The notes beneath the pieces were generated by a model. That model was not told where the DNA came from. It saw only the letters and a list, made by a program, of their open reading frames with translations, and ran no database searches. Shown piece after piece: positions 1-64,000 of a stretch of 64,000 nt of DNA. The translations under genes were made by a program, and so were the position numbers. Source of the stretch: a phage; NCBI GenBank assembly GCA_020241125.1, contig GCA_020241125.1_4708.1. The stretch is one strand, 5' to 3'. Each line of letters opens with the position of its first letter. Positions within the stretch are counted from its first letter, which is position 1.

Positions 1-1704
1 CGTATCATGAACGTTTGCCTGTGCCCAGTCTTCCCACAGTTCTTCACTACCACTTACTAAACTCGAACCGAGACGAACGGCGATTTTATTTAGTGGTTTG
101 ATTGGGTCACTGTTGATTGTCTGGATAAAATGGATGGTGTAACTGCTCAATGTCTTAAGCAGCTGCAGCATTCCGTATTGAATATCCTTAAGACTGGTGA
201 CATCTTCCAAATCCTGGCCGGTGGCCTTTGTGAAGATATCGAGAGCCAGAATACCCGCCTCTTCTTGACTGATTGCGTCAAGCTCCCAATCCATCGATAA
301 GAACCATTCCTTGTAAAGCTGTCCAATACCGAAGTCGACACCAACATCCATGTAGAAGTTTTCAACGATTGCTTCAGCCATGCCTCGAGCTTGATAATGT
401 TCTTGGAGCTGATACATGAACTGATGGCGACGCCAGCCCTGGTAAATCTCGGTAACGGCGCTCAGAAACTCTTCAGTACTGACGACAGCACGCAGCGTCA
501 CTTGCTTATCCAAACACCACCAGATCAGTTTATCGGGAATGATAGCAGGATCGGTAATGCTACGGAGATGGTCGAATGTCGGTAGCGTTAACACCCTGAC
601 GTGGTTAGCATGGATCTTAGGTACTTCAATCAGCGTCATGCCCATCGAATAGTTCAGCAAATACAAGAACAGCTTGTATGCATCTTTCATCGACATCGTC
701 ATGGTATCACCCGTCACCGGGTTGGTTGTCGTTAACCGTGACTGATACATGCCTATCGCGCTAAGATGAATCCATTCGTTCAGCAGGAAATCATACTTAG
801 GATACAGTTCACTGTCTGTAAGGTCTTCGGCTTCACTTTCCAACACCTTGGTCGTTAAGGTATTGTTGTCATGCATCGACATCTTCTCTATCGTGCGGTT
901 AAGCTCGGTATAATACTCCGCTTCGTTATCCCGCGCTAAAGGGAACTGTTGCTGCATCACGGTGGTGACCTTACGTCTTACCGTGCCATTACCGACGATC
1001 TCTTGAAGGTTAAGCGGTTTACGCTCCATGTAAACAGCAGGTTTTAACGTCTGGGGTATCTCGGAAGCGTCTTGTTTGATCGAGAACGCACCGATTGGAA
1101 TTCCACGATCGGTTAATACCTTTTGAATGAGCTTATCGTAGTTTTCCGTTCTGCCCATGTTTCTTTCAACGTAAGCGATGTTACGATAGAACCAGAGCAT
1201 TTGGGATTCGGTCATGTATCGCTTGAATCGATCGAGACCTTGATGGCTTGCCAGATAACTCCAGATATGGAAGCTATGGGCATAATGGGTATGACAGTTT
1301 TCCCAACGAATACCTTTTATCATCTCAGGTATTTGTGTGAATAGGATGGCGTATAGCGCAGGCCAATGAAGCATATCGACGCTCTCGTATGCCGGATGTT
1401 CCCAGCGTCTGAAGTAATCGTCGATTTCTTGCTGTAAACGTGGAATAAGATTGGCCTCGCGTGACTCAACATCTTGTGTATCGTACCAGAGAATCTCATG
1501 ATTGCGTGCCGCAATTGCTTTCTCGATATCGATGGGGTTAAGGATACCCAAGATCAACATACGTTGTTCCGGGTACCGCGCAATTAAACGATTGAAATAA
1601 TCTCCACCATACGCGTACTCCCTTGCCGTCATGCGATGCCGTAACATGTTTTCCTTAGTGAACTCGATCTCTTCGAGCGTATCCAGGGAATTTACGGTCA
1701 TCAT
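1..1704 (-). CDS. hypothetical protein, N-terminal part (start ATG 1704; gene continues past window start)
   Basis: Manual translation gives a stop-free minus frame from 1704 to position 1 (MMTVNSLDTLEEIEF...); in-frame stop upstream at 1786-1788; absent from ORF track because truncated. Confidence 0.55.
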   Translation of the reverse strand, partial: MMTVNSLDTLEEIEFTKENMLRHRMTAREYAYGGDYFNRLIARYPEQRMLILGILNPIDIEKAIAARNHEILWYDTQDVESREANLIPRLQQEIDDYFRRWEHPAYESVDMLHWPALYAILFTQIPEMIKGIRWENCHTHYAHSFHIWSYLASHQGLDRFKRYMTESQMLWFYRNIAYVERNMGRTENYDKLIQKVLTDRGIPIGAFSIKQDASEIPQTLKPAVYMERKPLNLQEIVGNGTVRRKVTTVMQQQFPLARDNEAEYYTELNRTIEKMSMHDNNTLTTKVLESEAEDLTDSELYPKYDFLLNEWIHLSAIGMYQSRLTTTNPVTGDTMTMSMKDAYKLFLYLLNYSMGMTLIEVPKIHANHVRVLTLPTFDHLRSITDPAIIPDKLIWWCLDKQVTLRAVVSTEEFLSAVTEIYQGWRRHQFMYQLQEHYQARGMAEAIVENFYMDVGVDFGIGQLYKEWFLSMDWELDAISQEEAGILALDIFTKATGQDLEDVTSLKDIQYGMLQLLKTLSSYTIHFIQTINSDPIKPLNKIAVRLGSSLVSGSEELWEDWAQANVHDT

Positions 1705-1926
1705 TGTCTGACAAGGATGATACTCGCCAGCGAGATTCATGTAGTATAACCACGTGCGTGGGTCGTCCCCGACGGCCATCTGGTAGACTTCGGAAACCTT
1801 GAGGTTTAACCGTTCTGCCGTGATGTCGCTTTTAATAATCAGGGTGTCCGTTAGACGCTGCACGCTTTCCGAATAAAGCTGATAGTCAGTGTTGGACACG
1901 ATCGGTCCTCCAAGGAGCCAGTGTAA

Positions 1927-4836
1927 ATGAACGATATAAATAAAGGGCGCGTCGCCCTCGAACGTCAAATGAGCAATAATGACGTTGCGAAGGCACTCAT
2001 GAACAAATTTGTCGCTCCTGCTCCGCAGTCACGTCTTTATAATACACGTGATGCGGAAGGAGCGAACGGTCGTTTCGGGTTAGTTGTTCCCGACCAAATG
2101 ACGATGAACACGGTTACGCGTGCGACCGCGACAAACATCGAGGATAATAAAAACATCCTCGAGCTGTTCCCTGAACTTAAACGCGTGATGCAGATCTATG
2201 TTGCCGCGTTGACGAACCCTAACGATCTTAAGACGGTCGAGATGTTTATCGACAGCGAAGATTTCCCCGGCAGAGTCGCAGAAATCGTTCAGCCGATGAT
2301 CGATACCATCGACACGCATTTTAAGAATATCTATAAAATAAAGACGCTTATCCCTCGTATCATCGAAGACGTCTTCTTTATCAAGGGCAGTTATAACTTC
2401 GTTGTTCTGCCGGAAAGCACGCTCGACCGCGCCATTAATGGTAACGGTCAACTGAAACTTGAAGAATACGGATTTAAAGACAACCATTTTGCAAGTTGGG
2501 GGCTTCTAGGTAACGACAGTCGCAAACGCCACGAAAATCAATTACCTGCGACGGTTTCGATGGAAGATTATTTCTCGGGTGTTAATGAAACCATACCGTA
2601 CGATCCTGTTGTTCGCATAGACAGCATCAAGTTTACCAATACCCTGCTTCGCGATAAGGACGGTAAATTCATTGAAGCGAAGATCGATATTCCGGATATG
2701 GTTACGGTTGTCGATAACCCAGACATCCTCCGCATGCCTATTCTGCATCAACGTCGAGCAGCGACAGCAGTGCAGCGTGCGTTACGCGCAAACACGTTAG
2801 GAGGTAGTGGTTTGGTAACGCTGTCAGGCGATCCGACCCTAACCGCTAACCGACGTGAGCTGTCGCAAGAACAGGTTAACGAGATCTGGAATAAGCTCAA
2901 CATCCAGCGCCACACCAAGGTATCGCCCGTTTACGCGCTGGCAACCCCAGATACGCTTGATCGTCAAAGCGTTGGCCATCCTGGCGTGATGCATGTACCA
3001 CCTGAGGCATTAGAACCCGTACATGCGCCCGGTGATCCTGAGAACCATATCGGGTATTTGGTTCAGTTGGATGAGTTTGGTTATCCAGTACGTTTGGTTG
3101 AAGATGCGGCGTATTACAAGCAGTTGGAAGGTCGGTTGTCGAAGATCACCGCAGATATCGCAGGTACGTCAAGCAACGGCATGGCGAGCGAGATGATTGG
3201 TGCAGCCAAGAACATGATCCAAGGTACGTCATGTAATCAGGTAGACATGTCGGCCTTCGTATCATCGTACGAATCGCTGATGCAACGTTACATTGTCGAA
3301 CGTATCGTTAACGGTTATCTTGGCAGTGCGGTGGAGATCGGTGCGACATCATCGTTTTATCTGTCGATGCTTGCTCGTAGCCTCGCTCACAAGCAGACCC
3401 GTGTTTTGTTTATTCCTCGAGAGATGGTGACTTACATCGCCTATGAATACAACAAATACGGTATCGGTCGTTCGCTGCTTGAAAGTACGAAGATGATCTC
3501 ATCGCAACGAGCCATGCTCATGGTTCAAGAACTGATGGCGAAAATCAAAAGTTCGTTGAACTATACGACGCTAAGCGTAATGCTTGAAGACACCGACAGA
3601 AACCCGGTCGATACCGTCGAACAAGCACTGCATAGTTTCGCTCGTGTCTACCAGTCTGGTTTCCCGTTGGGTGAAACTAACCCGATGGATATCATCAACG
3701 CGTACGAACGAAGCTCGATTCGATTGAAGGTTGAGGGGAATAACCCACGCTTCCCGAAATTGAATACAGACGTCAGTGTTGAGCAGCGTAACTATCAGTC
3801 TCCTGATAATGAGCTGATGGATCGTTACCGTCGTGACCATTTCATGGGCTTGGGTGTGTCTCCGGAGATTATCGATACTTCCTACCAATCTGAATTCGCA
3901 GCTTCTGTGATTACAGCTAACGCGATGCAAGAGAAACAGTTCACGGTTTGTCGTGAGGTGATCACGAATGGGTTATCGGACCACATCAAGAAATATACGG
4001 CATACAGTCCCGTGTTGTTGACGTCGTTACGAAACACGGTTCGTGCGAACATGTCTAAGCTTTCCCAGGCACAATTGAAGCAGCTTTTTGGTAGCGATTT
4101 CGAAAACGGTGTTATCCGTAACGTTAACGCCTATCAGGAGATTGACGACCAATCAGCAACAATGGATCTGGATTACACTAAACCAGAAGTCCAGGAAGTT
4201 ATTGCCGATGCTTATGTGTCCATGTTCTTAAACAGCCTGCGTGTGCGTTTACCGGATAGCAATGCCCGTCGCCTTGAAGATCAGGTACGTGAATATAATC
4301 AGTACAAGGAAGCGATTACTGCGCAACTTGATGATTATTTAACGCCTGATTACGTCATGGGTCTGGGTGGGGTTGATGAAACAACGCTGCAGATGATCCG
4401 CGCATGCATTATTGGTACCGCGATGCGTACGTGGGCAAAAGAGAACAACTTCAATCAGGAGCTGGCTGATCTCTTCAGTCTTGACGATAAGAAGAATGCC
4501 GTGCAAGATTGGAAACGTATGTCCATGGAACATATTGAAGTCATGGGTAAATGCATGGGTGATTTTGCATTGTATATTCAGAATCTGACGAAGAAGATTG
4601 AAGAGAAGATGGGAGCTCAAGCACAGGACGGTAGCGTTTCATCTGATGGTTCGTGGTCATCCGATTCAAGTAGCGATACCGGTTCTTCTGATGACTTCGG
4701 TGGCGGTGACGATTTCGGAGATACCGATTTCGATACCGAAACGATGGAGGAAACCTCAACAGAAGAAACAACCACATCTGAGGAAACGACTACCGACACA
4801 ACGTCAGAAGACGATACTTCAGGTGACATTGTCTAA
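1927..4836 (+). CDS. large hypothetical virion-type protein (969 aa) with acidic Ser/Thr/Asp/Glu-rich C-terminal tail
   Basis: Long ORF; AAGGAG 9 nt upstream of ATG; C-terminal ~70 aa low-complexity (SSDSSSDTGSSDDFGGGDDFGDTDFDTETMEE...); portal-like size but no motif recognised. Confidence 0.8.
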   Translation: MNDINKGRVALERQMSNNDVAKALMNKFVAPAPQSRLYNTRDAEGANGRFGLVVPDQMTMNTVTRATATNIEDNKNILELFPELKRVMQIYVAALTNPNDLKTVEMFIDSEDFPGRVAEIVQPMIDTIDTHFKNIYKIKTLIPRIIEDVFFIKGSYNFVVLPESTLDRAINGNGQLKLEEYGFKDNHFASWGLLGNDSRKRHENQLPATVSMEDYFSGVNETIPYDPVVRIDSIKFTNTLLRDKDGKFIEAKIDIPDMVTVVDNPDILRMPILHQRRAATAVQRALRANTLGGSGLVTLSGDPTLTANRRELSQEQVNEIWNKLNIQRHTKVSPVYALATPDTLDRQSVGHPGVMHVPPEALEPVHAPGDPENHIGYLVQLDEFGYPVRLVEDAAYYKQLEGRLSKITADIAGTSSNGMASEMIGAAKNMIQGTSCNQVDMSAFVSSYESLMQRYIVERIVNGYLGSAVEIGATSSFYLSMLARSLAHKQTRVLFIPREMVTYIAYEYNKYGIGRSLLESTKMISSQRAMLMVQELMAKIKSSLNYTTLSVMLEDTDRNPVDTVEQALHSFARVYQSGFPLGETNPMDIINAYERSSIRLKVEGNNPRFPKLNTDVSVEQRNYQSPDNELMDRYRRDHFMGLGVSPEIIDTSYQSEFAASVITANAMQEKQFTVCREVITNGLSDHIKKYTAYSPVLLTSLRNTVRANMSKLSQAQLKQLFGSDFENGVIRNVNAYQEIDDQSATMDLDYTKPEVQEVIADAYVSMFLNSLRVRLPDSNARRLEDQVREYNQYKEAITAQLDDYLTPDYVMGLGGVDETTLQMIRACIIGTAMRTWAKENNFNQELADLFSLDDKKNAVQDWKRMSMEHIEVMGKCMGDFALYIQNLTKKIEEKMGAQAQDGSVSSDGSWSSDSSSDTGSSDDFGGGDDFGDTDFDTETMEETSTEETTTSEETTTDTTSEDDTSGDIV

Positions 4837-4859
4837 ACGGATGTAAAAAAAAATAACAC

Positions 4860-4908
4860 ATAGTTAACCTTCTCCCCAACCCGATGAGGGAAGGGGAGAA
4901 GGGCTATG
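4860..4908. terminator. GC-rich palindromic hairpin (CATA-/-TATG flanked family), between convergent genes
   Basis: CCTTCTCCCCAACCCGATGAGGGAAGGGGAGAAGG; A9 run just 5' on plus gives a U-tract after the hairpin for minus-strand transcripts. Confidence 0.5.
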
Positions 4909-4922
4909 CGCTATTTAATTTA

Positions 4923-5195
4923 TTACGAGGTTAACCACGATTCAATTGTGGTGAGTTTGCTTCTCAGTACGCGCCAACTAGGGTGTGGTGGGATCACAGC
5001 GCCTTTGTCGATTACGGTTAGCTGAACCTGGTACTTCTGTTGCATACGCGCTACCGTGTCGCTTATCGAGAGGAAAAGCTGGTAACGTTCATATGCCGTC
5101 AGTTCACTGTCCTGTTGAACTGCGTTGGCCGCTAACGTAATTTCGCGTAAGTCCTTTGCATCCACAGAGACGGTAATGAGTTTATATTGACTCAT
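4923..5195 (-). CDS. hypothetical protein (90 aa)
   Basis: ORF with AAGGAA SD 5 nt upstream of ATG. Confidence 0.55.
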   Translation of the reverse strand: MSQYKLITVSVDAKDLREITLAANAVQQDSELTAYERYQLFLSISDTVARMQQKYQVQLTVIDKGAVIPPHPSWRVLRSKLTTIESWLTS

Positions 5196-5214
5196 ACGGT
5201 TTCCTTATCAACTA

Positions 5215-5236
5215 GGGTATTGCAAATACAATACCC
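5215..5236 (-). terminator. intercistronic hairpin (not of the main family)
   Basis: GGGTATTG-CAAATA-CAATACCC, 8-bp stem between 5257 gene stop and 4923 gene start. Confidence 0.4.
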
Positions 5237-5256
5237 ACCGTCGGACGATAAGTTAA

Positions 5257-7815
5257 TTACTGCTCTTCACGTTCCAGCAGATACTCGGAAGCGGTAATAC
5301 CGTTTACCGTACGTACTGCTTTCAGACGAGTATCATCGCTCAGAATTACAGTAACAGATTGCAGACCTTTTACTTTGGTTTCGAAGGTCTTGAACACCTG
5401 ATCCAGCATACGAGCAATGCTTGGGTTGGTTGCAGCCGATGCGTGGGTGTAACCGCTTTGGTTCAGCTTCAGAATCTTGGCGTTGGTCGGTACGCGAACA
5501 ACAACATGCGGACGCATCGCGAACACGCTGTGATTGAACCAGTAAGCATCGTTGCTATCTTCGTCGGTAACGATGTCTGGATTAACACGCATATCCTCGA
5601 CAGCCGCATCCGCCAAACGACGTTCGATTTCATCGGCGTCCAGAGAGCCATCTTTCTCCAGTTCTGCACGATACTCACTCATGGCAACCAGATGACGTTC
5701 ACGATTCGCTGCGGATTTTTCGTGAGCGGCTTTCAGGTAGTCATGCATGTTGTACAGTTCTGCCATGGAAAGACGAATGTTCCACTGACCTTCGCCGTCA
5801 CGATTGCAGTAGAGACACTTCAGCATGTTGACCCAGGTATAGTAGCAATTGGAGAATTCATCTTCAATGAACTTCTGGTCCATTTTAAGATCGTGAATCA
5901 GCCAACCGGACAGTTCTCCGATATCATCAACGAAGCTAGAGATGGTGGTTTCAGAGAAGTTCTTCGGTACGATACGTTTGATCAGCTTATTGACGTCTTT
6001 GGTCATGCTATCGTTCAGGAAATGCCAAATACGCAGAGGAATAACATCTCGATACTGTTGCATGATCTGACGATAAGCTTTGATATCGTCGCTACGACCT
6101 TTATCAATAGACAACGCATCCAGGAATTCATGGATTGCATCCAGCTCTTTGTCGGTATAGGTTCCCAGATAGGAATTGACGGTGGCAAGGAATGCTAATG
6201 CGTCGTTTTGGTTAACGTCGGTGTTGGTCTGCTGAATGATTGCCACTGAAGCTTTGGTTTCAGCATCCTCAACGCTTGACGCTGCGATTGCGTCGGTGAC
6301 GGTAAACAGTTTCATTTCGCGCTGCTCACCGACAACGATTGGCTCACGTTGAACCGGTTTGTTAAGACTAACACGAACAACTTCTGCTTGCGCGATGCGA
6401 TCCAGTTTTGCCATTTCCTGCTCTGCCATACGACGAGCGGTTGGATCTGATTCAAGTTCGATGTATTCCACTTCTTCCTCCGTGAGGGATGTAATGTCAA
6501 CAATGGTTTCATGAAGAATTCCGTTTTCGTCGATACGTGCTCGACGAGCGAAGTGCCTGAAGTCATACAACGTCGGCCAACGACTATTAGGTGCAAAGTC
6601 TTTGGCTTTCAGACGCATCTGCATAAATTCTTCATGTTGAACAACACGACCGTAACGCTTAGCATCTTCGGTCGCATCAATTGGATTAACGGTCTTTGTT
6701 ACCGTAGCAGAACGAGCCGTACGAACGGGTTCCGGTTTCACCTGCGCAGGTTCAGGTTGAACGGGTTTCTGCTGCCCAGCCTTAACATGCCATTCTGGCT
6801 CTTCGTACTGCTCAGCAAATTGCTCAGCCGCTGCAAAGATATCGTTGATACCACCAATATCTCCTTCAGGATTTGTCGAGTAAATCCGTGGTTGTGGTGC
6901 CTCGTAACGCGGTGCTGTAGTAGCAGGTACCTCATCAACGATAGGATCGTCATCACCAACATCATACAAACGGTTGAACACACAATCCTTCGAATCAATG
7001 TACGATGGCGCTTGTGGTTGGACAACCGTCGGCCGAGGTTGTGCACCGTATCCTGGTGTTGTTGGAGCCATGCCGCGCATAACTGCCGGACTAGGTTGGT
7101 ATTGCGGTTGCGGATAGGTTCCACCATACATGGCGTACGCAGGCTGTTGTGGTTGACCATACCCGCTGCTAACCATCGCGCTTGCTTGCGGCCCACGATA
7201 AGTCATCCCCATCTGCATCACCTGCTGCTTCAAACCACGTGACTTCTGAGCGATTTGCGCTAGGCTTCCGCTTTTATTCAGCTGCGTGTACTTATTCGCG
7301 GCTTCCGGGTTAATGCGTGATAATTCAATCGCGCGATAATATTCCGGGTACTGATTCGGTTCAAAGAGCCACGTTACAAGATGATACAGCGCAACTGTAC
7401 TCACGGCAGCAGAGACGATCTGGTCATCGGACGCGTTCTGCGGCATCGGGTTGATGTAAGAGAACACGTTCCAACAACAGTCTTCAACAAGAGATTCCAT
7501 CATCATATCGTTATTGGTATAACGTGCGACGAACTCGGTTTGTATTTTGTCTTGCTGAGCGAAGTCTTTCAGGACATTAAAGATGGCTTGACGGATTTTG
7601 ACGATCGTCGCTTCTTGGGTGATGAAGTTATAGTTCTGCTGATATGAGGGTTGTTGGTATTGTGGTGGTTGATAGGCGTTATTCGGGTATGCGCCGTACG
7701 GCGATTGCTGATACTGTTGCTGACGAACCTGTTCAGCCGCATAATTAACCGTGCTCGTATAAGGGTTTTCGCTATAACCCATTTGTTGATACATGTTGTT
7801 ACTGCCATTATACAT
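5257..7815 (-). CDS. hypothetical protein (852 aa) with Gln/Tyr/Pro-rich low-complexity regions
   Basis: Long ORF; N-terminus MYNGSNNMYQQMGYSENPY...QPPQYQQPSYQQNY and internal GYGQPQQPAYAMYGGTYPQPQYQP. Confidence 0.8.
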   Translation of the reverse strand: MYNGSNNMYQQMGYSENPYTSTVNYAAEQVRQQQYQQSPYGAYPNNAYQPPQYQQPSYQQNYNFITQEATIVKIRQAIFNVLKDFAQQDKIQTEFVARYTNNDMMMESLVEDCCWNVFSYINPMPQNASDDQIVSAAVSTVALYHLVTWLFEPNQYPEYYRAIELSRINPEAANKYTQLNKSGSLAQIAQKSRGLKQQVMQMGMTYRGPQASAMVSSGYGQPQQPAYAMYGGTYPQPQYQPSPAVMRGMAPTTPGYGAQPRPTVVQPQAPSYIDSKDCVFNRLYDVGDDDPIVDEVPATTAPRYEAPQPRIYSTNPEGDIGGINDIFAAAEQFAEQYEEPEWHVKAGQQKPVQPEPAQVKPEPVRTARSATVTKTVNPIDATEDAKRYGRVVQHEEFMQMRLKAKDFAPNSRWPTLYDFRHFARRARIDENGILHETIVDITSLTEEEVEYIELESDPTARRMAEQEMAKLDRIAQAEVVRVSLNKPVQREPIVVGEQREMKLFTVTDAIAASSVEDAETKASVAIIQQTNTDVNQNDALAFLATVNSYLGTYTDKELDAIHEFLDALSIDKGRSDDIKAYRQIMQQYRDVIPLRIWHFLNDSMTKDVNKLIKRIVPKNFSETTISSFVDDIGELSGWLIHDLKMDQKFIEDEFSNCYYTWVNMLKCLYCNRDGEGQWNIRLSMAELYNMHDYLKAAHEKSAANRERHLVAMSEYRAELEKDGSLDADEIERRLADAAVEDMRVNPDIVTDEDSNDAYWFNHSVFAMRPHVVVRVPTNAKILKLNQSGYTHASAATNPSIARMLDQVFKTFETKVKGLQSVTVILSDDTRLKAVRTVNGITASEYLLEREEQ

Positions 7816-7849
7816 TTCTTACGATCCTTTTTATTTATTCGGTTATGTG

Positions 7850-9646
7850 TCAATCGATTATGTCGTGATCGTTAATTTCTACAATTTCTTCATCGAATCG
7901 ACCGACGTCTTTCTTCAAGCCTGCATTGGTTGCTGCAACGTCATTTGCAATTTGTGGGGTAATGATTAACCGACCGCGCTCATCGATAGGTGCGTACATA
8001 CTGAACTTCTGACGTCCGGTTGGTTCGGAGTGTGGAAGATTCAGATAGCTTGCACAGAACGGGATGGAACCACTAACCAAACGACTCTCGTCAGCCAATG
8101 CAGCACCGCCTGCGTTTTGGCTCTGGAGAACAACATGCGTGCTCACTTTGAACAGCATGCAATCACCTGGTGACTGAATCGATGTTGCCACTTTCTCACG
8201 TTTATCACGATTGCTCTGGATATTGAGAATCGCTTCCGTTGCAACTTGATTTCGCAACGCCTTCTGTACATCGCGATTGGTCATCTCTTTACGGTTGTTC
8301 TGTCGTTTACCACGTTCTGTGGTTTTAAGATGGAACCCCAGTTTAAAGATGCTCTTACGCACATCCTCCATGACATATTCCAACACCATCAATTCCTTAC
8401 CGAACATCGTCGTGGTATCAACACGACTCATTTCGATAGTGACATTGTCAATCAGATACGCCATAAATTCGTAGAAGTCGTCGCAAGGAATATTTTCCTG
8501 TTTGAACTTCTTCTGCTGAATCTCGTCAACGTAAAGATCGAGACTGTCGATGTGGTGATTTACATCACGTAACAAACGCGCATCCGCGTTGTTGTTATTA
8601 AAGATAATCAAACCGAGTAATGTACGCCAATGGTCTGGCGCATTCGCGAACTCCTCAACCGGATAGTCTTCCGGAAAACGATCGTAATAACGGTCGATGA
8701 GATACAAGAATGCACCGACAAGGCCAAGAACAATACGTTCCGTGCCTCCGCGTCTTACAGCAATTTGAATATCAGGATGTTTGTAACGTACAGCGCTAGC
8801 GCTACGGCTTTTACCGCTTTTGCTGATACTAAAGCCTTTAGGAATAACCCCCATGGTGCGATAGATTACCCATTGGTCACGCGGAAAATCGCGTTCAGCA
8901 AGGTTCCGTCCGGTTACGGCTTCGACACCTGCAAAACGTCGGAAACACTCACCCACCCCATACTTCGCAAAGAGATAGTGACCCAGTGTGGTTACGCTGG
9001 TGTGGTTGATGTTGTCACCGTTCACTTTACTTTGTTTAGTAAGATGGTAGATTTGCGACCAGGGTAACGACAGGTAATGACGATAATCGATACCGGTCGG
9101 TGTATCATTGCTCAGGAACTGATACGGTGTACGTTTAACCGTGATTTTGTCACGCGGAAGCATGATGAACGCCATGTCTTTCGTGTAACTGATTACCGGG
9201 TCAGCGAGCACTGCACTGAGAATGAAGTTCGCACCACGTAGACGCATTTTACCACCCTGACCTACCGCGGGTAATAGGAGAGGATGTCGGATAATGCAGT
9301 AGTCCTTTCCGGGTTCACGACGGTCACCTGATTCCATCGCGCCGTACCAGCGGAATTCTAGCATCACCATAAACACATCGGATGGCGCAAGGTCGAAGGT
9401 CAGCTTACCGCTATCCTTCCCTTTGGTTTTCTTTCCTCCGCTTAAGTAGTGGAACTGTTCGCGGGCCATACAGCGACGCAGGCCATGATACACCAGATCC
9501 TTAGGTAAACTATCTTTGCTGTTCCGCCAAAGACGATCAACATAGGACTCAACATCTTGCATCTTATCGACGACGATGTTGCGTGCTATCTTCTCGTTCA
9601 TCTTCGGTGCAAGCCCAGCGACAGCTTTGCAGAATCTAGGATCCAT
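7850..9646 (-). CDS. hypothetical protein (598 aa)
   Basis: ORF-track start is GTG at 9649; ATG at 9646 has AAGGAG 6 nt upstream. Confidence 0.8.
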   Translation of the reverse strand: MDPRFCKAVAGLAPKMNEKIARNIVVDKMQDVESYVDRLWRNSKDSLPKDLVYHGLRRCMAREQFHYLSGGKKTKGKDSGKLTFDLAPSDVFMVMLEFRWYGAMESGDRREPGKDYCIIRHPLLLPAVGQGGKMRLRGANFILSAVLADPVISYTKDMAFIMLPRDKITVKRTPYQFLSNDTPTGIDYRHYLSLPWSQIYHLTKQSKVNGDNINHTSVTTLGHYLFAKYGVGECFRRFAGVEAVTGRNLAERDFPRDQWVIYRTMGVIPKGFSISKSGKSRSASAVRYKHPDIQIAVRRGGTERIVLGLVGAFLYLIDRYYDRFPEDYPVEEFANAPDHWRTLLGLIIFNNNNADARLLRDVNHHIDSLDLYVDEIQQKKFKQENIPCDDFYEFMAYLIDNVTIEMSRVDTTTMFGKELMVLEYVMEDVRKSIFKLGFHLKTTERGKRQNNRKEMTNRDVQKALRNQVATEAILNIQSNRDKREKVATSIQSPGDCMLFKVSTHVVLQSQNAGGAALADESRLVSGSIPFCASYLNLPHSEPTGRQKFSMYAPIDERGRLIITPQIANDVAATNAGLKKDVGRFDEEIVEINDHDIID

Positions 9647-9685
9647 CACACACTCCTTTCAGAAAGTTGCTTAAGCAGATTAAAG

Positions 9686-11122
9686 TTACTTTTTCGATGA
9701 CACTTTCTCAAGAATCTTGAAAAAGGTCATACCTATACCGACAACGGCCGCGGTTATGCTCGCAGCGGCTTTCCAAACATCGACGTTACGTTGACGTCGC
9801 GCTTCTTCCGCTTCACGTTGTCTTTTTGCCTCTTCATCACGTCGACGTATCTCAGCAGCAAACTCGTCGTGCTTACGTTTGGATTCTTCGTCTCGACGAC
9901 GAAGTTCAGCGACGAATTCTTCATGTTTGCGTTTAGCCTCGTCGTCACGACGTTTTAAATCAGCTTGATAATCTTCGTGTATTTGTCTACGTAGATCATC
10001 TTGACGCTTCATTTCGGCTTGGTGTTGTTCCATCCTACGTTTTTGTTCGTCTTTAAGCTGATCGAGTTCGGCTTTATGTTGTTCATCACGCAGCTTTGCG
10101 TCGGCGCGATGCGCCTCATGCATCTGTGCGATAACTGCCTTGTGTTCATCCGCCATACGTCGCATTTCAGCCATCACCCCTTTAAGGGTTTCTTCTGATG
10201 CCTTACGTTCGTAGCTACGTTGGTCGAAATCATTTTTGTAGGCTTCTTTTTGGATGGGGTCGCGCCAATGCAATGCCGATTCACGTGTCGGAAAAACATT
10301 GTACTTCCACATCTCTTTTTCCAAATCTTCGACCGGTACGAAGATGGAGTCATTATTCCCGAAGGTAACCAACATACCTGGCGCGCCTGCTCCATTCGTT
10401 GGTTTTATTTCGAACGCTTTCCCCAACACGTTAACCCATAAGCTATACGGATTATGAAAGTCGGGCGGCGTCCAATGGATAGTGAGTTGCGTTCCGAGAA
10501 TCCGGAAACCCTCTGTTTTTCCCGTCAAGCTCCGCGCGCACGTTGCGATGTAGGGGTGATCAATCCCTTTCGTAACGTGGTCTGCGCTTTTGTATTCTCC
10601 TTTAACTTTTACGATTGCCACGTTGATTTGCGCGACATAAGCGGGTTGATTAAAGTTCAGCGTGTTGAGGTCAATTTGACATATCTCATCCAGCGTATCG
10701 TACCAGTCTTGCTGGTCTAATAGACGCGGCATTTTCTCAGCGTTAACAATACGACGGATATGCGGTTTCCTTATCGCGTAACCTGTACCGTTTTTAACAC
10801 GGAGTATATCCCGACGTCTACCCGCGTAGACGAAGTTTCTGAATGCACCATTCGCATTAGATACGTCATGGCTGTCAACTATTACAGGACTACGAAATTT
10901 TGAACGTCGTACGATCCTGAATGTATTGCCGTCCTCAACCCTACCAGGAATGTACTGGAACATATTGTCGGAGGTGATAACCAACACGGTATGGCCAGAT
11001 TCATTAATACATGCCCATCCTAATTCCAGGTCATATAACGGTTCAGCATAACCGTCAATGCGATAAGCGTGCGTACCATCCCACGGTTCGAACGCGGTAT
11101 CACATATTGGCATGGAGGGCAT
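9686..11122 (-). CDS. tail-anchored coiled-coil protein with tandem 19-aa charged repeats and C-terminal transmembrane helix (478 aa)
   Basis: ORF-track start is TTG at 11128; ATG at 11122 has GGAGG 6 nt upstream; C-terminus ...RRRDEEAKRKHEEFVAELRRRDEESKRKHDEFAAEIRRRDEEAKRQ... then AAASITAAVVGIGMTFFKIL. Confidence 0.8.
   Translation of the reverse strand: MPSMPICDTAFEPWDGTHAYRIDGYAEPLYDLELGWACINESGHTVLVITSDNMFQYIPGRVEDGNTFRIVRRSKFRSPVIVDSHDVSNANGAFRNFVYAGRRRDILRVKNGTGYAIRKPHIRRIVNAEKMPRLLDQQDWYDTLDEICQIDLNTLNFNQPAYVAQINVAIVKVKGEYKSADHVTKGIDHPYIATCARSLTGKTEGFRILGTQLTIHWTPPDFHNPYSLWVNVLGKAFEIKPTNGAGAPGMLVTFGNNDSIFVPVEDLEKEMWKYNVFPTRESALHWRDPIQKEAYKNDFDQRSYERKASEETLKGVMAEMRRMADEHKAVIAQMHEAHRADAKLRDEQHKAELDQLKDEQKRRMEQHQAEMKRQDDLRRQIHEDYQADLKRRDDEAKRKHEEFVAELRRRDEESKRKHDEFAAEIRRRDEEAKRQREAEEARRQRNVDVWKAAASITAAVVGIGMTFFKILEKVSSKK
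9790..9960 (-). repeat. in-frame tandem repeat (~57-bp unit, about 3 copies) inside 9686..11122
   Basis: Repeated CGTCGTC...GAATTCTTCATGTTTGCGTTT units encoding RRRDEE(A/S)KRKH(E/D)EF(V/A)AE(L/I). Confidence 0.7.
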
Positions 11123-11272
11123 CGTCAACCTCCATCAGATTGAAAACTATCACGCATAATACATTTCCCTTTTCTTGTTCTTATCGAGCCGACAGCCGAC
11201 GGTTTCAGCATCGTTCCTAGCGCGAGAACGACCTTACGTGTTGTCTATGCCTTATTCATCGCAGGCGTCTGT

Positions 11273-11296
11273 CACCTAGGTAATGTAAGCGTCAAA
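11273..11296 (-). promoter_or_regulatory. conserved ~31-bp motif, copy 1 (candidate phage promoter)
   Basis: CACCTAGGTAATGTAAGCGTCAAA on plus; lies between hairpin 11322..11370 and start of 9686..11122. Confidence 0.4.
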
Positions 11297-11321
11297 TTTT
11301 TTCTATTCGCAACAATAAACG

Positions 11322-11370
11322 GCATAGAAACCTCCCCCAACCCTTGCGGGCTGAGGGAGGCTGACTTATG
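11322..11370. terminator. GC-rich palindromic hairpin family member downstream of putative MCP gene
   Basis: GGCATAGAAA-CCTCCCCCAACCCTTGCGGGCTGAGGGAGG-CTGACTTATG. Confidence 0.5.
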
Positions 11371-11459
11371 TATCACGGTGCCGGATGAATGTCCGGTGCA
11401 ATGAAACCATCCGCAACGTTGTCGTCAAGAATATCATCCAACGAAGCAGCTACGGTAGT

Positions 11460-13682
11460 TCAGTTAGTCTGAACAGGCAGCTTGATGTTTTCAGTGTAGA
11501 CCTTACGCAGGTTCACAACGTTAATCAGACCCAGCAGCGGGCAGTTGTTAACGAAGCGGCAGCGCGGCTGAACCATGGTTTCTTTAGAAACCTGACCGTT
11601 ACGGGTAACCTGAGCAACAGATACCAGTTCCGGTACATACAGGAACATACCGAAGGTCAGCGGATCCGGAGAACCCTGGATACCACGAGACAGGGTCACG
11701 AAGATCTTATCGCGCAGCATGACGTTCGGGTTATCTACAACTACGAAGTTGAAGCTTACACCAACGGTACGGAAATCACCATCGGTCTGCAGGAACTGCG
11801 GGATGTAGTTGTCAGTTGCTACTACGCAACGCGGTTTCTCATCAGCGTTGGAAGACAGCAGCTGCAGAGCTGGCTGATAACCAGACTCGGAGTACATGCG
11901 GTATGCCATCTCACGAATCACGTTCATGATCGCAGCAGACACTTCAGCACGACGTTCTGCAGTGGTGGTACCCTGAACAGATTTCTCCAGGTCCAGATTG
12001 ATTTCTTCGAACCACGGACGGATCAGGTAACGACCGAAACCTTCGATCTGGATGTCACCGAACTGACGGAAGCGAGAGGTCGCAACCGCTTTCAGTGCGT
12101 CTTTGTAGCTGAACAGTTTCTCAACCATCAGGTTGTCGAAACGTGCGTTAGCAGCTTGGATCAGAACGTCCAGGTCAGCAGCGTTTTCTTCCCAATCCAG
12201 CGGACGAGGAATGGAGAACGGAGCCAGCAGGCCGATTGCGTAACGTTCTTGCTTCATGTTGAAGTCAAGGTGCTTACCGCGCTCACGACGGTTGCTGTTG
12301 TTACGGCGGATACGCAGTTCGTAACCAACCAGTTTGAAGCTCAGGTCTTCAGCCAGTTGTTTGAACTCTTCGCTCTTACGCGGTTGTTCGATGTTGTCCT
12401 GATCAACCAGGCGATACAGTTCAGCGTTAGCGCCGTTAACACGCAGACCGGCTTTCTCTACGTTGGAAGAACCGTAAACTTCGATCGCCAGCTGAGCAGC
12501 AGATTTCGCATCGATGATGTCCTGCAGCGCTTCAGCTTTCGCGCCTTTAACGTCTTTGGTGTTCTCATCAACGAAGATGGAGTGGGTGTCGAACGCCAGG
12601 GTCATTTTGCGGAAGTCGCCTTCCAGGGATTTCTGGAAACCGTTGGTGATCAGACCAGATACGTCGAACGGTACGTAAGAGGTTTTGCTGTGCTTGGTAG
12701 ATTTGATTTCCACCAGGATTTTGGTCAGCGTGATCTGGGCGTCCAGCGCGTCGGTGTTGTCGCTGTAACCGTTAGCCAGGATGCTATCGTCTTCAGCAAT
12801 ACCGATCATGTCGATCAGTTTATCAACAGCCAGGTAAGACGTTTTGTAAGTTACGCCTTTAATTTCGATGTCGCGCGGAGCAACGATAGCTTTGTCAACG
12901 AAGTACTGTGCGTTAGCATCGTCAGCACGATAGATCGGATGCAGATCGGTCACGTCGTTGGACAGAACGTCGTTGTACATGAACGCATCCAGCAGCGGAC
13001 GACGTACCCAATCAGCCGGAGTACCGTCAGCGTTACGACGCAGGTGGTTGAACACCAGCGGACGACGGAAAGATACGTCGTAACCGATCTGGTTCGGAGC
13101 CAGAACGATGGTGTTGTACAGTTCGTTACCCATGCGGCTCAGACGAGAAGCCTTCACGTTGAACACAACGGAGTACGGCATCATGTCACGCAGTTCTTTC
13201 TGGTCGTAGGACAGCTGAACCAGTTCTTCAGATTCGCAACCGCAGGAATCAGCAGCCATCATGACGAAGTTAGAGCTGTCAACTTCACGGCCAGACGGAG
13301 TGGTGCTGATGTTCATGGAACGTGCTTGTTTAGCATATTCTACCGGGTTACCATGAGCCAGCATGATCAGTGCTGCTGCACGAGCCTGCTGTGCGTTCAT
13401 GGTGAACAGCTGTTCTTCAATACGCTGCTTCTCTTCCGGAGTGGTGGTTTCGAAGCCCAGCATGGACAGAACCGGTTCTTCGGCTTTACGGATGTCGCTG
13501 CTGAAGCTCTTAACATCCATTTCGTTAACCAGTTTGTCCATGGATTTGAAATCAACCTTAGAAGCAGATTCCATAGACAGGAAGGTGTTCTCCAGACCTT
13601 TGTCTGCTGGTTTGCTACCATTAGCGGTCAGGAACTGGCGAGTGGCCGCGACCTGTTGGCTAAGAAGGGTTTTATCATTCAT
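11460..13682 (-). CDS. putative major capsid protein (740 aa; size comparable to phiKZ-type MCP)
   Basis: Strong host-optimal codon usage suggesting high expression; AAGGA SD 8 nt upstream of ATG; functional call from size and codon usage only. Confidence 0.5.
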   Translation of the reverse strand: MNDKTLLSQQVAATRQFLTANGSKPADKGLENTFLSMESASKVDFKSMDKLVNEMDVKSFSSDIRKAEEPVLSMLGFETTTPEEKQRIEEQLFTMNAQQARAAALIMLAHGNPVEYAKQARSMNISTTPSGREVDSSNFVMMAADSCGCESEELVQLSYDQKELRDMMPYSVVFNVKASRLSRMGNELYNTIVLAPNQIGYDVSFRRPLVFNHLRRNADGTPADWVRRPLLDAFMYNDVLSNDVTDLHPIYRADDANAQYFVDKAIVAPRDIEIKGVTYKTSYLAVDKLIDMIGIAEDDSILANGYSDNTDALDAQITLTKILVEIKSTKHSKTSYVPFDVSGLITNGFQKSLEGDFRKMTLAFDTHSIFVDENTKDVKGAKAEALQDIIDAKSAAQLAIEVYGSSNVEKAGLRVNGANAELYRLVDQDNIEQPRKSEEFKQLAEDLSFKLVGYELRIRRNNSNRRERGKHLDFNMKQERYAIGLLAPFSIPRPLDWEENAADLDVLIQAANARFDNLMVEKLFSYKDALKAVATSRFRQFGDIQIEGFGRYLIRPWFEEINLDLEKSVQGTTTAERRAEVSAAIMNVIREMAYRMYSESGYQPALQLLSSNADEKPRCVVATDNYIPQFLQTDGDFRTVGVSFNFVVVDNPNVMLRDKIFVTLSRGIQGSPDPLTFGMFLYVPELVSVAQVTRNGQVSKETMVQPRCRFVNNCPLLGLINVVNLRKVYTENIKLPVQTN

Positions 13683-13831
13683 TGAAAGTATCCTTTACAG
13701 AATTAACTTATATAAGTCGGTCGATAGACCATAGCGTACACGCGTGCATGCGCCACTATAGTATCAGTAAACACTTACCGTTATTGAGGTCGTGATACAA
13801 CACTAAAAATGCCGCATAACTTTTCCCTACG

Positions 13832-14452
13832 TCACAAACGACGCAGGCGATAATGGATGGAACGATTGGTGCAATATGAACGGAACAGCGGCAATTGCGC
13901 AACTTCCGCAAGACTCATATTAATTCGCAGGTGTTCAATAACGGCGCTGTAGTTATCAGCAATACGATCGCTCAATAACTCTTCTGCCAATAAAGGAAGA
14001 CAATCGACAACAATCGCGATCACATCCTCATTAACATAACGCACCCGAACACTCAACGGACGTTTGTCTGGGCTGTAAGTTGGATCCGCCAAACGACGTT
14101 CAATATCACGCGGATAGCTCGTCAGTAAATGGTAATAACCATTGTCATAACGATTGATGTACTCACACAGCACATCAACATTCTTCTCTGGCGGCAAACC
14201 TGTTTCGTCATAGTGATACGCAAACATACCACCAAGCAGGTTGTTAAGATGAACCGCAGGGTTCGCTTGTTCGTGTTCTTTCGTGATGAAGAAAGGCACG
14301 TTCTGGGCTGCGAAATAAAAACCTACATCATTGGGCGATAGTATGCCGAAAAGACTTTTAGGGTCTAATAACACCTGTAAGTCATCACGCGCATTTCGAA
14401 TAATCGCGTGTTCTACCCAATTCGGAACGACGAGATATCGGAGTTCCTTCAT
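13832..14452 (-). CDS. hypothetical protein (206 aa)
   Basis: ORF with AGAGG SD 8 nt upstream; divergent from 14492 gene. Confidence 0.7.
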   Translation of the reverse strand: MKELRYLVVPNWVEHAIIRNARDDLQVLLDPKSLFGILSPNDVGFYFAAQNVPFFITKEHEQANPAVHLNNLLGGMFAYHYDETGLPPEKNVDVLCEYINRYDNGYYHLLTSYPRDIERRLADPTYSPDKRPLSVRVRYVNEDVIAIVVDCLPLLAEELLSDRIADNYSAVIEHLRINMSLAEVAQLPLFRSYCTNRSIHYRLRRL

Positions 14453-14491
14453 TATGATTACCTCTTTGCAAGTATCGAAAGGATTGAGTCG

Positions 14492-16102
14492 ATGGACCCA
14501 AAACAGATAGCCATTAAGATTATTACGTTACTGTTTCGTAATGCACAATTGAACCATCCCGATCCCAGTACGATCGAACATGTTAAATCCGTCTTAGATA
14601 AAGTCGAACCCCCGAAAAACCATCTCGCTACAGACGTAGATAGAGAGGTTTTCAACAACCTGATGAATACCATTCATTGGATGTTGGAACAACCATTATC
14701 GGAACCTTTCGATAAACAACAGTTGTTACAAAGGATACGTTTGGATTGCCTTGAACAAAGCAATCTTTACGAGATTCTTGCCGACGGACTGTACGATATC
14801 GAAGACGACGCTCATATCAGTAAGGTCTGTTCACTCTATTACAACGAATTACGTAATCTGATTACCCGTCGTCGTGTTTTCGAAACCTTTAGAAACACGT
14901 ACATGGATATCAGTAACGGGCGACTTGGGGATAAAGAATTTTTCGATGCAATGGCGAATCTGAAATTATCGCTAGACAGTATCGAAATGGATACCGAAAA
15001 TCCCGAAGAGATGTCGTGTATGATTGACGGCTTTATCGCTGACAGCGAAGACGATATCGAGAAAGTCGAACGTATGTTCGTCAAAGCGATGGAACGTAAC
15101 AGTCCTGAAGGTGGATTTGTAACCGGCTGGCAAGGCTTTAATAAAATGTTGGGGTCGGTCGGTGTTTTACGTCGCGGTACCTTAGGACTGATTGGTGCAA
15201 TGCAGCACCGGAACAAGTCAGGCGTGTTGTTAAAACTGTTCACACATCTGGCATTGTACAACAAACCCCATTTCTTTTTCCCGGAGCGAGCAAAGAAAGC
15301 ATTACTGATTCATTTGTCGACAGAAAACGAAGTGGAAGAAAACACGCTTCAGATATACAAGAACATGCGAGAACAGGAAACAGGCGAATATGTCGATATT
15401 CGTAAGATTGACCCTCGCGAGGCATCACGTTATGTGTTGAAGGTGTTCAACGATGCGGGTTTCTCTGTTTGTATGCGTCGTGTTGATGGGATGAGTTATA
15501 AACAACTCGCTAATCTCATCGACCATTTCGAACGCATGGGTTATGAAGTCATGGCGTTGTTCATTGACTATCTGAAAATGTTCTCATCGGAAGGGCTGGA
15601 TAGAAATGGACCGACCGGCGCATGGCTCCAAGAACTCTTCAACAAAGTCCGTAACCTCTGCAGTGTTAAACGTATTTTAGGCATGACCGTACACCAGCTG
15701 TCATCCGATGCGAAGATGCGTGCACGTGATGGCAACGATGAAGAGTTTGTTGACCAAGTCGCAGGTTTAAGTTACTGGGATGGTTGTAAAGGGATTGACC
15801 GTGAGATTGACCTTGAAGTGATTGTTGATATCGTTAAGGAACCGGGCAAACGTCAAAGCTGGCAAGTCTTTGCATTAGGGAAAGACCGTCAACCGGATAA
15901 CGGTTCAACGAAACCTGAAGACAAACACTTCGCAATGCCATTCCAAACCATCGGGATGCTTCCTGATGATTACGGTAAGAAAGCAGTGTATTGCCGCAAG
16001 GTTGGCGGACAACCTGTCTCCGAGGGAGGTAAAGGTCCGTGGAACAAGTTCGATGAAAACGCAGCACCGAGTAATGAATTACAATTTGATTTAGAATTTT
16101 AA
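14492..16102 (+). CDS. DnaB-family helicase-like protein with non-canonical P-loop (536 aa)
   Basis: Start trimmed to ATG 14492 (AAGGA SD); DnaB-like blocks: LGLIGAMQHRNKSG (P-loop position, Gly replaced by Asn), ALFIDYLKMF (Walker B-like IDYL), MTVHQLSSDAKMR, FALGKDRQP. Confidence 0.7.
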   Translation: MDPKQIAIKIITLLFRNAQLNHPDPSTIEHVKSVLDKVEPPKNHLATDVDREVFNNLMNTIHWMLEQPLSEPFDKQQLLQRIRLDCLEQSNLYEILADGLYDIEDDAHISKVCSLYYNELRNLITRRRVFETFRNTYMDISNGRLGDKEFFDAMANLKLSLDSIEMDTENPEEMSCMIDGFIADSEDDIEKVERMFVKAMERNSPEGGFVTGWQGFNKMLGSVGVLRRGTLGLIGAMQHRNKSGVLLKLFTHLALYNKPHFFFPERAKKALLIHLSTENEVEENTLQIYKNMREQETGEYVDIRKIDPREASRYVLKVFNDAGFSVCMRRVDGMSYKQLANLIDHFERMGYEVMALFIDYLKMFSSEGLDRNGPTGAWLQELFNKVRNLCSVKRILGMTVHQLSSDAKMRARDGNDEEFVDQVAGLSYWDGCKGIDREIDLEVIVDIVKEPGKRQSWQVFALGKDRQPDNGSTKPEDKHFAMPFQTIGMLPDDYGKKAVYCRKVGGQPVSEGGKGPWNKFDENAAPSNELQFDLEF

Positions 16103-16106
16103 ACGC

Positions 16107-16119
16107 AAAAAAAAAAAAA
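16107..16119. repeat. A13 homopolymer tract
   Basis: 13 consecutive A immediately after stop of 14492..16102. Confidence 0.9.
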
Positions 16120-16125
16120 GATTGT

Positions 16126-16173
16126 GCGGTTCCCTCCTCCAACCCGTAAGGGAAGGAGGAGGGGTTATGACCG
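16126..16173. terminator. GC-rich palindromic hairpin family member between convergent genes, with adjacent A13 tract
   Basis: CCCTCCTCCAACCCGTAAGGGAAGGAGGAGGG with GTAA tetraloop; A13 at 16107-16119 gives a U13 tract after the hairpin for minus-strand transcripts. Confidence 0.55.
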
Positions 16174-16179
16174 CTTTGA

Positions 16180-16506
16180 TTAACTTATTGTCATGAATTC
16201 ATTAGGTGAAAATTTCCAGCCGTTCTCGGTGAGAAGCGTGTTGAGTTTCGCTGCAACGATAAGCCATGCGTGCATGGCTGTTACATCGTATTGGCGATTC
16301 ACTCGACGTTGGTTTTCGATATTGATTTGCTCCTGTTCAGTGATGTTTGGATAAAGTGCGATAGCGCTAGGTTTACCCAGCGCGCTAGTCATCACCGCCG
16401 TACATTCACTGATAATGTTGTTTAAGTGGTAGTTATACACCGTTCCACGCATGACGCGATGACGGCATTCGATAATAGCGTCGTAAATGATTTCTCGAGT
16501 AATCAT
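16180..16506 (-). CDS. hypothetical protein (108 aa)
   Basis: ORF tightly following upstream gene. Confidence 0.55.
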   Translation of the reverse strand: MITREIIYDAIIECRHRVMRGTVYNYHLNNIISECTAVMTSALGKPSAIALYPNITEQEQINIENQRRVNRQYDVTAMHAWLIVAAKLNTLLTENGWKFSPNEFMTIS

Positions 16507-16512
16507 GATAAT

Positions 16513-16914
16513 TTAAAACATACGGTCGTTTTTAGCACGGGCGTCCATTACCAGATCGTAGATGCCTGCGGTTCGTAAGCACTCTTCGTAGTAACGATGT
16601 GTGCCTTCCTCAGCCATCCACGATAACCCTCGGCTATCCGCAACGATAACCAGTTTGTTATTGTTGAACGCACACACCACACGGTATGTCGCGTTGTTAT
16701 TCGGATCGCGAGTGATGAGTTCATAGACGCCGTTAACAGGTTTACTGAATTCGCCGTTTAACGGAACGAGTTCGGTAGTACCTTCAGCAAACGTTACGTT
16801 GATCGGTGATGGATCTTTAGCGATAACAGTATATTCCACATTGTGTTCTTTACTGGTCATAATACCGAAGTAAGAACTCACAGGGGAACGCGGTACACTA
16901 AGAATATTAAACAT
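16513..16914 (-). CDS. hypothetical protein (133 aa)
   Basis: ORF. Confidence 0.55.
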   Translation of the reverse strand: MFNILSVPRSPVSSYFGIMTSKEHNVEYTVIAKDPSPINVTFAEGTTELVPLNGEFSKPVNGVYELITRDPNNNATYRVVCAFNNNKLVIVADSRGLSWMAEEGTHRYYEECLRTAGIYDLVMDARAKNDRMF

Positions 16915-16984
16915 AAATGTTGTCCTCTTAATTGGATTTAGATTGTTGGGTATGTGATTGGGAAATGAAAACGTTGTTTCGGTT

Positions 16985-17554
16985 TTAGACGATGAGTGAC
17001 CAGGTAGTAAGCACCCCGCTTGCGAATTCGAGCTTAAGACGTTTACCGATAAGTTGTTGCTGGATCATCTTCTCGGTGATACGTCGATCATGCTGAACCG
17101 CTTTATCAAACGCTTCTTTCGCTTCAGCTTGGTAGAAGTTCGTTTCTTCGTTTTCGTCGATCTCTTCGAGAGCATCGTCGTCGATGTCAGCAAGTTTCAC
17201 TCGACCGTTTTCATCAGGTTGTTCTGCAGGTTCATTGTCATACGGCGTGTCTTTTGTTGGTGCGACACGATGTTGCAACTCGACCTGCGTTAACATGATC
17301 TCCATCTCACCATCGATAGGAATGATTTCATCGGCGCTGCCGTTTTCGGTCAACTCTCGACTTTCCAGTAATGTCGTCGTAACAGAGAACACCTCTTCAA
17401 CAGGAACCTCATCATCGTCGATAGTGTTAACCGTATTGCTGGTAACTTCGGCAACGACCATCAAATCGAATGCGTGAGGATCGCCTGGCATTTTGATTCC
17501 TGGAAGTTTGTTGAGGTACCAAGGATCGAGAATCATGATTTCTGGATTGAACAT
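16985..17554 (-). CDS. hypothetical acidic protein (189 aa)
   Basis: ORF; Asp/Glu-rich. Confidence 0.6.
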   Translation of the reverse strand: MFNPEIMILDPWYLNKLPGIKMPGDPHAFDLMVVAEVTSNTVNTIDDDEVPVEEVFSVTTTLLESRELTENGSADEIIPIDGEMEIMLTQVELQHRVAPTKDTPYDNEPAEQPDENGRVKLADIDDDALEEIDENEETNFYQAEAKEAFDKAVQHDRRITEKMIQQQLIGKRLKLEFASGVLTTWSLIV

Positions 17555-17629
17555 CGTTTTTACCTTTCTATGTTAGGTGGGTTGCGGATAGAAGAATCAA
17601 TGCATAGACTGATTTAAGTTTGTTAAGGT

Positions 17630-18532
17630 TTACTTAGTCTTCGAGTTACAAGGACTGACATGTTGTTGTACTCGTTGAATCGTATCGTAGTACGGGTTAG
17701 ATTGGTTGAACATGCTGTTGTGTGGATGATAGCCGTATGGCGCATTTTGCCTTGTTGATGAGAAACCTTGTTGAGAAGGACGATTTGAATTAACCGCGAG
17801 TACGTAGTAAACCAAATTTTGACGGTCGAACGTTCCTTCGTTTTTGAAGGTGTCGGCGTAGGTGTTTATCGCTGGAGCGAGTCTATCACCATCGGCGGTA
17901 ATAATTGTACCGTCTGGGTAAACTTCACGAACGACGCACCATGTTCCGATAAGAACGTCTTTGGGCGGCGTATTGCCGTATCCGGTTGTAACGGTAAGGT
18001 AAGTATCGAACCCTTCAGAACAACAAGGATGACGATAGATAGGTCCTGTCATTTCCGTTCTATCGGTATCGTCGCATTTCTCTATCGAGAGCGATGGTGT
18101 GTCGGTTTTGAAATTGTCAAATTCTTTCTTTAAGTCGATTACAGGTTCTTTCGTATAGTACTTCTTGATTGCTTTGACGTAAAGATCAGGAACGGTTGTC
18201 AGCATTCCGTTATACCTGATTCTCAGGTTTTCGAGTAATCCAAAGATACTCGCGCATGCTTGTTCGCGAGGTTTTGTAAGATAAGAGATCCCCCCAGGAA
18301 CGCTGGGATCTTTGAGAAAGAAGATTGCGTTATTGTCGTTGTGCAGTGCGTTGAAGAAAACGATTGATTCGATATATACGGAGCATAGGCTGTCGTTGGC
18401 GTCGTCAGATAACACCCAGATGCACTCATCGGTCGTCTTGTTTAAAAGTTCTGTTTTGTCCACCAAACGTTGTTTCATTGCGAGGAAATGTGCCTGTTGT
18501 TCAGCGGATAATTCACGATAAATAGTGGTCAT
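17630..18532 (-). CDS. hypothetical protein, paralog A of an HPxC/YPDG pair (300 aa)
   Basis: Start trimmed to ATG 18532 (AAGGAG 6 nt upstream); shares PIYxHPxC, DxYLTxTxG, GxWxxxREVYPDGxIxT with 18618..19391. Confidence 0.75.
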   Translation of the reverse strand: MTTIYRELSAEQQAHFLAMKQRLVDKTELLNKTTDECIWVLSDDANDSLCSVYIESIVFFNALHNDNNAIFFLKDPSVPGGISYLTKPREQACASIFGLLENLRIRYNGMLTTVPDLYVKAIKKYYTKEPVIDLKKEFDNFKTDTPSLSIEKCDDTDRTEMTGPIYRHPCCSEGFDTYLTVTTGYGNTPPKDVLIGTWCVVREVYPDGTIITADGDRLAPAINTYADTFKNEGTFDRQNLVYYVLAVNSNRPSQQGFSSTRQNAPYGYHPHNSMFNQSNPYYDTIQRVQQHVSPCNSKTK

Positions 18533-18617
18533 GTTGAGCTCCTTGATTACGATAAGGATGATTGCGGTTTTGTGATGCTGGTAGGGCCCTAAACAAAGGA
18601 GCCCTACCAATATTGGG

Positions 18618-19391
18618 TTACTCAGGATCGGCGTAGAAATGGTGAGGATAGCCGGAGTACGATCCCGCGTTACCGGCTATGGATTCTTTCTGGGAATCGA
18701 CGACGAGCGCATAGAACTGTCGGGAATTTGTTAGCGTTGAGAAATAAGCGGAAAGGACTTTTTCATTCAACGCATCGCAAGGTAGACAGGTGCGACCGCA
18801 AAACGTCACGATACGGCCGTCGGGATAGATCTCACGAATCATTCTCCACTCACCGATATCCACTGGTGATGGCGCTGCTACACCACCTGTTATCGTTAAG
18901 TAACGATCGTACGTGGTATGGCATTCAGGATGAATATAGATCGGCTTGTTCGTTTCGACAGGTTCCGAAGTATCTCGACGACTAAGAAGCTCAACGACTT
19001 CAAGATAAATCGTTGGTAGATCGCGGAGAATACCGGTGCTACGACGTTTCTTTGTGATTCGCGGACGAATCTCGTTGAGAGCGTATTCGAGCTTACGTTC
19101 AGCTTCGTACGCATCGAGTTTTATCAGGCGACCCGGTTCATCGGAATGATCCTGAGTTACGTAAACGAAATACGCGTTGCCTTTTGCAGCGTGAAAGATT
19201 CGAGCGACCTTAAATGTTTCTACGGTACGATACCCAAGGCGCGATTGATTTTCCACAGGAGAAAATATCCAATGTCGTCCTTCGTCCGCCTCAACAATTT
19301 CGTTGAAACTATCCGTTTGTTCTGGGACCTGGTAGTCAGCCATTAATGTATCAAGAGCGTCGTCAGCCAGTTTGATGTAAATATCTGTCAT
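18618..19391 (-). CDS. hypothetical protein, paralog B of an HPxC/YPDG pair (257 aa)
   Basis: ORF-track N-terminus (GTG 19604) reads through the hairpin and motif; ATG 19391 has GAGGA 7 nt upstream. Confidence 0.75.
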   Translation of the reverse strand: MTDIYIKLADDALDTLMADYQVPEQTDSFNEIVEADEGRHWIFSPVENQSRLGYRTVETFKVARIFHAAKGNAYFVYVTQDHSDEPGRLIKLDAYEAERKLEYALNEIRPRITKKRRSTGILRDLPTIYLEVVELLSRRDTSEPVETNKPIYIHPECHTTYDRYLTITGGVAAPSPVDIGEWRMIREIYPDGRIVTFCGRTCLPCDALNEKVLSAYFSTLTNSRQFYALVVDSQKESIAGNAGSYSGYPHHFYADPE

Positions 19392-19447
19392 GTTTGTATC
19401 CTCGGCTATTAAGAGAAATTTACAGTGATAACAGTAACCGTTGTTAT

Positions 19448-19478
19448 CACCTAGGTAATGTAGTCGCGAAATAAACTG
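19448..19478 (-). promoter_or_regulatory. conserved ~31-bp motif, copy 2 (candidate phage promoter)
   Basis: CACCTAGGTAATGTAGTCGCGAAATAAACTG; between hairpin 19490..19531 and ATG 19391. Confidence 0.45.
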
Positions 19479-19489
19479 GGTTAGACAGT

Positions 19490-19531
19490 ATATGACCCTC
19501 TCCCAACCCGTAAGGGAAGGGAGAGGGAATA
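19490..19531. terminator. GC-rich palindromic hairpin family member
   Basis: CCCTCTCCCAACCCGTAAGGGAAGGGAGAGGG directly after stop of 19532..20899. Confidence 0.5.
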
Positions 19532-20899
19532 TTAAACGGTTGGACGAACAGTATTGTCTTTTTCTGGTGCAATCCATAACGTGACTGTACCATGGCATGT
19601 CCACTGCGGTTCACGCACAGAAGAACCTGCCATTGTAACAGCGCAATCGGTACGCATGATAACCCCGTATGCTTCGCAGAGATTGTTATCCTGCATCCAC
19701 ACAACTTTAGCGGGCATGCCAGGATACAACAAATCCATGTTTGCGTATTCCCACACCAACTGCATCGTTCTACCGCGTAATCCGGCAGTATTGCTTAATT
19801 CACGCCATCGGTTATCGGTTACGCGTCCCATCCCTTTCGCCACTTTCACGTTATCGCTACGTTCTTCAGTTACGTACTCGCTAACGTTTACGGTACGACT
19901 GATGATCGTATCACCCCCTTTTGATAATGTCATTCCCTGACTCATCTGACTTGCCGAAACAAAACGCCCACCCGCATTACCTAACAACGAAGCCGCGTTA
20001 TTGATGTCGCTTACCGACGCCCCTCTCGTACACGCAATTTCCACGTATTTGTCACGATTGATCCAGGTCTTGTCCATGCCCGGAAACATATCGGCAGGAT
20101 AGTTGTAAAAGATCGCCGTGCGCCGACCGTCAGAGAAACGGGTTTCGTCGTATAAGGGGTAGATATACAGATACGGGGATTGATAATAACAACCGACGTC
20201 AGCTGAATAAATACCGACCTGGTTCTGTATTTTATCTACGAGATCCATCGCATTGGTACCGTGTGGAAGAATAAGCAACTTGAATGGGTTGTCGTTATTC
20301 GGTGCAACAATATCCACACCCTGCATTTTGAATCCGGTGTCAGCTTCAACCGCAGAAAGTATCTTGCTGAATTCAAGTCGCAGTACATCCAGCACTTTCG
20401 ACCCAGTATAGTTCTCACCGGTTTCTGATTGCATGAAGCTTTCAAGAACAGGATCGAACAGTTGAAATTGAAGATCGACCATTTGTTCGTAGTCTTTCTT
20501 CGAAGAATCGGTTGCGGTACGTTCGTCGGTAGCGGACATACGACTGTCTACGGTTGTTAAACAAACCGCTCGGTAGACGTAAGCTTGTGCGGCATCGTCT
20601 ACGGTTTGGCGTTGTCCGCGCATCAGGCTGTACGCCTGCACGATGATGCGCATTTTAAGTTGTTGTTGGTACGGTAGAATGTATTTTCCGTAACTGCCGG
20701 GCGGGAACTTTACAGAGATATAGAGTTCATCTCCAGCGTTACGTTCATAGTCTCGATACGTGTGGACTTGAGTCACTAAAGGAACAGACACCGTCATTGA
20801 CGGCGTGATTAATTCCGCGGTGACTTTATACGCAACAGCAACTGCTTCCTGCGCAAATGTACCGATATACCGTCCTAACGGCGTCTGTTTGTAATCCAT
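19532..20899 (-). CDS. hypothetical virion-type protein (455 aa)
   Basis: ORF; stop of upstream gene 2 nt before ATG. Confidence 0.8.
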   Translation of the reverse strand: MDYKQTPLGRYIGTFAQEAVAVAYKVTAELITPSMTVSVPLVTQVHTYRDYERNAGDELYISVKFPPGSYGKYILPYQQQLKMRIIVQAYSLMRGQRQTVDDAAQAYVYRAVCLTTVDSRMSATDERTATDSSKKDYEQMVDLQFQLFDPVLESFMQSETGENYTGSKVLDVLRLEFSKILSAVEADTGFKMQGVDIVAPNNDNPFKLLILPHGTNAMDLVDKIQNQVGIYSADVGCYYQSPYLYIYPLYDETRFSDGRRTAIFYNYPADMFPGMDKTWINRDKYVEIACTRGASVSDINNAASLLGNAGGRFVSASQMSQGMTLSKGGDTIISRTVNVSEYVTEERSDNVKVAKGMGRVTDNRWRELSNTAGLRGRTMQLVWEYANMDLLYPGMPAKVVWMQDNNLCEAYGVIMRTDCAVTMAGSSVREPQWTCHGTVTLWIAPEKDNTVRPTV

Positions 20900-20901
20900 G
20901 T

Positions 20902-21507
20902 TTAACGACCCCGTTGCTGTTGTTGAATGATGAATTCTTCGATCTTCGTACCACGGAATTCGCTGTGACGAACCGCTTGCAGTTGCTCTTCAACGGTTGG
21001 GCCTGCATTGAGACCACCACGACGTGCGCGGTTGATGCCGATTTTACGGCGCTGACCGATTTCACGTAAACGTGAAGATAATCCGCTCATTTCGGTTGGG
21101 TCTTTAATGCGACCGCGTGCAACGTTCCACAGACCACCCATGAACTCTTCGAGGATACGGCTGGCTTCGAGAGACGGTACGCGCGCGTTAGGGTCGTTTT
21201 CGAGATTGTATTTAACGTATTCCGTATGTTCCAGAAGAAGCATGAACATCTTCATGGCGTTCACGTCAGGATTTGCAATACGCATAGGAACACCACGAGA
21301 ATGTTTTTCAGCAGCCTGCGGTACGGTAAGCTGTGCGGGCACCTCTTCGTTCATGGCCATATCGTCGATTTCTGCAACCCCTGAAGAGTAGACGCCGCTG
21401 ACCTCATTGGTGTAATTGTCCACCATGAATTTACGGGGAATCCAGAATTCGAATTTACGTTCAAATAGACGTTTGGTTGGGGTACCTTTAACGTGTTGTA
21501 GACTCAT
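20902..21507 (-). CDS. hypothetical protein (201 aa)
   Basis: ORF; ATGA start/stop overlap with upstream gene. Confidence 0.75.
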   Translation of the reverse strand: MSLQHVKGTPTKRLFERKFEFWIPRKFMVDNYTNEVSGVYSSGVAEIDDMAMNEEVPAQLTVPQAAEKHSRGVPMRIANPDVNAMKMFMLLLEHTEYVKYNLENDPNARVPSLEASRILEEFMGGLWNVARGRIKDPTEMSGLSSRLREIGQRRKIGINRARRGGLNAGPTVEEQLQAVRHSEFRGTKIEEFIIQQQQRGR

Positions 21508-22820
21508 GGTTCAATAGCTCCTGCTCGTAACAGCATAATAACGAACGGTGTGAAATAATAACGATCCAGCGGAGAAAGCAACGGTAATGCGTCAACCATC
21601 TGTTTCAGTGCTGGATGACTGATTGCTTTCTCATCGACCATATCACGTACCATACTCTCAATGATTGTCATTGGGGCTTGATTGCGATAGAAAGCCTCTG
21701 TGAAAACATAGTACGGATCGTCCGCTACAGATGGAAACAACGGAACGCCGTCATACTCCATCGATGTAAGGTTGGTCACCAACGGATTTGTCGGTGGTGT
21801 GTTTTCAGGTACAGCCAACTCTTTACCTACGTCTTCACCGAGCGACGTGGTCGCAGGCCACATACAGAACCGCGCACCACTAAAACGAATCCCACCTGCA
21901 GCCGGGTACTGATAGAAACGCTTTGTTGACAACAGTGTGAATTTCACCGTCAACCGCGCCTCGTCTTCCCGACGTCCGTCCATTACCCATTCAAAGACAG
22001 AAATCGCATTCGCTTCCTGGCTGTCGTCTACGTTAAGACGTCCGAAGTTCCATGAAGGTTTTCCTTCAAGCGACGACCATAATTTCGTAAACGCGTTAAC
22101 ACACCAGGGATCGTAGGTTGCCGCATCCTGACCAGGAACAAGTAATGTGTTTAATTCACGGCTGTAGAATTCATGGTAGTACGCGTGACAAAGTCCCAGC
22201 GCACGACGGAGATAATCATACTTACGATTGTATTTCTCCGTTGCCATTACGGGATGTTTTCCGTGCTTTAACTGGTCTTGGTCGTACAGCGTATCCTCAA
22301 CGATTTTCGCTTCCAGTTCGATAAGCTGTTTTTCGTCAAGAATACGCTGGAAGGAAATATCGCATTCGTAAGCCGGTGCTAAGCTAATGTTCTTCGGCGT
22401 GATTCGGGTGATCGTGTACACCGCGATACGATGATCGAGACCGGAGATTAACAGCATGTTACCTAAAAGAGGAACCGATACCGCCGGAAGTATACACGTA
22501 CCCTCGGATTGAAAACGTGCGGTCCCGTTGTCGTACGACGGCGTCAATGACGACATTAACTTGATAGGGTAATGTCTGATGCGACGGTACTGCTGTTCAG
22601 CGATGTCTCGGTTAGCTTGAAAACTGCTTTGTTCATCATCGCGACCGAGAATCTGTTCGTAATAATCACATTCTACGGAATAACCGGATGCGTAATTCAC
22701 TAACCCGATTTGACTATTGTATTGCTCATCCACCACCGCAGAACGATAAACATCGTCGCGAGCCTTCGCGGGTTGTTGGGGGTTGATGGTGGGTTTCGCG
22801 GGCTTCTTAGCGAGCGCCAT
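21504..22820 (-). CDS. hypothetical virion-type protein (438 aa)
   Basis: ORF. Confidence 0.8.
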   Translation of the reverse strand: MALAKKPAKPTINPQQPAKARDDVYRSAVVDEQYNSQIGLVNYASGYSVECDYYEQILGRDDEQSSFQANRDIAEQQYRRIRHYPIKLMSSLTPSYDNGTARFQSEGTCILPAVSVPLLGNMLLISGLDHRIAVYTITRITPKNISLAPAYECDISFQRILDEKQLIELEAKIVEDTLYDQDQLKHGKHPVMATEKYNRKYDYLRRALGLCHAYYHEFYSRELNTLLVPGQDAATYDPWCVNAFTKLWSSLEGKPSWNFGRLNVDDSQEANAISVFEWVMDGRREDEARLTVKFTLLSTKRFYQYPAAGGIRFSGARFCMWPATTSLGEDVGKELAVPENTPPTNPLVTNLTSMEYDGVPLFPSVADDPYYVFTEAFYRNQAPMTIIESMVRDMVDEKAISHPALKQMVDALPLLSPLDRYYFTPFVIMLLRAGAIEP

Positions 22821-24372
22821 AGCGTTTCACTCCTACGATGGTACCGACAAGAATTCTCGGTACGAATAAACTACGATGTTTGAACCACGAAGCGGTTGTT
22901 GGGATACGTTTGATGGCTTCGATAAGCCCGATTAGCGTATAGCACCCCCGACTGTTCTTCTTAGGCCAGTACTTTTTATCTAGACCTAATACTGCAAACA
23001 GCTCATCCACCAGATTGGGATAACAACACAACGCTTCAAGTGTTTCAACCTGTAACTGACTTAAATCTAACAGTATCGCCAGACGAACGTGGTAATCACT
23101 CCGTAAGTCTAACGGATCTTTCGCTTCAAGATCGCCAACGTCGGTTAATGTCCACGCGTCTCTTGCGTAGCGGTATTTGCCCTTCCAAACCTCAAGGAAA
23201 AAAGGAGACTGGTAATGACATTTTGACCATTCTGGGTACTCACGGAACCACCGAACAAGATCGGGATGGAATTCACCTTCTTCGGCTAACGAGTCCAACG
23301 TCACCAACAGGTTAGGTTGTTCAGGATCGATGGCAAGCAGCGCGGTGAAAAGCGTGCTTGATGGAAGTTCGGTTTCCACACTTGATGGCGGTAGCCATTC
23401 ATCCAGATCAGGATACCGATACGCTTGAATCGACGCACCCTGCTCGGGCAAGAACGAATCACGAAGAATGTCCTGATACTGCACCACCATACCACCACGA
23501 CGCGCACGGGATTTATCACGCACCGAAAGGCTCGGTTTGTAAAGGTACTCTTCGGGGAGTATCTGTTGGTGTACTTGAACAGGATACCGTGCTACGATAT
23601 GTGTTGGCGTGTCGTACGTGTAACGGTAAGAGAAGGTTGCGTTGTACGAAGAACTGTTCTCATTCTTCTCTGGCTTCGGAGCGTCGGTGAAATCAAATTG
23701 ACCAGAGATCTCTTCTTGCATTTCCCTGATAACCAATTTAACGCTCTTACCGTCACCGGCAACTGTCGTCATGGTGGTTGCGCGGTTGTCGAACCCGTCT
23801 CTAAGGTATTCGCTGAACTTATCCCCGTAACCCGCTATTGCTTCCCGGTGTGTATGAATAACTTTTAACAACATGAGAAACTGTGTTGGGATCGCATAGC
23901 TGTATTCGGCGCTAAGGAAGGCAGCGACATGCTGACTTGTGAGCAACCGTTTCATGTCGTACCACCAACGTTCGGCAGTGACCTGATCTTCGAACCGTTT
24001 GGTGATCTGCATGGTTGCAACCATCGTACTGTAAACAGGTACTAACGATACGCCAAGGTTACGGTCTTCAAATACGGGAAGACTGTTTCGTTTGTAAACG
24101 GTATCGTACATAGAGGCCTGTTCTTCAGGGACAATGTTAAGCTCAATTTGGATAAACCCGTCAGCAGGCCCCTTTACATCCTGATCAACAACTTGCGGCG
24201 GTTGCTCGTTCGCAGCACTCATTTTAGCGTGAAGAGCTTCCCCTCGAAAAAGAATGTTCTCCCGACTATAATCCCACCCGCAAAGCTCGCTGATCTGCCG
24301 TAACACCGCGATTGCAACCGGACGTGTTACCGTCGCGTATACGTCATTGATTTTTCGATCAAGTTTAGGCAT
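22807..24372 (-). CDS. hypothetical virion-type protein (521 aa)
   Basis: Start trimmed to ATG 24372 (GAGGA 9 nt upstream). Confidence 0.75.
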   Translation of the reverse strand: MPKLDRKINDVYATVTRPVAIAVLRQISELCGWDYSRENILFRGEALHAKMSAANEQPPQVVDQDVKGPADGFIQIELNIVPEEQASMYDTVYKRNSLPVFEDRNLGVSLVPVYSTMVATMQITKRFEDQVTAERWWYDMKRLLTSQHVAAFLSAEYSYAIPTQFLMLLKVIHTHREAIAGYGDKFSEYLRDGFDNRATTMTTVAGDGKSVKLVIREMQEEISGQFDFTDAPKPEKNENSSSYNATFSYRYTYDTPTHIVARYPVQVHQQILPEEYLYKPSLSVRDKSRARRGGMVVQYQDILRDSFLPEQGASIQAYRYPDLDEWLPPSSVETELPSSTLFTALLAIDPEQPNLLVTLDSLAEEGEFHPDLVRWFREYPEWSKCHYQSPFFLEVWKGKYRYARDAWTLTDVGDLEAKDPLDLRSDYHVRLAILLDLSQLQVETLEALCCYPNLVDELFAVLGLDKKYWPKKNSRGCYTLIGLIEAIKRIPTTASWFKHRSLFVPRILVGTIVGVKRYGAR

Positions 24373-24748
24373 CGATGTCGTCCTCGCTAATTTCCTCACC
24401 TCCTTGTTGTCGATATCCGGTATAATGAATCAGACTGCTCTGTAGAAGCTCTTTAACGAGCCCTAGACGCGTTTTATCTGTTTCATTGGACGTTTCCATT
24501 AATGTTTCTATTTCGTTGTTTAAAACAGCGTATAGCGCTTCTAACGGCAATCCTTGGATGATTGGTTTGATGGTACCTTCCGGTAGTGCCGCAACAGGAA
24601 TCTGCACGACGGTTTCGTGTGCGGTATGTGGGTTAATACGGCAAATATACATACCGGGTACTGAATGTCGCGGGCACGCCGCTACCAAGCATGTCTGTTG
24701 CTGCGCACCGTTAAGTGCGAGTGAAAGAAATTTTGCTTCACGTGTCAT
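24365..24748 (-). CDS. hypothetical protein (127 aa)
   Basis: ORF. Confidence 0.6.
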   Translation of the reverse strand: MTREAKFLSLALNGAQQQTCLVAACPRHSVPGMYICRINPHTAHETVVQIPVAALPEGTIKPIIQGLPLEALYAVLNNEIETLMETSNETDKTRLGLVKELLQSSLIHYTGYRQQGGEEISEDDIDA

Positions 24749-24792
24749 CGCAGATTCCTGTTTGAAAGATAAGATATCACATGATGGTCGAC

Positions 24793-24830
24793 AGCATAAA
24801 GCCCACCCCGAAGGGCGGGCTGTTTATGCG
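24793..24830. terminator. GC-rich palindromic hairpin family member
   Basis: AGCATAAA-GCCCACCCCGAAGGGCGGGC-TGTTTATGCG. Confidence 0.45.
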
Positions 24831-24836
24831 TACGGA

Positions 24837-27800
24837 TTACTTGTAGGCACCGCAATGGGCTTTGATGAGGAAAAGCACCGCTTGCATCGGTTTATTGAAC
24901 TGTTGCCATAACGTCAATGCCGGATGGAACAACCAATCTTCCAGGCCGAGAACAATACCGTAGTTAACGACATTATTAACATCGTTCTCAACGTTGAGTT
25001 CGCTATCCAGGAATTTATCGATTGAACGCAGGGTCTGCATGGCGTTGTCAGCAATAAGCCAAGCTTCATGTGCTTCACGAGCCGCACGCAGCACTGCCTC
25101 CAGTTCGCTGATAGTAGCTACCGGTAATTCCTCACTGGTGAGGTCGTCAGAAACCGTAAACTGGCGATTGATACCGGTGTAGATCCACTGCATCAGTTTC
25201 GCTGCTTCCTCGTTCGGGTTGTTACGCGTTGTCGCATAAGTCGCGCTCACCTTCACGATGTGCGTTTCACCAAGATACGCTTTGGACCCAACACCTTTAC
25301 GATCGCTGTCTTTCCACGGTTGTACGGTAGCGACCATGAGCTTATCCCATTTCTGAATAGGAATACGCTTCAGACCAACAACCGATCCAGCGGATGTTTC
25401 GGACTGGTTGCTCTTCCGCACGTCGCTGAGCTCACGATCGATCGCAACGATTAATTCACGCGTCATGTTACCAAGCATTTTGATTTCACCCAACGCAGCG
25501 ATGAGCTTCTTCACATCGGTAACAGGTTCACCACCGATGGTAAGATGACGGATGAAACGTTTCAGAATAATCCGTTCTGCTGCTGGGTTACCGCGACGCG
25601 CTTTGGCCAGCGCTTGCTGTGTTTCGGCGAACAGCTTATCCCATGGAGCCGTAGCGGCGGTATAGTAACGATGGTTGGTTTCAATCCAGTTACCGATACG
25701 GTTAACCGCGCTCTTAACGGTATCCATGAATCCTTCCATCGCAATTTCGGTAGCTTCGACGTTACCCTGGAAGTTATCGGGACCGATCTCGCGTGCCGCT
25801 ACCAGAATACCTTCCACCGCGCTCACCGCGTGGCGACCGATAGCCAGATTTCGCTGCGCTTCTTCAGCACGCTCAACGAATTCCACCACCGCAGGATTAT
25901 CAACGATTTCCGCCTCGGCAACAACACGTGTACCGGCATCGCCTTCCAGTGTTTCGATGGTGACAACAGGATCGTTTTCACCAGCAACATCCTGGTATTC
26001 TTCCTGTTTGAGATCGCCGTTATCAGCCGCTGCGACAGCGGTGAGTATACGAACGGTAACATCGCCGAGTTCTTTTGCAGCGAATCCGTAAACGGTGCAT
26101 GCGGTCGTTGCAAAGTTCATCAGGGTACGTGTGCGCTGCGTGACGTAGCGTGCGCCCGATTCGTTTTCCACTTTGTCCAGATCGCGGAGTAACTGCTCAG
26201 CCGTCTCCTGAAGTTGAGTAACTGCTTTCAGGAGGTCTTCGTCAAACAGTTTCGTTGCCGCACCGATCAGCATTTCAACGCTAACGTTGGACGGCACAGC
26301 ATCATCCTGTTGTTTCATGGCGCTAAGTTCGTCACGGAACTCACGAATGCCGTTTAACGCATCGTCGATAGAATATCCGAACGCTTTCACGCCCGCCATT
26401 CCAAGAGCTGCTTTCATTTCAGCTGGATGCTGAACTTGCTCGCCTTCCTTGCTGTTCTTTAACTCATCGAAATATTTCTTCGACGCGTCCGCAATACGTT
26501 TACTGTCTTTAACCGCATTTACGATCTTATCGACAGATTTCGAGTCGTTTGCGAGCAGCGTATCCAGTTTATTCCACTCAACGTCAACCTTCTTGGTGTC
26601 GCTCGGCGGAGGAAGCAGTTTCATCACTGGTGCTGTGCGTTGTTCTTTGGTCAGCTTGTCGGCCTTCTCTTCGATTTTTTTCTTATTAACACCAAAGAGA
26701 TTTTTCAAACGCGCCACGAGGGCTTTTAAGAACTTCGCGACCGCTTCGTAAACCGATTTCAGAATCTGTTTAAAGCGACCCGGCTGCTTTTCCCCGTCTT
26801 CCAGATTGAGATCGCTGTTCAGTGCGACATCAAGCTGTTTGTACGATTCCATGATGTATTCGTCTTTGATTTCAGGACGAATCTCGAAGCTTTCCATCGG
26901 ACCTTCAGCCGGACGGAATTCCATTTTCAGTTCGCCTTGCAGGGTAGGGTCGACAATGGCGATCGCTTCACCCTGACCATCAGCGTTAAAGCGTTCAGCG
27001 TAACGAGTACGGCGAACAATAACACTCTTATCCCCATCAAGACGACGTACCACCATGGTGCCAGGAATGTACGGTTGTTCTGTTTCAATGACGGTTACAT
27101 CTGTTTCACCCTCACCGAGAATAACAGATGCACGCTGTTCAACAACAGGAACATCTAATACACCACGGGCTTCCAGCTCTTGATGAATTTCGAACGACTC
27201 TTGTTTCAGATCTTCATCTTCTTCGTTTTCGTCGTCTTCATCATCGTCACCTTTGGTGTTTTCATCACCCTTGGTGGTTGTGTCGTCGGTGGCACCAGCG
27301 TCAGCGTCGGTGTTAGCAGGTTCTTCGGACGCAGGTTCGGTGGTGTTGTCCTCCGTGGACGACCCGTCAGTGTTATCGACATCAACATCACCTTGCAGTT
27401 CTGTTTCCTGAGCAACTGCTTCGGCTTTCTGCTCGCCGGTATTGCCGTCATTAGCGTCAACGACAGGTTGTTCGTCAGCGACGGTATCTTCAACCTTTTC
27501 TACTTTCTCCACGACACGTTTAATCACGGTGACTTTGATGGGTTCTTCCGTTGTTTTGGTTTCTGGCGTCACCTCGGTTGCCGCAGCCGCTGTTTCAGCA
27601 ACAGGTTCTGCTTTTTCCGGTTCGACGACATTACCTTTAACACCTTCGGTGGTTTCTGCAGGTTGCGCTGCCTGTTCGATTTGCGCCGGATTGGTTGGAT
27701 CGATGGCGTTAGCCGCATCCTGAATCTTGTTCTTCAGGTTGTCGCGGTCAGCGTTAACGGTCGGGTCGTTGGTCACTTTCGGTGCCGGTGTTTCGGTCGG

Positions 27801-28214
27801 TGCGTTTGCCGGATACGGGTTCTTCGGCTCTTCGCCAGGTGCGGTCGGTACCGCGATCAGAACGAACGGTTGAACATCGTTACCGTCTTCCATGGTTACG
27901 CCACCGTTGCTCGGTGTGAAACGAATTCGTAAACTACCATCAATAGGACGGGTCACAATAACAGCACGTACGACATCCTCACCGTTCTCATCCGTGCTAC
28001 GAATCACACGAACAGCGTCATCAACGGTAGCCCCTTCCTCGAGCGTATCTGATTCGATCGTCGCTTCGATGCTGTCTGGCCGTGCCGCTGTAGGTAATGC
28101 GATCACTTGCTCTTCTTTATCAGTAGAAAGCGTTGCTTTGACTTCGATAGGTGTATCGCCGCTTTCCAGGTTAAGATGCGACTTACGCATCAGATCAGCT
28201 AACGATTTTTTCAT
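24837..28214 (-). CDS. very large hypothetical virion-type protein (1125 aa) with acidic low-complexity linker
   Basis: Long ORF; GAGGA upstream; internal DDEDDENEEDEDLKQ and Thr/Asp/Glu-rich stretch. Confidence 0.85.
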   Translation of the reverse strand: MKKSLADLMRKSHLNLESGDTPIEVKATLSTDKEEQVIALPTAARPDSIEATIESDTLEEGATVDDAVRVIRSTDENGEDVVRAVIVTRPIDGSLRIRFTPSNGGVTMEDGNDVQPFVLIAVPTAPGEEPKNPYPANAPTETPAPKVTNDPTVNADRDNLKNKIQDAANAIDPTNPAQIEQAAQPAETTEGVKGNVVEPEKAEPVAETAAAATEVTPETKTTEEPIKVTVIKRVVEKVEKVEDTVADEQPVVDANDGNTGEQKAEAVAQETELQGDVDVDNTDGSSTEDNTTEPASEEPANTDADAGATDDTTTKGDENTKGDDDEDDENEEDEDLKQESFEIHQELEARGVLDVPVVEQRASVILGEGETDVTVIETEQPYIPGTMVVRRLDGDKSVIVRRTRYAERFNADGQGEAIAIVDPTLQGELKMEFRPAEGPMESFEIRPEIKDEYIMESYKQLDVALNSDLNLEDGEKQPGRFKQILKSVYEAVAKFLKALVARLKNLFGVNKKKIEEKADKLTKEQRTAPVMKLLPPPSDTKKVDVEWNKLDTLLANDSKSVDKIVNAVKDSKRIADASKKYFDELKNSKEGEQVQHPAEMKAALGMAGVKAFGYSIDDALNGIREFRDELSAMKQQDDAVPSNVSVEMLIGAATKLFDEDLLKAVTQLQETAEQLLRDLDKVENESGARYVTQRTRTLMNFATTACTVYGFAAKELGDVTVRILTAVAAADNGDLKQEEYQDVAGENDPVVTIETLEGDAGTRVVAEAEIVDNPAVVEFVERAEEAQRNLAIGRHAVSAVEGILVAAREIGPDNFQGNVEATEIAMEGFMDTVKSAVNRIGNWIETNHRYYTAATAPWDKLFAETQQALAKARRGNPAAERIILKRFIRHLTIGGEPVTDVKKLIAALGEIKMLGNMTRELIVAIDRELSDVRKSNQSETSAGSVVGLKRIPIQKWDKLMVATVQPWKDSDRKGVGSKAYLGETHIVKVSATYATTRNNPNEEAAKLMQWIYTGINRQFTVSDDLTSEELPVATISELEAVLRAAREAHEAWLIADNAMQTLRSIDKFLDSELNVENDVNNVVNYGIVLGLEDWLFHPALTLWQQFNKPMQAVLFLIKAHCGAYK

Positions 28215-28229
28215 AAAGCGTTATTCCTC

Positions 28230-29336
28230 TTAAAAGTAATATTTCAGCGCCTCGCGAGAGACATCAAGCATAGCCGCTGTTGAATTCGTAAAGAACTCGG
28301 CATAGCCCACAAGCGGCACCTTGATCCACGCGGTATACGCTGTAAGGTATCGAGAAAGGGCTACCATAGCATCATCAGAAGCAGTAGTAACTGACAACTG
28401 ACCTTGTTGACGATAAACGTCGTTAAGTTTTGCTTGTAGATTCCCTGCGATTTCGAGTAACTCGTTGGCGTACTTTTTACGATGGTAACTAACCAGTAAA
28501 TCAACACCCGTATTTACCGACTCGAGTAGCACACCAACTTGTTCTAATGTTGGCATTGTAACCACCATATCCCGTTCAACGGACGGTACATCCTGGACTT
28601 CAAACCGTGCGGATTGAATAGCGAGGGACTGTTGAATTGAACCAGAACCTGAGGTGGTAACCTGATCGAGTCGTAGCGTACGGTTGCCCAGTAACGTTAC
28701 ATTGACGAGTCTCGATTCGTTCAGCGTACTGTAGACTTTATGCAATAACGTATACGCATCACGATTAATCACATCGATTAATGCGGTATCCGTCTGTTTT
28801 AAGATAATGTCGAGTGCTCTATCTAACGTATTAGCGAACTGCTTAAAATCATCACGGAACGACGAAGACAAGAGATATTCAGCGATTGCCAAATTCTGTT
28901 TGTATAACGTATTCCCAGTTGTGAAGTCGAATCCAAAACTGTTCCCATACCGTAGGTGCGGTGCCAGCGTTGACGAAGCTTCGAAGCTTTGCGCGATGGG
29001 TTTACGACCAACGGCTTTTGTGTAGTGACGGCGGATGTTGCTGAGTTCGAGCTGTAGTGCGCGACTACGATCGATAAACCGGGCGATAAACGCAGTGATG
29101 TTCCGCAACGTTGTCCAGATCGCATCGATGATGGCTTTGATGATTTTCATCGCAAGCTGATTGTACGATTCCATCGTGAGGAGATCAGCACTTTCTGTGG
29201 TATAACCGGTTGCCGGAATACCGCCTGCTTGCTGATAAATAAGCTGGTGAATTTGTCGTTGCGTTGCTGTCTCTGGCACAGGTAATGTTTTTAACAAGCT
29301 TAACGCTTGAATCTGTCCGTCATAGGTCTGCAGCAT
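28230..29336 (-). CDS. hypothetical protein, member of head/internal-protein-like paralog family (368 aa)
   Basis: Start trimmed to ATG 29336 (GAGGAAA 6 nt upstream); architecture similar to the next three genes. Confidence 0.75.
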   Translation of the reverse strand: MLQTYDGQIQALSLLKTLPVPETATQRQIHQLIYQQAGGIPATGYTTESADLLTMESYNQLAMKIIKAIIDAIWTTLRNITAFIARFIDRSRALQLELSNIRRHYTKAVGRKPIAQSFEASSTLAPHLRYGNSFGFDFTTGNTLYKQNLAIAEYLLSSSFRDDFKQFANTLDRALDIILKQTDTALIDVINRDAYTLLHKVYSTLNESRLVNVTLLGNRTLRLDQVTTSGSGSIQQSLAIQSARFEVQDVPSVERDMVVTMPTLEQVGVLLESVNTGVDLLVSYHRKKYANELLEIAGNLQAKLNDVYRQQGQLSVTTASDDAMVALSRYLTAYTAWIKVPLVGYAEFFTNSTAAMLDVSREALKYYF

Positions 29337-30621
29337 TGCTGGTTTCCTCAAGTTCGAGATGCGCGTCAAGATAATCATTAAGACCGTCGATGACGTCGCA
29401 GACAGTTAACAGGAATCGGGCAAAAGCAACCGCCTGGAAGCCGACGACGTTACGCGCGATACCCACACGTTGAACGATAGCGGATGCGGTGGTATCGTCG
29501 TTGTCCATCTGTTGTAGCAAACGCTCGTAAGGTTGAATCCATTCGTCCTGGTCGGCAAGGCCTGCTTCAAGACAACGTTTAAATTCCAACTGTCGTAGCG
29601 TAGACCATAATGTACTTAATGCGTTGATGATTGTATTGGTTCCGTCGATAACGTCGTTCAACGGTAAGAAACGGAATCCGTCTTTTGCTGATTGGAACGG
29701 TGCAGCCTCCCACACAACGCTGAATTGTGTTCCTGTTGCGTCTTCGATGTTGTGTAATTTAAGGTAGGAAGCACCAACAGGTGCGTCAACGACGATATCG
29801 TCTGTTCCGGTAGGCTTTAACGGCTTCTCGCATAACGCGTCGTTGATGACTTCGAGGATATTCTCCCAACAGGCTTCGTTTTCTGCAGCGATACCTTCTT
29901 TGTTATCCGCTGATGGTGCTTTTAGTAGCTGCATTAATAACGGATCGAGTTGACGATGCCATGCTGCGAGGATTCCTGTGTTCGTTACGATGTTTTCTGC
30001 GGTTTGTCGTAAATCAGCAATGCTGCTTACCGCACCGCCTTTCGGATGAAGATATCGCCAGTTGTAGGGAAAGTTCTCCCAGAATGCGTTATCTTCATCG
30101 ACGTCGTATTCGGAAATAGTTTTCAACGCAGCCGCTTTCTTTAATAACGGCTTCACCTGACGAACGAATCGACGATAACAGCGATTACAGATATCGATCG
30201 CATAGCGGTATAATTCGTTCATGTAAAGCCATAACGCTCGGGTTGCTTCTTTTGCGGTCTTGTCAAAACTTTCCATGTTCAAGCTCATCCCGCTGGAAGT
30301 TTCCTCTTCCAGACCCTCGATGATTTGGTTTGGGTCCATTCCCATTCCGGCTGCTGCGGTTGTTGCGATATGTTTGATCGTGCTGATATCGCGTTCTTCA
30401 ACTTCAGCCATGTTTGGGACAATATCCAGCCGGAGTTTATTTAATGTTTGAAGGTGTTGTTCACCTTCTTTCATCACCGTGTTTGTTTCGTCGATTGAGT
30501 GAAACTGATTCTCAATATTACTGGCATCGAGAATGTTGCCAGCGATACCGAACGATTCTACAGGTTCATCATCAATCCCTTGAAACAACGATGTCATGGG
30601 TTGTTGCAACACGTTTTCCAT
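29320..30621 (-). CDS. hypothetical protein, paralog family member (433 aa)
   Basis: ORF; N-terminal module RDISTIKHIATTAAAGMGMD resembles 30771 and 32070 products. Confidence 0.8.
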   Translation of the reverse strand: MENVLQQPMTSLFQGIDDEPVESFGIAGNILDASNIENQFHSIDETNTVMKEGEQHLQTLNKLRLDIVPNMAEVEERDISTIKHIATTAAAGMGMDPNQIIEGLEEETSSGMSLNMESFDKTAKEATRALWLYMNELYRYAIDICNRCYRRFVRQVKPLLKKAAALKTISEYDVDEDNAFWENFPYNWRYLHPKGGAVSSIADLRQTAENIVTNTGILAAWHRQLDPLLMQLLKAPSADNKEGIAAENEACWENILEVINDALCEKPLKPTGTDDIVVDAPVGASYLKLHNIEDATGTQFSVVWEAAPFQSAKDGFRFLPLNDVIDGTNTIINALSTLWSTLRQLEFKRCLEAGLADQDEWIQPYERLLQQMDNDDTTASAIVQRVGIARNVVGFQAVAFARFLLTVCDVIDGLNDYLDAHLELEETSNAADL

Positions 30622-30721
30622 TTGGGACTCCTACGTAGGAAAATCTTGGCGGGTGATCATGTCCGCCATTTACCTTCTGAACCGTTGATTCAGAAGTCAA
30701 AAGATAACCGGATACCAACGC

Positions 30722-30764
30722 CATAAAACCTTCCTCCAACCCAACAGGGAAGGAGGAAGGGATA
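30722..30764. terminator. GC-rich palindromic hairpin family member
   Basis: CCTTCCTCCAACCCAACAGGGAAGGAGGAAGG after stop of 30771..32060. Confidence 0.5.
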
Positions 30765-30770
30765 TAGTGG

Positions 30771-32060
30771 TTATGCTTTTTCGGTTACAGCGTCGAAGTA
30801 TTTCGCTGCAGCAAATACAGCATCCGCATATTGGCGTATCGAAGCGCGAAGAATCTTGGTTGACAATACAGTACTTAAGCGCGCCATTTCAGAAACCGCG
30901 CTTACATAAGGACGGATGGTTTCACGATCGGCTTCAGGCAGCTTGTCGAGCATATCACCCCACTTCGTTTTGATTTTCATGCCGTTGAGTTTAGCGGTAC
31001 GCTCCACAGAACCGGCCAAAGCTTCAACCATGTGGAAATAAGAGGAGTCTATCGTACGGAACACGTTAAGATAGGAAGTCAATGCACCTTTCAGTTCGTT
31101 ATCGTCTTTGAAAATGTTTGCGTTCTCTATCTCACCGGTCACCGTCGTCTCGGCTTCAACCCGAATATTTTTCACCAACGTATAGGCTTTAATCGCATCG
31201 TGTTCGTTTTCGACGGCGTCGAGACCTTGAATAACGAATTCCTTCCCACCGCTCTCTGGAAAAACAACTTTATTCAGAGCTGATTTGATCGCCAGCAGGT
31301 ATTTGTCTAAGATAGACGGAAGCAGTGTGAGGTCAGTGAGGTCTGCGACCTTTTTATTGATATCAGCCACATGCTTAAACAGTGAATCCGTCCCGCTTGC
31401 GCTTGCAGCGAGTTGTTCGATATGCTTGCTTGCAAACACGGCATTCGCTGATTTAGCATTAGGGAACATATTGACCATATTTCCAGTGGGCTTATCCAAC
31501 TGTTTGATATGGCGCTCACCTTTATTCACAGCGGTTGCGATCTTGACAATTTTGTTGTATGCAACGACCAGGTTCTTGAACAACATCTGGAACAGTTTGA
31601 ACAGTTGCTCAGCGATATTCGCAATGATTACCCAAACTGCGTATAACGCTTGTGCTGCGCGTTCTTTAAAGCCTTCCAGCACAATAGCTTGCCCTTCCAC
31701 CAAACGATCGTCAGCTTGGAACATGTCTTCATCGGACATCCCCAGGTTAGCCGCTGACGTCGAAGCAATCTGACGGATAAGGGCGATGTCGCTCGCACGT
31801 GCTTCAGGGATCGTAGGTGCGATCATGTACGCGGTATCTTCCAGCGTTGCTGAGGTACGCACCGCAATTTCAGCCAGTTCGCTGGATTCGTCGATCGTCT
31901 CGTCGGTGCGTCGAACCACCAACTCAACTTCGTCCTCTTCGATTTCTGCGTTGGGATCATTTTGCTCCGCTGGAATTGCCGCAAGAAGATCTTCGGCGCT
32001 GAGCAGTGCGAGTTCGAATGCGTTTTTATTGACGTTATCAAAAAGAGAGATGCGGGCCAT
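30771..32060 (-). CDS. hypothetical protein, paralog family member (429 aa)
   Basis: ORF; ARASDIALIRQIASTSAANLGMSDED...VEGQAIVLEGFKE module. Confidence 0.8.
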   Translation of the reverse strand: MARISLFDNVNKNAFELALLSAEDLLAAIPAEQNDPNAEIEEDEVELVVRRTDETIDESSELAEIAVRTSATLEDTAYMIAPTIPEARASDIALIRQIASTSAANLGMSDEDMFQADDRLVEGQAIVLEGFKERAAQALYAVWVIIANIAEQLFKLFQMLFKNLVVAYNKIVKIATAVNKGERHIKQLDKPTGNMVNMFPNAKSANAVFASKHIEQLAASASGTDSLFKHVADINKKVADLTDLTLLPSILDKYLLAIKSALNKVVFPESGGKEFVIQGLDAVENEHDAIKAYTLVKNIRVEAETTVTGEIENANIFKDDNELKGALTSYLNVFRTIDSSYFHMVEALAGSVERTAKLNGMKIKTKWGDMLDKLPEADRETIRPYVSAVSEMARLSTVLSTKILRASIRQYADAVFAAAKYFDAVTEKA

Positions 32061-32069
32061 GTTAGTTCC

Positions 32070-33410
32070 TTAACCTTTGGTATAAGCTTTAACGAGAGTG
32101 TTGATAAATGAGGTCAATGCACGAAGATATTGGTAAGCGAATTGGTTTTCAATACGGTTCTCTTTACCGCAAAGCAGAATCGCGCGCTTAACGAGCTTAG
32201 GATAGATCTCAACGTACGGTTGGTAGCTCGCATCAAAATTCTGCTCGTTGAAGCGTTTCATGGTAACGTATTGGATGCGTTCCATGGTACGGATTTTATT
32301 ACGAGAGAATATCTCAGAGAAAGCACGCCCACGTTTTGTTACCATCAACAGATCTTTCGCGAACGTCAGTTGTCGAACGCTACGCAAATCGTCAGGTGTC
32401 GGCAGGACGTACGTTTCCGGGTCACTATCCCATTCAACATCTTCAACGACAATATCCAAATCGAGGTAACGTTTAACCGCATCGATGATATTGTCTTTTG
32501 ACGCATCGAATTCTTTCAAGAAGACTGCACCGTTGACGTAGCGGATGCGTTTTCCGGAAACCGTTGGGGTGATAACGTCAGTACCTTCCACGGAACCGCG
32601 ATTTTCCAGTGTCGATTTGACAGCGTTCAAGAAAGTCAGATAATCAACGGGAAGTTTTTCAACTTTATCTAAATGGAAGTCGATGATGTTTAATCCTAAC
32701 CCATCAATAACTGAATAACCGTCCGATTTAAGGAACATCTGATTGAAGGTATCGATGTTGCTTTTCAGCGCGTCTACACCACCAACGTTGTTACGGTTAG
32801 GGAAAAGTGTCCGCCACTCCGCTTTAAACGCAACTTCTTTATTTTCCTCGTATTTGCCTTTAGGCATTTGTTCGAGGTCTGCAACGGCTTTCTGAAAATT
32901 GCGCGTCTCGTCGTAAACAAGACGGGTAAGCTTCTCGAAGGCTGCTGCCAGAGTCAGGGCAATATCAACGATGATATCCCAGATCTTTTTCATGGCTTTT
33001 ACAACGGTGTCCTTAAACCCTTCAACAACCAAAGCTTCTCCAACCTCAACACGATCGGTTGGGGTCAGCAATGCTTCGGAGGGTAGACCCAGAGCAATCG
33101 ATGCGGATTCTTGAACGTTACGAACTAATGCAACGTCACTGTAGTTAGCCGATTCGATAGTCGGAGCAACATCAAAACTGATTTCCCGCAGTGCAGCAAC
33201 AGCAGGGAAAGCACGATCAAGTGCATCTTCATGTTCGTCGATTGTCGCTAAACGTAATTCAACACCATCGGCGTCGATGACTTCAGTGGTAGGCTCCACG
33301 GCAAGCGCCTCAGCAACAATAGGATCTTTTTCAAACGCCTCAAGGCTGATATCGCCCTGGGTCGCAAATAGCGGTATGTGTACCATGTGTTGTCTCCAGT
33401 AATGATTCAA
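32070..33410 (-). CDS. hypothetical protein, paralog family member (446 aa)
   Basis: ORF; ANYSDVALVRNVQESASIALGLPSE...VEVGEALVVEGFKD module clearly aligns with 30771 product. Confidence 0.8.
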   Translation of the reverse strand: MNHYWRQHMVHIPLFATQGDISLEAFEKDPIVAEALAVEPTTEVIDADGVELRLATIDEHEDALDRAFPAVAALREISFDVAPTIESANYSDVALVRNVQESASIALGLPSEALLTPTDRVEVGEALVVEGFKDTVVKAMKKIWDIIVDIALTLAAAFEKLTRLVYDETRNFQKAVADLEQMPKGKYEENKEVAFKAEWRTLFPNRNNVGGVDALKSNIDTFNQMFLKSDGYSVIDGLGLNIIDFHLDKVEKLPVDYLTFLNAVKSTLENRGSVEGTDVITPTVSGKRIRYVNGAVFLKEFDASKDNIIDAVKRYLDLDIVVEDVEWDSDPETYVLPTPDDLRSVRQLTFAKDLLMVTKRGRAFSEIFSRNKIRTMERIQYVTMKRFNEQNFDASYQPYVEIYPKLVKRAILLCGKENRIENQFAYQYLRALTSFINTLVKAYTKG

Positions 33411-33426
33411 AAGATAAACCTGAGCG

Positions 33427-33472
33427 GCATAGAACCCTCTCCCAACCCGTAAGGGAAGGGAGAGGGGATATG
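33427..33472. terminator. GC-rich palindromic hairpin family member
   Basis: CCCTCTCCCAACCCGTAAGGGAAGGGAGAGGG (core identical to copy at 19496) after stop of codon-optimised 33489..34811. Confidence 0.5.
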
Positions 33473-33488
33473 TCAGTTTATTAACTGA

Positions 33489-34811
33489 TTACTGCTGTGC
33501 TGCGTCAGCCGGTTTCTCAGCCGCCTGGCCGCCGTACTCTTTCAGCATTTTAGCAACGCCATCCAGGACAGCGTTACCTGCCTGAACACCGTATTTCATC
33601 AGACCGGTCTGCGGGTTCACGTAGCAGGAACGTGCGTCTTTCAGTGCAGACAGTACAGCTTGAACACGCTGTTTTTCCTGAGCGGAAACTTCGCCTTTCT
33701 TAGACAGATCGGCTTCCATATCGTCACCGAATTTAACAGCGTCTTTGAAGCCCTGGGATTTCTTACCGATGTTGCCTTTCAGCGCCAGCAGTTTGTCGGC
33801 CAGTGCTTCAACACCGCTAACCGCAGCAGCCAGCTGATTCAGGGACAGGACGGTAGCTTCAACTTCTTTTGCTTCGCCAGAGCGTTCCCAGGTTACTTTA
33901 CCATCATTGGCTTTGAAACCCCAACCTGCCGGGCCAGCAACGTCAGCAATCGCCGGAGCGTTCAGTTTATCAGCGTACTCGGTGTGAGATTTAGCAACAA
34001 CGGTACCAACGAATTTATCAGCACGATCGTCAGCAGCCTTCATTGCTTTCTCGAAGGTGTCAGCGATTTTGGTCGCGCCGGTAACCAGATCATCACCACC
34101 GATGTAACCAGAAACGCCGCTACCCAGTTTAACTTTGGTATTTTTAGCAGCGCCTTTACGCTTGGCGATCATTTCTTTCAGTTTAGCAGCACGTGCTTTC
34201 AGTTTGGTCGCGCCGTCGAAGATGCGATCCATGAACTTCACGAAGGTTTCCCAGGAAGTCTTCAGGAAGTTCTTGATGGTTGCCCACAGTTTCTGCCACC
34301 ATTTTTGTTCTTCCAGGAAGATCATGTTGGTTGCATCGTAGCGGGAAGCGGAACCACCGAAGCTTTCGAAGGAAGGCATGGTTTCCGGCAGTTTGAAACC
34401 GATAGTACCACACAGACGTTTCAGATTACGCATGTGTTCTTGCGCGGTCTGTGCAGACATACCACCGTCTTTCAGGTAGCTTTCGGTTGCAACAACGGTT
34501 TCCGTCAGTTCATCCATGGCTTCGTCCATGGCTTCTGCGGTTTCGTCGTCTTTTGCAATTTCGATAACAACAGCATCAACCTGCTCGATATCACCACGAA
34601 CTTCGATAGCCAGTTCGGTTTCAGCTGCGGTATCTTCAGCGATTTCAGCACGTTCGGTCAGTTCAGCCACAACGGTTTCATCCGCTGGTGCAGCATCAGC
34701 TGCCGGTTCTGCTTCAACGGTTGCCGCTGCATCCGGGTCGATCTCAGCAGCCAGTTGAACCAGCTGTGCGTTAGATGGATTTGCGACAAGACGATCAAAA
34801 ATAGAAGGCAT
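33489..34811 (-). CDS. abundant virion or scaffold-like protein with acidic Ala-rich N-terminal region (440 aa)
   Basis: Host-optimal codon usage like the MCP gene; N-terminus rich in A/E/D/T; function inferred. Confidence 0.75.
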   Translation of the reverse strand: MPSIFDRLVANPSNAQLVQLAAEIDPDAAATVEAEPAADAAPADETVVAELTERAEIAEDTAAETELAIEVRGDIEQVDAVVIEIAKDDETAEAMDEAMDELTETVVATESYLKDGGMSAQTAQEHMRNLKRLCGTIGFKLPETMPSFESFGGSASRYDATNMIFLEEQKWWQKLWATIKNFLKTSWETFVKFMDRIFDGATKLKARAAKLKEMIAKRKGAAKNTKVKLGSGVSGYIGGDDLVTGATKIADTFEKAMKAADDRADKFVGTVVAKSHTEYADKLNAPAIADVAGPAGWGFKANDGKVTWERSGEAKEVEATVLSLNQLAAAVSGVEALADKLLALKGNIGKKSQGFKDAVKFGDDMEADLSKKGEVSAQEKQRVQAVLSALKDARSCYVNPQTGLMKYGVQAGNAVLDGVAKMLKEYGGQAAEKPADAAQQ

Positions 34812-34875
34812 AATTTGTTTCCTTTACAATAAATTGCACATTAGCTAATGCGGCTTAAGTGAACCGTCAGCTCAC

Positions 34876-35406
34876 TTAAAAGCCCTTAAAACCCGGTGCC
34901 ATAGGTTGCCCAAACACCGCATTCAAAGTACATATGATGTCCTGGATGCCATTGTCCCAATGGAGCCAAGTACGCACCATCTCTTCGTCTGACAACGTGA
35001 TATAACTCATAAGTTTACCGCTGCTTTCCAGGCGTTGGTGTGAACTTAACGACTGACGATCTGACCAGTTATCAATCAATTGACCAGCAATCTGAACGTT
35101 CGTGTCTCGTCTACCCGTGTGAATGAACCGTAGCGTATCACGGATAAACTCCAGACTGGTGAAGTTCAGATTTGGGTTATGGCTGTTCATTTCCACCCAA
35201 TCGGTGATGGGGTACATCAAACGATAAAGGGTAGAAAGAACCTGGCGTTCATATTTCCAGTCATCGAGAGGAGTACCGTCGACCAGACGCTGATACAAAC
35301 TAACAACGTCACGATCGTAGTTCTCCTGGCGTTTTACACCGTTAACCGGAAATCCGAAGAACCCGGTACCGTATAACGTTAAAGGGACGTCACGAAGTGC
35401 ATTCAT
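34876..35406 (-). CDS. hypothetical protein (176 aa)
   Basis: ORF; 4-nt overlap with upstream gene. Confidence 0.65.
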   Translation of the reverse strand: MNALRDVPLTLYGTGFFGFPVNGVKRQENYDRDVVSLYQRLVDGTPLDDWKYERQVLSTLYRLMYPITDWVEMNSHNPNLNFTSLEFIRDTLRFIHTGRRDTNVQIAGQLIDNWSDRQSLSSHQRLESSGKLMSYITLSDEEMVRTWLHWDNGIQDIICTLNAVFGQPMAPGFKGF

Positions 35407-36305
35407 ACAGCCGCCTCTTCTTTTCGTTTAATATCATAACGAAGTTTCTTCAGTCGCTCTTCGTGATATTCGATCTGCTGCTGGATTTTTGGATCGTTGC
35501 CCGCATTCTGCTGTTTTTGCTTCAGTGACAAAATCCAATACTCCAACGCTTGGGCTTCTTCTTTGGCTGCTTGTAACGACGCTTCTTCACGTTCGCTGCG
35601 CCAGATGCGATAACGGTAAATAAGCGTGTTGGTCATTTGAGTGTCGGACCATGAGCCCATACGCATCGGGTCAGTATTACCCGCGTTGTACAATCCATTA
35701 CCAACACCGTCTTCATCAGAAACCACAACATCCGGGATTTTATCCAACCCAGCAAGGATCTGTTGTTTCTGTCCACACAGCACCTCGGTGGCGATGGCGA
35801 AACCGTACATGTTGGCGGTCAGGTAAGCAATCTCGTTTTTGGTGAAGAACTCACCAAGTGCTTTATCACCACCTGGCATGCTTTCGCAGATGACCGTCGC
35901 ACGAAGCAGCGTACGAGCGTAGCTAACGTAGAAGCCCAGGGACTCAACAAGACGTACCAGAGCGGCTTCTTTGAAACTCAGACCGTCAGCAGCAACATCG
36001 ATTTCCAGGTTTTTGTTAACACGTTTAACAATTTCTGGAATCAGATCAACAGCATTACGTAGCGCTAAGTGAACGTTTTCTACCCAGCTTCCAGAGCGAA
36101 CGCGGGTTAAACGCTGGTGCAGATCCTTATCAGCAAGTTTCCATAAGGCGCTTTCTCCCTTTTGGAGAAGCGAAGCGGATGTCTCGTAGTAAGGAATCGC
36201 GGTGTTGTTGATTTCGTCACGGATTGATTCAAGTGCGTCAGCAACACCGGTGCGTTTAAAAAGCGGCTTCAAACCGCGAATGAATTCTTTAAAATCGATT
36301 GCCAT
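35403..36305 (-). CDS. hypothetical protein (300 aa)
   Basis: ORF. Confidence 0.75.
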   Translation of the reverse strand: MAIDFKEFIRGLKPLFKRTGVADALESIRDEINNTAIPYYETSASLLQKGESALWKLADKDLHQRLTRVRSGSWVENVHLALRNAVDLIPEIVKRVNKNLEIDVAADGLSFKEAALVRLVESLGFYVSYARTLLRATVICESMPGGDKALGEFFTKNEIAYLTANMYGFAIATEVLCGQKQQILAGLDKIPDVVVSDEDGVGNGLYNAGNTDPMRMGSWSDTQMTNTLIYRYRIWRSEREEASLQAAKEEAQALEYWILSLKQKQQNAGNDPKIQQQIEYHEERLKKLRYDIKRKEEAAV

Positions 36306-36344
36306 GAGTGAGCACCTATGCTATTTCGAAACAGGTTGCGTATA

Positions 36345-37451
36345 TTAACGAATCTGTGGGACGTTTCCGGTACGGAGCGCCTGGAGGATCGTCAGGAGAT
36401 CGGAACCCGAGGTTGACGAACTGTTGGATTTTTCCAGCTGCTTGAAGCTTACGGTGGTCCCTTGATCCAAGCTGTGGAAATAGAAGGTCACCATCTCTTC
36501 AGCTTCGTCGATGATGATCAACTGCATTGCGAGGGCTTCAGCCATGACTTTCTGACGTGTGGTATAATCAGATAAACGACGTCCGATCTTACGCTCGATG
36601 GCTTCCTGGTTAGCCTTAGAGATGATATAGGTGGAGGCGATGGCTCCAGAAGAAGGGATCTTTGTGCTCGCTGCAGCTTTTGCGGCATTGATGCGCGCAG
36701 CATTAACAGCCTTACGGATACCCTCTTTATCCATGCGTGAGATTCGTTTGTGTTCGCGAACCAGATCGCTAAGCAGGATCATATCGCTCCAGAAAGACAG
36801 CTCACCGGCCATCATGCGATGCCAACGTGCTCGCCAGGTGTTCTGTGGGCCGCCAATCGCTAAAATCGACGCAAGCACTTCCGCTGGAGAGCTTGCAATA
36901 CGCATGCTGATGTTCAACGGCATTTTCATCGTTGCCTGACCATCGGTCAGCGTCACGGTTAAGAACTTGCCGGTGACCGCGTTTGCATCTTTGTTCAGCA
37001 ATTCGATCGCCGCGTCGCTGGCTCCAACATCGAGGCTATTTTTTTGTTTCCCCTGTAGGTTGAATCCTTTGTCATCAAGGAAAACAAGGCTTTTGCTATC
37101 CGCACTTTCCAGCGCTAATTTAACGGCCTTATCCATCAGGTTAGCGTTACGGTTTGGGTTCACACGACCCAGCGTTTTATCGACACTGATGTTACCCACC
37201 TGCATGATGGTATTCAACGCCAGTAAATAGAACCCGGTATACATGTTTTCAGCGGTGCGCATGCAGTTGCCTAACGCATTGCGTGCGTCGCTATAATACA
37301 ACTCACGTTCAAAGATCAACGGCGCGATAACGCGTGAAGGTTGTGAGAGTTCAACCAGCGAACCTGGCTGGATAAGTTTATTAACTTCGTAGACTTTAGC
37401 GATACCTGACGCAACAACATTAACAGCGTCGGCAATTTCTGATGCTACCAT
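36345..37451 (-). CDS. hypothetical protein (368 aa)
   Basis: ORF; divergent from 37486 gene. Confidence 0.75.
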   Translation of the reverse strand: MVASEIADAVNVVASGIAKVYEVNKLIQPGSLVELSQPSRVIAPLIFERELYYSDARNALGNCMRTAENMYTGFYLLALNTIMQVGNISVDKTLGRVNPNRNANLMDKAVKLALESADSKSLVFLDDKGFNLQGKQKNSLDVGASDAAIELLNKDANAVTGKFLTVTLTDGQATMKMPLNISMRIASSPAEVLASILAIGGPQNTWRARWHRMMAGELSFWSDMILLSDLVREHKRISRMDKEGIRKAVNAARINAAKAAASTKIPSSGAIASTYIISKANQEAIERKIGRRLSDYTTRQKVMAEALAMQLIIIDEAEEMVTFYFHSLDQGTTVSFKQLEKSNSSSTSGSDLLTILQALRTGNVPQIR

Positions 37452-37485
37452 ATTGAAATCCTTATTTACAAATAAAGGAAAGAAA

Positions 37486-38691
37486 ATGTCTAATTACTAC
37501 GACCAAGCTATTCAAACCATTCAGGAGAATAATGCGTCGTTAACACCCGAAGCTGTGGAGGCAGCGGGCAATGCGGTGTTATTCACTGATTCGGATTGGG
37601 CAATAGCGCGGAAGAATATTCGTACCAGTGTCGGTCAAGGGACATACGAGGACAGTATCGCCAGACGGTATCGGAATGTGTCGCCTATTCCTGGTAACAG
37701 CCCGATCCCGATTAACCGCGATCATGCCGGTATTACCTTCTTCACACGACCTAATTTACATCTTACCGACGCGAACTTAAAACGAGATCGACGTTTGTGG
37801 TCGTTACGTACGGATAACCCTAACAGTATTCAGGCTGTTGTCCGTGACTACTTGGACCCTGTGGGTGCCAGAAAGCGGAACCATCGAGGACGTGCCATCG
37901 TCGATGAGCGCAATCCATTCATAAGTATACTGACGGACAACCTGACGGATATCAGCGGTTTCAATGACATGGAAATGCAGGTCTATCAGGGTAAACCGGG
38001 ATTACGCCAAGAAACCGTTGTGATGGCTGACGGTTCAGTGGATATGTTCCAGCCTTATAACCTGAACGCGACGTTCAAGAACATCATGGGTAACCCCATC
38101 ATGTTCCTTCATTATATTTGGTTGATTTACATCGCAGGCGTGCATAATGGTGAACTGACGCCAAGCCCTCAGGCCATCATCGACAATGAAATGGATTACT
38201 GGACAAGATGCTATCGTATCATCCTGGATCCGACTGGGATGTATGTTCGTTATATCTTCGCACCGACCGCGATGTTTCCTGTCGGGTTACCGATTGGTAA
38301 TATGGCTAACTACAGCATCGATAAACCCTTCACGCAAGATAACGAACGTATCACTATTCCATATCAGGCGGTTGGTAACAACGCGTTCGATGAGATTCTG
38401 AAGGATGAATTCAATCGACTTGTCCTGATGTTCTATTACGGTGAGAACGATACCCGTACGTTCCTTGAAGATGAGGAGCTGGTACCTATCTCACCCTACG
38501 AGCGTCGAATCATGTCGTATCGTGTCGATATGTATCCATTTATTCATCCGTTGACCTCAGAGCTTCTTTGGTTCGTACCCGCTGATGATTACAACGAATT
38601 CTATCTGGATCTTGAGCCGTCGGCGTTACCACCGGATACGTTCAGTCGCGATCTTGTCCGTACCACCATTCCGCAAAATTACGAGGGATAA
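37486..38691 (+). CDS. hypothetical protein (401 aa)
   Basis: ORF-track start is TTG 37453; ATG 37486 has AGGA SD 6 nt upstream. Confidence 0.75.
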   Translation: MSNYYDQAIQTIQENNASLTPEAVEAAGNAVLFTDSDWAIARKNIRTSVGQGTYEDSIARRYRNVSPIPGNSPIPINRDHAGITFFTRPNLHLTDANLKRDRRLWSLRTDNPNSIQAVVRDYLDPVGARKRNHRGRAIVDERNPFISILTDNLTDISGFNDMEMQVYQGKPGLRQETVVMADGSVDMFQPYNLNATFKNIMGNPIMFLHYIWLIYIAGVHNGELTPSPQAIIDNEMDYWTRCYRIILDPTGMYVRYIFAPTAMFPVGLPIGNMANYSIDKPFTQDNERITIPYQAVGNNAFDEILKDEFNRLVLMFYYGENDTRTFLEDEELVPISPYERRIMSYRVDMYPFIHPLTSELLWFVPADDYNEFYLDLEPSALPPDTFSRDLVRTTIPQNYEG

Positions 38692-38694
38692 TAA

Positions 38695-41688
38695 ATGAGC
38701 GTAACCAACAAAGATCTTGCTGAACAGCTCAATCGCTATATGCTTTCACCTATTGAAATGCAGGCTGTTGCAAGCGATATGATCCGTTTGGCCTCTGATG
38801 GCGAGTTAACCCTGGTTGACCCCAGCTGTCCGTTTGTTTATCTGCTGGAGGTTGCAACGGCAACGGCTGCGAACCAGAACGCACGAGATGAGTCCCGTGT
38901 TCGCGAACTGTATCCGAAGCTTGCAACCAACTGGAGCCAGCTCTATCGTTGGATGTATGATGAGTCGTACGTCGGACGTTTCGCAATGCCGGGTAAAACG
39001 GAAATCATTTATTCGTTAGGGTATCAGGAAATCCTCGATCGCGCTGTAGAGATTCCCAACACCATCGCCTCCGATGATTTGAGCCGTTCTTACAGCCGTA
39101 AGTTAGTGATACCACGTACGACAGCGTTTACGGTAGCCGGAATGGATTTCGGGTTACATTATCCCATCGAAATCCAAGTACAAGCGCACGACCAGATCCG
39201 CGTCGTTTATAACACCGATAACATCAGCCCATTGCAAACCTTGGAGAGTAACCAAGTTGAGTACGGGGTCGTTCGTGTAAAAGCGGGTAAAGTGTTGGTG
39301 ATGCGTATCCCGCTGTTCCAGTTTAAAACGCTGGTAAAAGATGTGCCGTTTAACAGCGTTCACGGGATGAACAGCAGTATTACCTTCGAAGATCAGTTTT
39401 ACCATTGTCGTGCGTATATGTCGTCGGATAACGATACCTGGACGGAGATAGCGACAACGCACAGTCAACAGATCTACGATCCGTTAACACCAACCATCGC
39501 GTTACAAGTAGAAGGGAACAAACTTAACTGGCGTGTTCCTGAAATTTATTTGTCTCAAGGTACGATGGATAAAAGCACCATTCGACTTGAGGTGTTGACG
39601 ACGAAAGGGAAAATCAGCGTCGACCCGTCTGATTACGACGTGACCGACTGGAAAGATAATTACATCGATTTGTCACCAAAAGCCGAACAGAAATACAGTG
39701 CGCCGCTAAGTGCATTCAACATTAAAGGGATTTATAGCGAGGGGGCGTTGTCTGGTGGGCGATCCGCGTTAACGTTCGAGGAACAACGTGAACGCGTTAT
39801 GGCGGGAGTGAACAAAACCAAGGTACCAATCACAGGAACGCAGGTCGAGCTGGTGCTTCAAGATGCGGGTTATGGGATGGTGACCACCATCGACAACGTA
39901 ACCAATCGTTCGTTCCTGGCAACCCGAGATTTACCGCAATTGAGCGACAGCGTGCCGCAAGCCGGTTCGTTGATGGGGTCTTTCTATACGTCAGCTGCAG
40001 CATTGGTGAAAAGTAAGTTTGTCGCTGATAACGGCGACAGTATTACGATTAAACCTGATTGCTTGTATCGTGACAGTAACGGAAGTATCACGCTGTTGTC
40101 AGACGATGAAATTGACCGTATTAATGCAGGTGACTCTGATGCGAAGTTGAACGCGGTAAACAACGCCATGTTGTTCTACAGTCCGTTTCATTACGTATTA
40201 GATGCGACAAGCGATTTCGACATCCATGCTTATTACCTGGATGCCCCTAAGATCGGCACACAAGCCTTCCTCGACGCGAACGAGACAATCCCGTTAACCG
40301 CTATGGTGACCGGATACCGTCTGGATCGTATCGCCGAAGGATATCGTCTAAGCCTCATTGTAGAAGGTAACGACGCATGGAAAGCGCTCGACGATAAAAA
40401 CGTGCACATCCAGCTGGGGTTCAATCCGCGTGGTGAGGGTGATTACGCAACGATGTTAGCATCGCCTACAACCGATGAACAAGGTCGTCGTTTGTTCACT
40501 TTCGATATCACCACGAATTATGATTTTACGCGAATCCTGGCCGATGATTCCACGGCGTATGAACCATATATCGCATTGACTTCGTTCTCGATGTATGAAT
40601 CGACACCGCGGGATTATTGGGCATCACTGCAGCAGTATTTGGAAATATTCCATGTGGTGACGGATTACGCACCGGAAGATGTCGACGGTATTTTACACAG
40701 CGCTTCCGATAATTACCTGGTTAAGAAACTCACGCTTCAAAATGGGTATTGTTTCTACCGTGAACGTCTCACCGCAACCTTTGGTTATGATCTGGATGGT
40801 CTTTGGATGCGTTCTCGTACGGTAGCCTCGGAGATCACGTATAAACGTTACACCGAGAACATTCCGTGGGTGTATGATGAAGATATCCCAGCGACGGATG
40901 AGACCGGTTCTGTTATCATTGAGCAAGGCGATGATGGTACGTTGTCGGTTAAATATCTGCATCGTAAAGGAGATCCGAAATTAAACAGTGATGGAAGCCA
41001 AGCCTATCGTTACCTGAAAGGCGACATCATGAAAGATAATTACGGTAATCCGATCCCCGTCGATGAACGTGAGGTTCTGCGTAACCTGGACATGTTCTTT
41101 ATTGATGCGTCGTATCTGTTAGCGAACGATACAGACGTGATTGAGTACCGTAATGCGATTCCTACGCAGCTTATCGAATGGATCCAGAACGATATCGACA
41201 CGTTCAGGAATTTCTGTTATGAAGAAACAGAGATTTCACTGTATCCTAAGCAATCGCTGGGGTATGTGGATGTTATTGTGGAAAACGGATTGGAAACGAC
41301 GCTTCCTGCTGCCTTATCGTTCAACGTGACACTGTACTTACCAGCTAAGCAATACGCCGACCTGGATTTACGTCAAGTCCTTCAAGCGATGGTGTCGAAA
41401 GTCATCAATGAATGCTTGACATCCCGTACGGTGGCTAAAGCAGAAATGATCGCGATGATTCGTGAGGAGGGCGGTGACGACATCCTTAACGTTGAAATCG
41501 ATGATTTTGGACCAGGTAAGAACCTCAGTGTTTATACCGCGAAGAACGACGGTGTTCGTTGTGCGGTGAAGAAAGAGCTTTATGTGAAAGCGGATGGTAT
41601 CTTGTCCGTACGTGAAGCGATCGATGTAAGTTTTGTGAAACACGCACAAAGCAACAGTTCAGCGCTAGCGCAAGGCCTTCGTGTCTAA
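38695..41688 (+). CDS. large hypothetical virion-type protein (997 aa)
   Basis: Long ORF 3 nt after upstream stop. Confidence 0.85.
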   Translation: MSVTNKDLAEQLNRYMLSPIEMQAVASDMIRLASDGELTLVDPSCPFVYLLEVATATAANQNARDESRVRELYPKLATNWSQLYRWMYDESYVGRFAMPGKTEIIYSLGYQEILDRAVEIPNTIASDDLSRSYSRKLVIPRTTAFTVAGMDFGLHYPIEIQVQAHDQIRVVYNTDNISPLQTLESNQVEYGVVRVKAGKVLVMRIPLFQFKTLVKDVPFNSVHGMNSSITFEDQFYHCRAYMSSDNDTWTEIATTHSQQIYDPLTPTIALQVEGNKLNWRVPEIYLSQGTMDKSTIRLEVLTTKGKISVDPSDYDVTDWKDNYIDLSPKAEQKYSAPLSAFNIKGIYSEGALSGGRSALTFEEQRERVMAGVNKTKVPITGTQVELVLQDAGYGMVTTIDNVTNRSFLATRDLPQLSDSVPQAGSLMGSFYTSAAALVKSKFVADNGDSITIKPDCLYRDSNGSITLLSDDEIDRINAGDSDAKLNAVNNAMLFYSPFHYVLDATSDFDIHAYYLDAPKIGTQAFLDANETIPLTAMVTGYRLDRIAEGYRLSLIVEGNDAWKALDDKNVHIQLGFNPRGEGDYATMLASPTTDEQGRRLFTFDITTNYDFTRILADDSTAYEPYIALTSFSMYESTPRDYWASLQQYLEIFHVVTDYAPEDVDGILHSASDNYLVKKLTLQNGYCFYRERLTATFGYDLDGLWMRSRTVASEITYKRYTENIPWVYDEDIPATDETGSVIIEQGDDGTLSVKYLHRKGDPKLNSDGSQAYRYLKGDIMKDNYGNPIPVDEREVLRNLDMFFIDASYLLANDTDVIEYRNAIPTQLIEWIQNDIDTFRNFCYEETEISLYPKQSLGYVDVIVENGLETTLPAALSFNVTLYLPAKQYADLDLRQVLQAMVSKVINECLTSRTVAKAEMIAMIREEGGDDILNVEIDDFGPGKNLSVYTAKNDGVRCAVKKELYVKADGILSVREAIDVSFVKHAQSNSSALAQGLRV

Positions 41689-41702
41689 AACAAAATAGCA
41701 TG

Positions 41703-41748
41703 AGCATAACCCTCCTCCAACCCAACAGGGAAGGAGGAGGGAATATGC
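41703..41748. terminator. GC-rich palindromic hairpin family member between convergent genes
   Basis: CCCTCCTCCAACCCAACAGGGAAGGAGGAGGG. Confidence 0.5.
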
Positions 41749-41750
41749 TG

Positions 41751-44543
41751 TTATCTTACGTTAGTGTTATTCTGTTGTTCACTGAACCAACCATACACCT
41801 TGAGATCGGTACCGTATCTCAGTGCGATATACGCATTCAGCGCAGCACAGAACAAAGACGCGAATGCCCATATCAGCGAAGGATCAACATCTTCCGTTAC
41901 CACTGGGAGAGTATTATCCGGTTCCCATGATGGTGAACTGTCCATGAACGTTGCGTACCATCCCCGCCGTTGTTCTTCAGTGGTAAAGTCGCTATGAGGT
42001 TCCAACGCTTCTTTTGCCAGACGTCGATATTCGAACATATGCGTTGCTAAAGCCGATGAGTTACCAGATTCGCCTTCATAGTTCGGATCCACCGCATAAC
42101 AGAGTTCTGTTGAATCTAACAAAGCAACCGCCTGTGTGATGCTGTCGGCAGTACCTGCACCATAGAGCTCGATAGACCGCGAAAGCTTCTCACAGAACGC
42201 ATTTAACGCGGAAGGATTGGACACCTGAAGGTCAAGGCCTAATGTCCACGGATAGTTACTGAATACACCCGTAAACCGCGGCATAACACCCAACAGATGT
42301 TGTCCGATTACAGCACGGTTATAAACAGCCCTGTTATAGACTTGAAACGCAGCCTCCAGGGCTTGGTTATAATGACGACGAAGTTCGTCACGCGAGTTGC
42401 GGAATCTGTTTGCCGCAAGACTCGTGGCTGCGACGCTACAAACATCGTAATTGGTGGACGAGAGCACAACTTCGTTAAGATCGAACGCTTCCTGTTTCAA
42501 TGTTCCGCTAACAGCCGCTGCTTCGCTGTTCGCTTTATCGACAACTGTACTCAAAGCGTTAATATAACGTTTAGCTCGGACTTCCAACCATTGTGCGATA
42601 CCGAGAATATCCACCGCAGCTTTAGCAAGATCGCGTGCGTTCACGATTTCGTTCTTCAAAGCCCCTAAACCTTTATTTTCAGGCGATGAGGCTTGTTGAC
42701 GAATCATGCTGTTTAACATGGTAAGCAGATTATCCAGCTCATGTCCGCTGACCTTGTTGCGCGCATCGGTAATCGGCCCTTGCAGGAATTTACGGCAACC
42801 ATCGTTGTATCGAATCAGTTTATCCACATCGATAGATTCGTTCGTGGATTCCTTGAACTGATCCTTCAATTCTTCACGGTAGTCATGGATTTCACTTGCG
42901 AGATTATCGATAGTGATACCGTTATGTCCAAGAAGAACTTTATTGAAGTTACCTTTCTCGAATGCCAGAGCAAGACCTTCACGAATCTTAGCGAGTTTAT
43001 CCTGATCGAGTTCACGACCGTTCGATAGCTCTTTCACTTCCGAGCTGATTAATGCCGAAACGTTACCCAGATTGTCGGTAACCCCTTTGAACGCTCCCGA
43101 CCAGATCGTTCCTGCTTCAGCATATTTCGCAATGGTCTGAATACCGACGGTGTGCAGCGACGCTAAACGTTTCTTCGTGCCTTCGGTAAGCAGAGCGTCT
43201 TTAGCTCGCGTAAGCTGACTGTTATTAGCTTCCGCCTGCTGAATCGCTGCTTTCGCACTTCCATTACGCCAGCTCTTAACTAACCAATCAACCAAACGTT
43301 TTAGGATATTGACGGTGTATTCCATTGTCCGCCGTAACGTTTCCCACGCGCTTTCTGCGGTATAGATGCCGTACCCTTCCATCTTCGTTGGGTCAAAGAA
43401 ACCTTCCTGCACGAGATCGATACGTGTGTAGCCATCAGCAGCTTCTACTTCCGCCTGGGTTTTATCCCAGAAGTCGTCGCTCTTTGCAGCAATCGCTGTA
43501 TCTTTAACGTCCAGGATGATCTGACCAACCGTTTGTGCAAACAGCAAGGCCGCACGTACCGATTGTGCGAACATCCGCTGATATTTGATTCGAACGCATT
43601 GCATCTGGGTTAGCAGATTCAGTTGTGCGATCCCATCCAAGGTGCTATCCTGAGCAAGCCCTTCGGCTTTAGCGATAACCTGTTTTACACGTTCAGCGAC
43701 ATCACCGTACTGCTGGCAAACATCCCGCAGAATACGTGTTGCGAAGACCCCGGTACCGATATAGTTCAATAGGTCTTTTAACGACCATTCGGTCGGACAA
43801 TCGGTCGGCGCAATAGGGAGTAAGCAACCATCACCGTCCATGAATCTCTCTAATGCGCTAATATCCTGATTTTCTACGCTCATGGGGATATCGACATCAG
43901 CCGCTTGCAGATCCAGCATCTGTTGTAGGATGTTGGTATCGGCTTGTACAAGCGTCGCAAGCGCTTGGCTGTGTGCGATTATTGGTAACGCAGGCGACCA
44001 TACTGCAGCAAGCTTGTCGGCGTGACGTTGAATGGCATACCCCATATCCTCGATCACATCGGGATGCTCGATAACCCCCTGAAGCGTTTGATGTAGCTCA
44101 CCGAGTTGCTGAGACAGATCGACCATCATGGTGTTGAAGGTTTCGCCATCCTCTTTGTGGTTGTCCAGACGCTCGAGTTCATGTCGAAGCAATATGACGA
44201 GCTGTCCGTTGCCTTCTTGCTTCAGCTTGCTTTCCATTAACGTAATGGCTTTATCGACGATCTGGCACGCTTCACGAAAACCGGTTGTGGAAGGAAGCTC
44301 TGTCCATAACGCCAGCGGTTTACCGTCAAGGGCTTCCGGCATCGATAACGAAAGCATAGACAGTTGTTGACGTGATACTTGCTGTTCACAGTGTAATGTT
44401 TCTTTTAACGCCAGGAGATCGTCAAGAAACGCGCCGTTAAGGGTGGTCGTACGCGGTGTTGAATTAATACCGTCAGTTAACGATTCAAGCACCAGGAGAC
44501 CGTTATCAGCTGAAGAGAGTCCCGCGGCAAGATATTTGTTCAT
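41751..44543 (-). CDS. large hypothetical alpha-helical protein (930 aa)
   Basis: Long ORF; GGAG SD. Confidence 0.85.
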   Translation of the reverse strand: MNKYLAAGLSSADNGLLVLESLTDGINSTPRTTTLNGAFLDDLLALKETLHCEQQVSRQQLSMLSLSMPEALDGKPLALWTELPSTTGFREACQIVDKAITLMESKLKQEGNGQLVILLRHELERLDNHKEDGETFNTMMVDLSQQLGELHQTLQGVIEHPDVIEDMGYAIQRHADKLAAVWSPALPIIAHSQALATLVQADTNILQQMLDLQAADVDIPMSVENQDISALERFMDGDGCLLPIAPTDCPTEWSLKDLLNYIGTGVFATRILRDVCQQYGDVAERVKQVIAKAEGLAQDSTLDGIAQLNLLTQMQCVRIKYQRMFAQSVRAALLFAQTVGQIILDVKDTAIAAKSDDFWDKTQAEVEAADGYTRIDLVQEGFFDPTKMEGYGIYTAESAWETLRRTMEYTVNILKRLVDWLVKSWRNGSAKAAIQQAEANNSQLTRAKDALLTEGTKKRLASLHTVGIQTIAKYAEAGTIWSGAFKGVTDNLGNVSALISSEVKELSNGRELDQDKLAKIREGLALAFEKGNFNKVLLGHNGITIDNLASEIHDYREELKDQFKESTNESIDVDKLIRYNDGCRKFLQGPITDARNKVSGHELDNLLTMLNSMIRQQASSPENKGLGALKNEIVNARDLAKAAVDILGIAQWLEVRAKRYINALSTVVDKANSEAAAVSGTLKQEAFDLNEVVLSSTNYDVCSVAATSLAANRFRNSRDELRRHYNQALEAAFQVYNRAVYNRAVIGQHLLGVMPRFTGVFSNYPWTLGLDLQVSNPSALNAFCEKLSRSIELYGAGTADSITQAVALLDSTELCYAVDPNYEGESGNSSALATHMFEYRRLAKEALEPHSDFTTEEQRRGWYATFMDSSPSWEPDNTLPVVTEDVDPSLIWAFASLFCAALNAYIALRYGTDLKVYGWFSEQQNNTNVR

Positions 44544-44558
44544 AAAACACTCCGTTGG

Positions 44559-44589
44559 CCTAGGGGAAGGTTTTCAGCCTTCCCCTAGG
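44559..44589 (-). terminator. intercistronic perfect 12-bp hairpin (distinct sequence)
   Basis: CCTAGGGGAAGG-TTTTCAG-CCTTCCCCTAGG between 44603 stop and 44543 start. Confidence 0.45.
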
Positions 44590-44602
44590 GTTATAAACAC
44601 AA

Positions 44603-47398
44603 TTAAGCTAATTTACCGAAACCGGCTTTCTGCAGTTTCTCGTTGATGATTTTCGCTTCAGCGAAGACGTAATCGCGGTAGGCGGTCACTAACGCATCCA
44701 CACGTGAACGCAAGGCTTCTTCGAAGCTATACCACGCTGCGATTTCACGAATCTGTGCGTTGATATAATCAACGGTTGAGCGAAGCTCGGTTGCGTTTTC
44801 TTGCGGAACGGCTTTCACCTGGCGAGCAACGTCATTTAAACGGCGGAACTGTGTTTCGATTTCTTTAAACTTACTGTCGGCAAGTTTGCTGAATTCGTCA
44901 CCAGAACGGGTAAATAACAGATAGCTGTTGCCGTCAAGTGCGGTCGCTAACTGCTGAAGTACGTTGGTGTCCGGATACACAGGAGTACCGCTTTGCAGTA
45001 CTTTCTCACCGAATTCCGCGAAGTCCTTCGGTGGTAAGTGTGCAGACGTTGTCAATTCGTTGAAACGGAAAGTCAGCGAATTATCATACAGCATCCGGTA
45101 CGCTTCCATACCCTGTTTCATGGTACCGGCCAGGTTAGCCAGACGCGGAGCAATCTCGCCTTCTTTAGCGCGTTTCTGGTCTTCTAACGCCCCTTCGAGT
45201 TCTTTACACTGGTCGTTCAGATACACGATACGATCAGGACGTAGACGACGCATCTCACGAAGAATAGTATCCAGCTTACCTTCCTGGAAATAACCCAACG
45301 TTAAAGACGTACACGCTTGCTGAAGACGATCGAACACCGGTAAGGTTACCATCTCCTTACGGATACCATCAACAATCGCAGAAACAGCCGAAAGTTTCTG
45401 TTCTGTAGTCAATGGAACATCAGAGGCCGACTTGCTGGGTGCACCAACAACGTTACGCATTGCGTCGGTATCCTCGGTTTTATCAACCTCTTTACGAACA
45501 TGCTCATCAGGAACATAAACGTTCGCGTTACGTTTCGCCTGCTTGATGGCGTCGTTGGCCGCTTTTTCGGTGGCCGCTACGCTATCGGCACGTTTCTTCA
45601 AGAGTTCAATAATCCAGAGCAACAGACGACGAATCGCAGTGTAGGCTGTCGTGATGATGACACCGATAACAGCCATCTTCATGATACCGAACGATTCCAT
45701 GGTCGGCTCTAACGCTTGGTCTGGCATATACCGTTCACGCAGCTCCAGATAGATCTGCTCATCTGGTTTGCTGACCTCACCACGATGCGAAGTCCGATAA
45801 ATGGCTTCGTCAATCTCAACAAGATCTTTGCGTGCCTGACGGTCAGATTCTGTTAGGTAAGCACAACCGGATACGTCGTCTTCGAAGCTTAAGAATTTGA
45901 AAAAGTCACTGACGTCGATCTTGATCTTCTTCGCTTCATTATCGACATCGATAACATCTTTTTTCTGTGCCTGATATTCCGCTTTGATGTCGTTCACCGG
46001 CTTCAACGCACGTTCTTTTAATACCTGCACGATCTGTTTCCAGTCGGCGTCACGCTCAAGAACAAGGAAGTAATTCTTGAGTTCAAAAGCACGGTAACGC
46101 GCAACGAGTTGTTCTACCTGAATATGAGCGAGTTGCACATCCATCAGCCAACGCGACATTGCTGAGATCAAACGGCTATAAGCAAGCAATGTCTGATATG
46201 TTAGCTTCATGTGCTTTTCGTACAGCTCAATATCGCCGTCTTGAATATCAGCCGTTGGGTTCATTTCCTTCGTTGCTTTGAAGATCTGTTCGGCCTCATT
46301 TAACGTTTGTTCGAATTTGACTTCATTAAACGTGTCAAACGGTTCAGCCAACTCCATCATTCGATCGTGAAGCTCACGAACCCAGGCTTCCTTATTGTTG
46401 CGAATAGCTGCGTCATCGTGAAGTTCAGTTTGATGTTTCTGTACCCATTCTTCGACGATATCAGCGGCGGCAACAATTCCTGTACCATCGGAAACTAACG
46501 GAACAACTCCAGCAAGTACGCCTACACACGCCGGGGTTTTCCAATAATCGTTCAAAGCGTTTCTGAATTCAACGATGGATTGTACGTTTGGTACCGTATC
46601 CAAAAACGTACTGCCGTTACGGCTCATTGTCGTTACGATATCAGCGAATTCCTTCTGCTTAGCGGTAACAAAAGGAACCAGGACCATAAGCCATTCAGCA
46701 ACCGACTTCGCTTTCTCTTTCAGATTTTTGTCAGCGATTTCCTTAAGGTTTATCGCACCACCGTAACCTGCAAGCTCTTTATATACGTCGCTAAGGGTCA
46801 TCTGTTTATCCAACATTTCTTTGAAACGTGGGTAATCAGCACCTAACGCATCGACAATATCGTTGATTACGTCATCAGTTGTTGCGATAAACTTCTTCGT
46901 ATCAACGTTTGAATATTTCCAGACGTATCGTACTGCTTTCTTGATTCCTGCAAAGATAAACGCCCAGATACGCTTGATGAGTTCCCAGACTTTCTTCGCG
47001 CCATCGACAAACAGTTTAGAGACCTTGGCAACGAATCCTTCCTGCACCAATTCAACGCCGTTACGTGATGGGATTTCCGTGAAGAAAGCATCCGGCAGTT
47101 GTTTCGGGAATGCGTCACCAAGACGCATACGCAGTTCCGGTACATCAGCACGAGAAATACCGCGTGTTACTAATTGTTCGTGAAGACGAACGTTTTCTTC
47201 ACCAGAGGTCACGAATTCGTCAACATCGAAGGAGACCATTGTTTCCTGATCTTCGGTGGTAACGACGCTTGAACCATCACTGGTTTGGATGTCTTCGTCA
47301 GGGAATGCCATGAGCATACCGTGACGCATTTCAACCACCCCGTAATCGGTTGCTAAACCGAATTCGTTGTGGTCTGGGGTAATAACTGGGATACTCAT
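44603..47398 (-). CDS. large hypothetical protein with internal hydrophobic helix (931 aa)
   Basis: Long ORF; hydrophobic segment MKMAVIGVIITTAYTAIRRLLLWIIELL. Confidence 0.85.
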   Translation of the reverse strand: MSIPVITPDHNEFGLATDYGVVEMRHGMLMAFPDEDIQTSDGSSVVTTEDQETMVSFDVDEFVTSGEENVRLHEQLVTRGISRADVPELRMRLGDAFPKQLPDAFFTEIPSRNGVELVQEGFVAKVSKLFVDGAKKVWELIKRIWAFIFAGIKKAVRYVWKYSNVDTKKFIATTDDVINDIVDALGADYPRFKEMLDKQMTLSDVYKELAGYGGAINLKEIADKNLKEKAKSVAEWLMVLVPFVTAKQKEFADIVTTMSRNGSTFLDTVPNVQSIVEFRNALNDYWKTPACVGVLAGVVPLVSDGTGIVAAADIVEEWVQKHQTELHDDAAIRNNKEAWVRELHDRMMELAEPFDTFNEVKFEQTLNEAEQIFKATKEMNPTADIQDGDIELYEKHMKLTYQTLLAYSRLISAMSRWLMDVQLAHIQVEQLVARYRAFELKNYFLVLERDADWKQIVQVLKERALKPVNDIKAEYQAQKKDVIDVDNEAKKIKIDVSDFFKFLSFEDDVSGCAYLTESDRQARKDLVEIDEAIYRTSHRGEVSKPDEQIYLELRERYMPDQALEPTMESFGIMKMAVIGVIITTAYTAIRRLLLWIIELLKKRADSVAATEKAANDAIKQAKRNANVYVPDEHVRKEVDKTEDTDAMRNVVGAPSKSASDVPLTTEQKLSAVSAIVDGIRKEMVTLPVFDRLQQACTSLTLGYFQEGKLDTILREMRRLRPDRIVYLNDQCKELEGALEDQKRAKEGEIAPRLANLAGTMKQGMEAYRMLYDNSLTFRFNELTTSAHLPPKDFAEFGEKVLQSGTPVYPDTNVLQQLATALDGNSYLLFTRSGDEFSKLADSKFKEIETQFRRLNDVARQVKAVPQENATELRSTVDYINAQIREIAAWYSFEEALRSRVDALVTAYRDYVFAEAKIINEKLQKAGFGKLA

Positions 47399-47835
47399 GC
47401 ATTCTCTCCTTGCAGTGCGTTAGCGAAAGCCGTTGCGAGTTGCGCAACCAGCTTAGGATCAACACCTTCGATAACGTCGGGCAGCCCTGCGGTTTCTTGG
47501 TCACGAACGGCGGAGGCTAATAACAGCATGGTTTCAGGTGCGGTCGGCTCATGCACCATGCGGTAACGCAGGCACCAGAAGTAGCGGGCAACGTCTAACG
47601 CATCGGCCAGCCCAATAACCAGTACCTTGTTCAGCTTATCCAGCCCTTCACGGATTTTAGGGAGATGTTCGCGAACGAAAATGCTATCTGCGGTCAGATC
47701 TTCTTTTTCAGCGAATACGGGCATGCTGTAACCAGCGATATAACCTGCGGCAATACTTAGCGCACGGGTCTGTTGTTCGGCTGGGAAATCACGTACCAGG
47801 TCTTTCAGCTGAACGGCGAAATCAGAAATATTCAT
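47395..47835 (-). CDS. hypothetical protein (146 aa)
   Basis: ORF; 4-nt overlap with upstream gene. Confidence 0.65.
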   Translation of the reverse strand: MNISDFAVQLKDLVRDFPAEQQTRALSIAAGYIAGYSMPVFAEKEDLTADSIFVREHLPKIREGLDKLNKVLVIGLADALDVARYFWCLRYRMVHEPTAPETMLLLASAVRDQETAGLPDVIEGVDPKLVAQLATAFANALQGENA

Positions 47836-47867
47836 GTTAAATTCCTTTATAGTAAAAATAGAAGAGA

Positions 47868-49178
47868 TTAGGCGATAATGGAGTCAAGAGTCGCTGCGGT
47901 TTTGAACAGATCGCTGTTCATTGTAGAAGAAAGGACTTGCTGAATTTCTTCCTGTTTAACCGCTTTACGAACCCCAGGACGAAGGATAAGCGTAACCATC
48001 TGTGAAAAGGTACGATTATTGTTCATCGCACTCAGCGTTTCATCGATTGTTTTGATGGCATCCAGCGTCATGGAACGAACATCGCTTGGGATATCACGAT
48101 CTTTCAAGCGTATAATTAAATCTTGTTTGATTTTACGGAATCGTTCCATGTCGTTATCGTAAATGCTGTATGTCGGATCTAACCAAACAGAAAGCGCGGT
48201 TACAGCGACAACAACCAACACGCCGATAGCACCAACAGAAGCTAAACCTATCGCCATCATAGAAGCTATAGTAGCATCCATGATGAAGGAGAGCCAGAAC
48301 ATCGTTTTGGACTTCACGGAGTCTTTGCTATAAAGCCGATACATTTTAGCAAGCCCGCTAACGAGATACTCCCCACCGCCATGACGCGTAGCGAACTGAT
48401 CAGCCATGAATTCGGAAGCAACGTCGGTATATCGTCCAGCGTTGTTTACGTTTCTTAACTGCATCGCTCTGTTAGACACGTAAACCGTGTACCAGACACT
48501 ACCGTCGTCTGAATCACTGATTTTGTCTACGTCGACGTTGGTATCCAACGTTTTGTTTAACGCTTTCGCCAGTTCGATACGTTTTACCTTATCGGTTGTC
48601 CCCAACAGTTCACGCTGTACGGTCATGATTGAGGCTTCGACACGAACCGTTTCCGACAATGTTTCAAGGAAGGTAAATGCGTGCCCGATTTCATGCAGCA
48701 TTATGGCTGCTTTTTCTTCCGGAAGAAAGGGTTCTGTCGCCGTTAGCAGTTCATACGTGATGGCAGAACGAATCTTCAATTCTTCAAAAATACCGTAAAC
48801 ACGACCTTTTTCTAAATCGACGTAACCGACAGGTGTATCTTTAATCTTCTTAAGGAGCGTAACACCATCAGCACCGCGCATCCATAACCGATGATAGTCT
48901 GCCAGGATTGTGTTGTTTGTCGAAATATCCGGCGGGTACACGTAGGCATTCATCCGGCCCATTTTCACGTCGACCGAGAATTCGATGTTCAACCCCGTAT
49001 AGCGTTTAACCATCTCGGTTAAACGACCGTCCTTGAAAACGTTTAAAACCTCTTTTTTATCCAGTCCCTGTTTGCTTCTGAAGAACTCGGTCATTTCCTT
49101 GAACAAGGAACCATCTTGAAACTTGATGGCCTCCATCGTTAATTCGTCATGACCATACACGCGTTGTAGTAATGACAT
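47868..49178 (-). CDS. putative membrane-associated HExxH zinc metallopeptidase, possibly M48/HtpX-like (436 aa)
   Basis: HEIGH motif (AAIMLHEIGHAF); candidate third-ligand Glu ~85 aa later (SEFMADQ); hydrophobic stretch FWLSFIMDATIASMMAIGLASVGAIGVLVVVAVTALSVWL. Confidence 0.6.
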   Translation of the reverse strand: MSLLQRVYGHDELTMEAIKFQDGSLFKEMTEFFRSKQGLDKKEVLNVFKDGRLTEMVKRYTGLNIEFSVDVKMGRMNAYVYPPDISTNNTILADYHRLWMRGADGVTLLKKIKDTPVGYVDLEKGRVYGIFEELKIRSAITYELLTATEPFLPEEKAAIMLHEIGHAFTFLETLSETVRVEASIMTVQRELLGTTDKVKRIELAKALNKTLDTNVDVDKISDSDDGSVWYTVYVSNRAMQLRNVNNAGRYTDVASEFMADQFATRHGGGEYLVSGLAKMYRLYSKDSVKSKTMFWLSFIMDATIASMMAIGLASVGAIGVLVVVAVTALSVWLDPTYSIYDNDMERFRKIKQDLIIRLKDRDIPSDVRSMTLDAIKTIDETLSAMNNNRTFSQMVTLILRPGVRKAVKQEEIQQVLSSTMNSDLFKTAATLDSIIA

Positions 49179-49399
49179 TGTACACTCTCTAAATTTACGT
49201 AAATTTAAGGGTTCATGGATCGGCTGGCCGCACCAATCACAATGTGTCCGCTGCTATGCAACGGCATTCATAGAAATACCTTTTGACGGTAACATCACCG
49301 TTCATACCCCAAGCAATAAGAGTGGTCGGTTAAAAACAACAGAACGTGAGGATGATATAGAAAATCACCTTTTAACACTTATTACGAGTTTATCAAGCC

Positions 49400-51151
49400 A
49401 TGAGCGAACAAGAACGAAAACCTAAGAAGAAACTGCTCGGTATTCAATGTCGACACATCAGCTATAACGAAGCGAACGATGGCAGCAAGAACGACCTCAT
49501 GATCGCAAAAGAGATCATGTTCTTCGATGATAATACGCAAGCGACGAACCTTCGCTTCTTCGAGAATTACAAACGTCCGTTTTGGGTGACGGTAGAGAGT
49601 AAACGTAAGAACAAATATAAAAAGGAAAGCGAGAAGCTCTCGCATGTGCGTCGCTACGATGTCCGCCAAAGCGAACTGGTTGAAAAGATCAGCTCGGTAC
49701 TTTATAAAAGACGTGCTGACGATAACACCCGTTTACAGCAGCTTGCACGGAGTCCATACCTCTATGGAACGGACGTTAGCGCCAGCTGTTATTTAAAAAC
49801 CCAGTACAACACAAAATGGCCGGAATACGTCGATAAATTACCCGCTTCCATTGCCTGTTTCGATATCGAAACCGACGTTGTCCACGGACACGGTAAGATC
49901 GTTTGTATGTCTATTACAATGGGATACAATGCGATACTTTGCTATACCAAGGACTTCGTTGGTCATATTCCGAATGCCATTGAGAAAACCCATGAGAAGA
50001 TTCGATATTACCTGGCCGAACGTCTGAATACCAAAGAAGATCCCCACGCATTCGAAAAATATCAGTACGATGTTCGAATCGTAGAAAGCCCGGCACAAGC
50101 GGTCATCCAATGCATGCAGAAGGTTCACGAATGGCAGCCGGATTATCTCCTTGGCTGGAATATCGCGTTCGATATTCCGCGCATGCTCCAGGCACTGAAC
50201 GAGGAAGGGTATCGTCCCGAGGATGTTTTCTCCGATCCCCGTATACCACCTAAATATCGTATTGCTCGCTGGGTACCACCGAAGACCGACAAGGTATCTG
50301 CTTCAGGTCGTAAAACCAACCTTACCCTTGAGCAAACCTGGCCGATGTTTTATACGATGGCTACGTATCAGGTTATGGATGCGATGTGTGGCTATAAGTT
50401 CGTTCGTTTAGGAAGACCGGATGAAGGACGCTATTCACTCGATGCGGTGTTAGAGCGAAATAAATGCCATACGAAATTAAAAGCTATTCCTGGTACAGAG
50501 GGGTTCACGGAGCTTGCCTGGCACGAAGAGATGCAAACGAACCATCAAATCGACTACGGCGTATATAACCTTTGGGATAACCAGGGTATTGAGGCGTTGG
50601 ACCAGAAAACAAAAGACTATTCGATGACCATCCCTATCCGTTTAGCGGCGTCGGATTTGAAAGATTTCAGTTCTAACCCTAAACGTATCTGCGATAAACT
50701 TTTCTTCGTTTATCTTAACCGTGGGGAAGTCATGGGATGTACCGCTGACGACATGACCCAGGAAGAAGATAAGTGGGTTATCTCACGAGCTGGACATATC
50801 GTCACATTACCATGCGATCTCATGGCTGACAACGGCATTCATCTCTTCTGGGATATGCCGAACCTGAGAAGTTATATCCGTCTATTCGTTGCAGACCTTG
50901 ACATTAGCAGTTCATACCCGAATGGGCAGATCCTGTTGAATCTATCCAGAGCGTGTGTTTTTCGCGAGCTCTCACGCATTGAGGGCGTCTCTGACTATCA
51001 ATTCAGGAAGTTAGGTATCAACTTTATTACCGGAGGTAAAACGAACGCTGTAGACTTCTGTAGAATCGTTTATAAAGCACCATCGATGTTTGAACTTTTA
51101 GAACATTTCGATGCAACGCGTCCAAAAGAGGAAGCGCGGACCATCGAATGA
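49400..51151 (+). CDS. family-B DNA polymerase N-terminal fragment: 3'-5' exonuclease domain plus polymerase motif A (583 aa)
   Basis: Exo I ACFDIETD, Exo II YLLGWNIAFDIPRML, Exo III YSLDAVLER, motif A DISSSYPN, degenerate motif B-like KLGINFITGG; ORF ends before any motif C (YGDTDS). Confidence 0.75.
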   Translation: MSEQERKPKKKLLGIQCRHISYNEANDGSKNDLMIAKEIMFFDDNTQATNLRFFENYKRPFWVTVESKRKNKYKKESEKLSHVRRYDVRQSELVEKISSVLYKRRADDNTRLQQLARSPYLYGTDVSASCYLKTQYNTKWPEYVDKLPASIACFDIETDVVHGHGKIVCMSITMGYNAILCYTKDFVGHIPNAIEKTHEKIRYYLAERLNTKEDPHAFEKYQYDVRIVESPAQAVIQCMQKVHEWQPDYLLGWNIAFDIPRMLQALNEEGYRPEDVFSDPRIPPKYRIARWVPPKTDKVSASGRKTNLTLEQTWPMFYTMATYQVMDAMCGYKFVRLGRPDEGRYSLDAVLERNKCHTKLKAIPGTEGFTELAWHEEMQTNHQIDYGVYNLWDNQGIEALDQKTKDYSMTIPIRLAASDLKDFSSNPKRICDKLFFVYLNRGEVMGCTADDMTQEEDKWVISRAGHIVTLPCDLMADNGIHLFWDMPNLRSYIRLFVADLDISSSYPNGQILLNLSRACVFRELSRIEGVSDYQFRKLGINFITGGKTNAVDFCRIVYKAPSMFELLEHFDATRPKEEARTIE

Positions 51152-51190
51152 TTCAAGTAGGTTGATCCTCGCTTAACAAAAAAGAAAACA

Positions 51191-51245
51191 CATGCGAAGC
51201 CCCTCCCCCTGGCGGAAGCCGGAGGGAGGGGTGAGGTTTATGCGC
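51191..51245. terminator. GC-rich palindromic hairpin family member between convergent genes
   Basis: CCCCTCCCCCTGGCGGAAGCCGGAGGGAGGGG with GGAA loop. Confidence 0.5.
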
Positions 51246-51723
51246 GTTCGTTACCAACCGTTACTTTGTAGTCAGCGTCGGTTAAGAAAATAGACAGGAA
51301 TCCATGTTCTTTGCAAATCTTACTAAGGATGTCAGCAATGATTTCGTTGATCATCGGCTTGTTTGCAAGGGCATAGATGTACCCGGGTGTAAAAGAAAGT
51401 GCGTGATTGATCATAGGCTCATGAGAAGCCAAGATAAGGATCACATGATGCTTCCCATCGTCGGTAACGACCGCTTGCGTAGACACGAAGAAATCAGTGA
51501 AGCAGCAGCGATCACAGGCTTTAGGTATATACAAGTCACCCAGAGCTTCGTCACGTGCTTTTACGTGTGTTTCAGGGGTGATGCTGCTAAGTTGATCTTC
51601 AGCGAGATCCAAGACATCCTCAATCGTTTTAAGAATAGCGTTGCGGAAATCCTCACGGTAGAATGGGATGATATCACGATCGTTCATGTAATCGCCGGAT
51701 TCGATAGTAAAGTTGATGTTCAT
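51238..51723 (-). CDS. hypothetical small protein (161 aa), first gene of small-protein array
   Basis: ORF. Confidence 0.65.
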   Translation of the reverse strand: MNINFTIESGDYMNDRDIIPFYREDFRNAILKTIEDVLDLAEDQLSSITPETHVKARDEALGDLYIPKACDRCCFTDFFVSTQAVVTDDGKHHVILILASHEPMINHALSFTPGYIYALANKPMINEIIADILSKICKEHGFLSIFLTDADYKVTVGNERA

Positions 51724-51793
51724 TGAATGCTCCTAGTGGTTATGTCGATTGATCGATGTATTGATTTATGTTTGAAGGTGTTGTTCACCTTCG

Positions 51794-52258
51794 TTAGATA
51801 TCGTCATCCGTGGTGCCGTAGGACATATGCTGAATTAATTTTCTCGGCTCGATGAAAATACGACATGTGATAAACACATCGGGATCGTATTGCTCCACGC
51901 AACGTCCGAAGGTTTGTTTTGCGGCTTGGCGCATCGATGTTATTTCCTGATCGTTCATCGCATTATCGAATTCGATGTTGATCGCGATTTTATCGGGAAA
52001 TAAATAGATAAAGTAATCGCCGCTGATACCACCATCATCAAAGTGACGTTCATTGTAGCACTGGACGAGCTTACCTTCACGTTCTTTCTGATACCACCCA
52101 AGGATACTATTAAGACCTCTGTCCACGCATTCGAATGCTTGAGTAATAACATCCTCAACGACGGATGCAGGCGTGGGACCATTGAATAGACGATCTAAGC
52201 GCTTTTTCATCGATTTGGTTTTCTCGTTCATGATTTCTTTTCCTGTTATAATCGGCAT
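51794..52258 (-). CDS. hypothetical small protein (154 aa; alternative start ATG 52231)
   Basis: First ATG lies inside the palindromic flank of hairpin 52255..52300; internal ATG 52231 has AGGAA SD. Confidence 0.65.
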   Translation of the reverse strand: MPIITGKEIMNEKTKSMKKRLDRLFNGPTPASVVEDVITQAFECVDRGLNSILGWYQKEREGKLVQCYNERHFDDGGISGDYFIYLFPDKIAINIEFDNAMNDQEITSMRQAAKQTFGRCVEQYDPDVFITCRIFIEPRKLIQHMSYGTTDDDI

Positions 52259-52300
52259 ACAACCCTTCCCCGGCCTGATGGCTAGGGAAGGGGCTATGCT
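52255..52300. terminator. GC-rich palindromic hairpin family member, intercistronic
   Basis: GCATACAA-CCCTTCCCCGGCCTGATGGCTAGGGAAGGGG-CTATGC; overlaps first ATG of 51794..52258. Confidence 0.45.
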
Positions 52301-52306
52301 ACGTTG

Positions 52307-52705
52307 TTATGCTTCGCAATCAGCTGAAGGCGTCGCGCCTTTCTTACCAGCGATACGCCAAATCCGACACGCTGGGTAATGGTTAACCTCTAGAGAGCAA
52401 GGAATGTTATATTTCTCTTCCAGCGCATAAAGACATTTCGTTAGCTGCTCCAGCGCGTTCTCGTCGTGTCGTAACGCGTGGTGGCCTAATCGATGTTGGT
52501 CGTTCTTTATATACGCCTCGAAGAGAACATGTTGGCGATGTACGCTGACGTTTACAGCCTCGAGTATAGCTTGGTCGAGCATACGACTAAAGCACATCAA
52601 CGAGTCAGATACGTTTTCTCGCTTAACCAGATCGATCATGGCGGGAATATACGAATGGTCGATGTTATCGATGACCGCTTTAGCGACGGAATCAGCAACG
52701 TTCAT
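52307..52705 (-). CDS. hypothetical small protein (132 aa), tandem paralog of 52743..53138
   Basis: Shares VKAVxDNIDH and EEKYNIPxSLEVN blocks with the next gene. Confidence 0.7.
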   Translation of the reverse strand: MNVADSVAKAVIDNIDHSYIPAMIDLVKRENVSDSLMCFSRMLDQAILEAVNVSVHRQHVLFEAYIKNDQHRLGHHALRHDENALEQLTKCLYALEEKYNIPCSLEVNHYPACRIWRIAGKKGATPSADCEA

Positions 52706-52742
52706 CTTTTTTAATCCCTAGTTTGTTATTGATCACGTATAT

Positions 52743-53138
52743 TTACTCTTTGACGTCAGTTGTCGTTTCGACATGCTTCTCACTACTGACGTACCAGAGC
52801 AGGTACGCTGGGAAAAGATTGACCTCTAAGCTAAATGGGATATTGTATTTCTCTTCCATTTTACAGAGATGTTCTTTAAGTAAATTTCTCGCGTCTCTGT
52901 CACCACGAACAGAGTGCCAGTCTAGTTCTTTGTTCTCCTTTACCAGGACCTCTACGATGATACGTTGCTCGTGAACCTCGGTTTTCACAGTGAAAAGTAA
53001 ATCGCTGCTATCCAAACGGGTAAAACGAATGTATGAACCAGGTGTTTTTTCTTGTTTAATAATATCGATCATGGTAGAAATGCGCGGATGATCGATGTTG
53101 TCGTTAACAGCTTTAACGATGGATTCTACAATGCTCAT
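52743..53138 (-). CDS. hypothetical small protein (131 aa), tandem paralog of 52307..52705
   Basis: Shares conserved blocks with previous gene. Confidence 0.7.
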   Translation of the reverse strand: MSIVESIVKAVNDNIDHPRISTMIDIIKQEKTPGSYIRFTRLDSSDLLFTVKTEVHEQRIIVEVLVKENKELDWHSVRGDRDARNLLKEHLCKMEEKYNIPFSLEVNLFPAYLLWYVSSEKHVETTTDVKE

Positions 53139-53170
53139 TTTTTATCCTTAATGTTATCGATTTGGAAATA

Positions 53171-53938
53171 TTACTTATTTTTGCTTTCTTTATAGACAGT
53201 TGTTACCCACGATGGGAAAGCCGGATGGAAACAGAGCGTGAACGTAACTGTCGTATCGTATTTAAACGCACAGTTCACTAACCGGGTATCTAACGTTTTC
53301 CTTAATCCGTCATCATCGTTATCGATGATGGTCATATCTCTTAATATCCCAAGCACGTTAACGCCATCGGGTGTCTGGGTTACGACAAGTCGTCGTAATG
53401 GCCCGCATGTATAGTCACGTACAAATCCTTTCTTCGGGTCCGATACCCTGTTTAACGCATCGTGATTTTTGATGAATTCATCGGCGATACAATAGGTTTG
53501 TTCCCTTGCTTTATCGGGATCGTATTCTGCTAATAGTTCCTTCGTGTCGAATGTTATCGCGTTATTAGCATTCGATTCAGAAGGGAAACATAAAACTAAA
53601 CGAACAGGGTATTCATATTGATCTGTTCTCGTTTCGAAAGCATTAGCTAAACACGGCTTGTATGCCTTTGCGTCGACATTGTCCAAACACGGATGCAATA
53701 ATGCGTGAATAACGGCACCATCGTCAGTTAAACCGAATTCCAGAAATTGTGTTTCATCGACATCCGTGACGGTTTTCTGAAGATACGCTTTACCGTTAAC
53801 GATATCGGTATCCCACATATCGTCGTTTAACGATTCTTCAAACTTATCGAATATATGGTTTACGAAATTGATGAGTTCATCAATACGACACTGTTGGTTG
53901 AATTCGATTAATCGTTGAACTTTATCTCTGATAGACAT
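53171..53938 (-). CDS. hypothetical protein (255 aa)
   Basis: ORF. Confidence 0.7.
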   Translation of the reverse strand: MSIRDKVQRLIEFNQQCRIDELINFVNHIFDKFEESLNDDMWDTDIVNGKAYLQKTVTDVDETQFLEFGLTDDGAVIHALLHPCLDNVDAKAYKPCLANAFETRTDQYEYPVRLVLCFPSESNANNAITFDTKELLAEYDPDKAREQTYCIADEFIKNHDALNRVSDPKKGFVRDYTCGPLRRLVVTQTPDGVNVLGILRDMTIIDNDDDGLRKTLDTRLVNCAFKYDTTVTFTLCFHPAFPSWVTTVYKESKNK

Positions 53939-53940
53939 GA

Positions 53941-54405
53941 TTACTCCTTAGTTCCTTCTTCGTTGGACGTATATTCCACATAGTGGAATTCACGGCCGTC
54001 GATAAACTTGAGTGCTACTGTAATAGGGAAATCACACGGCATAGCGGATTTCGTAAATGCGTTATCAGCAACATCAGATAACCGACGTATGGTATTCTCC
54101 CCTTTTGCTATGAATGGGAATTTAATGTTAATAAGGATACGGTGTTTGTAAATAGTAAAGACGACAGTGCTGTCGAAATGTACCCCAGTTAAAGTCATTG
54201 TTGGGATACGTTTTACAACGGAGAAATGTGTCCCGTCAATATCGCTACTTCCCACTGACCATTCATCGGAATTGCGTAGACTTTTCTTGAGGATATCAAC
54301 GCTTTGCGTGACCACCTCAGCAACTTGTACGACGTACGTGTCTTTATGCATGTCGAAAAGTTCGTTGACGTTAGATTTGAATGAATAAACCGTTGCCATT
54401 ATCAT
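53941..54405 (-). CDS. hypothetical small protein (154 aa)
   Basis: ORF; C-terminal HYVEYTSNEEG resembles neighbours. Confidence 0.65.
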   Translation of the reverse strand: MIMATVYSFKSNVNELFDMHKDTYVVQVAEVVTQSVDILKKSLRNSDEWSVGSSDIDGTHFSVVKRIPTMTLTGVHFDSTVVFTIYKHRILINIKFPFIAKGENTIRRLSDVADNAFTKSAMPCDFPITVALKFIDGREFHYVEYTSNEEGTKE

Positions 54406-54860
54406 ACCTCTTTTTTCATCTTCATCGGAACAGCGAGTGCAGCACTCGCTGTTCCATTATCCGGCTCATATTCCAATGTAACGAGATTGCAGCCGTCCGA
54501 TAATTCATAATCGATCGCTAGGGGGAACGAGATACCGTGCGACTTTATGCATTTACCAAATGTCTCGTTGGCTGTATACATTAGAAGTTGCTTTGCGGCA
54601 AGCCCGTTTACGCTGAAAGGTAATTGTGCTGTCGCAGCGATACGATTATTGTAAACTCTGATATCGGTGATATCTACAATCGTAGCATTGCCGTGTTGTG
54701 TTGATGGAACGGATAGGTTGTAGAAGTAAGGTTCGGAGTCGGAATCGGGCTCGTTAAATAATTCCCAGCACCCGTCCTCCTGCAATCTTACTTCGAGTAT
54801 TTCAAAGCTTTTAATTATCGATTCTACCAGCTGCTCACCGTAAGAATCCCATGTCGTCAT
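54402..54860 (-). CDS. hypothetical small protein (152 aa)
   Basis: ORF; C-terminal LEYEPDNG motif. Confidence 0.65.
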   Translation of the reverse strand: MTTWDSYGEQLVESIIKSFEILEVRLQEDGCWELFNEPDSDSEPYFYNLSVPSTQHGNATIVDITDIRVYNNRIAATAQLPFSVNGLAAKQLLMYTANETFGKCIKSHGISFPLAIDYELSDGCNLVTLEYEPDNGTASAALAVPMKMKKEV

Positions 54861-54931
54861 TTTTTAACACCTTCGACACCTTTTAACCGATACGTGTCCC
54901 ATCTAACAAGGGACACGATATCGTTGATTAA

Positions 54932-55432
54932 TTACTCTTCTGTGTTTTCATTGTCAGGATCGTAGTGGAATTCGAACAGCCCTGAACCGTCGTGTCCGTT
55001 GATTGTTAGTATAACGGGCATATCGAATCCTCGGACACGCGAATGAAAACATTGTGCTAATTTTAGTTTGGCGTATGCCGCTACTTCATTGACAGCAATA
55101 CACGATTCACCTGTTATACTCAGTATAACGTCGATACTAACAATGTTGTCGTGCAACGCAAAACGCCAGCGATCGATACGATTATTATCTTTATCGGTTG
55201 TCTCGTTTACGAGATAGACTTTATCGTCAACCGACAAAGCGGGACTCCAGCAACGATCGTTTATTAAATTCGCCTGGAGTTTTAGTATCGTCTGATCGAT
55301 AATATCCCAACACGTAACCAGCGTGGTGTCAGGCACTGAGTAGAGAAGGGCGTGCACTTTATCCTTTATTTTAAGTGCTTCCGCAGGACGTCCGCAAATA
55401 CCATGCATTTCGACTTTCTTATTCATATTCAC
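54932..55432 (-). CDS. hypothetical small protein (166 aa)
   Basis: ORF; C-terminal FEFHYDPDNEN motif. Confidence 0.65.
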   Translation of the reverse strand: MNMNKKVEMHGICGRPAEALKIKDKVHALLYSVPDTTLVTCWDIIDQTILKLQANLINDRCWSPALSVDDKVYLVNETTDKDNNRIDRWRFALHDNIVSIDVILSITGESCIAVNEVAAYAKLKLAQCFHSRVRGFDMPVILTINGHDGSGLFEFHYDPDNENTEE

Positions 55433-55470
55433 TTCTTTCTTAATCTAAATGTTAGTTGGGGGTGGGATGC

Positions 55471-56103
55471 TTACATGCTTTCTAGCATATTGACGATCAT
55501 GGAACCCATACCGAAACTCGGTCTCTCACCGATATACTCAGCAAGCTGGCGATGGACGTCTTTTGGATTTCCTTCTTCACCGTCAGCATCGATGTAGACT
55601 GAAAAAGAAACCGAATCGGAATCCACGCTGATAACCAGACGACGTTCATTGCGTTCCTTGAGCGTGTCGACGATAGATGCTTTCAGTACCGGGATCGCAT
55701 TCATCGCGTGCAAGATATCTCCATCGGGTTTCGGCAGATCGATCTTTTCTTTCAGGTCGATATTGATGTTGGTTACAATTGGGTTGAGGTCGACCTTGAC
55801 GTAATCGTTAGGGTACATGCGAATAATCGCACGATCGATATCTGAACCGTAAAAGTCAACACGTGGCTTTAACACTTCTTTGTTTGGATCCATGTTTTCA
55901 TCCATACCCGCCTGCAAGAAACGTTCTACGTTATCCAGTTCACGATAAACTAACGCTTCGATTTCTTTCAGATAGTTGGCTGCGGTTTCATGTTCTTTAC
56001 GCAGCTCGTCTTTAAGGAGCTGTACGGTGGTTTCACTGGAACGAATGCTGTTCGCGAATTGGGTAATTGACATATCGAATTCCTTAAATTCTCTTGAGTT
56101 CAA
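55471..56103 (-). CDS. hypothetical protein (210 aa)
   Basis: ORF. Confidence 0.7.
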   Translation of the reverse strand: MNSREFKEFDMSITQFANSIRSSETTVQLLKDELRKEHETAANYLKEIEALVYRELDNVERFLQAGMDENMDPNKEVLKPRVDFYGSDIDRAIIRMYPNDYVKVDLNPIVTNINIDLKEKIDLPKPDGDILHAMNAIPVLKASIVDTLKERNERRLVISVDSDSVSFSVYIDADGEEGNPKDVHRQLAEYIGERPSFGMGSMIVNMLESM

Positions 56104-56171
56104 TTAATGATGAAAAGCTGTAAAAAAAGGTGGGGCGAACCCCACCAAAACGTCAGACACACGCGGGAAAA

Positions 56172-56597
56172 TTAATTCAGTGATGCATATAAGGCATAAC
56201 GACTGTAGATCTCAACCGCCGGTCCGTTATGCGTTAACAGACCGTCTCGGCTGTAATACTGGAAAAATGAATAACGTTTGTCGAAGTGATAAACAAAAGC
56301 AATGTCTTTGCCGTCAAAACCTGTGATGCGTGGTCTGTTTTTATCTAGCAATGCTTTGACTTTTAACAGTGTTGCCGCACGTGCTTTAACGTTAGGGATC
56401 AAGCCATCACAATCGATATAAACAGTGTAACCTGTTTCAGATGTTGCGACGGTCGTATTGCGATTGACGCGGAAGATTTTTGTTTCGTATGTACTATCTT
56501 CAAGAATTGGGTTTTGTTTTTCGTATTTTCGTTTACGCAGAAATTCTACAACGGTGATATAGTTAGCGGTAATATGCCCGGTTATAGCTTGTAACAT
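56172..56597 (-). CDS. hypothetical protein (141 aa), preceded by conserved 31-bp motif
   Basis: ORF with AAGGA SD 8 nt upstream. Confidence 0.7.
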   Translation of the reverse strand: MLQAITGHITANYITVVEFLRKRKYEKQNPILEDSTYETKIFRVNRNTTVATSETGYTVYIDCDGLIPNVKARAATLLKVKALLDKNRPRITGFDGKDIAFVYHFDKRYSFFQYYSRDGLLTHNGPAVEIYSRYALYASLN

Positions 56598-56665
56598 CTT
56601 GACATCCTTTTATATTGGATTGGTTGCAATTGTCTTAAATAGATGATAAGATATTTTGCTCTTAT

Positions 56666-56696
56666 CACTAAGGTAATGTAGTCGCGAAATAAACTG
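56666..56696 (-). promoter_or_regulatory. conserved ~31-bp motif, copy 3 (candidate phage promoter)
   Basis: CACTAAGGTAATGTAGTCGCGAAATAAACTG; between hairpin 56719..56770 and ATG 56597. Confidence 0.45.
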
Positions 56697-56718
56697 CGTT
56701 AACACGAAATAAAAAACA

Positions 56719-56770
56719 GCATAGAACCCTCCTCCCACATCCTTCAAGAGGACGGTGGGAAGAGGGAGAG
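56719..56770. terminator. GC-rich palindromic hairpin family member
   Basis: CAGCATAGAA-CCCTCCTCCCACATCCTTCAAGAGGACGGTGGGAAGAGGGAG. Confidence 0.45.
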
Positions 56771-56771
56771 A

Positions 56772-57173
56772 TTAAATGTCGTGGACGGCAATGCCGTTTA
56801 ACCAGCAATACAGCTTAACGCGACAGGAATACCGCTTCGTTGCGGCAACCATTTCATCGCGTAAACGCTGGTATATTTCATCCTGGTGTTCACGATCAAT
56901 GGGGTAATCAGCCCAACATTCGATCATGACGTCACCATTCGTCAGAATCGTCGTACGCATCCTGTCCTGGATACGGCGGTCTTTCCCGGCATTAGGGAAA
57001 TACATTCCTTCAGTACGAATAAGGTCGCCGCAAGGCATGACTAACCATTCGTTCGTTTTGCCGGTATTCTTATAATCCATTACAGCTTGCATTGCGGTGT
57101 CAACGCTAAAAGAAACATAATTCCAAACGGATGTCCAACGATAGATTGCGGGTTGTTCGAGTGTTTCGTTCAT
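56772..57173 (-). CDS. hypothetical protein (133 aa)
   Basis: ORF. Confidence 0.65.
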   Translation of the reverse strand: MNETLEQPAIYRWTSVWNYVSFSVDTAMQAVMDYKNTGKTNEWLVMPCGDLIRTEGMYFPNAGKDRRIQDRMRTTILTNGDVMIECWADYPIDREHQDEIYQRLRDEMVAATKRYSCRVKLYCWLNGIAVHDI

Positions 57174-57219
57174 GGAGTGCTTTTCCTATTTTTATTTTCT
57201 GCACAGGATAAATTCAACG

Positions 57220-57266
57220 GCATAAAGCCCTTCCCTGCCCTTATATGGGGCGGGAAGAGTTTATGA
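57220..57266. terminator. GC-rich palindromic hairpin family member in 214-bp noncoding gap
   Basis: GCATAAA-GCCCTTCCCTGCCCTTATATGGGGCGGGAAGAG-TTTATG. Confidence 0.4.
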
Positions 57267-57387
57267 CCGCAATGAGAATCTCTCACGACAAGCTCACGAC
57301 GATTATCGCATCACCCCGCGAGTGAGGGAGATCAGGATCACCTCCTACGTCGTAACGACAGTAATCCCGTTAACGTCGCCTTAGGCA

Positions 57388-58014
57388 TTATGCGAAGCGA
57401 CGCATGTAACCTGCCAGATAGTTACGTGTATCGAAGTAAGCAATTTCAGGAATTGCGATATTAAGGTCGATAGCACGGATTTCAACCTGGCGACGGCTTT
57501 CATCATAGATCGCATCCATCAGACGCAGTACTGTCAGGAAAGCCATGCGGGTATGGTAGTCCAGCGGCATGTTATCGATGCCACGATACAGATAACGGTT
57601 TGCATTAAATGCTCCTTCGCTGTTATCTTTCCAGATCTTCAGAATATCAGCAAAGGCGGTGCGGAAAACCTCAGGATTATCCACATCCAGTAACGCACGG
57701 AAGGCAGACATTAAAGACCGCTGATGGCGGATCAACGACTGCGGTGTTTGCGGCATGGTCGGACCCATTTCTTCCGCATATTTCTGGAACGGGGCAACCA
57801 GGGTTGCGGCACGAGAAGCCACGATAGAAACAGCAGGCGATTCTTTCACCGCTGGTTTCGCAGGCTTTTCTTCAACAACGGTTTCCTTCTTCTCAACAGC
57901 GACCGTTTCCGGCTGTGCTACAACATCACCAACCGGAGCATCTGCAACGGTGGTTTCTACCGCAGTAATCTCCTCGTCCATTTTTGCAGAACGTTGGTCT
58001 TTATTCTTGCTCAT
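57388..58014 (-). CDS. hypothetical protein with Ala/Pro/Val/Glu-rich N-terminus (208 aa)
   Basis: ORF immediately downstream of beta-prime-like gene. Confidence 0.7.
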   Translation of the reverse strand: MSKNKDQRSAKMDEEITAVETTVADAPVGDVVAQPETVAVEKKETVVEEKPAKPAVKESPAVSIVASRAATLVAPFQKYAEEMGPTMPQTPQSLIRHQRSLMSAFRALLDVDNPEVFRTAFADILKIWKDNSEGAFNANRYLYRGIDNMPLDYHTRMAFLTVLRLMDAIYDESRRQVEIRAIDLNIAIPEIAYFDTRNYLAGYMRRFA

Positions 58015-58039
58015 GTTTATTTCCTTTCATTTAACAAGG

Positions 58040-59341
58040 TTAACTAATATAAAGTTCGGGATCGTAAGGCGCTAACGATACACTGGCGTTATGCATTGCT
58101 TTCATCATAGTGTTCATGAAAACGTTGTTTACACCGGTGATCTCTGCCCCGATCGCGTCTGGGGTTGGAGCCATCGCGTTACCGCAACAGGTAGCACAGT
58201 ATTCCAGTGGGCCTGCTTTACAACGTTGAGGATCACGTAACTTGATGGTCTGTCCTTCCAAGGAAGCAAGTAATTCAGCATCAATAAGTTTAAGCGCTGC
58301 GCCGTCGATCATGTAACGGCCGACAAGCAGCTTATCTTTGATATGATCGCGGTTTACCGTGAACAGAATATGTTCGTGGGTACCACAGTCGTCCATCGTG
58401 ATTTTAAGGTTCTGTGTCGCACGTTGTGATTCTTTCGCCGTCTGTCCCGCTAAAGCGGTCAGTGCGCCACGTGAGAACGAACCTGCACGTGCGCTGTTGT
58501 TGTACTCCGCCCAATGGTCGACACGCATCCCTTCAGCCAGGCTGTGTGTGATAACGTTACGTTTACCAGGGTCAACGAAGTCGGCTTCAACCCCCATCAT
58601 GATGTGCGTTTTCTTTCGAGTATTACCGAAACTCTTACCGGGGTTAATATAGAACCCTTCCGATTCATCACCCTTAAAGGATTCCTTATCCATTTTGGTC
58701 AGCGTGGCTTCGAGTTTGATCAGTTCTTCAGGCGTGAACTTACCTTCCTCTTGTAAGCGTGCTAACTCTTTATCGCGATAGGCAATAATATCATCATCGA
58801 CCGTTAACGCTTTATCACTCATTGATGGAACAATTAAACGGTTGATAGCGGTTAACGCACTAATATTGTTGGTGAATTTCTTCACTTCGCTTGCGTACAA
58901 CGGACCAATTGGACGTTCGTTAGGATCGGGTATTCCCTCTTCAGGATCGTCAGCGACGCGTGGCGCAATCAGTGACTCCAGTGTACCGCTGGTCAACCGT
59001 CCTGCCTGGTATTCAATCTGAATACCGAAAGCATCATAAAGGACGTACATATTGAACAACGCTTCACCGAAGGTTGTGGTGGTTGTATTCTTAACCGACG
59101 GTAGATCACCAGGTGCAAGCTCCAATGGCTCCCAGAAACTCAACAGGGGTTTTGTTGGCTCGGTTTCCCATTGGTGTTCTTCACCGTCGATGGTAACCGT
59201 AACGACGTTACCTTGACGACGTAATTTAGGCTGATACTTCTCAGCGCCGCCTTCCGTAAAAGCAAATGCGTCGTTAATCCATTCAAGATAACGGTAGTGC
59301 CCTTCACGCATCGCGTAAAGGAAATATTCACGAGGTGTCAT
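58040..59341 (-). CDS. multisubunit RNA polymerase beta-prime C-terminal-like subunit (433 aa)
   Basis: Exact DDCGTHE motif; segment GSFSRGALTALAGQTAKESQRATQ aligns to the beta-prime bridge helix region; CATCCG near C-terminus; no NADFDGD, so this is a split C-terminal piece. Confidence 0.75.
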   Translation of the reverse strand: MTPREYFLYAMREGHYRYLEWINDAFAFTEGGAEKYQPKLRRQGNVVTVTIDGEEHQWETEPTKPLLSFWEPLELAPGDLPSVKNTTTTTFGEALFNMYVLYDAFGIQIEYQAGRLTSGTLESLIAPRVADDPEEGIPDPNERPIGPLYASEVKKFTNNISALTAINRLIVPSMSDKALTVDDDIIAYRDKELARLQEEGKFTPEELIKLEATLTKMDKESFKGDESEGFYINPGKSFGNTRKKTHIMMGVEADFVDPGKRNVITHSLAEGMRVDHWAEYNNSARAGSFSRGALTALAGQTAKESQRATQNLKITMDDCGTHEHILFTVNRDHIKDKLLVGRYMIDGAALKLIDAELLASLEGQTIKLRDPQRCKAGPLEYCATCCGNAMAPTPDAIGAEITGVNNVFMNTMMKAMHNASVSLAPYDPELYIS

Positions 59342-59354
59342 GTAACAACTCCTT

Positions 59355-60233
59355 TTAAACCCGGGTCAGGTCACCGTGACATGAAACGAACTCTGATAAC
59401 GCTCGGGTTGCTTCTTTGGATTCTTCAGCCATCGGGAAGTTTGCGGTAATAAGTTCTCGTAAGACAGGGACGAGTTCATTATCTTCGAGATCGGAAGCTA
59501 AGGCGAATGCAATCAGTTCTTGGGTGTATGCATACGGTTGCTGACGTAATGCAGTAAGCTGATCCCGACACTGCGACATTAGCAGGTCCAGTGGAACCGC
59601 TATCGTACCCCCTTCATCAATATACTGGCTGAACACTGGTGGGAACGCATCGCTGATGACACGAATACGTCGACGAATATGATCCGGAATCTGGACGTTT
59701 TCTTCATCGACGACGTTTTCGCTATCTTTCTCCAGCTTCTTGGTCAGTACCTCTTGAATGCGTGGAAGTAAGCTTGAATGCACGAAACCGATTAATGGGG
59801 TTACGTTAACAGCATCAACGCCGTAAATATAATGCGCGCATTCCGCTAGCGCTTCAGCTGTGGTGTAGTCTTCATCTTCAACGATAGCGAGTAGAAAAGC
59901 GGTATCGTCGTGTGTTTCCAGGTCTAATAACGTAGACGCTAGCGCATGAAGATATTTCAGGCTATCCAGAGTTAGCTGCCCTTCGTTAATTCGGATCCCG
60001 AAGGCAAGCAATTGTTGTTTATAAAGTTCGATACATCCGTTTGTTAAAATGATGTCTAATTCGTTTAAATCGTATTGTTCCCCAGCACCTGACAACATCG
60101 TACTGCAGAACGTTTCCAGTTGTTCACATTTAAAATCTTGGTATAAACGATGTATGCAGTGCTGTAACAGCGTACGCCTTGTTTCAGGGATCTTACCTTC
60201 TAACAAAGCCAAGACGGAATCAATCATATCCAC
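59355..60233 (-). CDS. hypothetical protein (292 aa)
   Basis: ORF. Confidence 0.7.
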   Translation of the reverse strand: MDMIDSVLALLEGKIPETRRTLLQHCIHRLYQDFKCEQLETFCSTMLSGAGEQYDLNELDIILTNGCIELYKQQLLAFGIRINEGQLTLDSLKYLHALASTLLDLETHDDTAFLLAIVEDEDYTTAEALAECAHYIYGVDAVNVTPLIGFVHSSLLPRIQEVLTKKLEKDSENVVDEENVQIPDHIRRRIRVISDAFPPVFSQYIDEGGTIAVPLDLLMSQCRDQLTALRQQPYAYTQELIAFALASDLEDNELVPVLRELITANFPMAEESKEATRALSEFVSCHGDLTRV

Positions 60234-60323
60234 TCCGATGCGGTAAATGTCTACTAGCTCTCATAATCTATTGAAGAAACTACCAGCTTACGCCAACTTA
60301 GATTAATCAGGAGTAACCATCCC

Positions 60324-60797
60324 ATGCCAGTTTCATCCAAACCAAGAAAAAAATCCGTAGGAAACCCTAAAGCTCAGGAAACAACAGCAATTCGTTGGGA
60401 CGAGTTACGTGAACCTATCGAAAACTGCGAATTGTTATTAGGTACCCTGGGTGCAGCTATTTACCAAGCGACGCAACCCTGTCGTTTACGATTAACCCAA
60501 AACAAACGTGATGAGTTCGTTGCATTATCAACAAGCACGAATAAAGATCTGACCGAACTTCAAACCGAGTTGACGACGATCAAGAACTCCATCACGCCGA
60601 TGTACGGTAAAGAAGTTGATGAACAAAGTATTCTGTTACAGTACAACTACGGGATGTCGTTAATGAACATCCTGGAACGCGCATCCGATATTCTGCGTCC
60701 TGACGTTGCACGCCTAAGCCAGCTGCGTGTCGAAGGGATGGAGAACCAGATCCGATTCGCTAACAGTGTTAAATCTCAAGGAGCCACCGAAGCATGA
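60324..60797 (+). CDS. hypothetical protein (157 aa)
   Basis: ORF with AGGAG SD; 4-nt overlap with next gene. Confidence 0.65.
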   Translation: MPVSSKPRKKSVGNPKAQETTAIRWDELREPIENCELLLGTLGAAIYQATQPCRLRLTQNKRDEFVALSTSTNKDLTELQTELTTIKNSITPMYGKEVDEQSILLQYNYGMSLMNILERASDILRPDVARLSQLRVEGMENQIRFANSVKSQGATEA

Positions 60798-62458
60798 GCG
60801 AACAAGAAAAAGAAGTCGTGACGAATCAGGAAGCCGTTGAGCGTTCAGAGTCGTCCGTTGAAACAACGATTCCGGCAAGTTCCGAGCCTGTTGGTTCCAC
60901 ACAGCAGGAAAGTAAAGACGAAGTAGTGGCTCCAGAAGCAACCCGTGAAGAAGAACCATCACATCCACCGCTGGTCGATTTCTCGAAGGCAACGATACGT
61001 TTCCAATGCGAAGACATTCGTCCTAAGAGTCCGAAGAAAACAAAACGTCAGCCGTTGGTGTTACCGCTGTATTCTCCACGTGTGCAGACAACGTATTACC
61101 GGGAATACATCAACGAAGCAATGGATACCGTGCAAGCCATTGTCGCTCAACGCGGTAAACCGACAGACGAACAATTTGATAAATTCAGTAAAGCGGTGGT
61201 GCAATCGGTTGCTGATGGACAATATCATCCGCGTGGCCCAGCTCACGATCGCGCCTTGGAACGTAAGGGCAGTCAGTGGACTAACGTACCCGTAGACTCA
61301 TCGGGTGTTGGTCGCGTTATTCCTGGCATTCCACAACCGAACCATATCCCTGATGATGTCGAAGCGCCGCTGACAGGAACCGATGCGATCTATTTTGCCA
61401 TCCGTAATACGAAATCAGGTGCGCCTGCGGTAATGCCGTTATGGCATAGCGGTATTAAGCTGCAGTTTAATCCGCCGTCAAATGAACGTGTTGCAATTAT
61501 GCACGAACGTATTGCACGCGATAAAATCCTGGGTGGACGTGATAGTACCGGTTTCCTGTTTTCAGCAACCTCGATTATCACCATGAAGCACGCTATCGAA
61601 TTAGCATTAGAATGCTGCTACATGGCCAACGTACCGAACCTGGATATCCAGCGTTTGAAAGACATTATTCCGGTTACCGATGTTCCAGCGTTATTGCTGA
61701 ACGTGCTGGTAACCATGTACCCGTACGGATATCCTTACGTACAGACCTGCTATCAGAATCCAGAAACCTGCGACTATCGTGTTGAAGATACCGTAAGCTT
61801 TGCGAAACTCTATCAAGTTGACAACAGCGCGATAACCAAACGTATGCGACAGATCATGACCGAAGGTCCGGTCATGACGGATGAACTTTTGCGTGAGTAT
61901 GCAAACGAACTGGGTGAAACAAACTCCCGTACGCTGGATCTGTCCGACAACGGTTCTGTTATCATTGAACTTGAAGTACCGAAGATTTCACGTCAGATCG
62001 CCATGGGCGAACGCTGGTTAAGCGATACCCTGGAAGATCTGCGTGATATTCTATCGCGTCCGTCAATGACCGAAGAAGAGCGTGATCGTGTTATTCGTGA
62101 ACGTCAGTTCTATAGCTGGATGCGTCAGTATGATGCGTGGATCAAATCGATGCACGTGTCAGTAAACGGTACCATGCGTCGTGTAAGCGATGCAGATACG
62201 GCAACGGTATTAGCACAGCTGTCACGAGACAGCGACCTTCGTGAACGTTATATTGACGGGTTGATGCAATTCATCGGTGATTCGACGATTGCGCTCGCAG
62301 CGATGCCTGCCTGGAAATGTCCGAAATGTAATGCCGATATTGCTGACAATCTGCGTGACCAGAAATACTACGATCTGATTGCTTTGGATGTACCCCAGCT
62401 TTTTTTTACCCTAAACTCCGTCCAATCTCTTCAGGAGGGGATGGACGCGGTATTCTAA
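60794..62458 (+). CDS. hypothetical protein (554 aa) with C-terminal CPKC element
   Basis: ORF with GGAG SD. Confidence 0.75.
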   Translation: MSEQEKEVVTNQEAVERSESSVETTIPASSEPVGSTQQESKDEVVAPEATREEEPSHPPLVDFSKATIRFQCEDIRPKSPKKTKRQPLVLPLYSPRVQTTYYREYINEAMDTVQAIVAQRGKPTDEQFDKFSKAVVQSVADGQYHPRGPAHDRALERKGSQWTNVPVDSSGVGRVIPGIPQPNHIPDDVEAPLTGTDAIYFAIRNTKSGAPAVMPLWHSGIKLQFNPPSNERVAIMHERIARDKILGGRDSTGFLFSATSIITMKHAIELALECCYMANVPNLDIQRLKDIIPVTDVPALLLNVLVTMYPYGYPYVQTCYQNPETCDYRVEDTVSFAKLYQVDNSAITKRMRQIMTEGPVMTDELLREYANELGETNSRTLDLSDNGSVIIELEVPKISRQIAMGERWLSDTLEDLRDILSRPSMTEEERDRVIRERQFYSWMRQYDAWIKSMHVSVNGTMRRVSDADTATVLAQLSRDSDLRERYIDGLMQFIGDSTIALAAMPAWKCPKCNADIADNLRDQKYYDLIALDVPQLFFTLNSVQSLQEGMDAVF

Positions 62459-62550
62459 TCGATCCGCGATACGGGTTACATGACGGACAACTTGTTCGTA
62501 ATGATGAAAAAATCTGGGAATTGCTATTAGCCCGTAAAGGCGACGGTGGC

Positions 62551-62880
62551 ATGAAACTGAACATCGAAATGGGTATTGCGTACGATACCATGTTTGGCTT
62601 GTACGATCGTGTTAACGACTGGACGCCGTTGAAATGGGTTGCTCAGCATCCCGCTGAAGATCCCTGGGACAGATTGGGGATTAAACCCTTAATCGAAGAT
62701 TATGTCCGATTCGGTATTAAAGAGTTCATGACGCTGGATGCGTTTTTACAAGCACCGTATCCTTACGCGCAAACGGTACTCAAAATCGCACAAGACGAAC
62801 TGCGGAAACGTAGTGCGGTACTGGACGACGATGAGGACAAGTTACGACGAGAAGAAGAACGTTTACGAAACGGAAAATAA
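62551..62880 (+). CDS. hypothetical protein (109 aa)
   Basis: ORF-track start is TTG 62521; ATG 62551 chosen. Confidence 0.55.
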   Translation: MKLNIEMGIAYDTMFGLYDRVNDWTPLKWVAQHPAEDPWDRLGIKPLIEDYVRFGIKEFMTLDAFLQAPYPYAQTVLKIAQDELRKRSAVLDDDEDKLRREEERLRNGK

Positions 62881-62881
62881 A

Positions 62882-63391
62882 ATGGCGAGATTTACCAGTT
62901 TGATTGGGTTGGATATTTGGGAAACACCGGCTGACGTTCGGGTTATTCCTGTTAACACCGTCGGTGTGATGGGACGTGGTCTTGCCAAACAGGCAGCCGA
63001 TCGTGTACCCGGTCTTCTTGAAGCGTACCGTAAGCAATGTCAAGATGGGTTTAAGGTGGGCGAAGTCGTGTCGTATCAACACGGTGATAACGATCAACTC
63101 ACCTACGTGTTGTTTCCATCAAAATCGGATTGGCGTGAAAGAACACGACGCGAGTATATCGTTAACGGTTTACTGGCGTTAAAAGCATGGTTACTGGAGC
63201 TTCAGTTCGAAAGAGACGGCTTCTCATATCGGCGTCCGGCTGAACCGCTGATCGTTGCAATTCCTCCGGTTGGTTCTGGTTGCGGTAATATCGGTTACGG
63301 ACAATCCGAAACAATCCAGCCTCAGTGGGTACGCGCACAAATCAAACAGTATCTTGCCACCGTACCGAACGTTCATTTCTACTTGTTCTAA
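62882..63391 (+). CDS. macro-domain protein (ADP-ribose binding/processing fold, 169 aa)
   Basis: GLDIW...VRVIPVNTVGVMGRGLAKQAADRVPGLLE matches macro-domain N-terminal blocks (GDIT...VNAAN...GGGV); LIVAIPPVGSGCGNIGYGQ matches the second macro motif; starts 1 nt after upstream stop. Confidence 0.7.
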   Translation: MARFTSLIGLDIWETPADVRVIPVNTVGVMGRGLAKQAADRVPGLLEAYRKQCQDGFKVGEVVSYQHGDNDQLTYVLFPSKSDWRERTRREYIVNGLLALKAWLLELQFERDGFSYRRPAEPLIVAIPPVGSGCGNIGYGQSETIQPQWVRAQIKQYLATVPNVHFYLF

Positions 63392-63401
63392 CGCAACGGT
63401 A

Positions 63402-63447
63402 ACATAACCCTCTCCCTTCCCTGCTGGGTTGGGAGAGGGCTTATGCT
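63402..63447. terminator. GC-rich palindromic hairpin family member between convergent genes
   Basis: CCCTCTCCCTTCCCTGCTGGGTTGGGAGAGGG (core is reverse-complement orientation of the 19496 copy), flanked ACATAA / CTTATG. Confidence 0.5.
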
Positions 63448-63456
63448 GTTATGCTA

Positions 63457-63831
63457 TTAATGTTCGTTCCAGATGGCATCTTCCGGTGGAACAATAGGAT
63501 CTTTCTTCGGCATTGATGGCACTTCATGGCGATGTTTACGGAACTGCCTATCAATAACCTCACGAAGCCGGTACGCATCAACCCATGTTGATTTATTGAA
63601 CAGCTCCAATGTCACAGTTAATCGTGTTCTTGACATTGAATAGCTTTTCTTTGCAATCAAATTGGGATAATTCAGTTGAGCGAACCACGCACGTATTTGT
63701 GCTTCGGTAAAAGCGATGCTGTAATAACTAAGTTTACCGTCATTAAAATCGTGCGCGTGGGTGTAACGTCCAGCGTAACGCCAGACAAGATGCACATTCA
63801 GATCGATCCATGGTGGGGTGGTATCAGCCAT
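63457..63831 (-). CDS. hypothetical protein (124 aa)
   Basis: ORF with GAGGG SD 7 nt upstream. Confidence 0.65.
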   Translation of the reverse strand: MADTTPPWIDLNVHLVWRYAGRYTHAHDFNDGKLSYYSIAFTEAQIRAWFAQLNYPNLIAKKSYSMSRTRLTVTLELFNKSTWVDAYRLREVIDRQFRKHRHEVPSMPKKDPIVPPEDAIWNEH

Positions 63832-63840
63832 GTGTTACCC

Positions 63841-64000
63841 TCAACGATTCTTCATCACTTTACCCAGGCTTTCGATATTATCCCAAAAGCGATTTTTACT
63901 TGGCGCATCGCCGACGATAACCGACATCAAATCACGACGTTCGCGACTGATGATGCCTTGTGATTTCCAGATCACCATCGTCCAGCAAGCGGCCAGAACG
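63841..64000 (-). CDS. hypothetical protein, C-terminal part (gene begins beyond window end)
   Basis: Manual translation gives a stop-free minus frame from window end to TGA at 63841-63843. Confidence 0.4.
   Translation of the reverse strand, partial: VLAACWTMVIWKSQGIISRERRDLMSVIVGDAPSKNRFWDNIESLGKVMKNR

Follow-up and report, generated by a model that had tools for sequence, protein, structure and literature searches.

In nucleus-forming jumbo phages the genome moves from a lipid vesicle to a protein-walled nucleus and the capsids are assembled on the inner membrane, and no phage-encoded membrane protein tied to the genome transfer or to the capsid assembly step was found in the literature searched. 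One of the core genes of these phages, cg35, which corresponds to Goslar gp040, PhiKZ gp122 and RAY gp001, is unique to chimallin phages (Prichard et al., PMC10299810, Table S3). Among the family-specific core genes, 19 of 20 are essential or strongly fitness-conferring in PhiKZ (PMC12676376), and 0 disruptive transposon insertions were recorded in PhiKZ orf122 (PMC12676376 supplement). Both antisense oligomers were positive for this gene, and its knock-down strongly affected phage transcription at 30 min (PMC12571901). Polarity on the neighbouring essential gene of the non-virion RNA polymerase (nvRNAP) could account for the knock-down and the transposon phenotypes. The PhiPA3 member of the family, gene 138 (YP_009217217.1), has an amphipathic tail and was detected by ChmA proximity labelling and in pulldowns with ChmA-GFP and ChmB-GFP (PMC10643120); the pulldown evidence is thin, the ChmA-GFP sample having yielded 1 peptide. 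In nucleus-forming jumbo phages cg35 is thus far known as a family-specific core gene, conserved and apparently essential, and its product is still annotated as hypothetical (PHROGs 7727, 7286 and 15024 are all labelled "unknown function"). The name gp122 stands for proteins unrelated to cg35 in two papers, and the import factor Imp5 is orf287 and not the cg35 gene.

The stretch of phage DNA analysed here, termed the window, comprises 64,000 nucleotides (GCA_020241125.1, contig GCA_020241125.1_4708.1). By sequence comparison, the gene under study is the Goslar-clade version of the Chimalliviridae core gene cg35.

9686..11122, minus strand: coding sequence, Goslar gp40 orthologue, cg35 (open reading frame list, tblastn, Goslar annotation and core-genome table)
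11129..11133, minus strand: Shine-Dalgarno sequence GGAGG, 6 nt 5' of the ATG at 11122 (sequence)

The open reading frame of 478 aa plus stop codon was confirmed, and the placement of the Shine-Dalgarno sequence disfavours a TTG at 11128 as the start codon. Escherichia phage Goslar gp40 (HOV27_gp040) is the orthologue, with 99.2% identity over 478 aa in tblastn. A HMMER search with the N-terminal domain in 1.84 billion representative proteins retrieved three matching clusters, its own and two others (P0015 and P0016) that are 31% identical to the window protein (E values of 2e-23 and 1e-21, respectively), and all three adjoin a PhiKZ-type capsid gene. P0016 matched phrog_7727 at 1.5e-7 and P0015 matched phrog_7286 at 5e-5. 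The window protein alone gave co-linear matches to the family at E~0.1 only, and the alignment of the Goslar-clade N-domain with those of Eowyn, RSF1, RP12 and PhiKZ by hhalign reached 76% probability (E 2.3e-5, 224 co-linear columns). From these comparisons the homology to PhiKZ gp122 and RAY gp001 holds, but it is transitive and remote; the assignment to cg35 was made independently by Prichard et al. (PMC10299810).

In the 1.84 billion representative proteins and in bacterial genomes the family was restricted to chimallin-encoding phages, and the window protein had 0 matches in a set of one genome per bacterial species. Related-locus searches carried out with single proteins returned only near-identical phages. 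No informative match to the gene or its region was obtained in Pfam, PHROGs, NCBIfam, PDB-sequence or Rfam searches; weak matches to phrog_1893 and FUSC covered the charged helix and the tail only and were treated as compositional. Literature searches on Goslar gp40 and its localisation, on orf122, on tail-anchored or transmembrane proteins in Chimalliviridae and on PhiKZ co-fractionation data retrieved nothing.

The protein is organised in an N-terminal domain, a charged stalk and a hydrophobic C-terminal end.

10253..11122, minus strand: N-terminal domain, aa 1-~290, predicted to be mostly beta (AlphaFold2, family alignment)
9776..10252, minus strand: charged alpha-helical stalk, aa ~291-449, ~155 aa (composition, AlphaFold2, ER/K-like statistics)
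9719..9769, minus strand: apolar segment AAASITAAVVGIGMTFF, aa 452-468, 17 residues, candidate tail anchor (hydrophobicity maximum, conservation)
9689..9718, minus strand: basic C-terminal tail KILEKVSSKK, aa 469-478 (sequence)

The N-terminal domain of ~290 aa proposed in the initial annotation was borne out; residues 1-295 have an unbiased composition and the charged helix comes after them. In the family alignment this domain ends in a conserved [FY]xTxxEA motif. No known fold or family was recognised for it in Pfam, NCBIfam or PDB sequences, and its AlphaFold2 confidence was low (pLDDT 42-50) in both runs, one with the full-length protein and 11 close relatives and the other with the N-domain and two 31%-identical relatives.

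AlphaFold2 predicted one continuous helix from residue 289 to 475 with pLDDT of ~80-94, and the stalk, if fully helical, would be ~23 nm long. Residues 296-447 contain 54% D/E/K/R with net charge 0, and the stalk region (170 aa) has 52% charged residues, 0.25 i/i+4 opposite-charge pairs per residue and 2 Pro+Gly, a composition that corresponds to that of ER/K single alpha-helices (at least ~50% charged, dense i/i+4 E-K/R pairs and uninterrupted helix). The a/d periodicity of ~3.5 residues along the rod expected for a canonical heptad coiled coil was absent; the best hydrophobic period was 3.02, with low power. L/A/F recur at positions 1/8/15 of each 18-aa stalk unit and aa 313-335 are heptad-like, while the repeat of 18 residues, together with indels of 18 and 11 residues among relatives, fits 3.6-3.67 residues per turn and not heptads. 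Thus the stalk, as predicted, seems closer to an ER/K-type single alpha-helix than to a canonical coiled coil; of the ~150-aa Arg/Glu/Lys/Asp-rich coiled coil first described, the charge and the helix stand and a canonical coiled coil is not supported.

The segment AAASITAAVVGIGMTFF, flanked by K451 and K469, is the only strongly hydrophobic stretch of the protein, as had been noticed from the outset. The top hydrophobicity windows were all located at aa 450-474 and the N-terminus is polar. The mean Kyte-Doolittle value over the 17 residues was 1.82 (threshold 1.6), the Eisenberg <H> was 0.63 and muH was 0.26-0.29, with one small/polar face and one bulky face; the simple Hessa sum of +1.35 kcal/mol is borderline, and the segment is short and rich in Ala/Gly/Ser/Thr. 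The 10-residue tail beyond it has a net charge of +3, which makes translocation unfavourable. This layout is that of C-tail-anchored proteins, with one hydrophobic segment not more than ~30 residues from the C-terminus, no signal peptide and no other transmembrane candidate.

The apolar segment is invariant in Goslar-like relatives, and a C-terminal hydrophobic helix is kept in all 18 family members sampled, about half of them TM-like and half amphipathic. A frame of 16 or 17 uncharged residues between lysines was found, with a different sequence, in the three Goslar-clade sequences and in RSF1, RP12, Xoo-sp14, FLC9 and PhiEaH1, with shorter versions of 13 residues in Eowyn and EL. The helix is amphipathic and interrupted by charges in the other eight (PhiKZ, PhiPA3, RAY, FBKp24, Proteus phage 10, Moabite, PDCC-1 and PS2), so that a true membrane span is not family-wide. 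The membrane-anchored stalk initially proposed is still the best reading for the Goslar-type clade, given the bilayer-like apolar length and the long helix; about half of the wider family carries the amphipathic helix in place of a clean TM-like one. Bilayer anchoring of the C-terminal helix, with a cytoplasmic N-domain on an ER/K-type helix, is considered moderately probable in this clade. The helix would insert post-translationally into lipid, with the inner membrane of the host and the early-infection (EPI) vesicle as the two candidate sites, and the N-domain would stay cytoplasmic, up to ~20-25 nm off the membrane on the stiff helix.

Alternatively, the C-terminal helix could bind the ChmA lattice or ChmB and not lipid, the protein being resident in the shell with its N-domain projecting into the cytoplasm on the stalk. 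The recovery of the PhiPA3 orthologue with ChmA, with ChmB and by ChmA proximity labelling agrees with this docking, as do the charge-interrupted ends unable to span a bilayer in half of the family and the two dissimilar faces of the Goslar helix. However, the sequence of the helix diverges freely between clades and its hydrophobicity and K-flanked length frame are kept, a pattern typical of lipid embedding and not of a specific interface, and amphipathic helices bind membranes too. Docking on the shell is therefore thought unlikely; if the tail does not bind membranes, the data would point to a stalked, shell-associated protein, which would still be useful.

The gene is located between the major capsid protein gene and the nvRNAP beta gene, all on the same strand.

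11460..13682, minus strand: major capsid protein gene, PhiKZ_MCP family, upstream (PF25620, 5e-218)
11330..11361, minus strand: terminator-like 14-bp GC-rich hairpin after the capsid gene (RNA fold -36.2 kcal/mol, z -5.6)
11269..11308, minus strand: promoter-like motif, an A/T-rich stretch followed by TTACATTACCTAGGTGA, core 11272-11287 (repeat family, alignment)
7850..9649, minus strand: nvRNAP beta gene, Goslar gp39, downstream (phrog_2943 "polymerase" 1e-119; tblastn)

The product of 7850..9649 matched the nvRNAP beta of 217 phages in tblastn. The order capsid, cg35 and nvRNAP beta on one strand was maintained wherever both flanks were visible, in ~16 genera, in a sample that included the window, Goslar, two metagenomic relatives and fifteen other phages; in RAY and Proteus phage 10 cg35 opens the linear record and the polymerase side alone is seen. 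The nvRNAP beta gene starts 37-40 nt past the cg35 stop codon, and the gap was 4-52 nt in all genomes compared. No terminator was found on the minus strand at 7600-11500, hence none between the two genes, and cg35 and nvRNAP beta are in consequence probably co-transcribed. On the other side, the predicted hairpin is terminator-like and would separate the capsid transcript from the cg35 gene. By eye, this hairpin resembles the hairpin families D1/D2 of the window.

The promoter-like motif lies ~146 nt 5' of the cg35 ATG. Its TAYATTACCT sequence has 3 exact copies in the window versus 0.12 expected, at cg35 and two other genes; this agrees with the conserved 31-bp motif of three genes reported in the initial annotation, except that the motif is upstream of the gene (11269-11308) and not inside it. 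In Goslar the 17-mer of the motif is also upstream of chmA and of gp175, an nvRNAP sigma-like gene, and this points to an early promoter. Phages of this kind typically have conserved motifs at their early promoters (PMC7598289), and PhiKZ chmA carries such a motif (PMC8244752). A collection-wide scan for the motif gave mainly chance matches, and a search of the literature for transcription starts in Goslar retrieved none. By analogy, the motif is probably an early promoter, used by the virion RNA polymerase, and cg35 is quite likely expressed early, at the time of the shell protein and the nvRNAP.

This arrangement bears on a possible function of cg35 as membrane anchor or initiator of procapsid assembly on the inner membrane. 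The capsid gene is adjacent in every genome with a visible upstream flank, partially assembled chimallivirus capsids have been seen on the inner membrane (PMC12908238), and the tail resembles a membrane anchor. Nevertheless, the strong hairpin stands between the capsid gene and cg35, the promoter motif is common to chmA and nvRNAP genes and not to late genes, and no terminator precedes nvRNAP beta. In addition, the change in transcription at 30 min after the PhiKZ knock-down is unexpected for an assembly factor, and cg35 is specific to chimalliviruses but membrane-initiated head assembly is not. A function in procapsid assembly is thus improbable.

As regards the virion, no PDB chain, virion proteins and polymerase subunits included, matched either family profile, and the cryoEM/MS preprint on the Goslar virion does not mention gp40 in the text and supplements examined. 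The neighbouring genes of PhiKZ gp122 have a "structural" note, which gp122 itself lacks. Within the solved structures and those parts of the preprint, cg35 is missing from the virion proteins that were modelled or discussed, and its product is probably not a virion component.

The linkage to the nvRNAP beta gene, tight in all genomes, could also indicate a soluble factor for nvRNAP assembly, import or regulation, with the hydrophobic C-terminus acting as a protein-interaction element; the strong changes in transcription seen when PhiKZ 122 and 124, the genes flanking 123, were knocked down would be in line with this. Against such an accessory function, no solved nvRNAP structure, nor any other PDB entry, contains a member of the cg35 family, and the pulldown of PhiPA3 gp62 recovered all five nvRNAP subunits, with the cg35 protein not reported among them. 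Moreover, cg35 is not among the known import factors, and the long ER/K stalk and the apolar end of 17 residues between lysines would have no obvious role there. This possibility is regarded as quite improbable.

The stalk contains a diverged tandem repeat, and its length varies among relatives.

9797..10120, minus strand: ~six diverged tandem units of 18 aa (54 nt), aa 335-442 (period-18 autocorrelation)
10013..10084, unstranded: two 18-nt direct repeats (10013-10030 and 10067-10084) at 54-nt spacing, 89% identical (repeat search)

The autocorrelation of the stalk peaks nowhere but at 18 and 36, and the observed score was reached in 0 of 2000 shuffles. The period is therefore 18 aa or 54 nt and not the 19 aa or 57 bp first given, and ~six units are recognisable in place of about three; the three best kept correspond to aa 389-442 (nt 9797-9958). 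The DNA units are far from the near-identity attributed to them, since neighbours in the best part of the array share 13/18 and 9/18 aa and 35/54 and 29/54 nt (54-65% nucleotide identity), and Tandem Repeats Finder on 9000-12000 gave 0 arrays even at score 30. Near-identical head-to-tail DNA units, such as make a locus prone to slippage, were thus not found.

Close relatives have proteins of 460, 478, 489 or 507 aa, with stalk indels of exactly 18 and 11 aa in the alignment. The 18-aa unit missing in the 460-aa relatives (aa 348-365, nt 10028-10081) is bounded by the two direct repeats. The last 53 residues are invariant in Goslar-like relatives and the variation is in the mid-stalk. The comparison of copy number across relatives suggested in the initial annotation has accordingly revealed a stalk of variable length in evolution, and the slippage of near-identical repeats by which it was explained is unsupported because of the low identity of the units. 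Frequent changes of stalk length by such slippage, as in a contingency gene, would agree with the exact 18-aa differences and with the one deletion bounded by 18-nt direct repeats at 54-nt spacing, but not with the divergence of the units or the failure of Tandem Repeats Finder; there are also just four length classes among sequences 83-98% identical, and the window and Goslar proteins both have 478 aa. This makes a contingency gene very improbable. As judged from the alignment, a stalk that lengthens or shortens by whole helical repeats, of 18 or 11 residues, fits a spacer with a tunable, exact length.

A spanin-like or holin-like function in lysis, for which a helical rod and one hydrophobic segment could speak, can practically be dismissed, because the C-terminal hydrophobic segment with 10 residues after it implies a cytoplasmic rod of topology opposite to that of an i-spanin, no endolysin, holin or o-spanin is found among the neighbours (capsid and polymerase genes), the promoter motif is of early type and cg35 is a core gene linked to the nvRNAP.

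The best reading of the locus, which is held tentatively and at slightly less than an even chance, is that cg35 encodes an early, cytoplasm-facing, membrane-anchored spacer or tether near the nuclear shell, a function that we infer. More doubtful is the partner of the N-domain: it might bind the ChmA shell on its cytoplasmic side during assembly, or partners of the shell, and cg35 would then serve as the spacer or tether that links a membrane to the phage nucleus in the vesicle-to-nucleus stage. A more ambitious proposal, distinctly unlikely, is that chimalliviruses encode in cg35 a tether embedded in a membrane, the first one of phage origin in their life cycle. Translated early, from mRNA on its way out of the EPI vesicle, the protein would be anchored in the vesicle or in the inner membrane, and its N-domain, ~20 nm out, would capture the nascent ChmA shell and position it for the genome hand-over from the lipid compartment to the protein nucleus. 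The stalk would act as an ER/K ruler whose length, tuned by 18- and 11-residue steps, sets the gap between the compartments. The bilayer-length apolar helix on a charged stalk in many clades, an apparent promoter of the same early type as chmA and the proximity of the PhiPA3 orthologue to ChmA make cg35 a concrete candidate for an open question of phage cell biology.

Several described proteins share parts of this architecture. The lambda Rz-type i-spanins have an N-terminal transmembrane segment and a periplasmic rod and are encoded in a late lysis cassette; they have one membrane segment and a helical rod in common with the window protein, which differs from them in topology, timing and neighbourhood and was not recognised as an i-spanin. 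The Escherichia coli proteins ElaB, YqjD and YgaM (DUF883) are C-tail-anchored in the inner membrane; their charged helix is cytoplasmic and leads into one hydrophobic segment at the C-terminus, beyond which there is just a very short basic end. The window protein resembles them in the charged helix, the C-terminal segment, the short basic end and the lack of a signal peptide, but it is encoded by a phage and far exceeds them in size, having an N-domain of ~290 aa and a longer stalk, and no Pfam match to DUF883 was obtained at E<=10 with the whole protein or its C-terminal 180 or 54 aa.

ER/K single alpha-helices, such as those of myosin VI/X and caldesmon, are stiff spacers with more than 50% E/K/R/D. 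The stalk is similar to them in its charge content above 50%, dense i/i+4 pairs, few hydrophobic residues and predicted uninterrupted helix, and differs in the narrow L/A/F stripe every 18 residues and in the heptad-like segment, which could mediate oligomerisation. Golgins (giantin, golgin-84) and KASH-type nuclear-envelope linkers are tail-anchored rods that hold a binding domain tens of nm from a membrane and capture another compartment. They provide an analogy of mechanism only, since there is no homology, the rod of the window protein is ten or more times shorter and tethering is hypothetical in its case.

The closest relatives are PhiKZ gp122, PhiPA3 gene 138 and RAY gp001, which share with the window gene the position beside the nvRNAP beta gene (the capsid side of RAY being outside the record), the three-part plan of N-domain, helical linker and C-terminal hydrophobic helix, and a family-specific and probably essential nature. 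Their N-domains show remote homology to that of the Goslar clade, with only 13-16% identity between this clade and the others. The stalk of the Goslar clade is two to three times longer (170 aa versus 54-101 aa) and is made of 18-aa ER/K-like units, and its end is an uninterrupted apolar stretch of 17 residues, in contrast to the charge-interrupted amphipathic ends of PhiKZ, PhiPA3 and RAY.

The stalk gene, which encodes a 478-residue protein, lies in a stretch of about 5 kb whose DNA is 98.9% identical to that of Escherichia phage vB_EcoM_Goslar, a nucleus-forming jumbo phage. Its product is 99.2% identical across all 478 residues to Goslar HOV27_gp040, annotated as "hypothetical protein". 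The gene and its two neighbours on the same strand are the following:

9686-11122, minus strand: stalk gene coding sequence, from the ORF list
11460-13682, minus strand: major capsid protein gene, upstream (PF25620 PhiKZ_MCP, 5e-218)
7850-9649, minus strand: "polymerase" gene, downstream (phrog_2943, 1e-119)

The product of the downstream gene matches the beta subunit of the non-virion RNA polymerase (nvRNAP) of 217 PhiKZ-like phages. Six bases 5' of the ATG at 11122 stands a GGAGG, and a TTG at 11128 is unlikely as an alternative start because it stands directly against GGAGG. A 766-aa open frame antisense to the major capsid gene (11385-13685, plus strand), with an odd, low-complexity translation, is almost certainly non-coding, a mirror ORF.

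Among 5.8 billion proteins searched, only Goslar-like sequences (at least 83% identity) were returned, and an exhaustive HMMER search of 1.84 billion representatives with the N-domain added only two more clusters (31% identity), named P0015 and P0016. In both clusters the N-domain is followed by a shorter, very ER/K-rich helix, 17 apolar residues framed by lysines and a short basic end, and the genes are flanked by a PhiKZ-type capsid gene and a polymerase gene of ~600 aa. P0016 matched phrog_7727, the RSF1/RP12/RAY family (1.5e-7), and P0015 matched phrog_7286 (5e-5), which is also matched by PhiKZ gp122 (phrog_15024). Positional counterparts of 331-391 aa sharing the three-part plan were found in the other chimalliviruses compared (Eowyn, RSF1, RP12, PhiKZ, RAY, Xoo-sp14, FBKp24, Proteus phage 10, FLC9, PhiEaH1, Moabite, PDCC-1, PhiPA3, EL and PS2). 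A profile-profile comparison of the N-domain across clades (E 2.3e-5, 224 co-linear columns) supports a remote cross-clade homology. Prichard et al. list Goslar gp040, PhiKZ gp122 and RAY gp001 as core gene cg35, labelled "hypothetical" and marked unique to chimallin-encoding phages (PMC10299810, Table S3), and it is highly probable that the stalk gene belongs to cg35. In the Pseudomonas phages an extra small gene separates the capsid gene from the cg35 orthologue and overlaps the start of the latter (PhiKZ gp121, 8709-9161 of locus L010; PhiPA3 gene 137, 147-680 of locus L147); it is absent from the other clades sampled, and no transposon insertions were recorded in PhiKZ orf121 (PMC12676376 supplement).

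Composition divides the protein as the initial annotation had claimed: residues 1-295 are of ordinary composition, residues 296-447 contain 27% D/E and 27% K/R, and the sole strongly hydrophobic stretch sits in the last 31 residues. Residues 289-475 were modelled by AlphaFold2 as one unbroken helix (pLDDT about 80-94), and the fold of the N-domain was not predictable (pLDDT <50, shallow alignment). The charged region had been described as about three tandem 19-residue repeats encoded by near-identical 57-bp units, and both the period and the near-identity have to be corrected. Its autocorrelation revealed a sharp peak at 18 residues and a second one at 36, with no signal at 19, and the period-18 score was reached by 0 of 2000 shuffles, even counting the best period of each shuffle. 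The 18-residue register holds about six units (starting at residues 335, 353, 371, 389, 407 and 425), the last three being the best kept (LKRRDDEAKRKHEEFVAE, LRRRDEESKRKHDEFAAE and IRRRDEEAKRQREAEEAR). Adjoining units share only 35/54 and 29/54 bases and Tandem Repeats Finder reported no array at the repeat region, so the units are old and diverged.

Stalk length, which had been proposed to be prone to variation, does differ among related phages, as evolutionary variation. The relatives, many of them from Salmonella and E. coli isolate assemblies, are 460, 478, 489 or 507 aa long, and their alignment places the differences in exact indels within the stalk. The 460-aa forms lack the 18-residue unit at residues 348-365 (numbered as in the window's protein), which in the window's DNA is bounded by a pair of 18-nt direct repeats with a spacing of 54 nt; the 507-aa form has one additional 18-residue unit, and the 489-aa and 507-aa forms share an 11-residue insertion. 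An indel of 18 residues amounts to 5 helical turns and one of 11 residues to 3, so that the helix phase is kept, an observation that is not proof of constraint. These relatives show no variation at residues 135-315 or in the last 53 residues. Assemblies labelled Salmonella enterica and E. coli O157 contain Goslar-like copies (P0006, P0008, P0012-P0014) on contigs of up to 244 kb, with one variant on 29 contigs and one cluster of 208 member sequences; Goslar-like phages thus seem common in enterobacterial isolate sequencing data.

Measured from the conserved [FY]xTxxEA motif to the hydrophobic end, the linker ranges across the family from 54 aa (RAY) to 170 aa (the window's stalk protein). Charged residues make up 48-58% of the Goslar-clade linkers and large hydrophobic ones only 13-18%; these linkers have 0.21-0.27 opposite-charge i/i+4 pairs per residue, and no hydrophobic periodicity of 3.5 residues was found in them. 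They share these properties with ER/K single alpha-helices, known as stiff spacers. With a rise of 1.5 Å per residue, the stalk would be long enough to keep the N-domain >20 nm off its anchor. A thin L/A/F stripe, once per 18 residues, and a short heptad-like stretch (residues 313-335) leave room for oligomerisation.

The hydrophobic end comprises residues 452-468 (AAASITAAVVGIGMTFF), 17 uncharged residues between K451 and K469, and then the tail KILEKVSSKK. Its Kyte-Doolittle mean (1.82) and Eisenberg values (mean hydrophobicity 0.63, moment 0.29) are both in the transmembrane range, and its Hessa-scale simple sum is borderline (+1.35 kcal/mol). No other transmembrane or signal-peptide candidate was found in the rest of the protein. 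If this segment spans the membrane, the N-domain and stalk would be cytoplasmic; the short tail carries a net charge of +3, which speaks against its easy translocation. The 17-residue window with the highest hydrophobicity anywhere in the protein is C-terminal in 15 of 18 cg35 members sampled. Lysine-framed segments of 16-17 uncharged residues occur in three Goslar-clade sequences, RSF1, RP12, Xoo-sp14, FLC9 and PhiEaH1, with a freely varying sequence, and the segment has 13 uncharged residues in Eowyn and EL; a juxtamembrane motif R/K-x-x-x-[DE]-h-W/L-K often precedes these uncharged segments. A constant apolar length combined with a variable sequence would be expected of lipid embedding. The remaining eight members (PhiKZ, PhiPA3, RAY, FBKp24, Proteus phage 10, Moabite, PDCC-1 and PS2) carry K/D/E-interrupted amphipathic helices, which would attach to a surface, of membrane or protein, and not span a bilayer. 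With apolar ends in about half of the members and amphipathic ones in eight, the family-wide feature is a C-terminal hydrophobic attachment helix, and a true tail anchor is plausible, judging from sequence, only for about half of the family, the window's phage included.

In the 5' to 3' direction, the capsid-gene hairpin is followed by a conserved motif (11269-11308), a leader of ~146 nt and the stalk gene. The features concerned are:

11330-11361: GC-rich 14-bp hairpin after the capsid-gene stop (-36 kcal/mol, z = -5.6)
11272-11287, minus strand: promoter-like motif (A/T-rich stretch plus TTAYATTACCTWRGTGA), copy 1, preceding the stalk gene
19447-19462, minus strand: copy 2, preceding a 257-aa ORF (18618-19391, minus strand)
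56665-56680, minus strand: copy 3, preceding a 141-aa ORF (56172-56597, minus strand; Goslar gp075)
172963-172979 and 160776-160792 of the Goslar record: copies upstream of chmA, the nuclear shell gene, and of the nvRNAP sigma-like gene

No minus-strand terminator was found between the stalk gene and the nvRNAP beta gene, 37-40 nt downstream. Sigma-70-like promoters were absent from 7600-11500, versus 5.9 +/- 2.5 expected by chance (shuffles), as would fit transcription that does not depend on the host RNA polymerase. The stalk gene is indeed one of three with the conserved motif, which stands upstream of each gene; its core TAYATTACCT has three exact copies in the window (0.12 expected), each of them minus-strand and 5' of a gene. 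In Goslar, chmA has an identical 17-mer about 75 nt upstream, following an identical A/T-rich stretch, and a copy differing at two positions stands ahead of the nvRNAP sigma-like gene gp175 (cg11); chance would give only 0.05 such matches. Weaker copies precede another nvRNAP subunit gene. The PhiKZ chmA gene bears the early-promoter motif (PMC8244752), and phages of this kind typically have conserved early motifs that the virion RNA polymerase recognises (PMC7598289). Since the motif is common to chmA and nvRNAP genes, we infer by analogy that the stalk gene is early and co-expressed with them; the motif may be the early-promoter consensus of Goslar-like phages.

The capsid-gene hairpin resembles hairpin families recurring across the window: GC-rich palindromes CCCTCCTCC...GGGAAGGAGGAGGG followed by TAT/TATG are located at 16130-16168, 19494-19532, 30727-30765, 33433-33471, 41708-41746, 63406-63444 and 11330-11361, and are probably phage intrinsic terminators. 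The two inspected (19494-19532 and 11330-11361) are each directly 5' of the promoter-like motif. Between gp40 and gp75, window and Goslar coordinates shift against each other by about 1.95 kb. At ~18600-19700 (Goslar ~48900-49800) the 257-aa ORF stands where the short genes gp046/gp047 are annotated in Goslar, an indel or gene-content difference between the phages; the second motif copy falls within gp047, which is possibly mis-annotated. Two further repeat pairs were recorded, one of 31 nt (30441-30471 / 51765-51795, 94% identity, holding a small hairpin GAAGGTG...CACCTTC) and one of 22 nt, exact (30231-30252 / 59396-59417).

Disruptive transposon insertions are missing from PhiKZ orf122 and likewise from its neighbours 120-124 (PMC12676376 supplement), and 19/20 family-specific core genes were essential or strongly fitness-conferring (PMC12676376). 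Both PhiKZ122 antisense oligomers were scored "+", and depletion of PhiKZ122 was among those strongly affecting phage transcription at 30 min (PMC12571901). These transposon and antisense results could be polar effects on the adjoining essential nvRNAP gene 123. PhiPA3 YP_009217217.1 (39.3 kDa), identified through its accession as gene 138 and annotated as similar to PhiKZ gp122, was recovered by ChmA proximity labelling and by pulldown with both ChmA-GFP and ChmB-GFP; the signal was weak (a single peptide for ChmA-GFP), and the authors call its role unknown (PMC10643120).

The reading proposed here is that of an early, non-virion, cytoplasm-facing protein whose C-terminal helix would attach to a membrane, in the Goslar clade probably by a tail anchor; membrane anchoring is somewhat favoured. 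The N-domain, carried by a long and stiff helix of variable length, would be displayed close to the cytoplasmic face of the ChmA shell, and the protein may act as a tether linking a lipid compartment (the early-infection EPI vesicle or the inner membrane) and the forming nucleus. A tether function is a tentative proposal and rather doubtful; it would fit the early promoter type, the restriction to a single family, the apparent essentiality, the transcription phenotype and the ChmA proximity, all of them indirect links.

Docking into the shell lattice is a rival explanation, which the same ChmA pulldowns favour and the constant-length, sequence-variable apolar end disfavours. An anchor for procapsid assembly and an nvRNAP accessory factor come next, with capsid and nvRNAP genes as neighbours; the cg35 family is absent from all PDB entries, including nvRNAP structures and the PhiKZ capsid model (PDB 8Y6V), and the parts available of the Goslar virion cryoEM/MS preprint make no mention of the stalk protein. 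The family is not among the Imp import factors either. A contingency locus would have the variable stalk length on its side and the diverged repeat units against it. A lysis protein, to which the hydrophobic end might point, sits poorly with the probable early expression.

The gene family is already catalogued and its function is uncharacterised. Descriptions of the conserved three-part architecture, of the bilayer-length K-16/17-K ending in about half of the family, of the Goslar-clade ER/K stalk with 18-residue repeats and its 18- and 11-residue length variants, and of the promoter motif common to the stalk gene and chmA were not found in the literature searched. The stalk protein is a well-defined candidate, open to testing, for membrane-linked steps in the cycle of nucleus-forming phages. 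It is not categorically new, being a variant of tail-anchored rod-like proteins within a known phage core family.

Follow-up and report, generated by a model that had tools for sequence, protein, structure and literature searches.

[quoted passage not shown] In phage Qbeta, the coat gene ends in UGA, and the occasional insertion of tryptophan yields A1, a C-terminally extended minor subunit with the same start codon (PMC8067240). The locus that we describe here resembles the Qbeta arrangement: a conserved UGA ends the capsid gene and is followed by a conserved ORF in the same frame. The two systems differ in phage type and in the size of the tail: Qbeta, a small RNA phage, has a folded extension of nearly 200 residues, whereas here a jumbo phage with a 237-kb double-stranded DNA genome has a tail of 26-30 residues that is known from sequence. 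Also, unlike Qbeta A1, the tail here appears to mimic the tail of another virion protein. The T7 and Listeria products are formed by frameshifting, but the extension here is in frame 0 behind a stop, so readthrough would be the simplest route to it. We found no published description of this UGA-readthrough capsid extension.

Other elements of the locus also have described counterparts. The phiKZ / 201phi2-1 terminator motif is 5'-BCCYCCCCHWWDGGGRRGGBYTTATKYYGT-3', with 3' ends mapped by ONT-cappable-seq (PMC10914365, PMC11512511). Early promoters read TATATTAC in phiKZ, ...BTATATTACDWHDGTG in 201phi2-1, and ...TTTCARRYAKATATTATYWAAGTG in N1M2/OBP (PMC7058600, PMC7598289). Finally, DUF7941 virion proteins are predicted to dock head-to-tail into filaments via the segment after their N-terminal domain: in AlphaFold models, the disordered region past this domain docks on the next protomer (10.64898/2026.04.21.720040).

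The DNA that we analysed (the window) is a 64-kb stretch from a Goslar-like, nucleus-forming jumbo phage of E. coli (98.9% identity). The gap of interest lies between the MCP gene, whose Goslar homologue gp41 was identified as the MCP by cryoEM (preprint 10.64898/2026.04.21.720040), and gp040. Because the minus strand carries both flanking genes, all elements in the gap are to be read on that strand. The gp040 protein has a coiled coil and a C-terminal hydrophobic helix and seems to be clade restricted: searches of Pfam, PHROG, and PDB gave no match, and tblastn, IMG/VR, Pfam, PHROGs, and PDB yielded no homologues beyond the Goslar clade, that is, gp040 was found in Goslar-like genomes only. 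In the distant relative L014, the gene 3' of the capsid gene is unrelated to gp040. The second gene of the operon, gp039, encodes an RNA polymerase subunit, and the gene order is as in phiKZ gp120-121-122-123. In phiKZ, the subunits of the non-virion polymerase are early gene products (PMC4666361).

A sequence-only reading had described 11129-11459 (330 bp) as a structured, non-coding region and as the longest gap in the window. The gap actually spans 11123..11459 (337 nt), with the ATG of gp040 at 11122. It is the longest only because a 90-aa ORF (4923..5195, a gp037 homologue) fills 4837-5256; if this ORF is not counted, that 420-nt space is longer. We think that the gap probably consists of four parts on the minus strand: a 28-codon extension of the capsid gene, a terminator, an early promoter, and a leader of ~150 nt (Table 1). 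The sequence features of the gap and the families to which they belong, the coding signature, the conservation across phages, and the mimicry of the tail are what our analysis shows for this composite reading. The order of capsid gene, terminator, and early promoter is repeated in 11 other chimalliviruses.

Table 1. Features in and around the gap behind the capsid gene (window coordinates)
Feature	Position	Strand	Basis
Major capsid protein (MCP) gene, Goslar gp41 homologue	11460..13682	-	Pfam PF25620 PhiKZ_MCP E=5e-218; RefSeq annotation
28-codon in-frame extension past the capsid UGA, TTVAASLDDILDDNVADGFIAPDIHPAP, proposed readthrough tail	11376..11459	-	codon usage, conservation
Extension core LDDILDDNVADGFIAP, matching the C-terminal tail of Goslar gp023 (short DUF7941 virion protein)	11394..11441	-	tblastn
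Small hairpin CCGGA-CATTCA-TCCGG, within the last codons of the extension	11381..11396	-	sequence
Putative terminator stem-loop, 13 bp, GCAA loop, CCTCCCTCAGCCC-GCAA-GGGTTGGGGGAGG	11331..11360	-	covariance model; sequence
TATGCCGT box 3' of the terminator stem	11319..11326	-	TATG enrichment; phiKZ motif
Putative early (virion RNA polymerase) promoter: A-tract, TTTGACGC, TACATTAC (11287-11280), CTAGGTGA	about 11272..11308	-	motif copies; consensus
gp040 5' leader, including the stem-loop at 11213-11230 from the sequence-only reading	11134..11271	-	fold z; divergence
gp040 Shine-Dalgarno GGAGG (11133-11129) and ATG (11122-11120)	11120..11133	-	sequence; RefSeq start
gp040, opening gene of the early operon	9686..11122	-	RefSeq start
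gp039, PHIKZ123 homologue, beta-like subunit of non-virion RNA polymerase	7850..9649	-	PDB 7ogp_E E=2.9e-40; phrog_2943

The capsid gene ends with TGA (11462-11460, minus strand), and the second in-frame stop is also TGA (11375-11373, minus strand). Across Goslar, the stop codons are TAA (175), TGA (60), and TAG (12). Between the two TGA codons, the log-odds score for codon usage is +12.2 bits in frame 0, versus -15.9 and -29.5 in the other frames, and just 0.015% of intergenic windows attain such a score. Among 179 post-stop extensions in Goslar, this one ranks top (the runner-up scores 6.0), and it is the sole coding-like one in the genome. The gap thus cannot be called non-coding throughout, as its first 84 nt (11376-11459) have a coding score in the frame of the capsid gene. 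The extension had been overlooked because the entire gap was taken as non-coding.

We then considered how the extension evolves. Across 10 Goslar-like genomes, the capsid TGA is invariant (10/10), and the extension has neither indels nor stops. The C-terminal half of the extension, next to a neutrally evolving leader, has 2 variable sites out of 45 (P = 0.0015, Goslar clade), while the first 13 codons change at the neutral rate within this clade. Over the whole extension, there were about 8 nonsynonymous versus 4 synonymous substitutions in the Goslar clade, for a dN/dS near 0.6. Constraint within the Goslar clade is thus confined to the C-terminal half, which also houses the small hairpin. 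This hairpin had been reported at about 11380..11397 and is present, with arms CCGGA/TCCGG at 11381-11385 and 11392-11396; since it is invariant in the 10 genomes, it carries no covariation information.

In six Pseudomonas phage genera, including that of phiKZ, the capsid gene always ends in TGA (6/6) and is followed by a conserved ORF of 26-30 codons. These extensions have a mean pairwise amino-acid identity of 57% with 95 synonymous codon-pair differences, every indel is of whole codons, and conservation starts at the first codon after the TGA (xGKG). In contrast, five sampled genomes whose capsid stop is TAA have no such post-stop ORF, and neither does the distant relative L014. The association of TGA with an extension has few independent data points because the six Pseudomonas phages form a single clade. 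What we found is what would be expected of readthrough: the UGA stop is conserved, and the downstream ORF seems to have a protein-coding evolutionary signature.

Could the gap instead be purely regulatory, with the coding-like 84 nt as an untranslated, decaying relic of a longer capsid gene or of the 3' end of a deleted DUF7941 gene? The neutral N-terminal half and the dN/dS in the Goslar clade are in line with this, as is the absence of the extension from L014 and from the sampled phages with TAA. Also, phiKZ has two DUF7941 genes (gp126 and gp127) near the capsid gene, which makes a deletion relic conceivable. However, a relic would not be expected to remain open and in frame behind a conserved TGA in seven genera, with the identity, synonymous changes, and whole-codon indels described above, or to have a conserved C-terminal half beside a neutral leader in the Goslar clade. 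In addition, the extension tracks each lineage's own DUF7941 tail (see below). We therefore consider a relic to be unlikely.

The core of the extension is similar to the C-terminal tail of gp023, with 9 of 13 positions identical (tblastn); 13 of 3000 shuffles reached this score. The local alignment score of the extension is 55 against the gp023 tail and 11-17 against foreign tails. More broadly, each of the six phages that we tested has an extension matching the tail of its own short DUF7941 protein. In phiKZ, for instance, the extension is identical to the gp143 tail at 11 of 12 positions (E=6e-8). Scores were 21-73 within clades (40-63 for pairs from the same phage, with shuffle p<=0.0005) versus 11-19 across clades, which is no more than noise. 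In terms of the DUF7941 filament model (Goslar gp22/gp23; phiKZ gp126/127/143), the extension carries the same motif as the C-terminal tail of the short protein.

Other searches with the extension gave little. A profile of the DUF7941 linker (an HMM built without gp023) did not detect it, which is uninformative because the tail of gp023 itself also escapes detection. Pfam finds nothing in the extension peptides, a scan of genome contigs found nothing, and a search of protein databases with the capsid C-terminus plus the extension returned just 2 proteins, both without the tail. The 64-kb window contains no DUF7941 gene.

The resemblance to gp023 raises another explanation, in which a free protein of 22 amino acids is translated from its own TTG (11441-11439 in Goslar) and acts as a soluble mimic that caps or regulates the growth of DUF7941 filaments. 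The gp023-like motif begins with the residue of this TTG codon, and two relatives have GGAG 9 nt upstream of it. However, there is no Shine-Dalgarno sequence in the window or in most relatives, and the Pseudomonas extensions have no conserved start codon; instead, their conservation begins right after the TGA. The frame and the TGA are also conserved together with the capsid gene. A free peptide thus seems improbable.

Readthrough of the capsid UGA accounts for the frame, the conserved stop, and the conserved tail. We tentatively propose that in the lineages of Goslar, phiKZ, PhiPA3, 201phi2-1, Phabio, Psa21, and PA1C, programmed UGA readthrough yields a minor isoform of the MCP, whose tail of 26-30 residues would mimic the docking peptide of DUF7941 proteins, emerge at the hexon centre, and anchor or prime the fibre cloud; we view this as plausible rather than probable. 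The actual readthrough, RNA ends, timing, and binding at the gap are what we infer from its sequence. A small fraction of ribosomes would read the capsid UGA as sense and continue for 28 codons. The UGA might be decoded by near-cognate tRNA-Trp, as in phage Qbeta. The product would be a minor capsid protein with a 29-residue tail that copies the C-terminal tail of gp023, and it could offer DUF7941 filaments a docking site on the capsid. Because the Goslar authors predict head-to-tail docking of DUF7941 proteins, such a role for the capsid tail would be likely. Their preprint (10.64898/2026.04.21.720040) places the anchor of the DUF7941 filaments at the peripheral baseplate and makes no mention of the capsid protein; docking on a capsid tail is our suggestion. 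The C-terminal arm of the capsid protein is positioned at the hexon centre, and a capsid protein with a C-terminal GFP fusion still has a capsid-like localisation.

We also looked for signals around the UGA. In all seven lineages, a purine (A or G) follows the UGA. An Rfam scan identified no SECIS element or other match behind the UGA, and a tRNA scan found no encoded suppressor tRNA, nor any tRNA or tmRNA. A long hairpin is predicted right after the UGA (11460-11405), but three of its outer pairs are lost in relatives, and it is broken in two of them, so a readthrough-stimulating structure is not supported here.

Beyond the second stop, the sequence-only reading had suggested a terminator for the capsid transcript along with a promoter for the next gene, and we agree: the elements match a covariance model, the phiKZ terminator motif, and the early-promoter consensus. 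The palindromic hairpin is present as reported, with its stem at 11331-11360 flanked by CATA (11323-11326) and TATG (11367-11370). Its family is represented at 12 loci in the window and at about 30 in Goslar, which is far beyond chance. The stem pairs fully only as minus-strand RNA (with 2 G-U pairs), and four one-sided substitutions in the stem in relatives keep 13/13 pairs, again as minus-strand RNA only. We built a covariance model (R1) from 30 other Goslar terminators, leaving the gap's own copy out of the training, and it matched 11312-11370 on the minus strand with 34.7 bits (E=4.8e-8), versus 27.0 bits on the plus strand. In relatives too, the terminator scores higher on the sense strand than on the antisense strand. 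The stem begins 12 nt past the second TGA and 99 nt past the annotated stop; across the genome, this kind of distance has a median of about 13.

The sequence after the stem is TTTCTATGCCGT, in which two additional bases precede TATGCCGT, a fit to TATKYYGT. TATG lies within 11 nt of the stem in 29 of 41 family instances in Goslar, as compared to a background of 2.2%. The 13-mer GGBYTTATKYYGT alone is weakly enriched (7 matches versus 2.9 expected). Like the phiKZ / 201phi2-1 motif, the element has a GC-rich hairpin with a pyrimidine arm and a purine arm, a short loop, and then TTATKYYGT, and it is found just past genes. At 13-14 bp, the Goslar stems are longer than in the phiKZ motif and often contain an AA/AA or TT/TT mismatch internally, and the spacing from stem to TATG is 4 nt in the gap's copy, which is predicted from sequence, versus 1-2 nt in the phiKZ motif. 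Judging by its arms, loop, 3' box, and placement on the sense strand, we classify the hairpin plus box as a putative conserved intrinsic terminator of the phiKZ type. Scans for sigma-70 promoters and for canonical terminators found nothing in the gap. This is expected since the phage uses its own polymerases, and a simple terminator scan misses the hairpin because the T-run does not adjoin the stem.

TATG is also the core of late promoters in phiKZ (T-3ATG+1; PMC4666361), so the TATG that follows the hairpin (gene strand, 11326-11323) might be a late promoter that restarts transcription for gp040. We rejected this as unlikely, as TATG flanks the hairpins of this family on both strands, even between convergent genes with no co-directional gene following, and it is part of the published terminator motif (PMC10914365). 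We also rejected a micro-ORF of 17 amino acids (ATG at 11324, with a Shine-Dalgarno sequence inside the terminator arm), because one relative has a 1-nt deletion that shifts its frame.

The repeated "31-bp motif" that had been placed at 11273..11296 is present at 11271-11308. In the window, the motif TAYATTACYTNNNTGA has 3 copies versus 0.19 expected, which is likewise far beyond chance. Goslar has 14 strong copies, which are all intergenic and on the gene strand and include copies upstream of chmA and of an RNA polymerase gene. The motif matches the published early consensus of N1M2/OBP/201phi2-1/EL/phiKZ (PMC7058600). The copy in the gap reads AAAAAATTTGACGCTTACATTACCTAGGTGA, with TACATTACCTAGGTGA after AAAAAATTTGACGC, and has 3 variable sites out of 37 in Goslar-like relatives (P = 0.027). 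As in the early promoters of phiKZ-like phages, the consensus is extended and AT-rich, has ATTAC at its core and GTG downstream, and lies ahead of early operons. The core is TACATTAC here as compared to TATATTAC in phiKZ, and 5 of the 14 copies in Goslar have this variant. Transcription is predicted to start near 11273; for chmA, 5-min RNA-seq places the start site within 91 nt of the ATG. By its consensus and by its intergenic, co-oriented place at the head of an operon, the motif is a putative chimallivirus early promoter for the virion RNA polymerase.

The last part of the gap, the gp040 leader, has no detectable conserved element and no detectable structure. Of its columns, 18.9% are variable, as compared to 21.7% at 4-fold sites. 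The fourth stem-loop that had been noted is present (GTTCCTAGCGCGAGAACG), although at 11213-11230 and not at 11208-11225, a shift of 5 nt. We rejected it as a functional element, as it tolerates AA-to-GG changes and a 51-nt insertion in the loop in one relative, and the leader around it is neutral. The description of the gap as structured is true of the capsid-sense 3' trailer, whose 148 nt fold at -60 kcal/mol (z=-4.47), but not of the leader (z=+0.56) or of the plus strand (z=-0.62).

The gap had also been suggested to encode a small RNA, which could arise from the leader or from the 3' trailer. The trailer does fold better than its shuffles, and leader-derived RNA candidates were reported in phiKZ (PMC10914365). 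However, the fold signal of the trailer is mostly due to the terminator, and its first predicted hairpin is broken in relatives. As for the leader, it lacks a fold signal, diverges neutrally, tolerates the 51-nt insertion, and has no match to the terminator covariance model that would indicate an internal terminator. Rfam did not identify any family either: the best matches had E>=1, far under the gathering scores. We regard a small regulatory RNA as very improbable.

Instead, the rest of the gap would work as follows. The hairpin and the TATGCCGT box, 12 nt past the second stop, would end the abundant late transcript of the capsid gene. Another 40 nt further on, the early promoter would restart transcription near 11273 by the injected virion RNA polymerase, so gp040 and the RNA polymerase subunit gene gp039 would be expressed early without depending on the late capsid gene. 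The remaining ~150 nt would be an unconstrained leader that ends in the ribosome-binding site of gp040.

The terminator and the early promoter are of routine, known kinds, and because the RefSeq record marks neither of them here, these calls are useful for the annotation of Goslar-like phages. They would explain how an RNA polymerase subunit gene can be expressed early from right behind the strongest late gene. The extension also illustrates that heuristics based on the longest intergenic gap can conceal recoded coding sequence. If the capsid UGA is leaky by design, then these phages would have a second, unannotated isoform of the capsid protein that is conserved from phages of E. coli to phages of Pseudomonas. 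If so, it would be the first case of programmed readthrough to be described in a double-stranded DNA jumbo phage, and it would locate the attachment of the fibres. Mimicry of the DUF7941 tail offers a testable answer to a question raised by the 2026 structure of the Goslar virion, namely at which site and by what means the DUF7941 proteins, present in thousands of copies, attach to the particle. It would also mean that lengthening of the capsid C-terminus, at the hexon centre, is tolerated in nature, and this would be relevant to display and engineering.

The region at 9600-13800 is 98.9% identical (megablast) to Escherichia phage vB_EcoM_Goslar, a nucleus-forming jumbo phage of the Chimalliviridae. 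The gap lies between gp040 and the gene for the major capsid protein, a homologue of Goslar gp41, whose identity was confirmed by cryoEM (preprint 10.64898/2026.04.21.720040). As the sequence-only reading had it, this is the longest gap in the window, once a gp037 homologue is counted. Both flanking genes are on the minus strand, so all elements of the gap are to be read on that strand. The positions proposed for the hairpins and for a 31-bp motif were correct, except that a fourth stem-loop, which is present, had been placed 5 nt off. A long ORF also runs antisense across the entire capsid gene; we found no sign of a genuine gene there and attributed the ORF to codon bias in the capsid gene.

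Positions of the features discussed, in window coordinates
Feature	Position	Strand	Description
Major capsid protein (Goslar gp41 homologue)	11460..13682	-	740-aa ORF; Pfam PhiKZ_MCP, E=5e-218
gp040	9686..11122	-	ORF after the gap
Gap	11123..11459		337 nt
Proposed capsid extension	11376..11459	-	28 codons
Terminator (covariance model match)	11312-11370	-	
Fourth stem-loop	11213-11230		
gp037 homologue	4923..5195		90 aa
Antisense ORF	11385..13685	+	766 aa
Second promoter copy with its terminator	19447-19540	-	
Third promoter copy with its terminator	56665-56775	-	
First ORF of two-ORF slot	17630..18610	-	absent from Goslar
Second ORF of two-ORF slot	18618..~19390	-	absent from Goslar
DNA polymerase	49400..51151	+	one unbroken 583-aa ORF

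First, the palindromic family hairpin belongs to the phiKZ type of phage terminator, which supports the proposed terminator for the capsid transcript. A census of Goslar found about 30 such hairpins, nearly all a few nucleotides past the end of a gene and many of them where two genes converge, and TATG lies within 11 nt 3' of the hairpin in 29 of 41 strand instances (background, 2.2%). This design (a hairpin plus a 3' TATG-type box) is shared with the conserved terminator of phiKZ, whose motif, BCCYCCCCHWWDGGGRRGGBYTTATKYYGT, was derived from RNA 3' ends that had been mapped (PMC10914365) and is also present in 201phi2-1 (PMC11512511). We rejected the TATG box as a late promoter: it occurs on both flanks of hairpins between convergent genes, so it belongs to the terminator. 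A covariance model trained on 30 other Goslar copies, with the window's capsid-locus copy left out, matched the capsid locus at 34.7 bits on the minus strand (E=4.8e-8) and 27.0 bits on the plus strand. Among ten Goslar-like genomes (sources: IMG/VR, metagenomes, and one Salmonella assembly), four stem positions are altered on one side only; pairing is kept in all of them through G-U, so the changes fit a minus-strand RNA only.

Second, the 31-bp motif is an early promoter by its sequence, which supports the suggestion of a promoter for the next gene. Its consensus (A-tract, TTTCACG, TAYATTACYT, NNN, TGA) agrees with the early-promoter consensus published for N1M2, OBP, 201phi2-1, EL, and phiKZ (PMC7058600; PMC7598289). 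All 14 strong copies of the motif core in Goslar are intergenic and on the gene strand, and among the downstream genes are those for chimallin (chmA) and for an RNA polymerase subunit. The window contains three copies (0.19 expected). The capsid-locus copy is conserved among relatives (3 of 37 sites variable, P=0.027), and we predict a start site near 11273. The other two copies each have a family terminator 30-50 nt before them; since all three follow one, the cassette of a terminator and then an early promoter recurs and is not peculiar to the capsid locus.

The operon behind the capsid-locus promoter consists of gp040 and, after 36 nt, gp039. gp040 is confined to the Goslar-like clade (we found no homologue outside Goslar-like phages) and contains a coiled coil. 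Its N-terminal part is globular; next come ~130 residues that form highly charged repeats (RRRDEExKRKHxEFxAE), and then a hydrophobic helix, AAASITAAVVGIGMTFF, at the C terminus. In sequence gp040 resembles an early-expressed, tail-anchored membrane protein. gp039 is clearly homologous (E=2.9e-40) to PHIKZ123, which is one of the subunits of the non-virion RNA polymerase and is beta-like. In phiKZ, the genes stand in the same order, gp120-121-122-123, and the subunits of the non-virion polymerase are products of early genes (PMC4666361). Given this homology, gene order, and timing, the module makes biological sense: it would halt the heavy late capsid transcript and provide the polymerase gene with its own early start.

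Just downstream of the early promoter at 19447-19462, the slot with two ORFs has only the doubtful 62-aa gp047 as its Goslar counterpart, and it looks like a variable accessory-gene site. Goslar gp047, which overlaps the promoter and directly adjoins the terminator, is probably not a gene. In the interval from chmA to the RNA polymerase gene downstream of it (Goslar 170911-171002, minus strand; 20911-21002 in the Goslar segment L005), there is a purine-first hairpin, GGGAGGGAGGG-CAAC-CTCCCTCCC, and then TTATACG. We did not see the early-promoter motif in this interval. A start site is nevertheless reported for the polymerase gene (Goslar preprint); the RNA end may come from processing or from another promoter type. 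The DNA polymerase gene is split in the Goslar reference (residues 1-499 at 79690-81186 and 499-583 at 82946-83200), by an insertion of ~1.76 kb that includes a NUMOD/HNH endonuclease gene (gp069). This insertion is presumably an intron, and it is absent from the window phage.

A small RNA had also been suggested, but nothing favours one. Rfam and tRNA scans of the gap gave no match. The gap had been called structured, and in fold predictions against shuffles this was true of the capsid-sense 3' trailer only (z=-4.47), not of the gp040 leader (z=+0.56) or the plus strand (z=-0.62). The leader is unconstrained, with near-neutral divergence: across nine genomes, 18.9% of its columns are variable, versus 21.7% of the capsid gene's four-fold degenerate sites. 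In one relative (L022, an ERZ1026852 contig, 3183-3233), a 51-nt insertion falls within the fourth stem-loop, at window ~11221. It holds two hairpins of its own (CCTTCTTGA-TATCG-TCAAGAAGG and TGACGC-AAA-GCGTCA) and may represent a small element that is mobile or arose by duplication. A 17-aa micro-ORF was rejected, as it is frameshifted in another relative.

Describing the gap as noncoding suits the leader but not the first 84 nt past the capsid stop, which behave like coding sequence. The 28 codons between the capsid TGA and the next in-frame stop would encode TTVAASLDDILDDNVADGFIAPDIHPAP. Their Goslar codon-usage score is +12.2 bits in the capsid frame versus -15.9 and -29.5 in the two remaining frames; the average for 84-nt windows of real coding sequence is 8.3 bits. 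Just 0.015% of 13,308 intergenic windows and none of 20,000 shuffles matched this score, which is also the highest when the post-stop extension of every Goslar gene with a downstream gap (179 genes) is scored (runner-up, 6.0). Across the ten Goslar-like genomes, the capsid TGA is invariant and the extension has no indels or new stops. Codons 1-13 vary at the neutral rate, and the last 15 codons have just 2 variable sites of 45 (P=0.0015). The stronger claim that all substitutions in the extension are synonymous fails in a larger genome sample. The terminator lies 99 nt past the capsid stop (genome median, ~13 nt).

We also examined the 3' end of the capsid gene in a sample of 11 cultured chimallivirus relatives. 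All 11 have a hairpin and a TTATG-type terminator box 3' of the capsid gene, and in nearly all a promoter of the TATATTAC type comes next. The capsid TGA is followed by 26-30 in-frame codons, with the peptide consensus xGKGxFRYLEDGTxRYLEDGxARRLE, in six Pseudomonas genera (phiKZ/fnug, PhiPA3, PA1C, Psa21, 201phi2-1, and Phabio). These peptides have a mean pairwise identity of 57%, with 95 synonymous codon-pair differences (Gly GGA/GGT/GGC/GGG; Arg CGT/CGG/AGA), and every indel is of whole codons. Judging from sequence, these traits are the comparative signature that a readthrough extension leaves when it is translated. Capsid genes ending in TAA (Deimos-Minion, SA002, Eowyn, SPN3US, and the distant metagenomic relative L014) have no such ORF; the six Pseudomonas phages form a single clade, which gives few independent data points for the association of TGA with an extension. 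In Ralstonia phage RP31 (L025, 1616-1663), the capsid TGA is followed by A and a 15-codon in-frame ORF, RIGNTSPDGFNEFGA, containing DGF like the Goslar tail. RP31 may thereby add a third lineage to those with a putative readthrough tail.

The extensions mimic the C-terminal tails of short DUF7941 family members. Goslar's is identical to the tail of gp023 (...LATVLADNVADGFVKPTVSVVG) at 9 of 13 positions (13 of 3000 shuffles scored equally), and this likeness is at the protein level, as the DNA identity is only 32/63. phiKZ's matches the tail of gp143 (...IRLLENGAARYLENGQIRYLES) at 11 of 12 (E=6e-8). With homologues of gp143 from PhiPA3, 201phi2-1, Phabio, and Psa21 included, each extension matches the tail from its own phage (local scores 40-63, shuffle p<=0.0005); Goslar versus Pseudomonas comparisons scored 11-19, which is noise level. 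That two unrelated motifs are each common to both proteins within a lineage amounts to co-evolution of the capsid extension and the DUF7941 tail. A DUF7941 linker HMM built without gp023 detected neither the Goslar extension nor gp023's own tail. Short DUF7941 proteins are very abundant, with ~2140 gp23 copies per virion, and by prediction assemble into head-to-tail filaments in which the segment after the N-terminal domain docks on the next protomer (2026 Goslar preprint, 10.64898/2026.04.21.720040). At the hexon centre, the C-terminal arm of the capsid protein makes a beta-barrel (same preprint), and a C-terminal GFP fusion of the capsid protein localises like capsids (literature), so a C-terminal tail is sterically plausible.

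We propose that a few percent of ribosomes would decode the UGA of the capsid gene as sense, with UGA readthrough of the same kind in Qbeta A1 as a precedent (PMC8067240). This would yield a minor capsid isoform whose tail would be a docking site for DUF7941 proteins on the capsid. The terminator, 12 nt past the second stop, would end the late transcript, and the early promoter would then serve gp040 and the polymerase subunit gp039. Our analysis shows the features of the sequence, the families to which they belong, the signatures of coding and of conservation, and the mimicry; we infer the readthrough, its frequency, the binding, the RNA ends, and the timing. No readthrough-stimulating RNA structure was supported at the capsid stop, and no suppressor tRNA gene was found. 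The literature that we searched, with incomplete coverage, had no description of capsid readthrough in chimalliviruses. Such terminators and early promoters are already known, so those at the capsid locus are simply new members. Readthrough-extended capsid proteins are also known, from Qbeta and luteoviruses. If our proposal is true, a conserved readthrough capsid tail that mimics a fibre docking tail would be new for double-stranded DNA jumbo phages.

Follow-up and report, generated by a model that had tools for sequence, protein, structure and literature searches.

Every jumbo phage that encodes RNA polymerases has an early-promoter motif before its early operons, and chmA and the genes of the non-virion polymerase have been reviewed as the first to be transcribed by the virion polymerase. 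The published early consensus sequences are TATATTAC for phiKZ, TBYAWWWWWTTTCARRYAKATATTATYWAAGTGWA for N1M2, a sequence ending in ...TATATTACDWHDGTG for 201phi2-1 and one ending in ...CTACATTATY for EL (PMC7058600). Early promoters of AR9 have the form AAATATATATTAT-(6N)-G+1, in which the start G is known, and phiKZ and phiR1-37 likewise start 6 nt after the element. Conservation at -10, -20 and -30 has been reported for 201phi2-1 and phiKZ (upstream, phiKZ has TTTGAGATC and a run of A), and the primary start site of PHIKZ054 carries the early-promoter motif. Common to the phiKZ-like early promoters are a core (T)AYATTA(C/T), TTTCA or TTTGA near -20, an A/T-rich stretch near -30, intergenic occurrence in multiple copies and a copy before chimallin.

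The virion polymerase of phage N4 is a single-subunit enzyme, and the signal it recognises is a small hairpin of DNA lying upstream of the start. PhiKZ and 201phi2-1 have a conserved intrinsic terminator motif, BCCYCCCCHWWDGGGRRGGBYTTATKYYGT, and the PeSL cassettes of T4-like phages combine a terminator stem-loop with an early promoter and mediate modular gene shuffling (PMC2839356, PMC4122927).

The window (the whole 64,000-nucleotide stretch of phage DNA analysed here) is 97.6% identical by sequence comparison to Escherichia phage Goslar. Goslar is a jumbo phage that forms a nucleus and encodes multisubunit RNA polymerases of its own; as an E. coli chimallivirus it is now a genetic model. 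The multisubunit polymerase genes expected alongside phiKZ-like early promoters are found in both, several Goslar genes being annotated as RNA polymerase beta subunits and the window ORF at 58040-59341 matching a beta subunit (phrog_2962, 6e-106). A major head protein ORF lies at 11460-13682, and Rfam models run against the whole window gave 0 matches at the gathering score.

Motif copies and family membership

The original prediction described one 31-bp motif conserved in three places. All three copies exist, and on the minus strand, but the 31-mer with its degenerate positions is common only to the second and third, where it occupies 19448-19478 and 56666-56696 (0 expected in shuffles). These two copies are identical at 29/31 positions and their likeness extends to 37/40 nt. 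The copy at 11273 has no match to the 31-mer within 3 mismatches; its first 15 nt, CACCTAGGTAATGTA, are exactly the common core, and 22/31 positions agree overall by count. Judged from the aligned sequences, the 31-mer belongs to a two-member sub-family only, and the conserved unit is about 40 bp long with the core TAYATTACYT. The elements are placed as follows:

11272..11308, minus strand: putative early promoter, copy 1, about -35 to +2; core ACATTACCT at 11286-11278; predicted start G at 11273; 36.7 bits
19447..19483, minus strand: putative early promoter, copy 2; core ACATTACCT at 19461-19453; predicted start G at 19448; 34.0 bits
56665..56701, minus strand: putative early promoter, copy 3; core ACATTACCT at 56679-56671; predicted start G at 56666; 34.3 bits

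A weight matrix scan of the window and the Goslar genome, with a threshold of at least 22 bits, returned exactly 3 sites in the window and 14 in Goslar (22.6-38.6 bits), the best background score being 12.1. As a non-circular check, a matrix built from 11 Goslar sites, with the homologues of the three window copies left out, gave those copies 34-37 bits (the values listed above), compared with 9.2 for the next window site and 19.6 for the maximum of 30 shuffled windows. By these scores, all three window copies are members of one family. Its consensus is W5-TTTCACGRCT-AYATTACYT-WNNT-G-A, with T-1, A0, A2, T3, A5, C6 and T8 invariant in 14/14 Goslar sites and the 3 window sites, and with a G (G13) exactly 6 nt after ATTAC in 14/14 Goslar sites. 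The second core position is C in 6/14 Goslar sites and in all three window copies, and T otherwise.

The geometry put forward for the motif is borne out, its copies ending 151, 57 and 69 nt upstream of the ATGs at 11122, 19391 and 56597, and so is its poor fit to sigma-70: the minus-strand scan gives no sigma-70-like site at any copy, on which a sigma-70 promoter was rejected at all three. The region holds 5 sites with sigma-70 hexamers (-35 TTGACA and -10 TATAAT, 16-18 bp apart) vs. 13.1 in shuffles. A T7/SP6-type promoter was also considered, as CCTAGGTGAC resembles the SP6 promoter ATTTAGGTGACACTATAG. We dropped this reading because the phage is related to Goslar, whose annotated RNA polymerase genes include none of the single-subunit type, and because the phiKZ-type alignment explains the whole motif.

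Genome-wide distribution

All 14 Goslar sites are intergenic and lie on the minus strand in the orientation of the next gene, with predicted starts 25-205 nt upstream of the annotated start codons (14/14). For the homologues of copies 1, 2 and 3 the predicted starts are Goslar positions 43252, 49718 and 86691. One site stands 66 nt before chmA, the chimallin gene (predicted start to ATG), and another before the RNA polymerase subunit gene gp165. The family thus has several intergenic, co-oriented copies before genes such as chimallin, and the co-regulated gene set, which had been called small, is replaced by a family spread over the genome. Copies inside coding sequence, which the original prediction had named as a sign of a neutral repeat, are absent, and no further window site scores above 9.2 bits. 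No Goslar site falls inside substantial coding sequence either; the homologue of copy 2, at 49731, overlaps the annotated 62-codon ORF gp047, which is probably not a gene.

These observations bear on whether the copies could be neutral repeats left by recent duplication or recombination, with no function of their own. Copies 2 and 3 are more alike (37/40) than the family consensus requires, and in two relatives a terminator of the copy-2 type stands upstream of copy 3, as neutral repeats might produce. Against this, the 14 Goslar members have invariant positions in common amid unrelated flanks, none is in coding sequence, each has the same orientation as the gene that follows it, and the element is kept across E. 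coli and Pseudomonas phages. We therefore consider neutral repeats extremely improbable and the three copies probably functional.

Copy 3 is kept in three related phage genomes in which the flanks diverge. More generally, the promoter is kept in related genomes while flanking sequence is replaced.

The literature library searched yielded no published list of Goslar promoters. The present analysis provides such a map, with 14 sites in Goslar and 3 in the window, each with a predicted start.

Comparison with known early promoters

The sequence upstream of phiKZ gp054, gaaaaaaaTTTGAGATTTATATTACTAAATTGA, aligns with that upstream of Goslar chmA, gaaaaaaaTTTCAGGGTTATATTACCTAGGTGA, and the Goslar consensus as a whole aligns with the early promoters of phiKZ, 201phi2-1, OBP, N1M2, EL and AR9. 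When the search is reversed, with a matrix derived from six phiKZ sites, 8 of the top 9 Goslar matches are family members and copy 1 is the top match in the window (19.6 bits). TAYATTACYT corresponds to the conserved A/T-rich core of about 10 nt near -10 (the TATATTAC / ATATTAT class), and upstream of it the TTTCACGRCT block and an A/T-rich run take the places conserved near -20 and -30. The invariant Goslar G sits 6 nt after ATTAC, as does the start position in AR9, phiKZ and phiR1-37; the start assigned here is a predicted one. The element is conserved in E. coli and Pseudomonas phages alike, at a chimallin identity of only about 25%.

The Goslar-type element also has features of its own. 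Its -20 block, TTTCACGRCT, is more G+C-rich than in phiKZ-like phages; C at the second core position is found among the published consensuses only in EL; and its 14 sites in Goslar compare with 28-32 in phiKZ, 41 in AR9 and 6 mapped in 201phi2-1, where more are predicted by MAST. With N4 it would have in common the service of an injected virion RNA polymerase at early genes and the presence of hairpins near the promoter. Unlike in N4, the upstream hairpin here is a putative terminator at a distance of over 40 nt, and the second inverted repeat, which has no conserved sequence, is located at the predicted start or beyond it.

We read the motif as the Goslar-type version of the phiKZ-like jumbo phage early promoter, attributed to the virion RNA polymerase, and assign this reading a probability of roughly 87%. 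The early assignment is supported by the family preceding both chmA and the RNA polymerase gene gp165, chmA and non-virion polymerase genes having been reviewed as the first targets of the virion polymerase. The original prediction of a phage-specific, non-sigma-70 promoter defining a co-regulated set is supported by family membership, the genome-wide distribution, the phiKZ-type homology and the absent sigma-70 match. The motif is an already known kind of element, and the current understanding of jumbo-phage transcription is unchanged.

The same element could instead be a promoter of the non-virion polymerase, of the middle or late class. Unit 1 adjoins the major head protein gene, and the phiKZ chimallin gene has both an early and a middle promoter, which would suit such an assignment. 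In phiKZ, an A-rich repeat and then TACT near -22 mark the middle promoters, and TATG at the start is all that the late ones have; both are unlike the Goslar-type motif, which fits the early class base for base, and a middle or late promoter seems very unlikely.

If the motif is an early promoter, the three copies would be recognised by a multisubunit RNA polymerase that the virion carries and that enters the cell together with the DNA, as suggested by homology with phiKZ and AR9, and transcription would begin six bases past the TAYATTAC core, at the invariant G. Initiation would need neither the host RNA polymerase nor new protein synthesis. The promoter would extend over about 40 bp, with an A/T-rich part near -30, TTTCACGRCT near -20, TAYATTACYT centred near -10 and TGA at the start. 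The polymerase involved, the exact start site and the early timing in this phage are what we infer by analogy with these systems.

Predicted transcription units

The predicted units run from gp040 to gp038 or gp037 for the start at 11273, through paralogs B and A and gp046 to gp044 for that at 19448, and comprise gp075 alone for that at 56666. The genes concerned are:

9686..11122, minus strand: gp040 homologue, first gene of predicted unit 1; 478 aa, 99% identical to Goslar gp040
7850-9649: gp039 'polymerase' homologue, after the gp040 homologue; phrog_2943 'polymerase', 1e-119
5257-7815: gp038 homologue, after the gp039 homologue in predicted unit 1
18618..19391, minus strand: paralog B, first gene of predicted unit 2; 257 aa
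17630-18610: paralog A, after paralog B and followed by the gp046, gp045 and gp044 homologues
56129..56597, minus strand: gp075 homologue (56172-56597, 141 aa) with a canonical terminator (56146-56129), a predicted single-gene early unit

Searches of Pfam and PHROGs gave no match for gp040, gp038, paralogs A and B, gp046 or gp075, only gp039 being matched. Paralogs A and B have about 26-30% mutual identity and are both absent from Goslar. With gp040 and gp075 as queries, only near-identical genomes were found, and in Goslar-like contigs that are more distant the same promoter is followed by genes without a Goslar counterpart, so that these searches gave no deep footprint of the three loci. Folding of the 151-nt leader of unit 1 showed no unusual degree of structure (z 0.46). 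The promoter assignment marks as probably early the genes gp040 to gp038, the two accessory paralogs missing from Goslar, and gp075.

Published RNA-seq of Goslar detects 175/249 genes at 5 min. Set against the 14 sites, this number means that other early promoters or extensive read-through must exist. Sitting less easily with an early reading are three further observations: unit 1 comes directly behind the late major head protein gene, no function is known for the first and third of its genes, and all window copies have the core C variant that only EL has among the published consensuses.

Upstream hairpins and start-site stem-loops

Each copy was predicted to lie downstream of a palindromic hairpin, and very stable hairpins are indeed present at all three:

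11319..11362, minus strand: putative terminator after the major head protein gene; hairpin 11362-11329 and tail TTTCTATGCCGT; -31.3 kcal/mol, z -5.5
19485..19527, minus strand: putative terminator upstream of copy 2; hairpin 19527-19496 and tail TCATATACTGT; -27.0 kcal/mol, z -4.8
56716..56766, minus strand: putative terminator upstream of copy 3; hairpin 56766-56727 and tail TTCTATGCTGT; -29.8 kcal/mol, z -3.3

The order hairpin, motif, gene holds for the three window copies, but the tail precedes only 4/14 Goslar promoters and the hairpin is not part of the promoter. By their sequence, these palindromes are separate chimallivirus-type terminators, a GC hairpin followed by (C/T)TATGCYGT. As in the phiKZ terminator, CCCTCC.../...GGGAGG stems precede the (C/T)TATGCYGT tail; stem composition and tail both match, and the likeness is known here from sequence. 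A simple scan for E. coli-type terminators misses all three hairpins because the tail has no T run. The hairpins would stop transcription arriving from the co-directional unit before them and thereby shield the early unit. In Goslar, the tail precedes the core by 42-45 nt at the homologues of the three window copies and by 50 nt at chmA.

At two of the copies, inverted repeats are also found at the predicted start itself:

19425..19450, minus strand: inverted repeat GTGATAACA / TGTTATCAC anchored at the predicted start of copy 2, giving RNA GAUAACA/UGUUAUC from +1
56645..56666, minus strand: stem-loop GAUAAGA / UCUUAUC beginning at the predicted +1 of copy 3

The copy 2 repeat is seen in the window and in the Goslar homologue, and in UViG 3300045988 the copy 3 stem is kept while its loop sequence is replaced. 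A stem-loop is anchored at the predicted start in about half of the promoters, its repeats varying by site (GATAAGA, GATAACAG, GAAGC, GATGT), and it is possibly a detail new to these promoters.

The original prediction had left room for an operator, at which a phage-encoded DNA-binding regulator would switch the gene set while transcription came from another, unrecognised promoter. The length of the conserved block (about 40 bp), the inverted repeat over the predicted start at many sites, and the -20 TTCAC and start element GTGAA being reverse complements of each other would all suit a regulator. The start-site repeats are, however, unlike each other, which is incompatible with binding by a single protein. 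Dyad symmetry is absent from the core TAYATTAC; in phiKZ, 201phi2-1 and AR9, primary 5' ends have been mapped about 10 bp downstream of the same element; and the sigma-70 scan detects no alternative promoter nearby. The operator is thus unsupported and still less probable than a middle or late promoter, and we retain the early promoter reading.

Terminator and early promoter together resemble the PeSL cassettes in several respects. The terminator hairpin is followed by the promoter at near-constant spacing, and variable accessory genes adjoin the cassettes. Two relatives carry a different sequence upstream of copy 3, and the junction falls within the cassette: a hairpin of the copy-2 type stands there instead, with the tail invariant, which indicates exchange between cassettes. 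Unlike PeSL, where the early promoter is of the host sigma-70 type, the promoter here is phiKZ-type and would serve a phage polymerase; a single exchange junction is seen, in the copy-3 cassette; and the 1.8-kb paralog A/B difference behind copy 2 has a cassette on one side only.

A tentative and rather unlikely extension is that the start-anchored stem-loop, whose sequence varies while its position is kept, is a functional part of the early cassette and forms with the upstream terminator a portable, insulated recombination point for accessory early genes, PeSL-like but with a phage polymerase. If so, the stem-loop could shield the 5' end against the decay that depends on it in E. coli, or could mark mRNAs made inside the early infection vesicle.

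The motif and its genomic context

Sequence identity between the window and Escherichia phage vB_EcoM_Goslar (hereafter Goslar) is 97.6%, and the alignment spans Goslar positions 31979-94037, interrupted by a few insertions and deletions. Goslar is a nucleus-forming jumbo phage of 237 kb in the Chimalliviridae, and its annotation holds several RNA polymerase beta subunit genes. The original prediction described three copies of a 31-bp motif, which holds for two of them: the degenerate 31-mer, not expected at all by chance, matches exactly at 19448-19478 and 56666-56696 (copies 2 and 3, identical at 37 of 40 positions), while the copy at 11273 (copy 1) is more than 3 mismatches off, with its first 15 bases exact and 22 of 31 in total. 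Copy 1 had been overstated, but the observation is otherwise real: the copies end 151, 57 and 69 nt ahead of the minus-strand ATGs at 11122, 19391 and 56597, and a very stable hairpin lies upstream of each of the three.

Features of the window discussed here
11273, minus (strand of the downstream gene), copy 1: aaaaaaTTTGACGCTTACATTACCTAGGTGAcag
19448, minus (strand of the downstream gene), copy 2: agtttaTTTCGCGACTACATTACCTAGGTGAtaa
56666, minus (strand of the downstream gene), copy 3: agtttaTTTCGCGACTACATTACCTTAGTGAtaa
11460-13682, major head protein gene
17630-18610, minus, paralog A, directly behind predicted promoter copy 2 with B
18618-19391, minus, paralog B, first gene behind predicted promoter copy 2
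58040-59341, RNA polymerase beta-type subunit gene
19425-19450, stem-loop of copy 2, anchored at the predicted start
56645-56666, stem-loop of copy 3, anchored at the predicted start

When up to 3 mismatches are allowed in the 15-nt core, many intergenic regions of Goslar prove to contain related sites. A weight matrix covering positions -12 to +15 finds 14 sites in Goslar at 22.6-38.6 bits (best other site 12.1) and 3 in the window at 33-36 bits (best other site 8.5). The Goslar sites all read on the minus strand and lie 25-205 nt upstream of the starts of gp004, gp021, gp040, gp046, gp075, gp105, gp159, gp165 (RNA polymerase subunit), gp175, gp182, chmA (gp189, the chimallin gene), gp210, gp221 and gp236. 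With a check matrix that left out the Goslar homologues of the three window copies, these copies score 34-37 bits, compared with 9.2 for the next window site and a shuffled-window maximum of 19.6. Many copies inside coding sequence would have suggested a neutral repeat; no copy falls within a substantial coding sequence, and the only overlap, at Goslar 49731, is with the doubtful 62-codon ORF gp047.

The family consensus is W5-TTTCACGRCT-AYATTACYT-WNNT-G-A, with T-1, A0, A2, T3, A5, C6, T8 and G13 invariant (0 being the A of AYATTAC). The TTCAC (-20 element) and GTGA(A) (start-site element) are mutual reverse complements bracketing the TAYATTAC core, at -8 to -5 and +11 to +14 from the A of AYATTAC in the count matrix, in 14/14 Goslar sites and in the window copies. 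Goslar-like genomes at a greater distance, 214-229 kb in size (IMG/VR loci L016, L020, L026 and L028), carry the same promoter, TTTCACGTCTATATTACTTGGGTGAT, ahead of genes without a Goslar homologue.

Assignment to the early promoter class

In all jumbo phages with RNA polymerases of their own, a conserved A/T-rich motif centred near -10 precedes the early operons, and the virion polymerase is held to be what uses it (PMC7598289). Early promoters of AR9 read AAATATATATTAT-(6N)-G+1, the start also lies 6 nt past the element in phiKZ and phiR1-37, and early transcription of AR9 proceeds without protein synthesis (PMC5312081). Published consensuses are TBYAWWWWWTTTCARRYAKATATTATYWAAGTGWA for N1M2, ...TATATTACDWHDGTG for 201phi2-1, WTTTYAAACCTACATTATY for EL and TATATTAC for phiKZ, with one also available for OBP (PMC7058600). 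According to a review, chmA and the genes of the non-virion polymerase are the first that the virion polymerase transcribes. The primary start site of PHIKZ054 is reported to bear the early motif (PMC8244752). Read directly, the sequence upstream of the phiKZ chimallin gene gp054 is gaaaaaaaTTTGAGATTTATATTACTAAATTGA and that upstream of Goslar chmA is gaaaaaaaTTTCAGGGTTATATTACCTAGGTGA; if transcription starts at the G six bases past the core, the leader is 66 nt for both. A six-site phiKZ matrix applied to Goslar returns family members as 8 of its 9 top matches.

Because of the consensus match, the paired chimallin sites and this recovery by the phiKZ matrix, the motif is, as judged from sequence, a Goslar-type early promoter of the class known from phiKZ-like jumbo phages, which bears out the suggestion of a phage-specific promoter. 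The invariant G is the predicted start in each copy, at 11273, 19448 and 56666. We found no published description of Goslar early promoters in the literature searched.

The poor sigma70 match noted originally is also borne out, as no sigma-70-like site overlaps any of the 3 copies. Window 11000-19800 has fewer sigma-70-like matches than shuffled sequence (5 vs. 13.1, sd 3.6), a scarcity in keeping with a phage that makes no use of the host's RNA polymerase.

Upstream hairpins

The upstream palindromes have CCCTCC/GGGAGG-type stems followed by a (C/T)TATGCYGT tail, a combination found at about 25 Goslar sites and 8 window sites. These hairpins fit the conserved terminator of phiKZ, BCCYCCCCHWWDGGGRRGGBYTTATKYYGT (PMC10914365), and are read from sequence as putative terminators for the co-directional units ahead of them; the hairpin upstream of copy 1 is predicted to terminate the major head protein gene. 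The hairpin-then-motif order is present at all three window copies, as originally described, but it is not intrinsic to the promoter, because just 4 of Goslar's 14 promoters have the tail within about 50 nt upstream (spacing 42-45 nt in the homologues of the window copies and 50 nt at chmA). The order belongs instead to early units embedded behind other units. Window positions of the tail are 11319-11328, 19485-19495 and 56716-56726, plus 24800, 57226 and 63440; the TATG within it is the sole conserved element of phiKZ late promoters (PMC7598289), an overlap that may be either coincidence or dual use.

In two relatives (L044 and UViG 3300045988) other sequence has taken the place of that ahead of copy 3, including the upstream gene, and the terminator hairpin is of copy-2 type, with the tail and promoter unaltered. 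This single case recalls the terminator-promoter cassettes (PeSL) of T4-like phages (PMC4122927).

A stem-loop at the predicted start

Of the 14 Goslar promoters, 7 have an uninterrupted stem of 7 bp or more (counting G-U pairs) that starts between -2 and +1 relative to the predicted start, compared with 11.5% of control genomic TGA sites (binomial p about 4e-4, in a test designed after the pattern was seen). Copies 2 and 3 have such a stem and copy 1 has none. Stem sequences vary from promoter to promoter, and at copy 3 UViG 3300045988 has replaced the loop and kept the stem. Upstream of the gp075 homologue, L044 (IMGVR_UViG_3300011560_000001) carries 53 inserted nt that separate the promoter's CCTTA from GTGA, with the original stem-loop retained downstream; since the insertion brings its own GTGA, together with inverted repeats, the start element is duplicated. 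5'-terminal stem-loops are known to shield E. coli mRNAs from 5'-end-dependent decay, and by analogy the simplest reading is that the start-site stem-loop may protect these transcripts likewise. The stem-loop at the predicted start is possibly a new detail.

Predicted units and other differences from Goslar

Transcription from 11273 would cover the homologues of gp040, gp039 (which matches a phage "polymerase" family) and gp038. The unit from 19448 would open with paralogs B and A and continue with the homologues of gp046 to gp044. Copy 3 would drive the gp075 homologue alone, with a canonical terminator (56146-56129) at the end of the unit. Paralogs A and B, about 26-30% identical, had no matches in Pfam and PHROG searches; both are absent from Goslar (affected window span 17613-19387, minus strand), where all that persists of B is a 26-codon remnant with the ribosome-binding site, the start ATG and a few of its codons. 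Goslar gp047 (49584-49772; about window 19400-19540) overlaps the terminator and early promoter, and its start codon sits upstream of the predicted transcription start. It is probably a spurious annotation.

A further stretch of about 1.67 kb (52315-53983, minus strand) is without a Goslar counterpart and contains small ORFs:
52307-52705, minus, small ORF
52743-53138, minus, small ORF
53171-53938, minus, small ORF

The DNA polymerase gene (49400-51151, plus strand) is a single 583-aa ORF in the window, and that of Goslar is annotated as a 499-aa fragment. Goslar 81182-82967 has about 1.8 kb extra relative to window 50892-50915, including the NUMOD1/HNH endonuclease gp069, and the difference has the look of a homing endonuclease or intron that is present in one phage and absent from the other.
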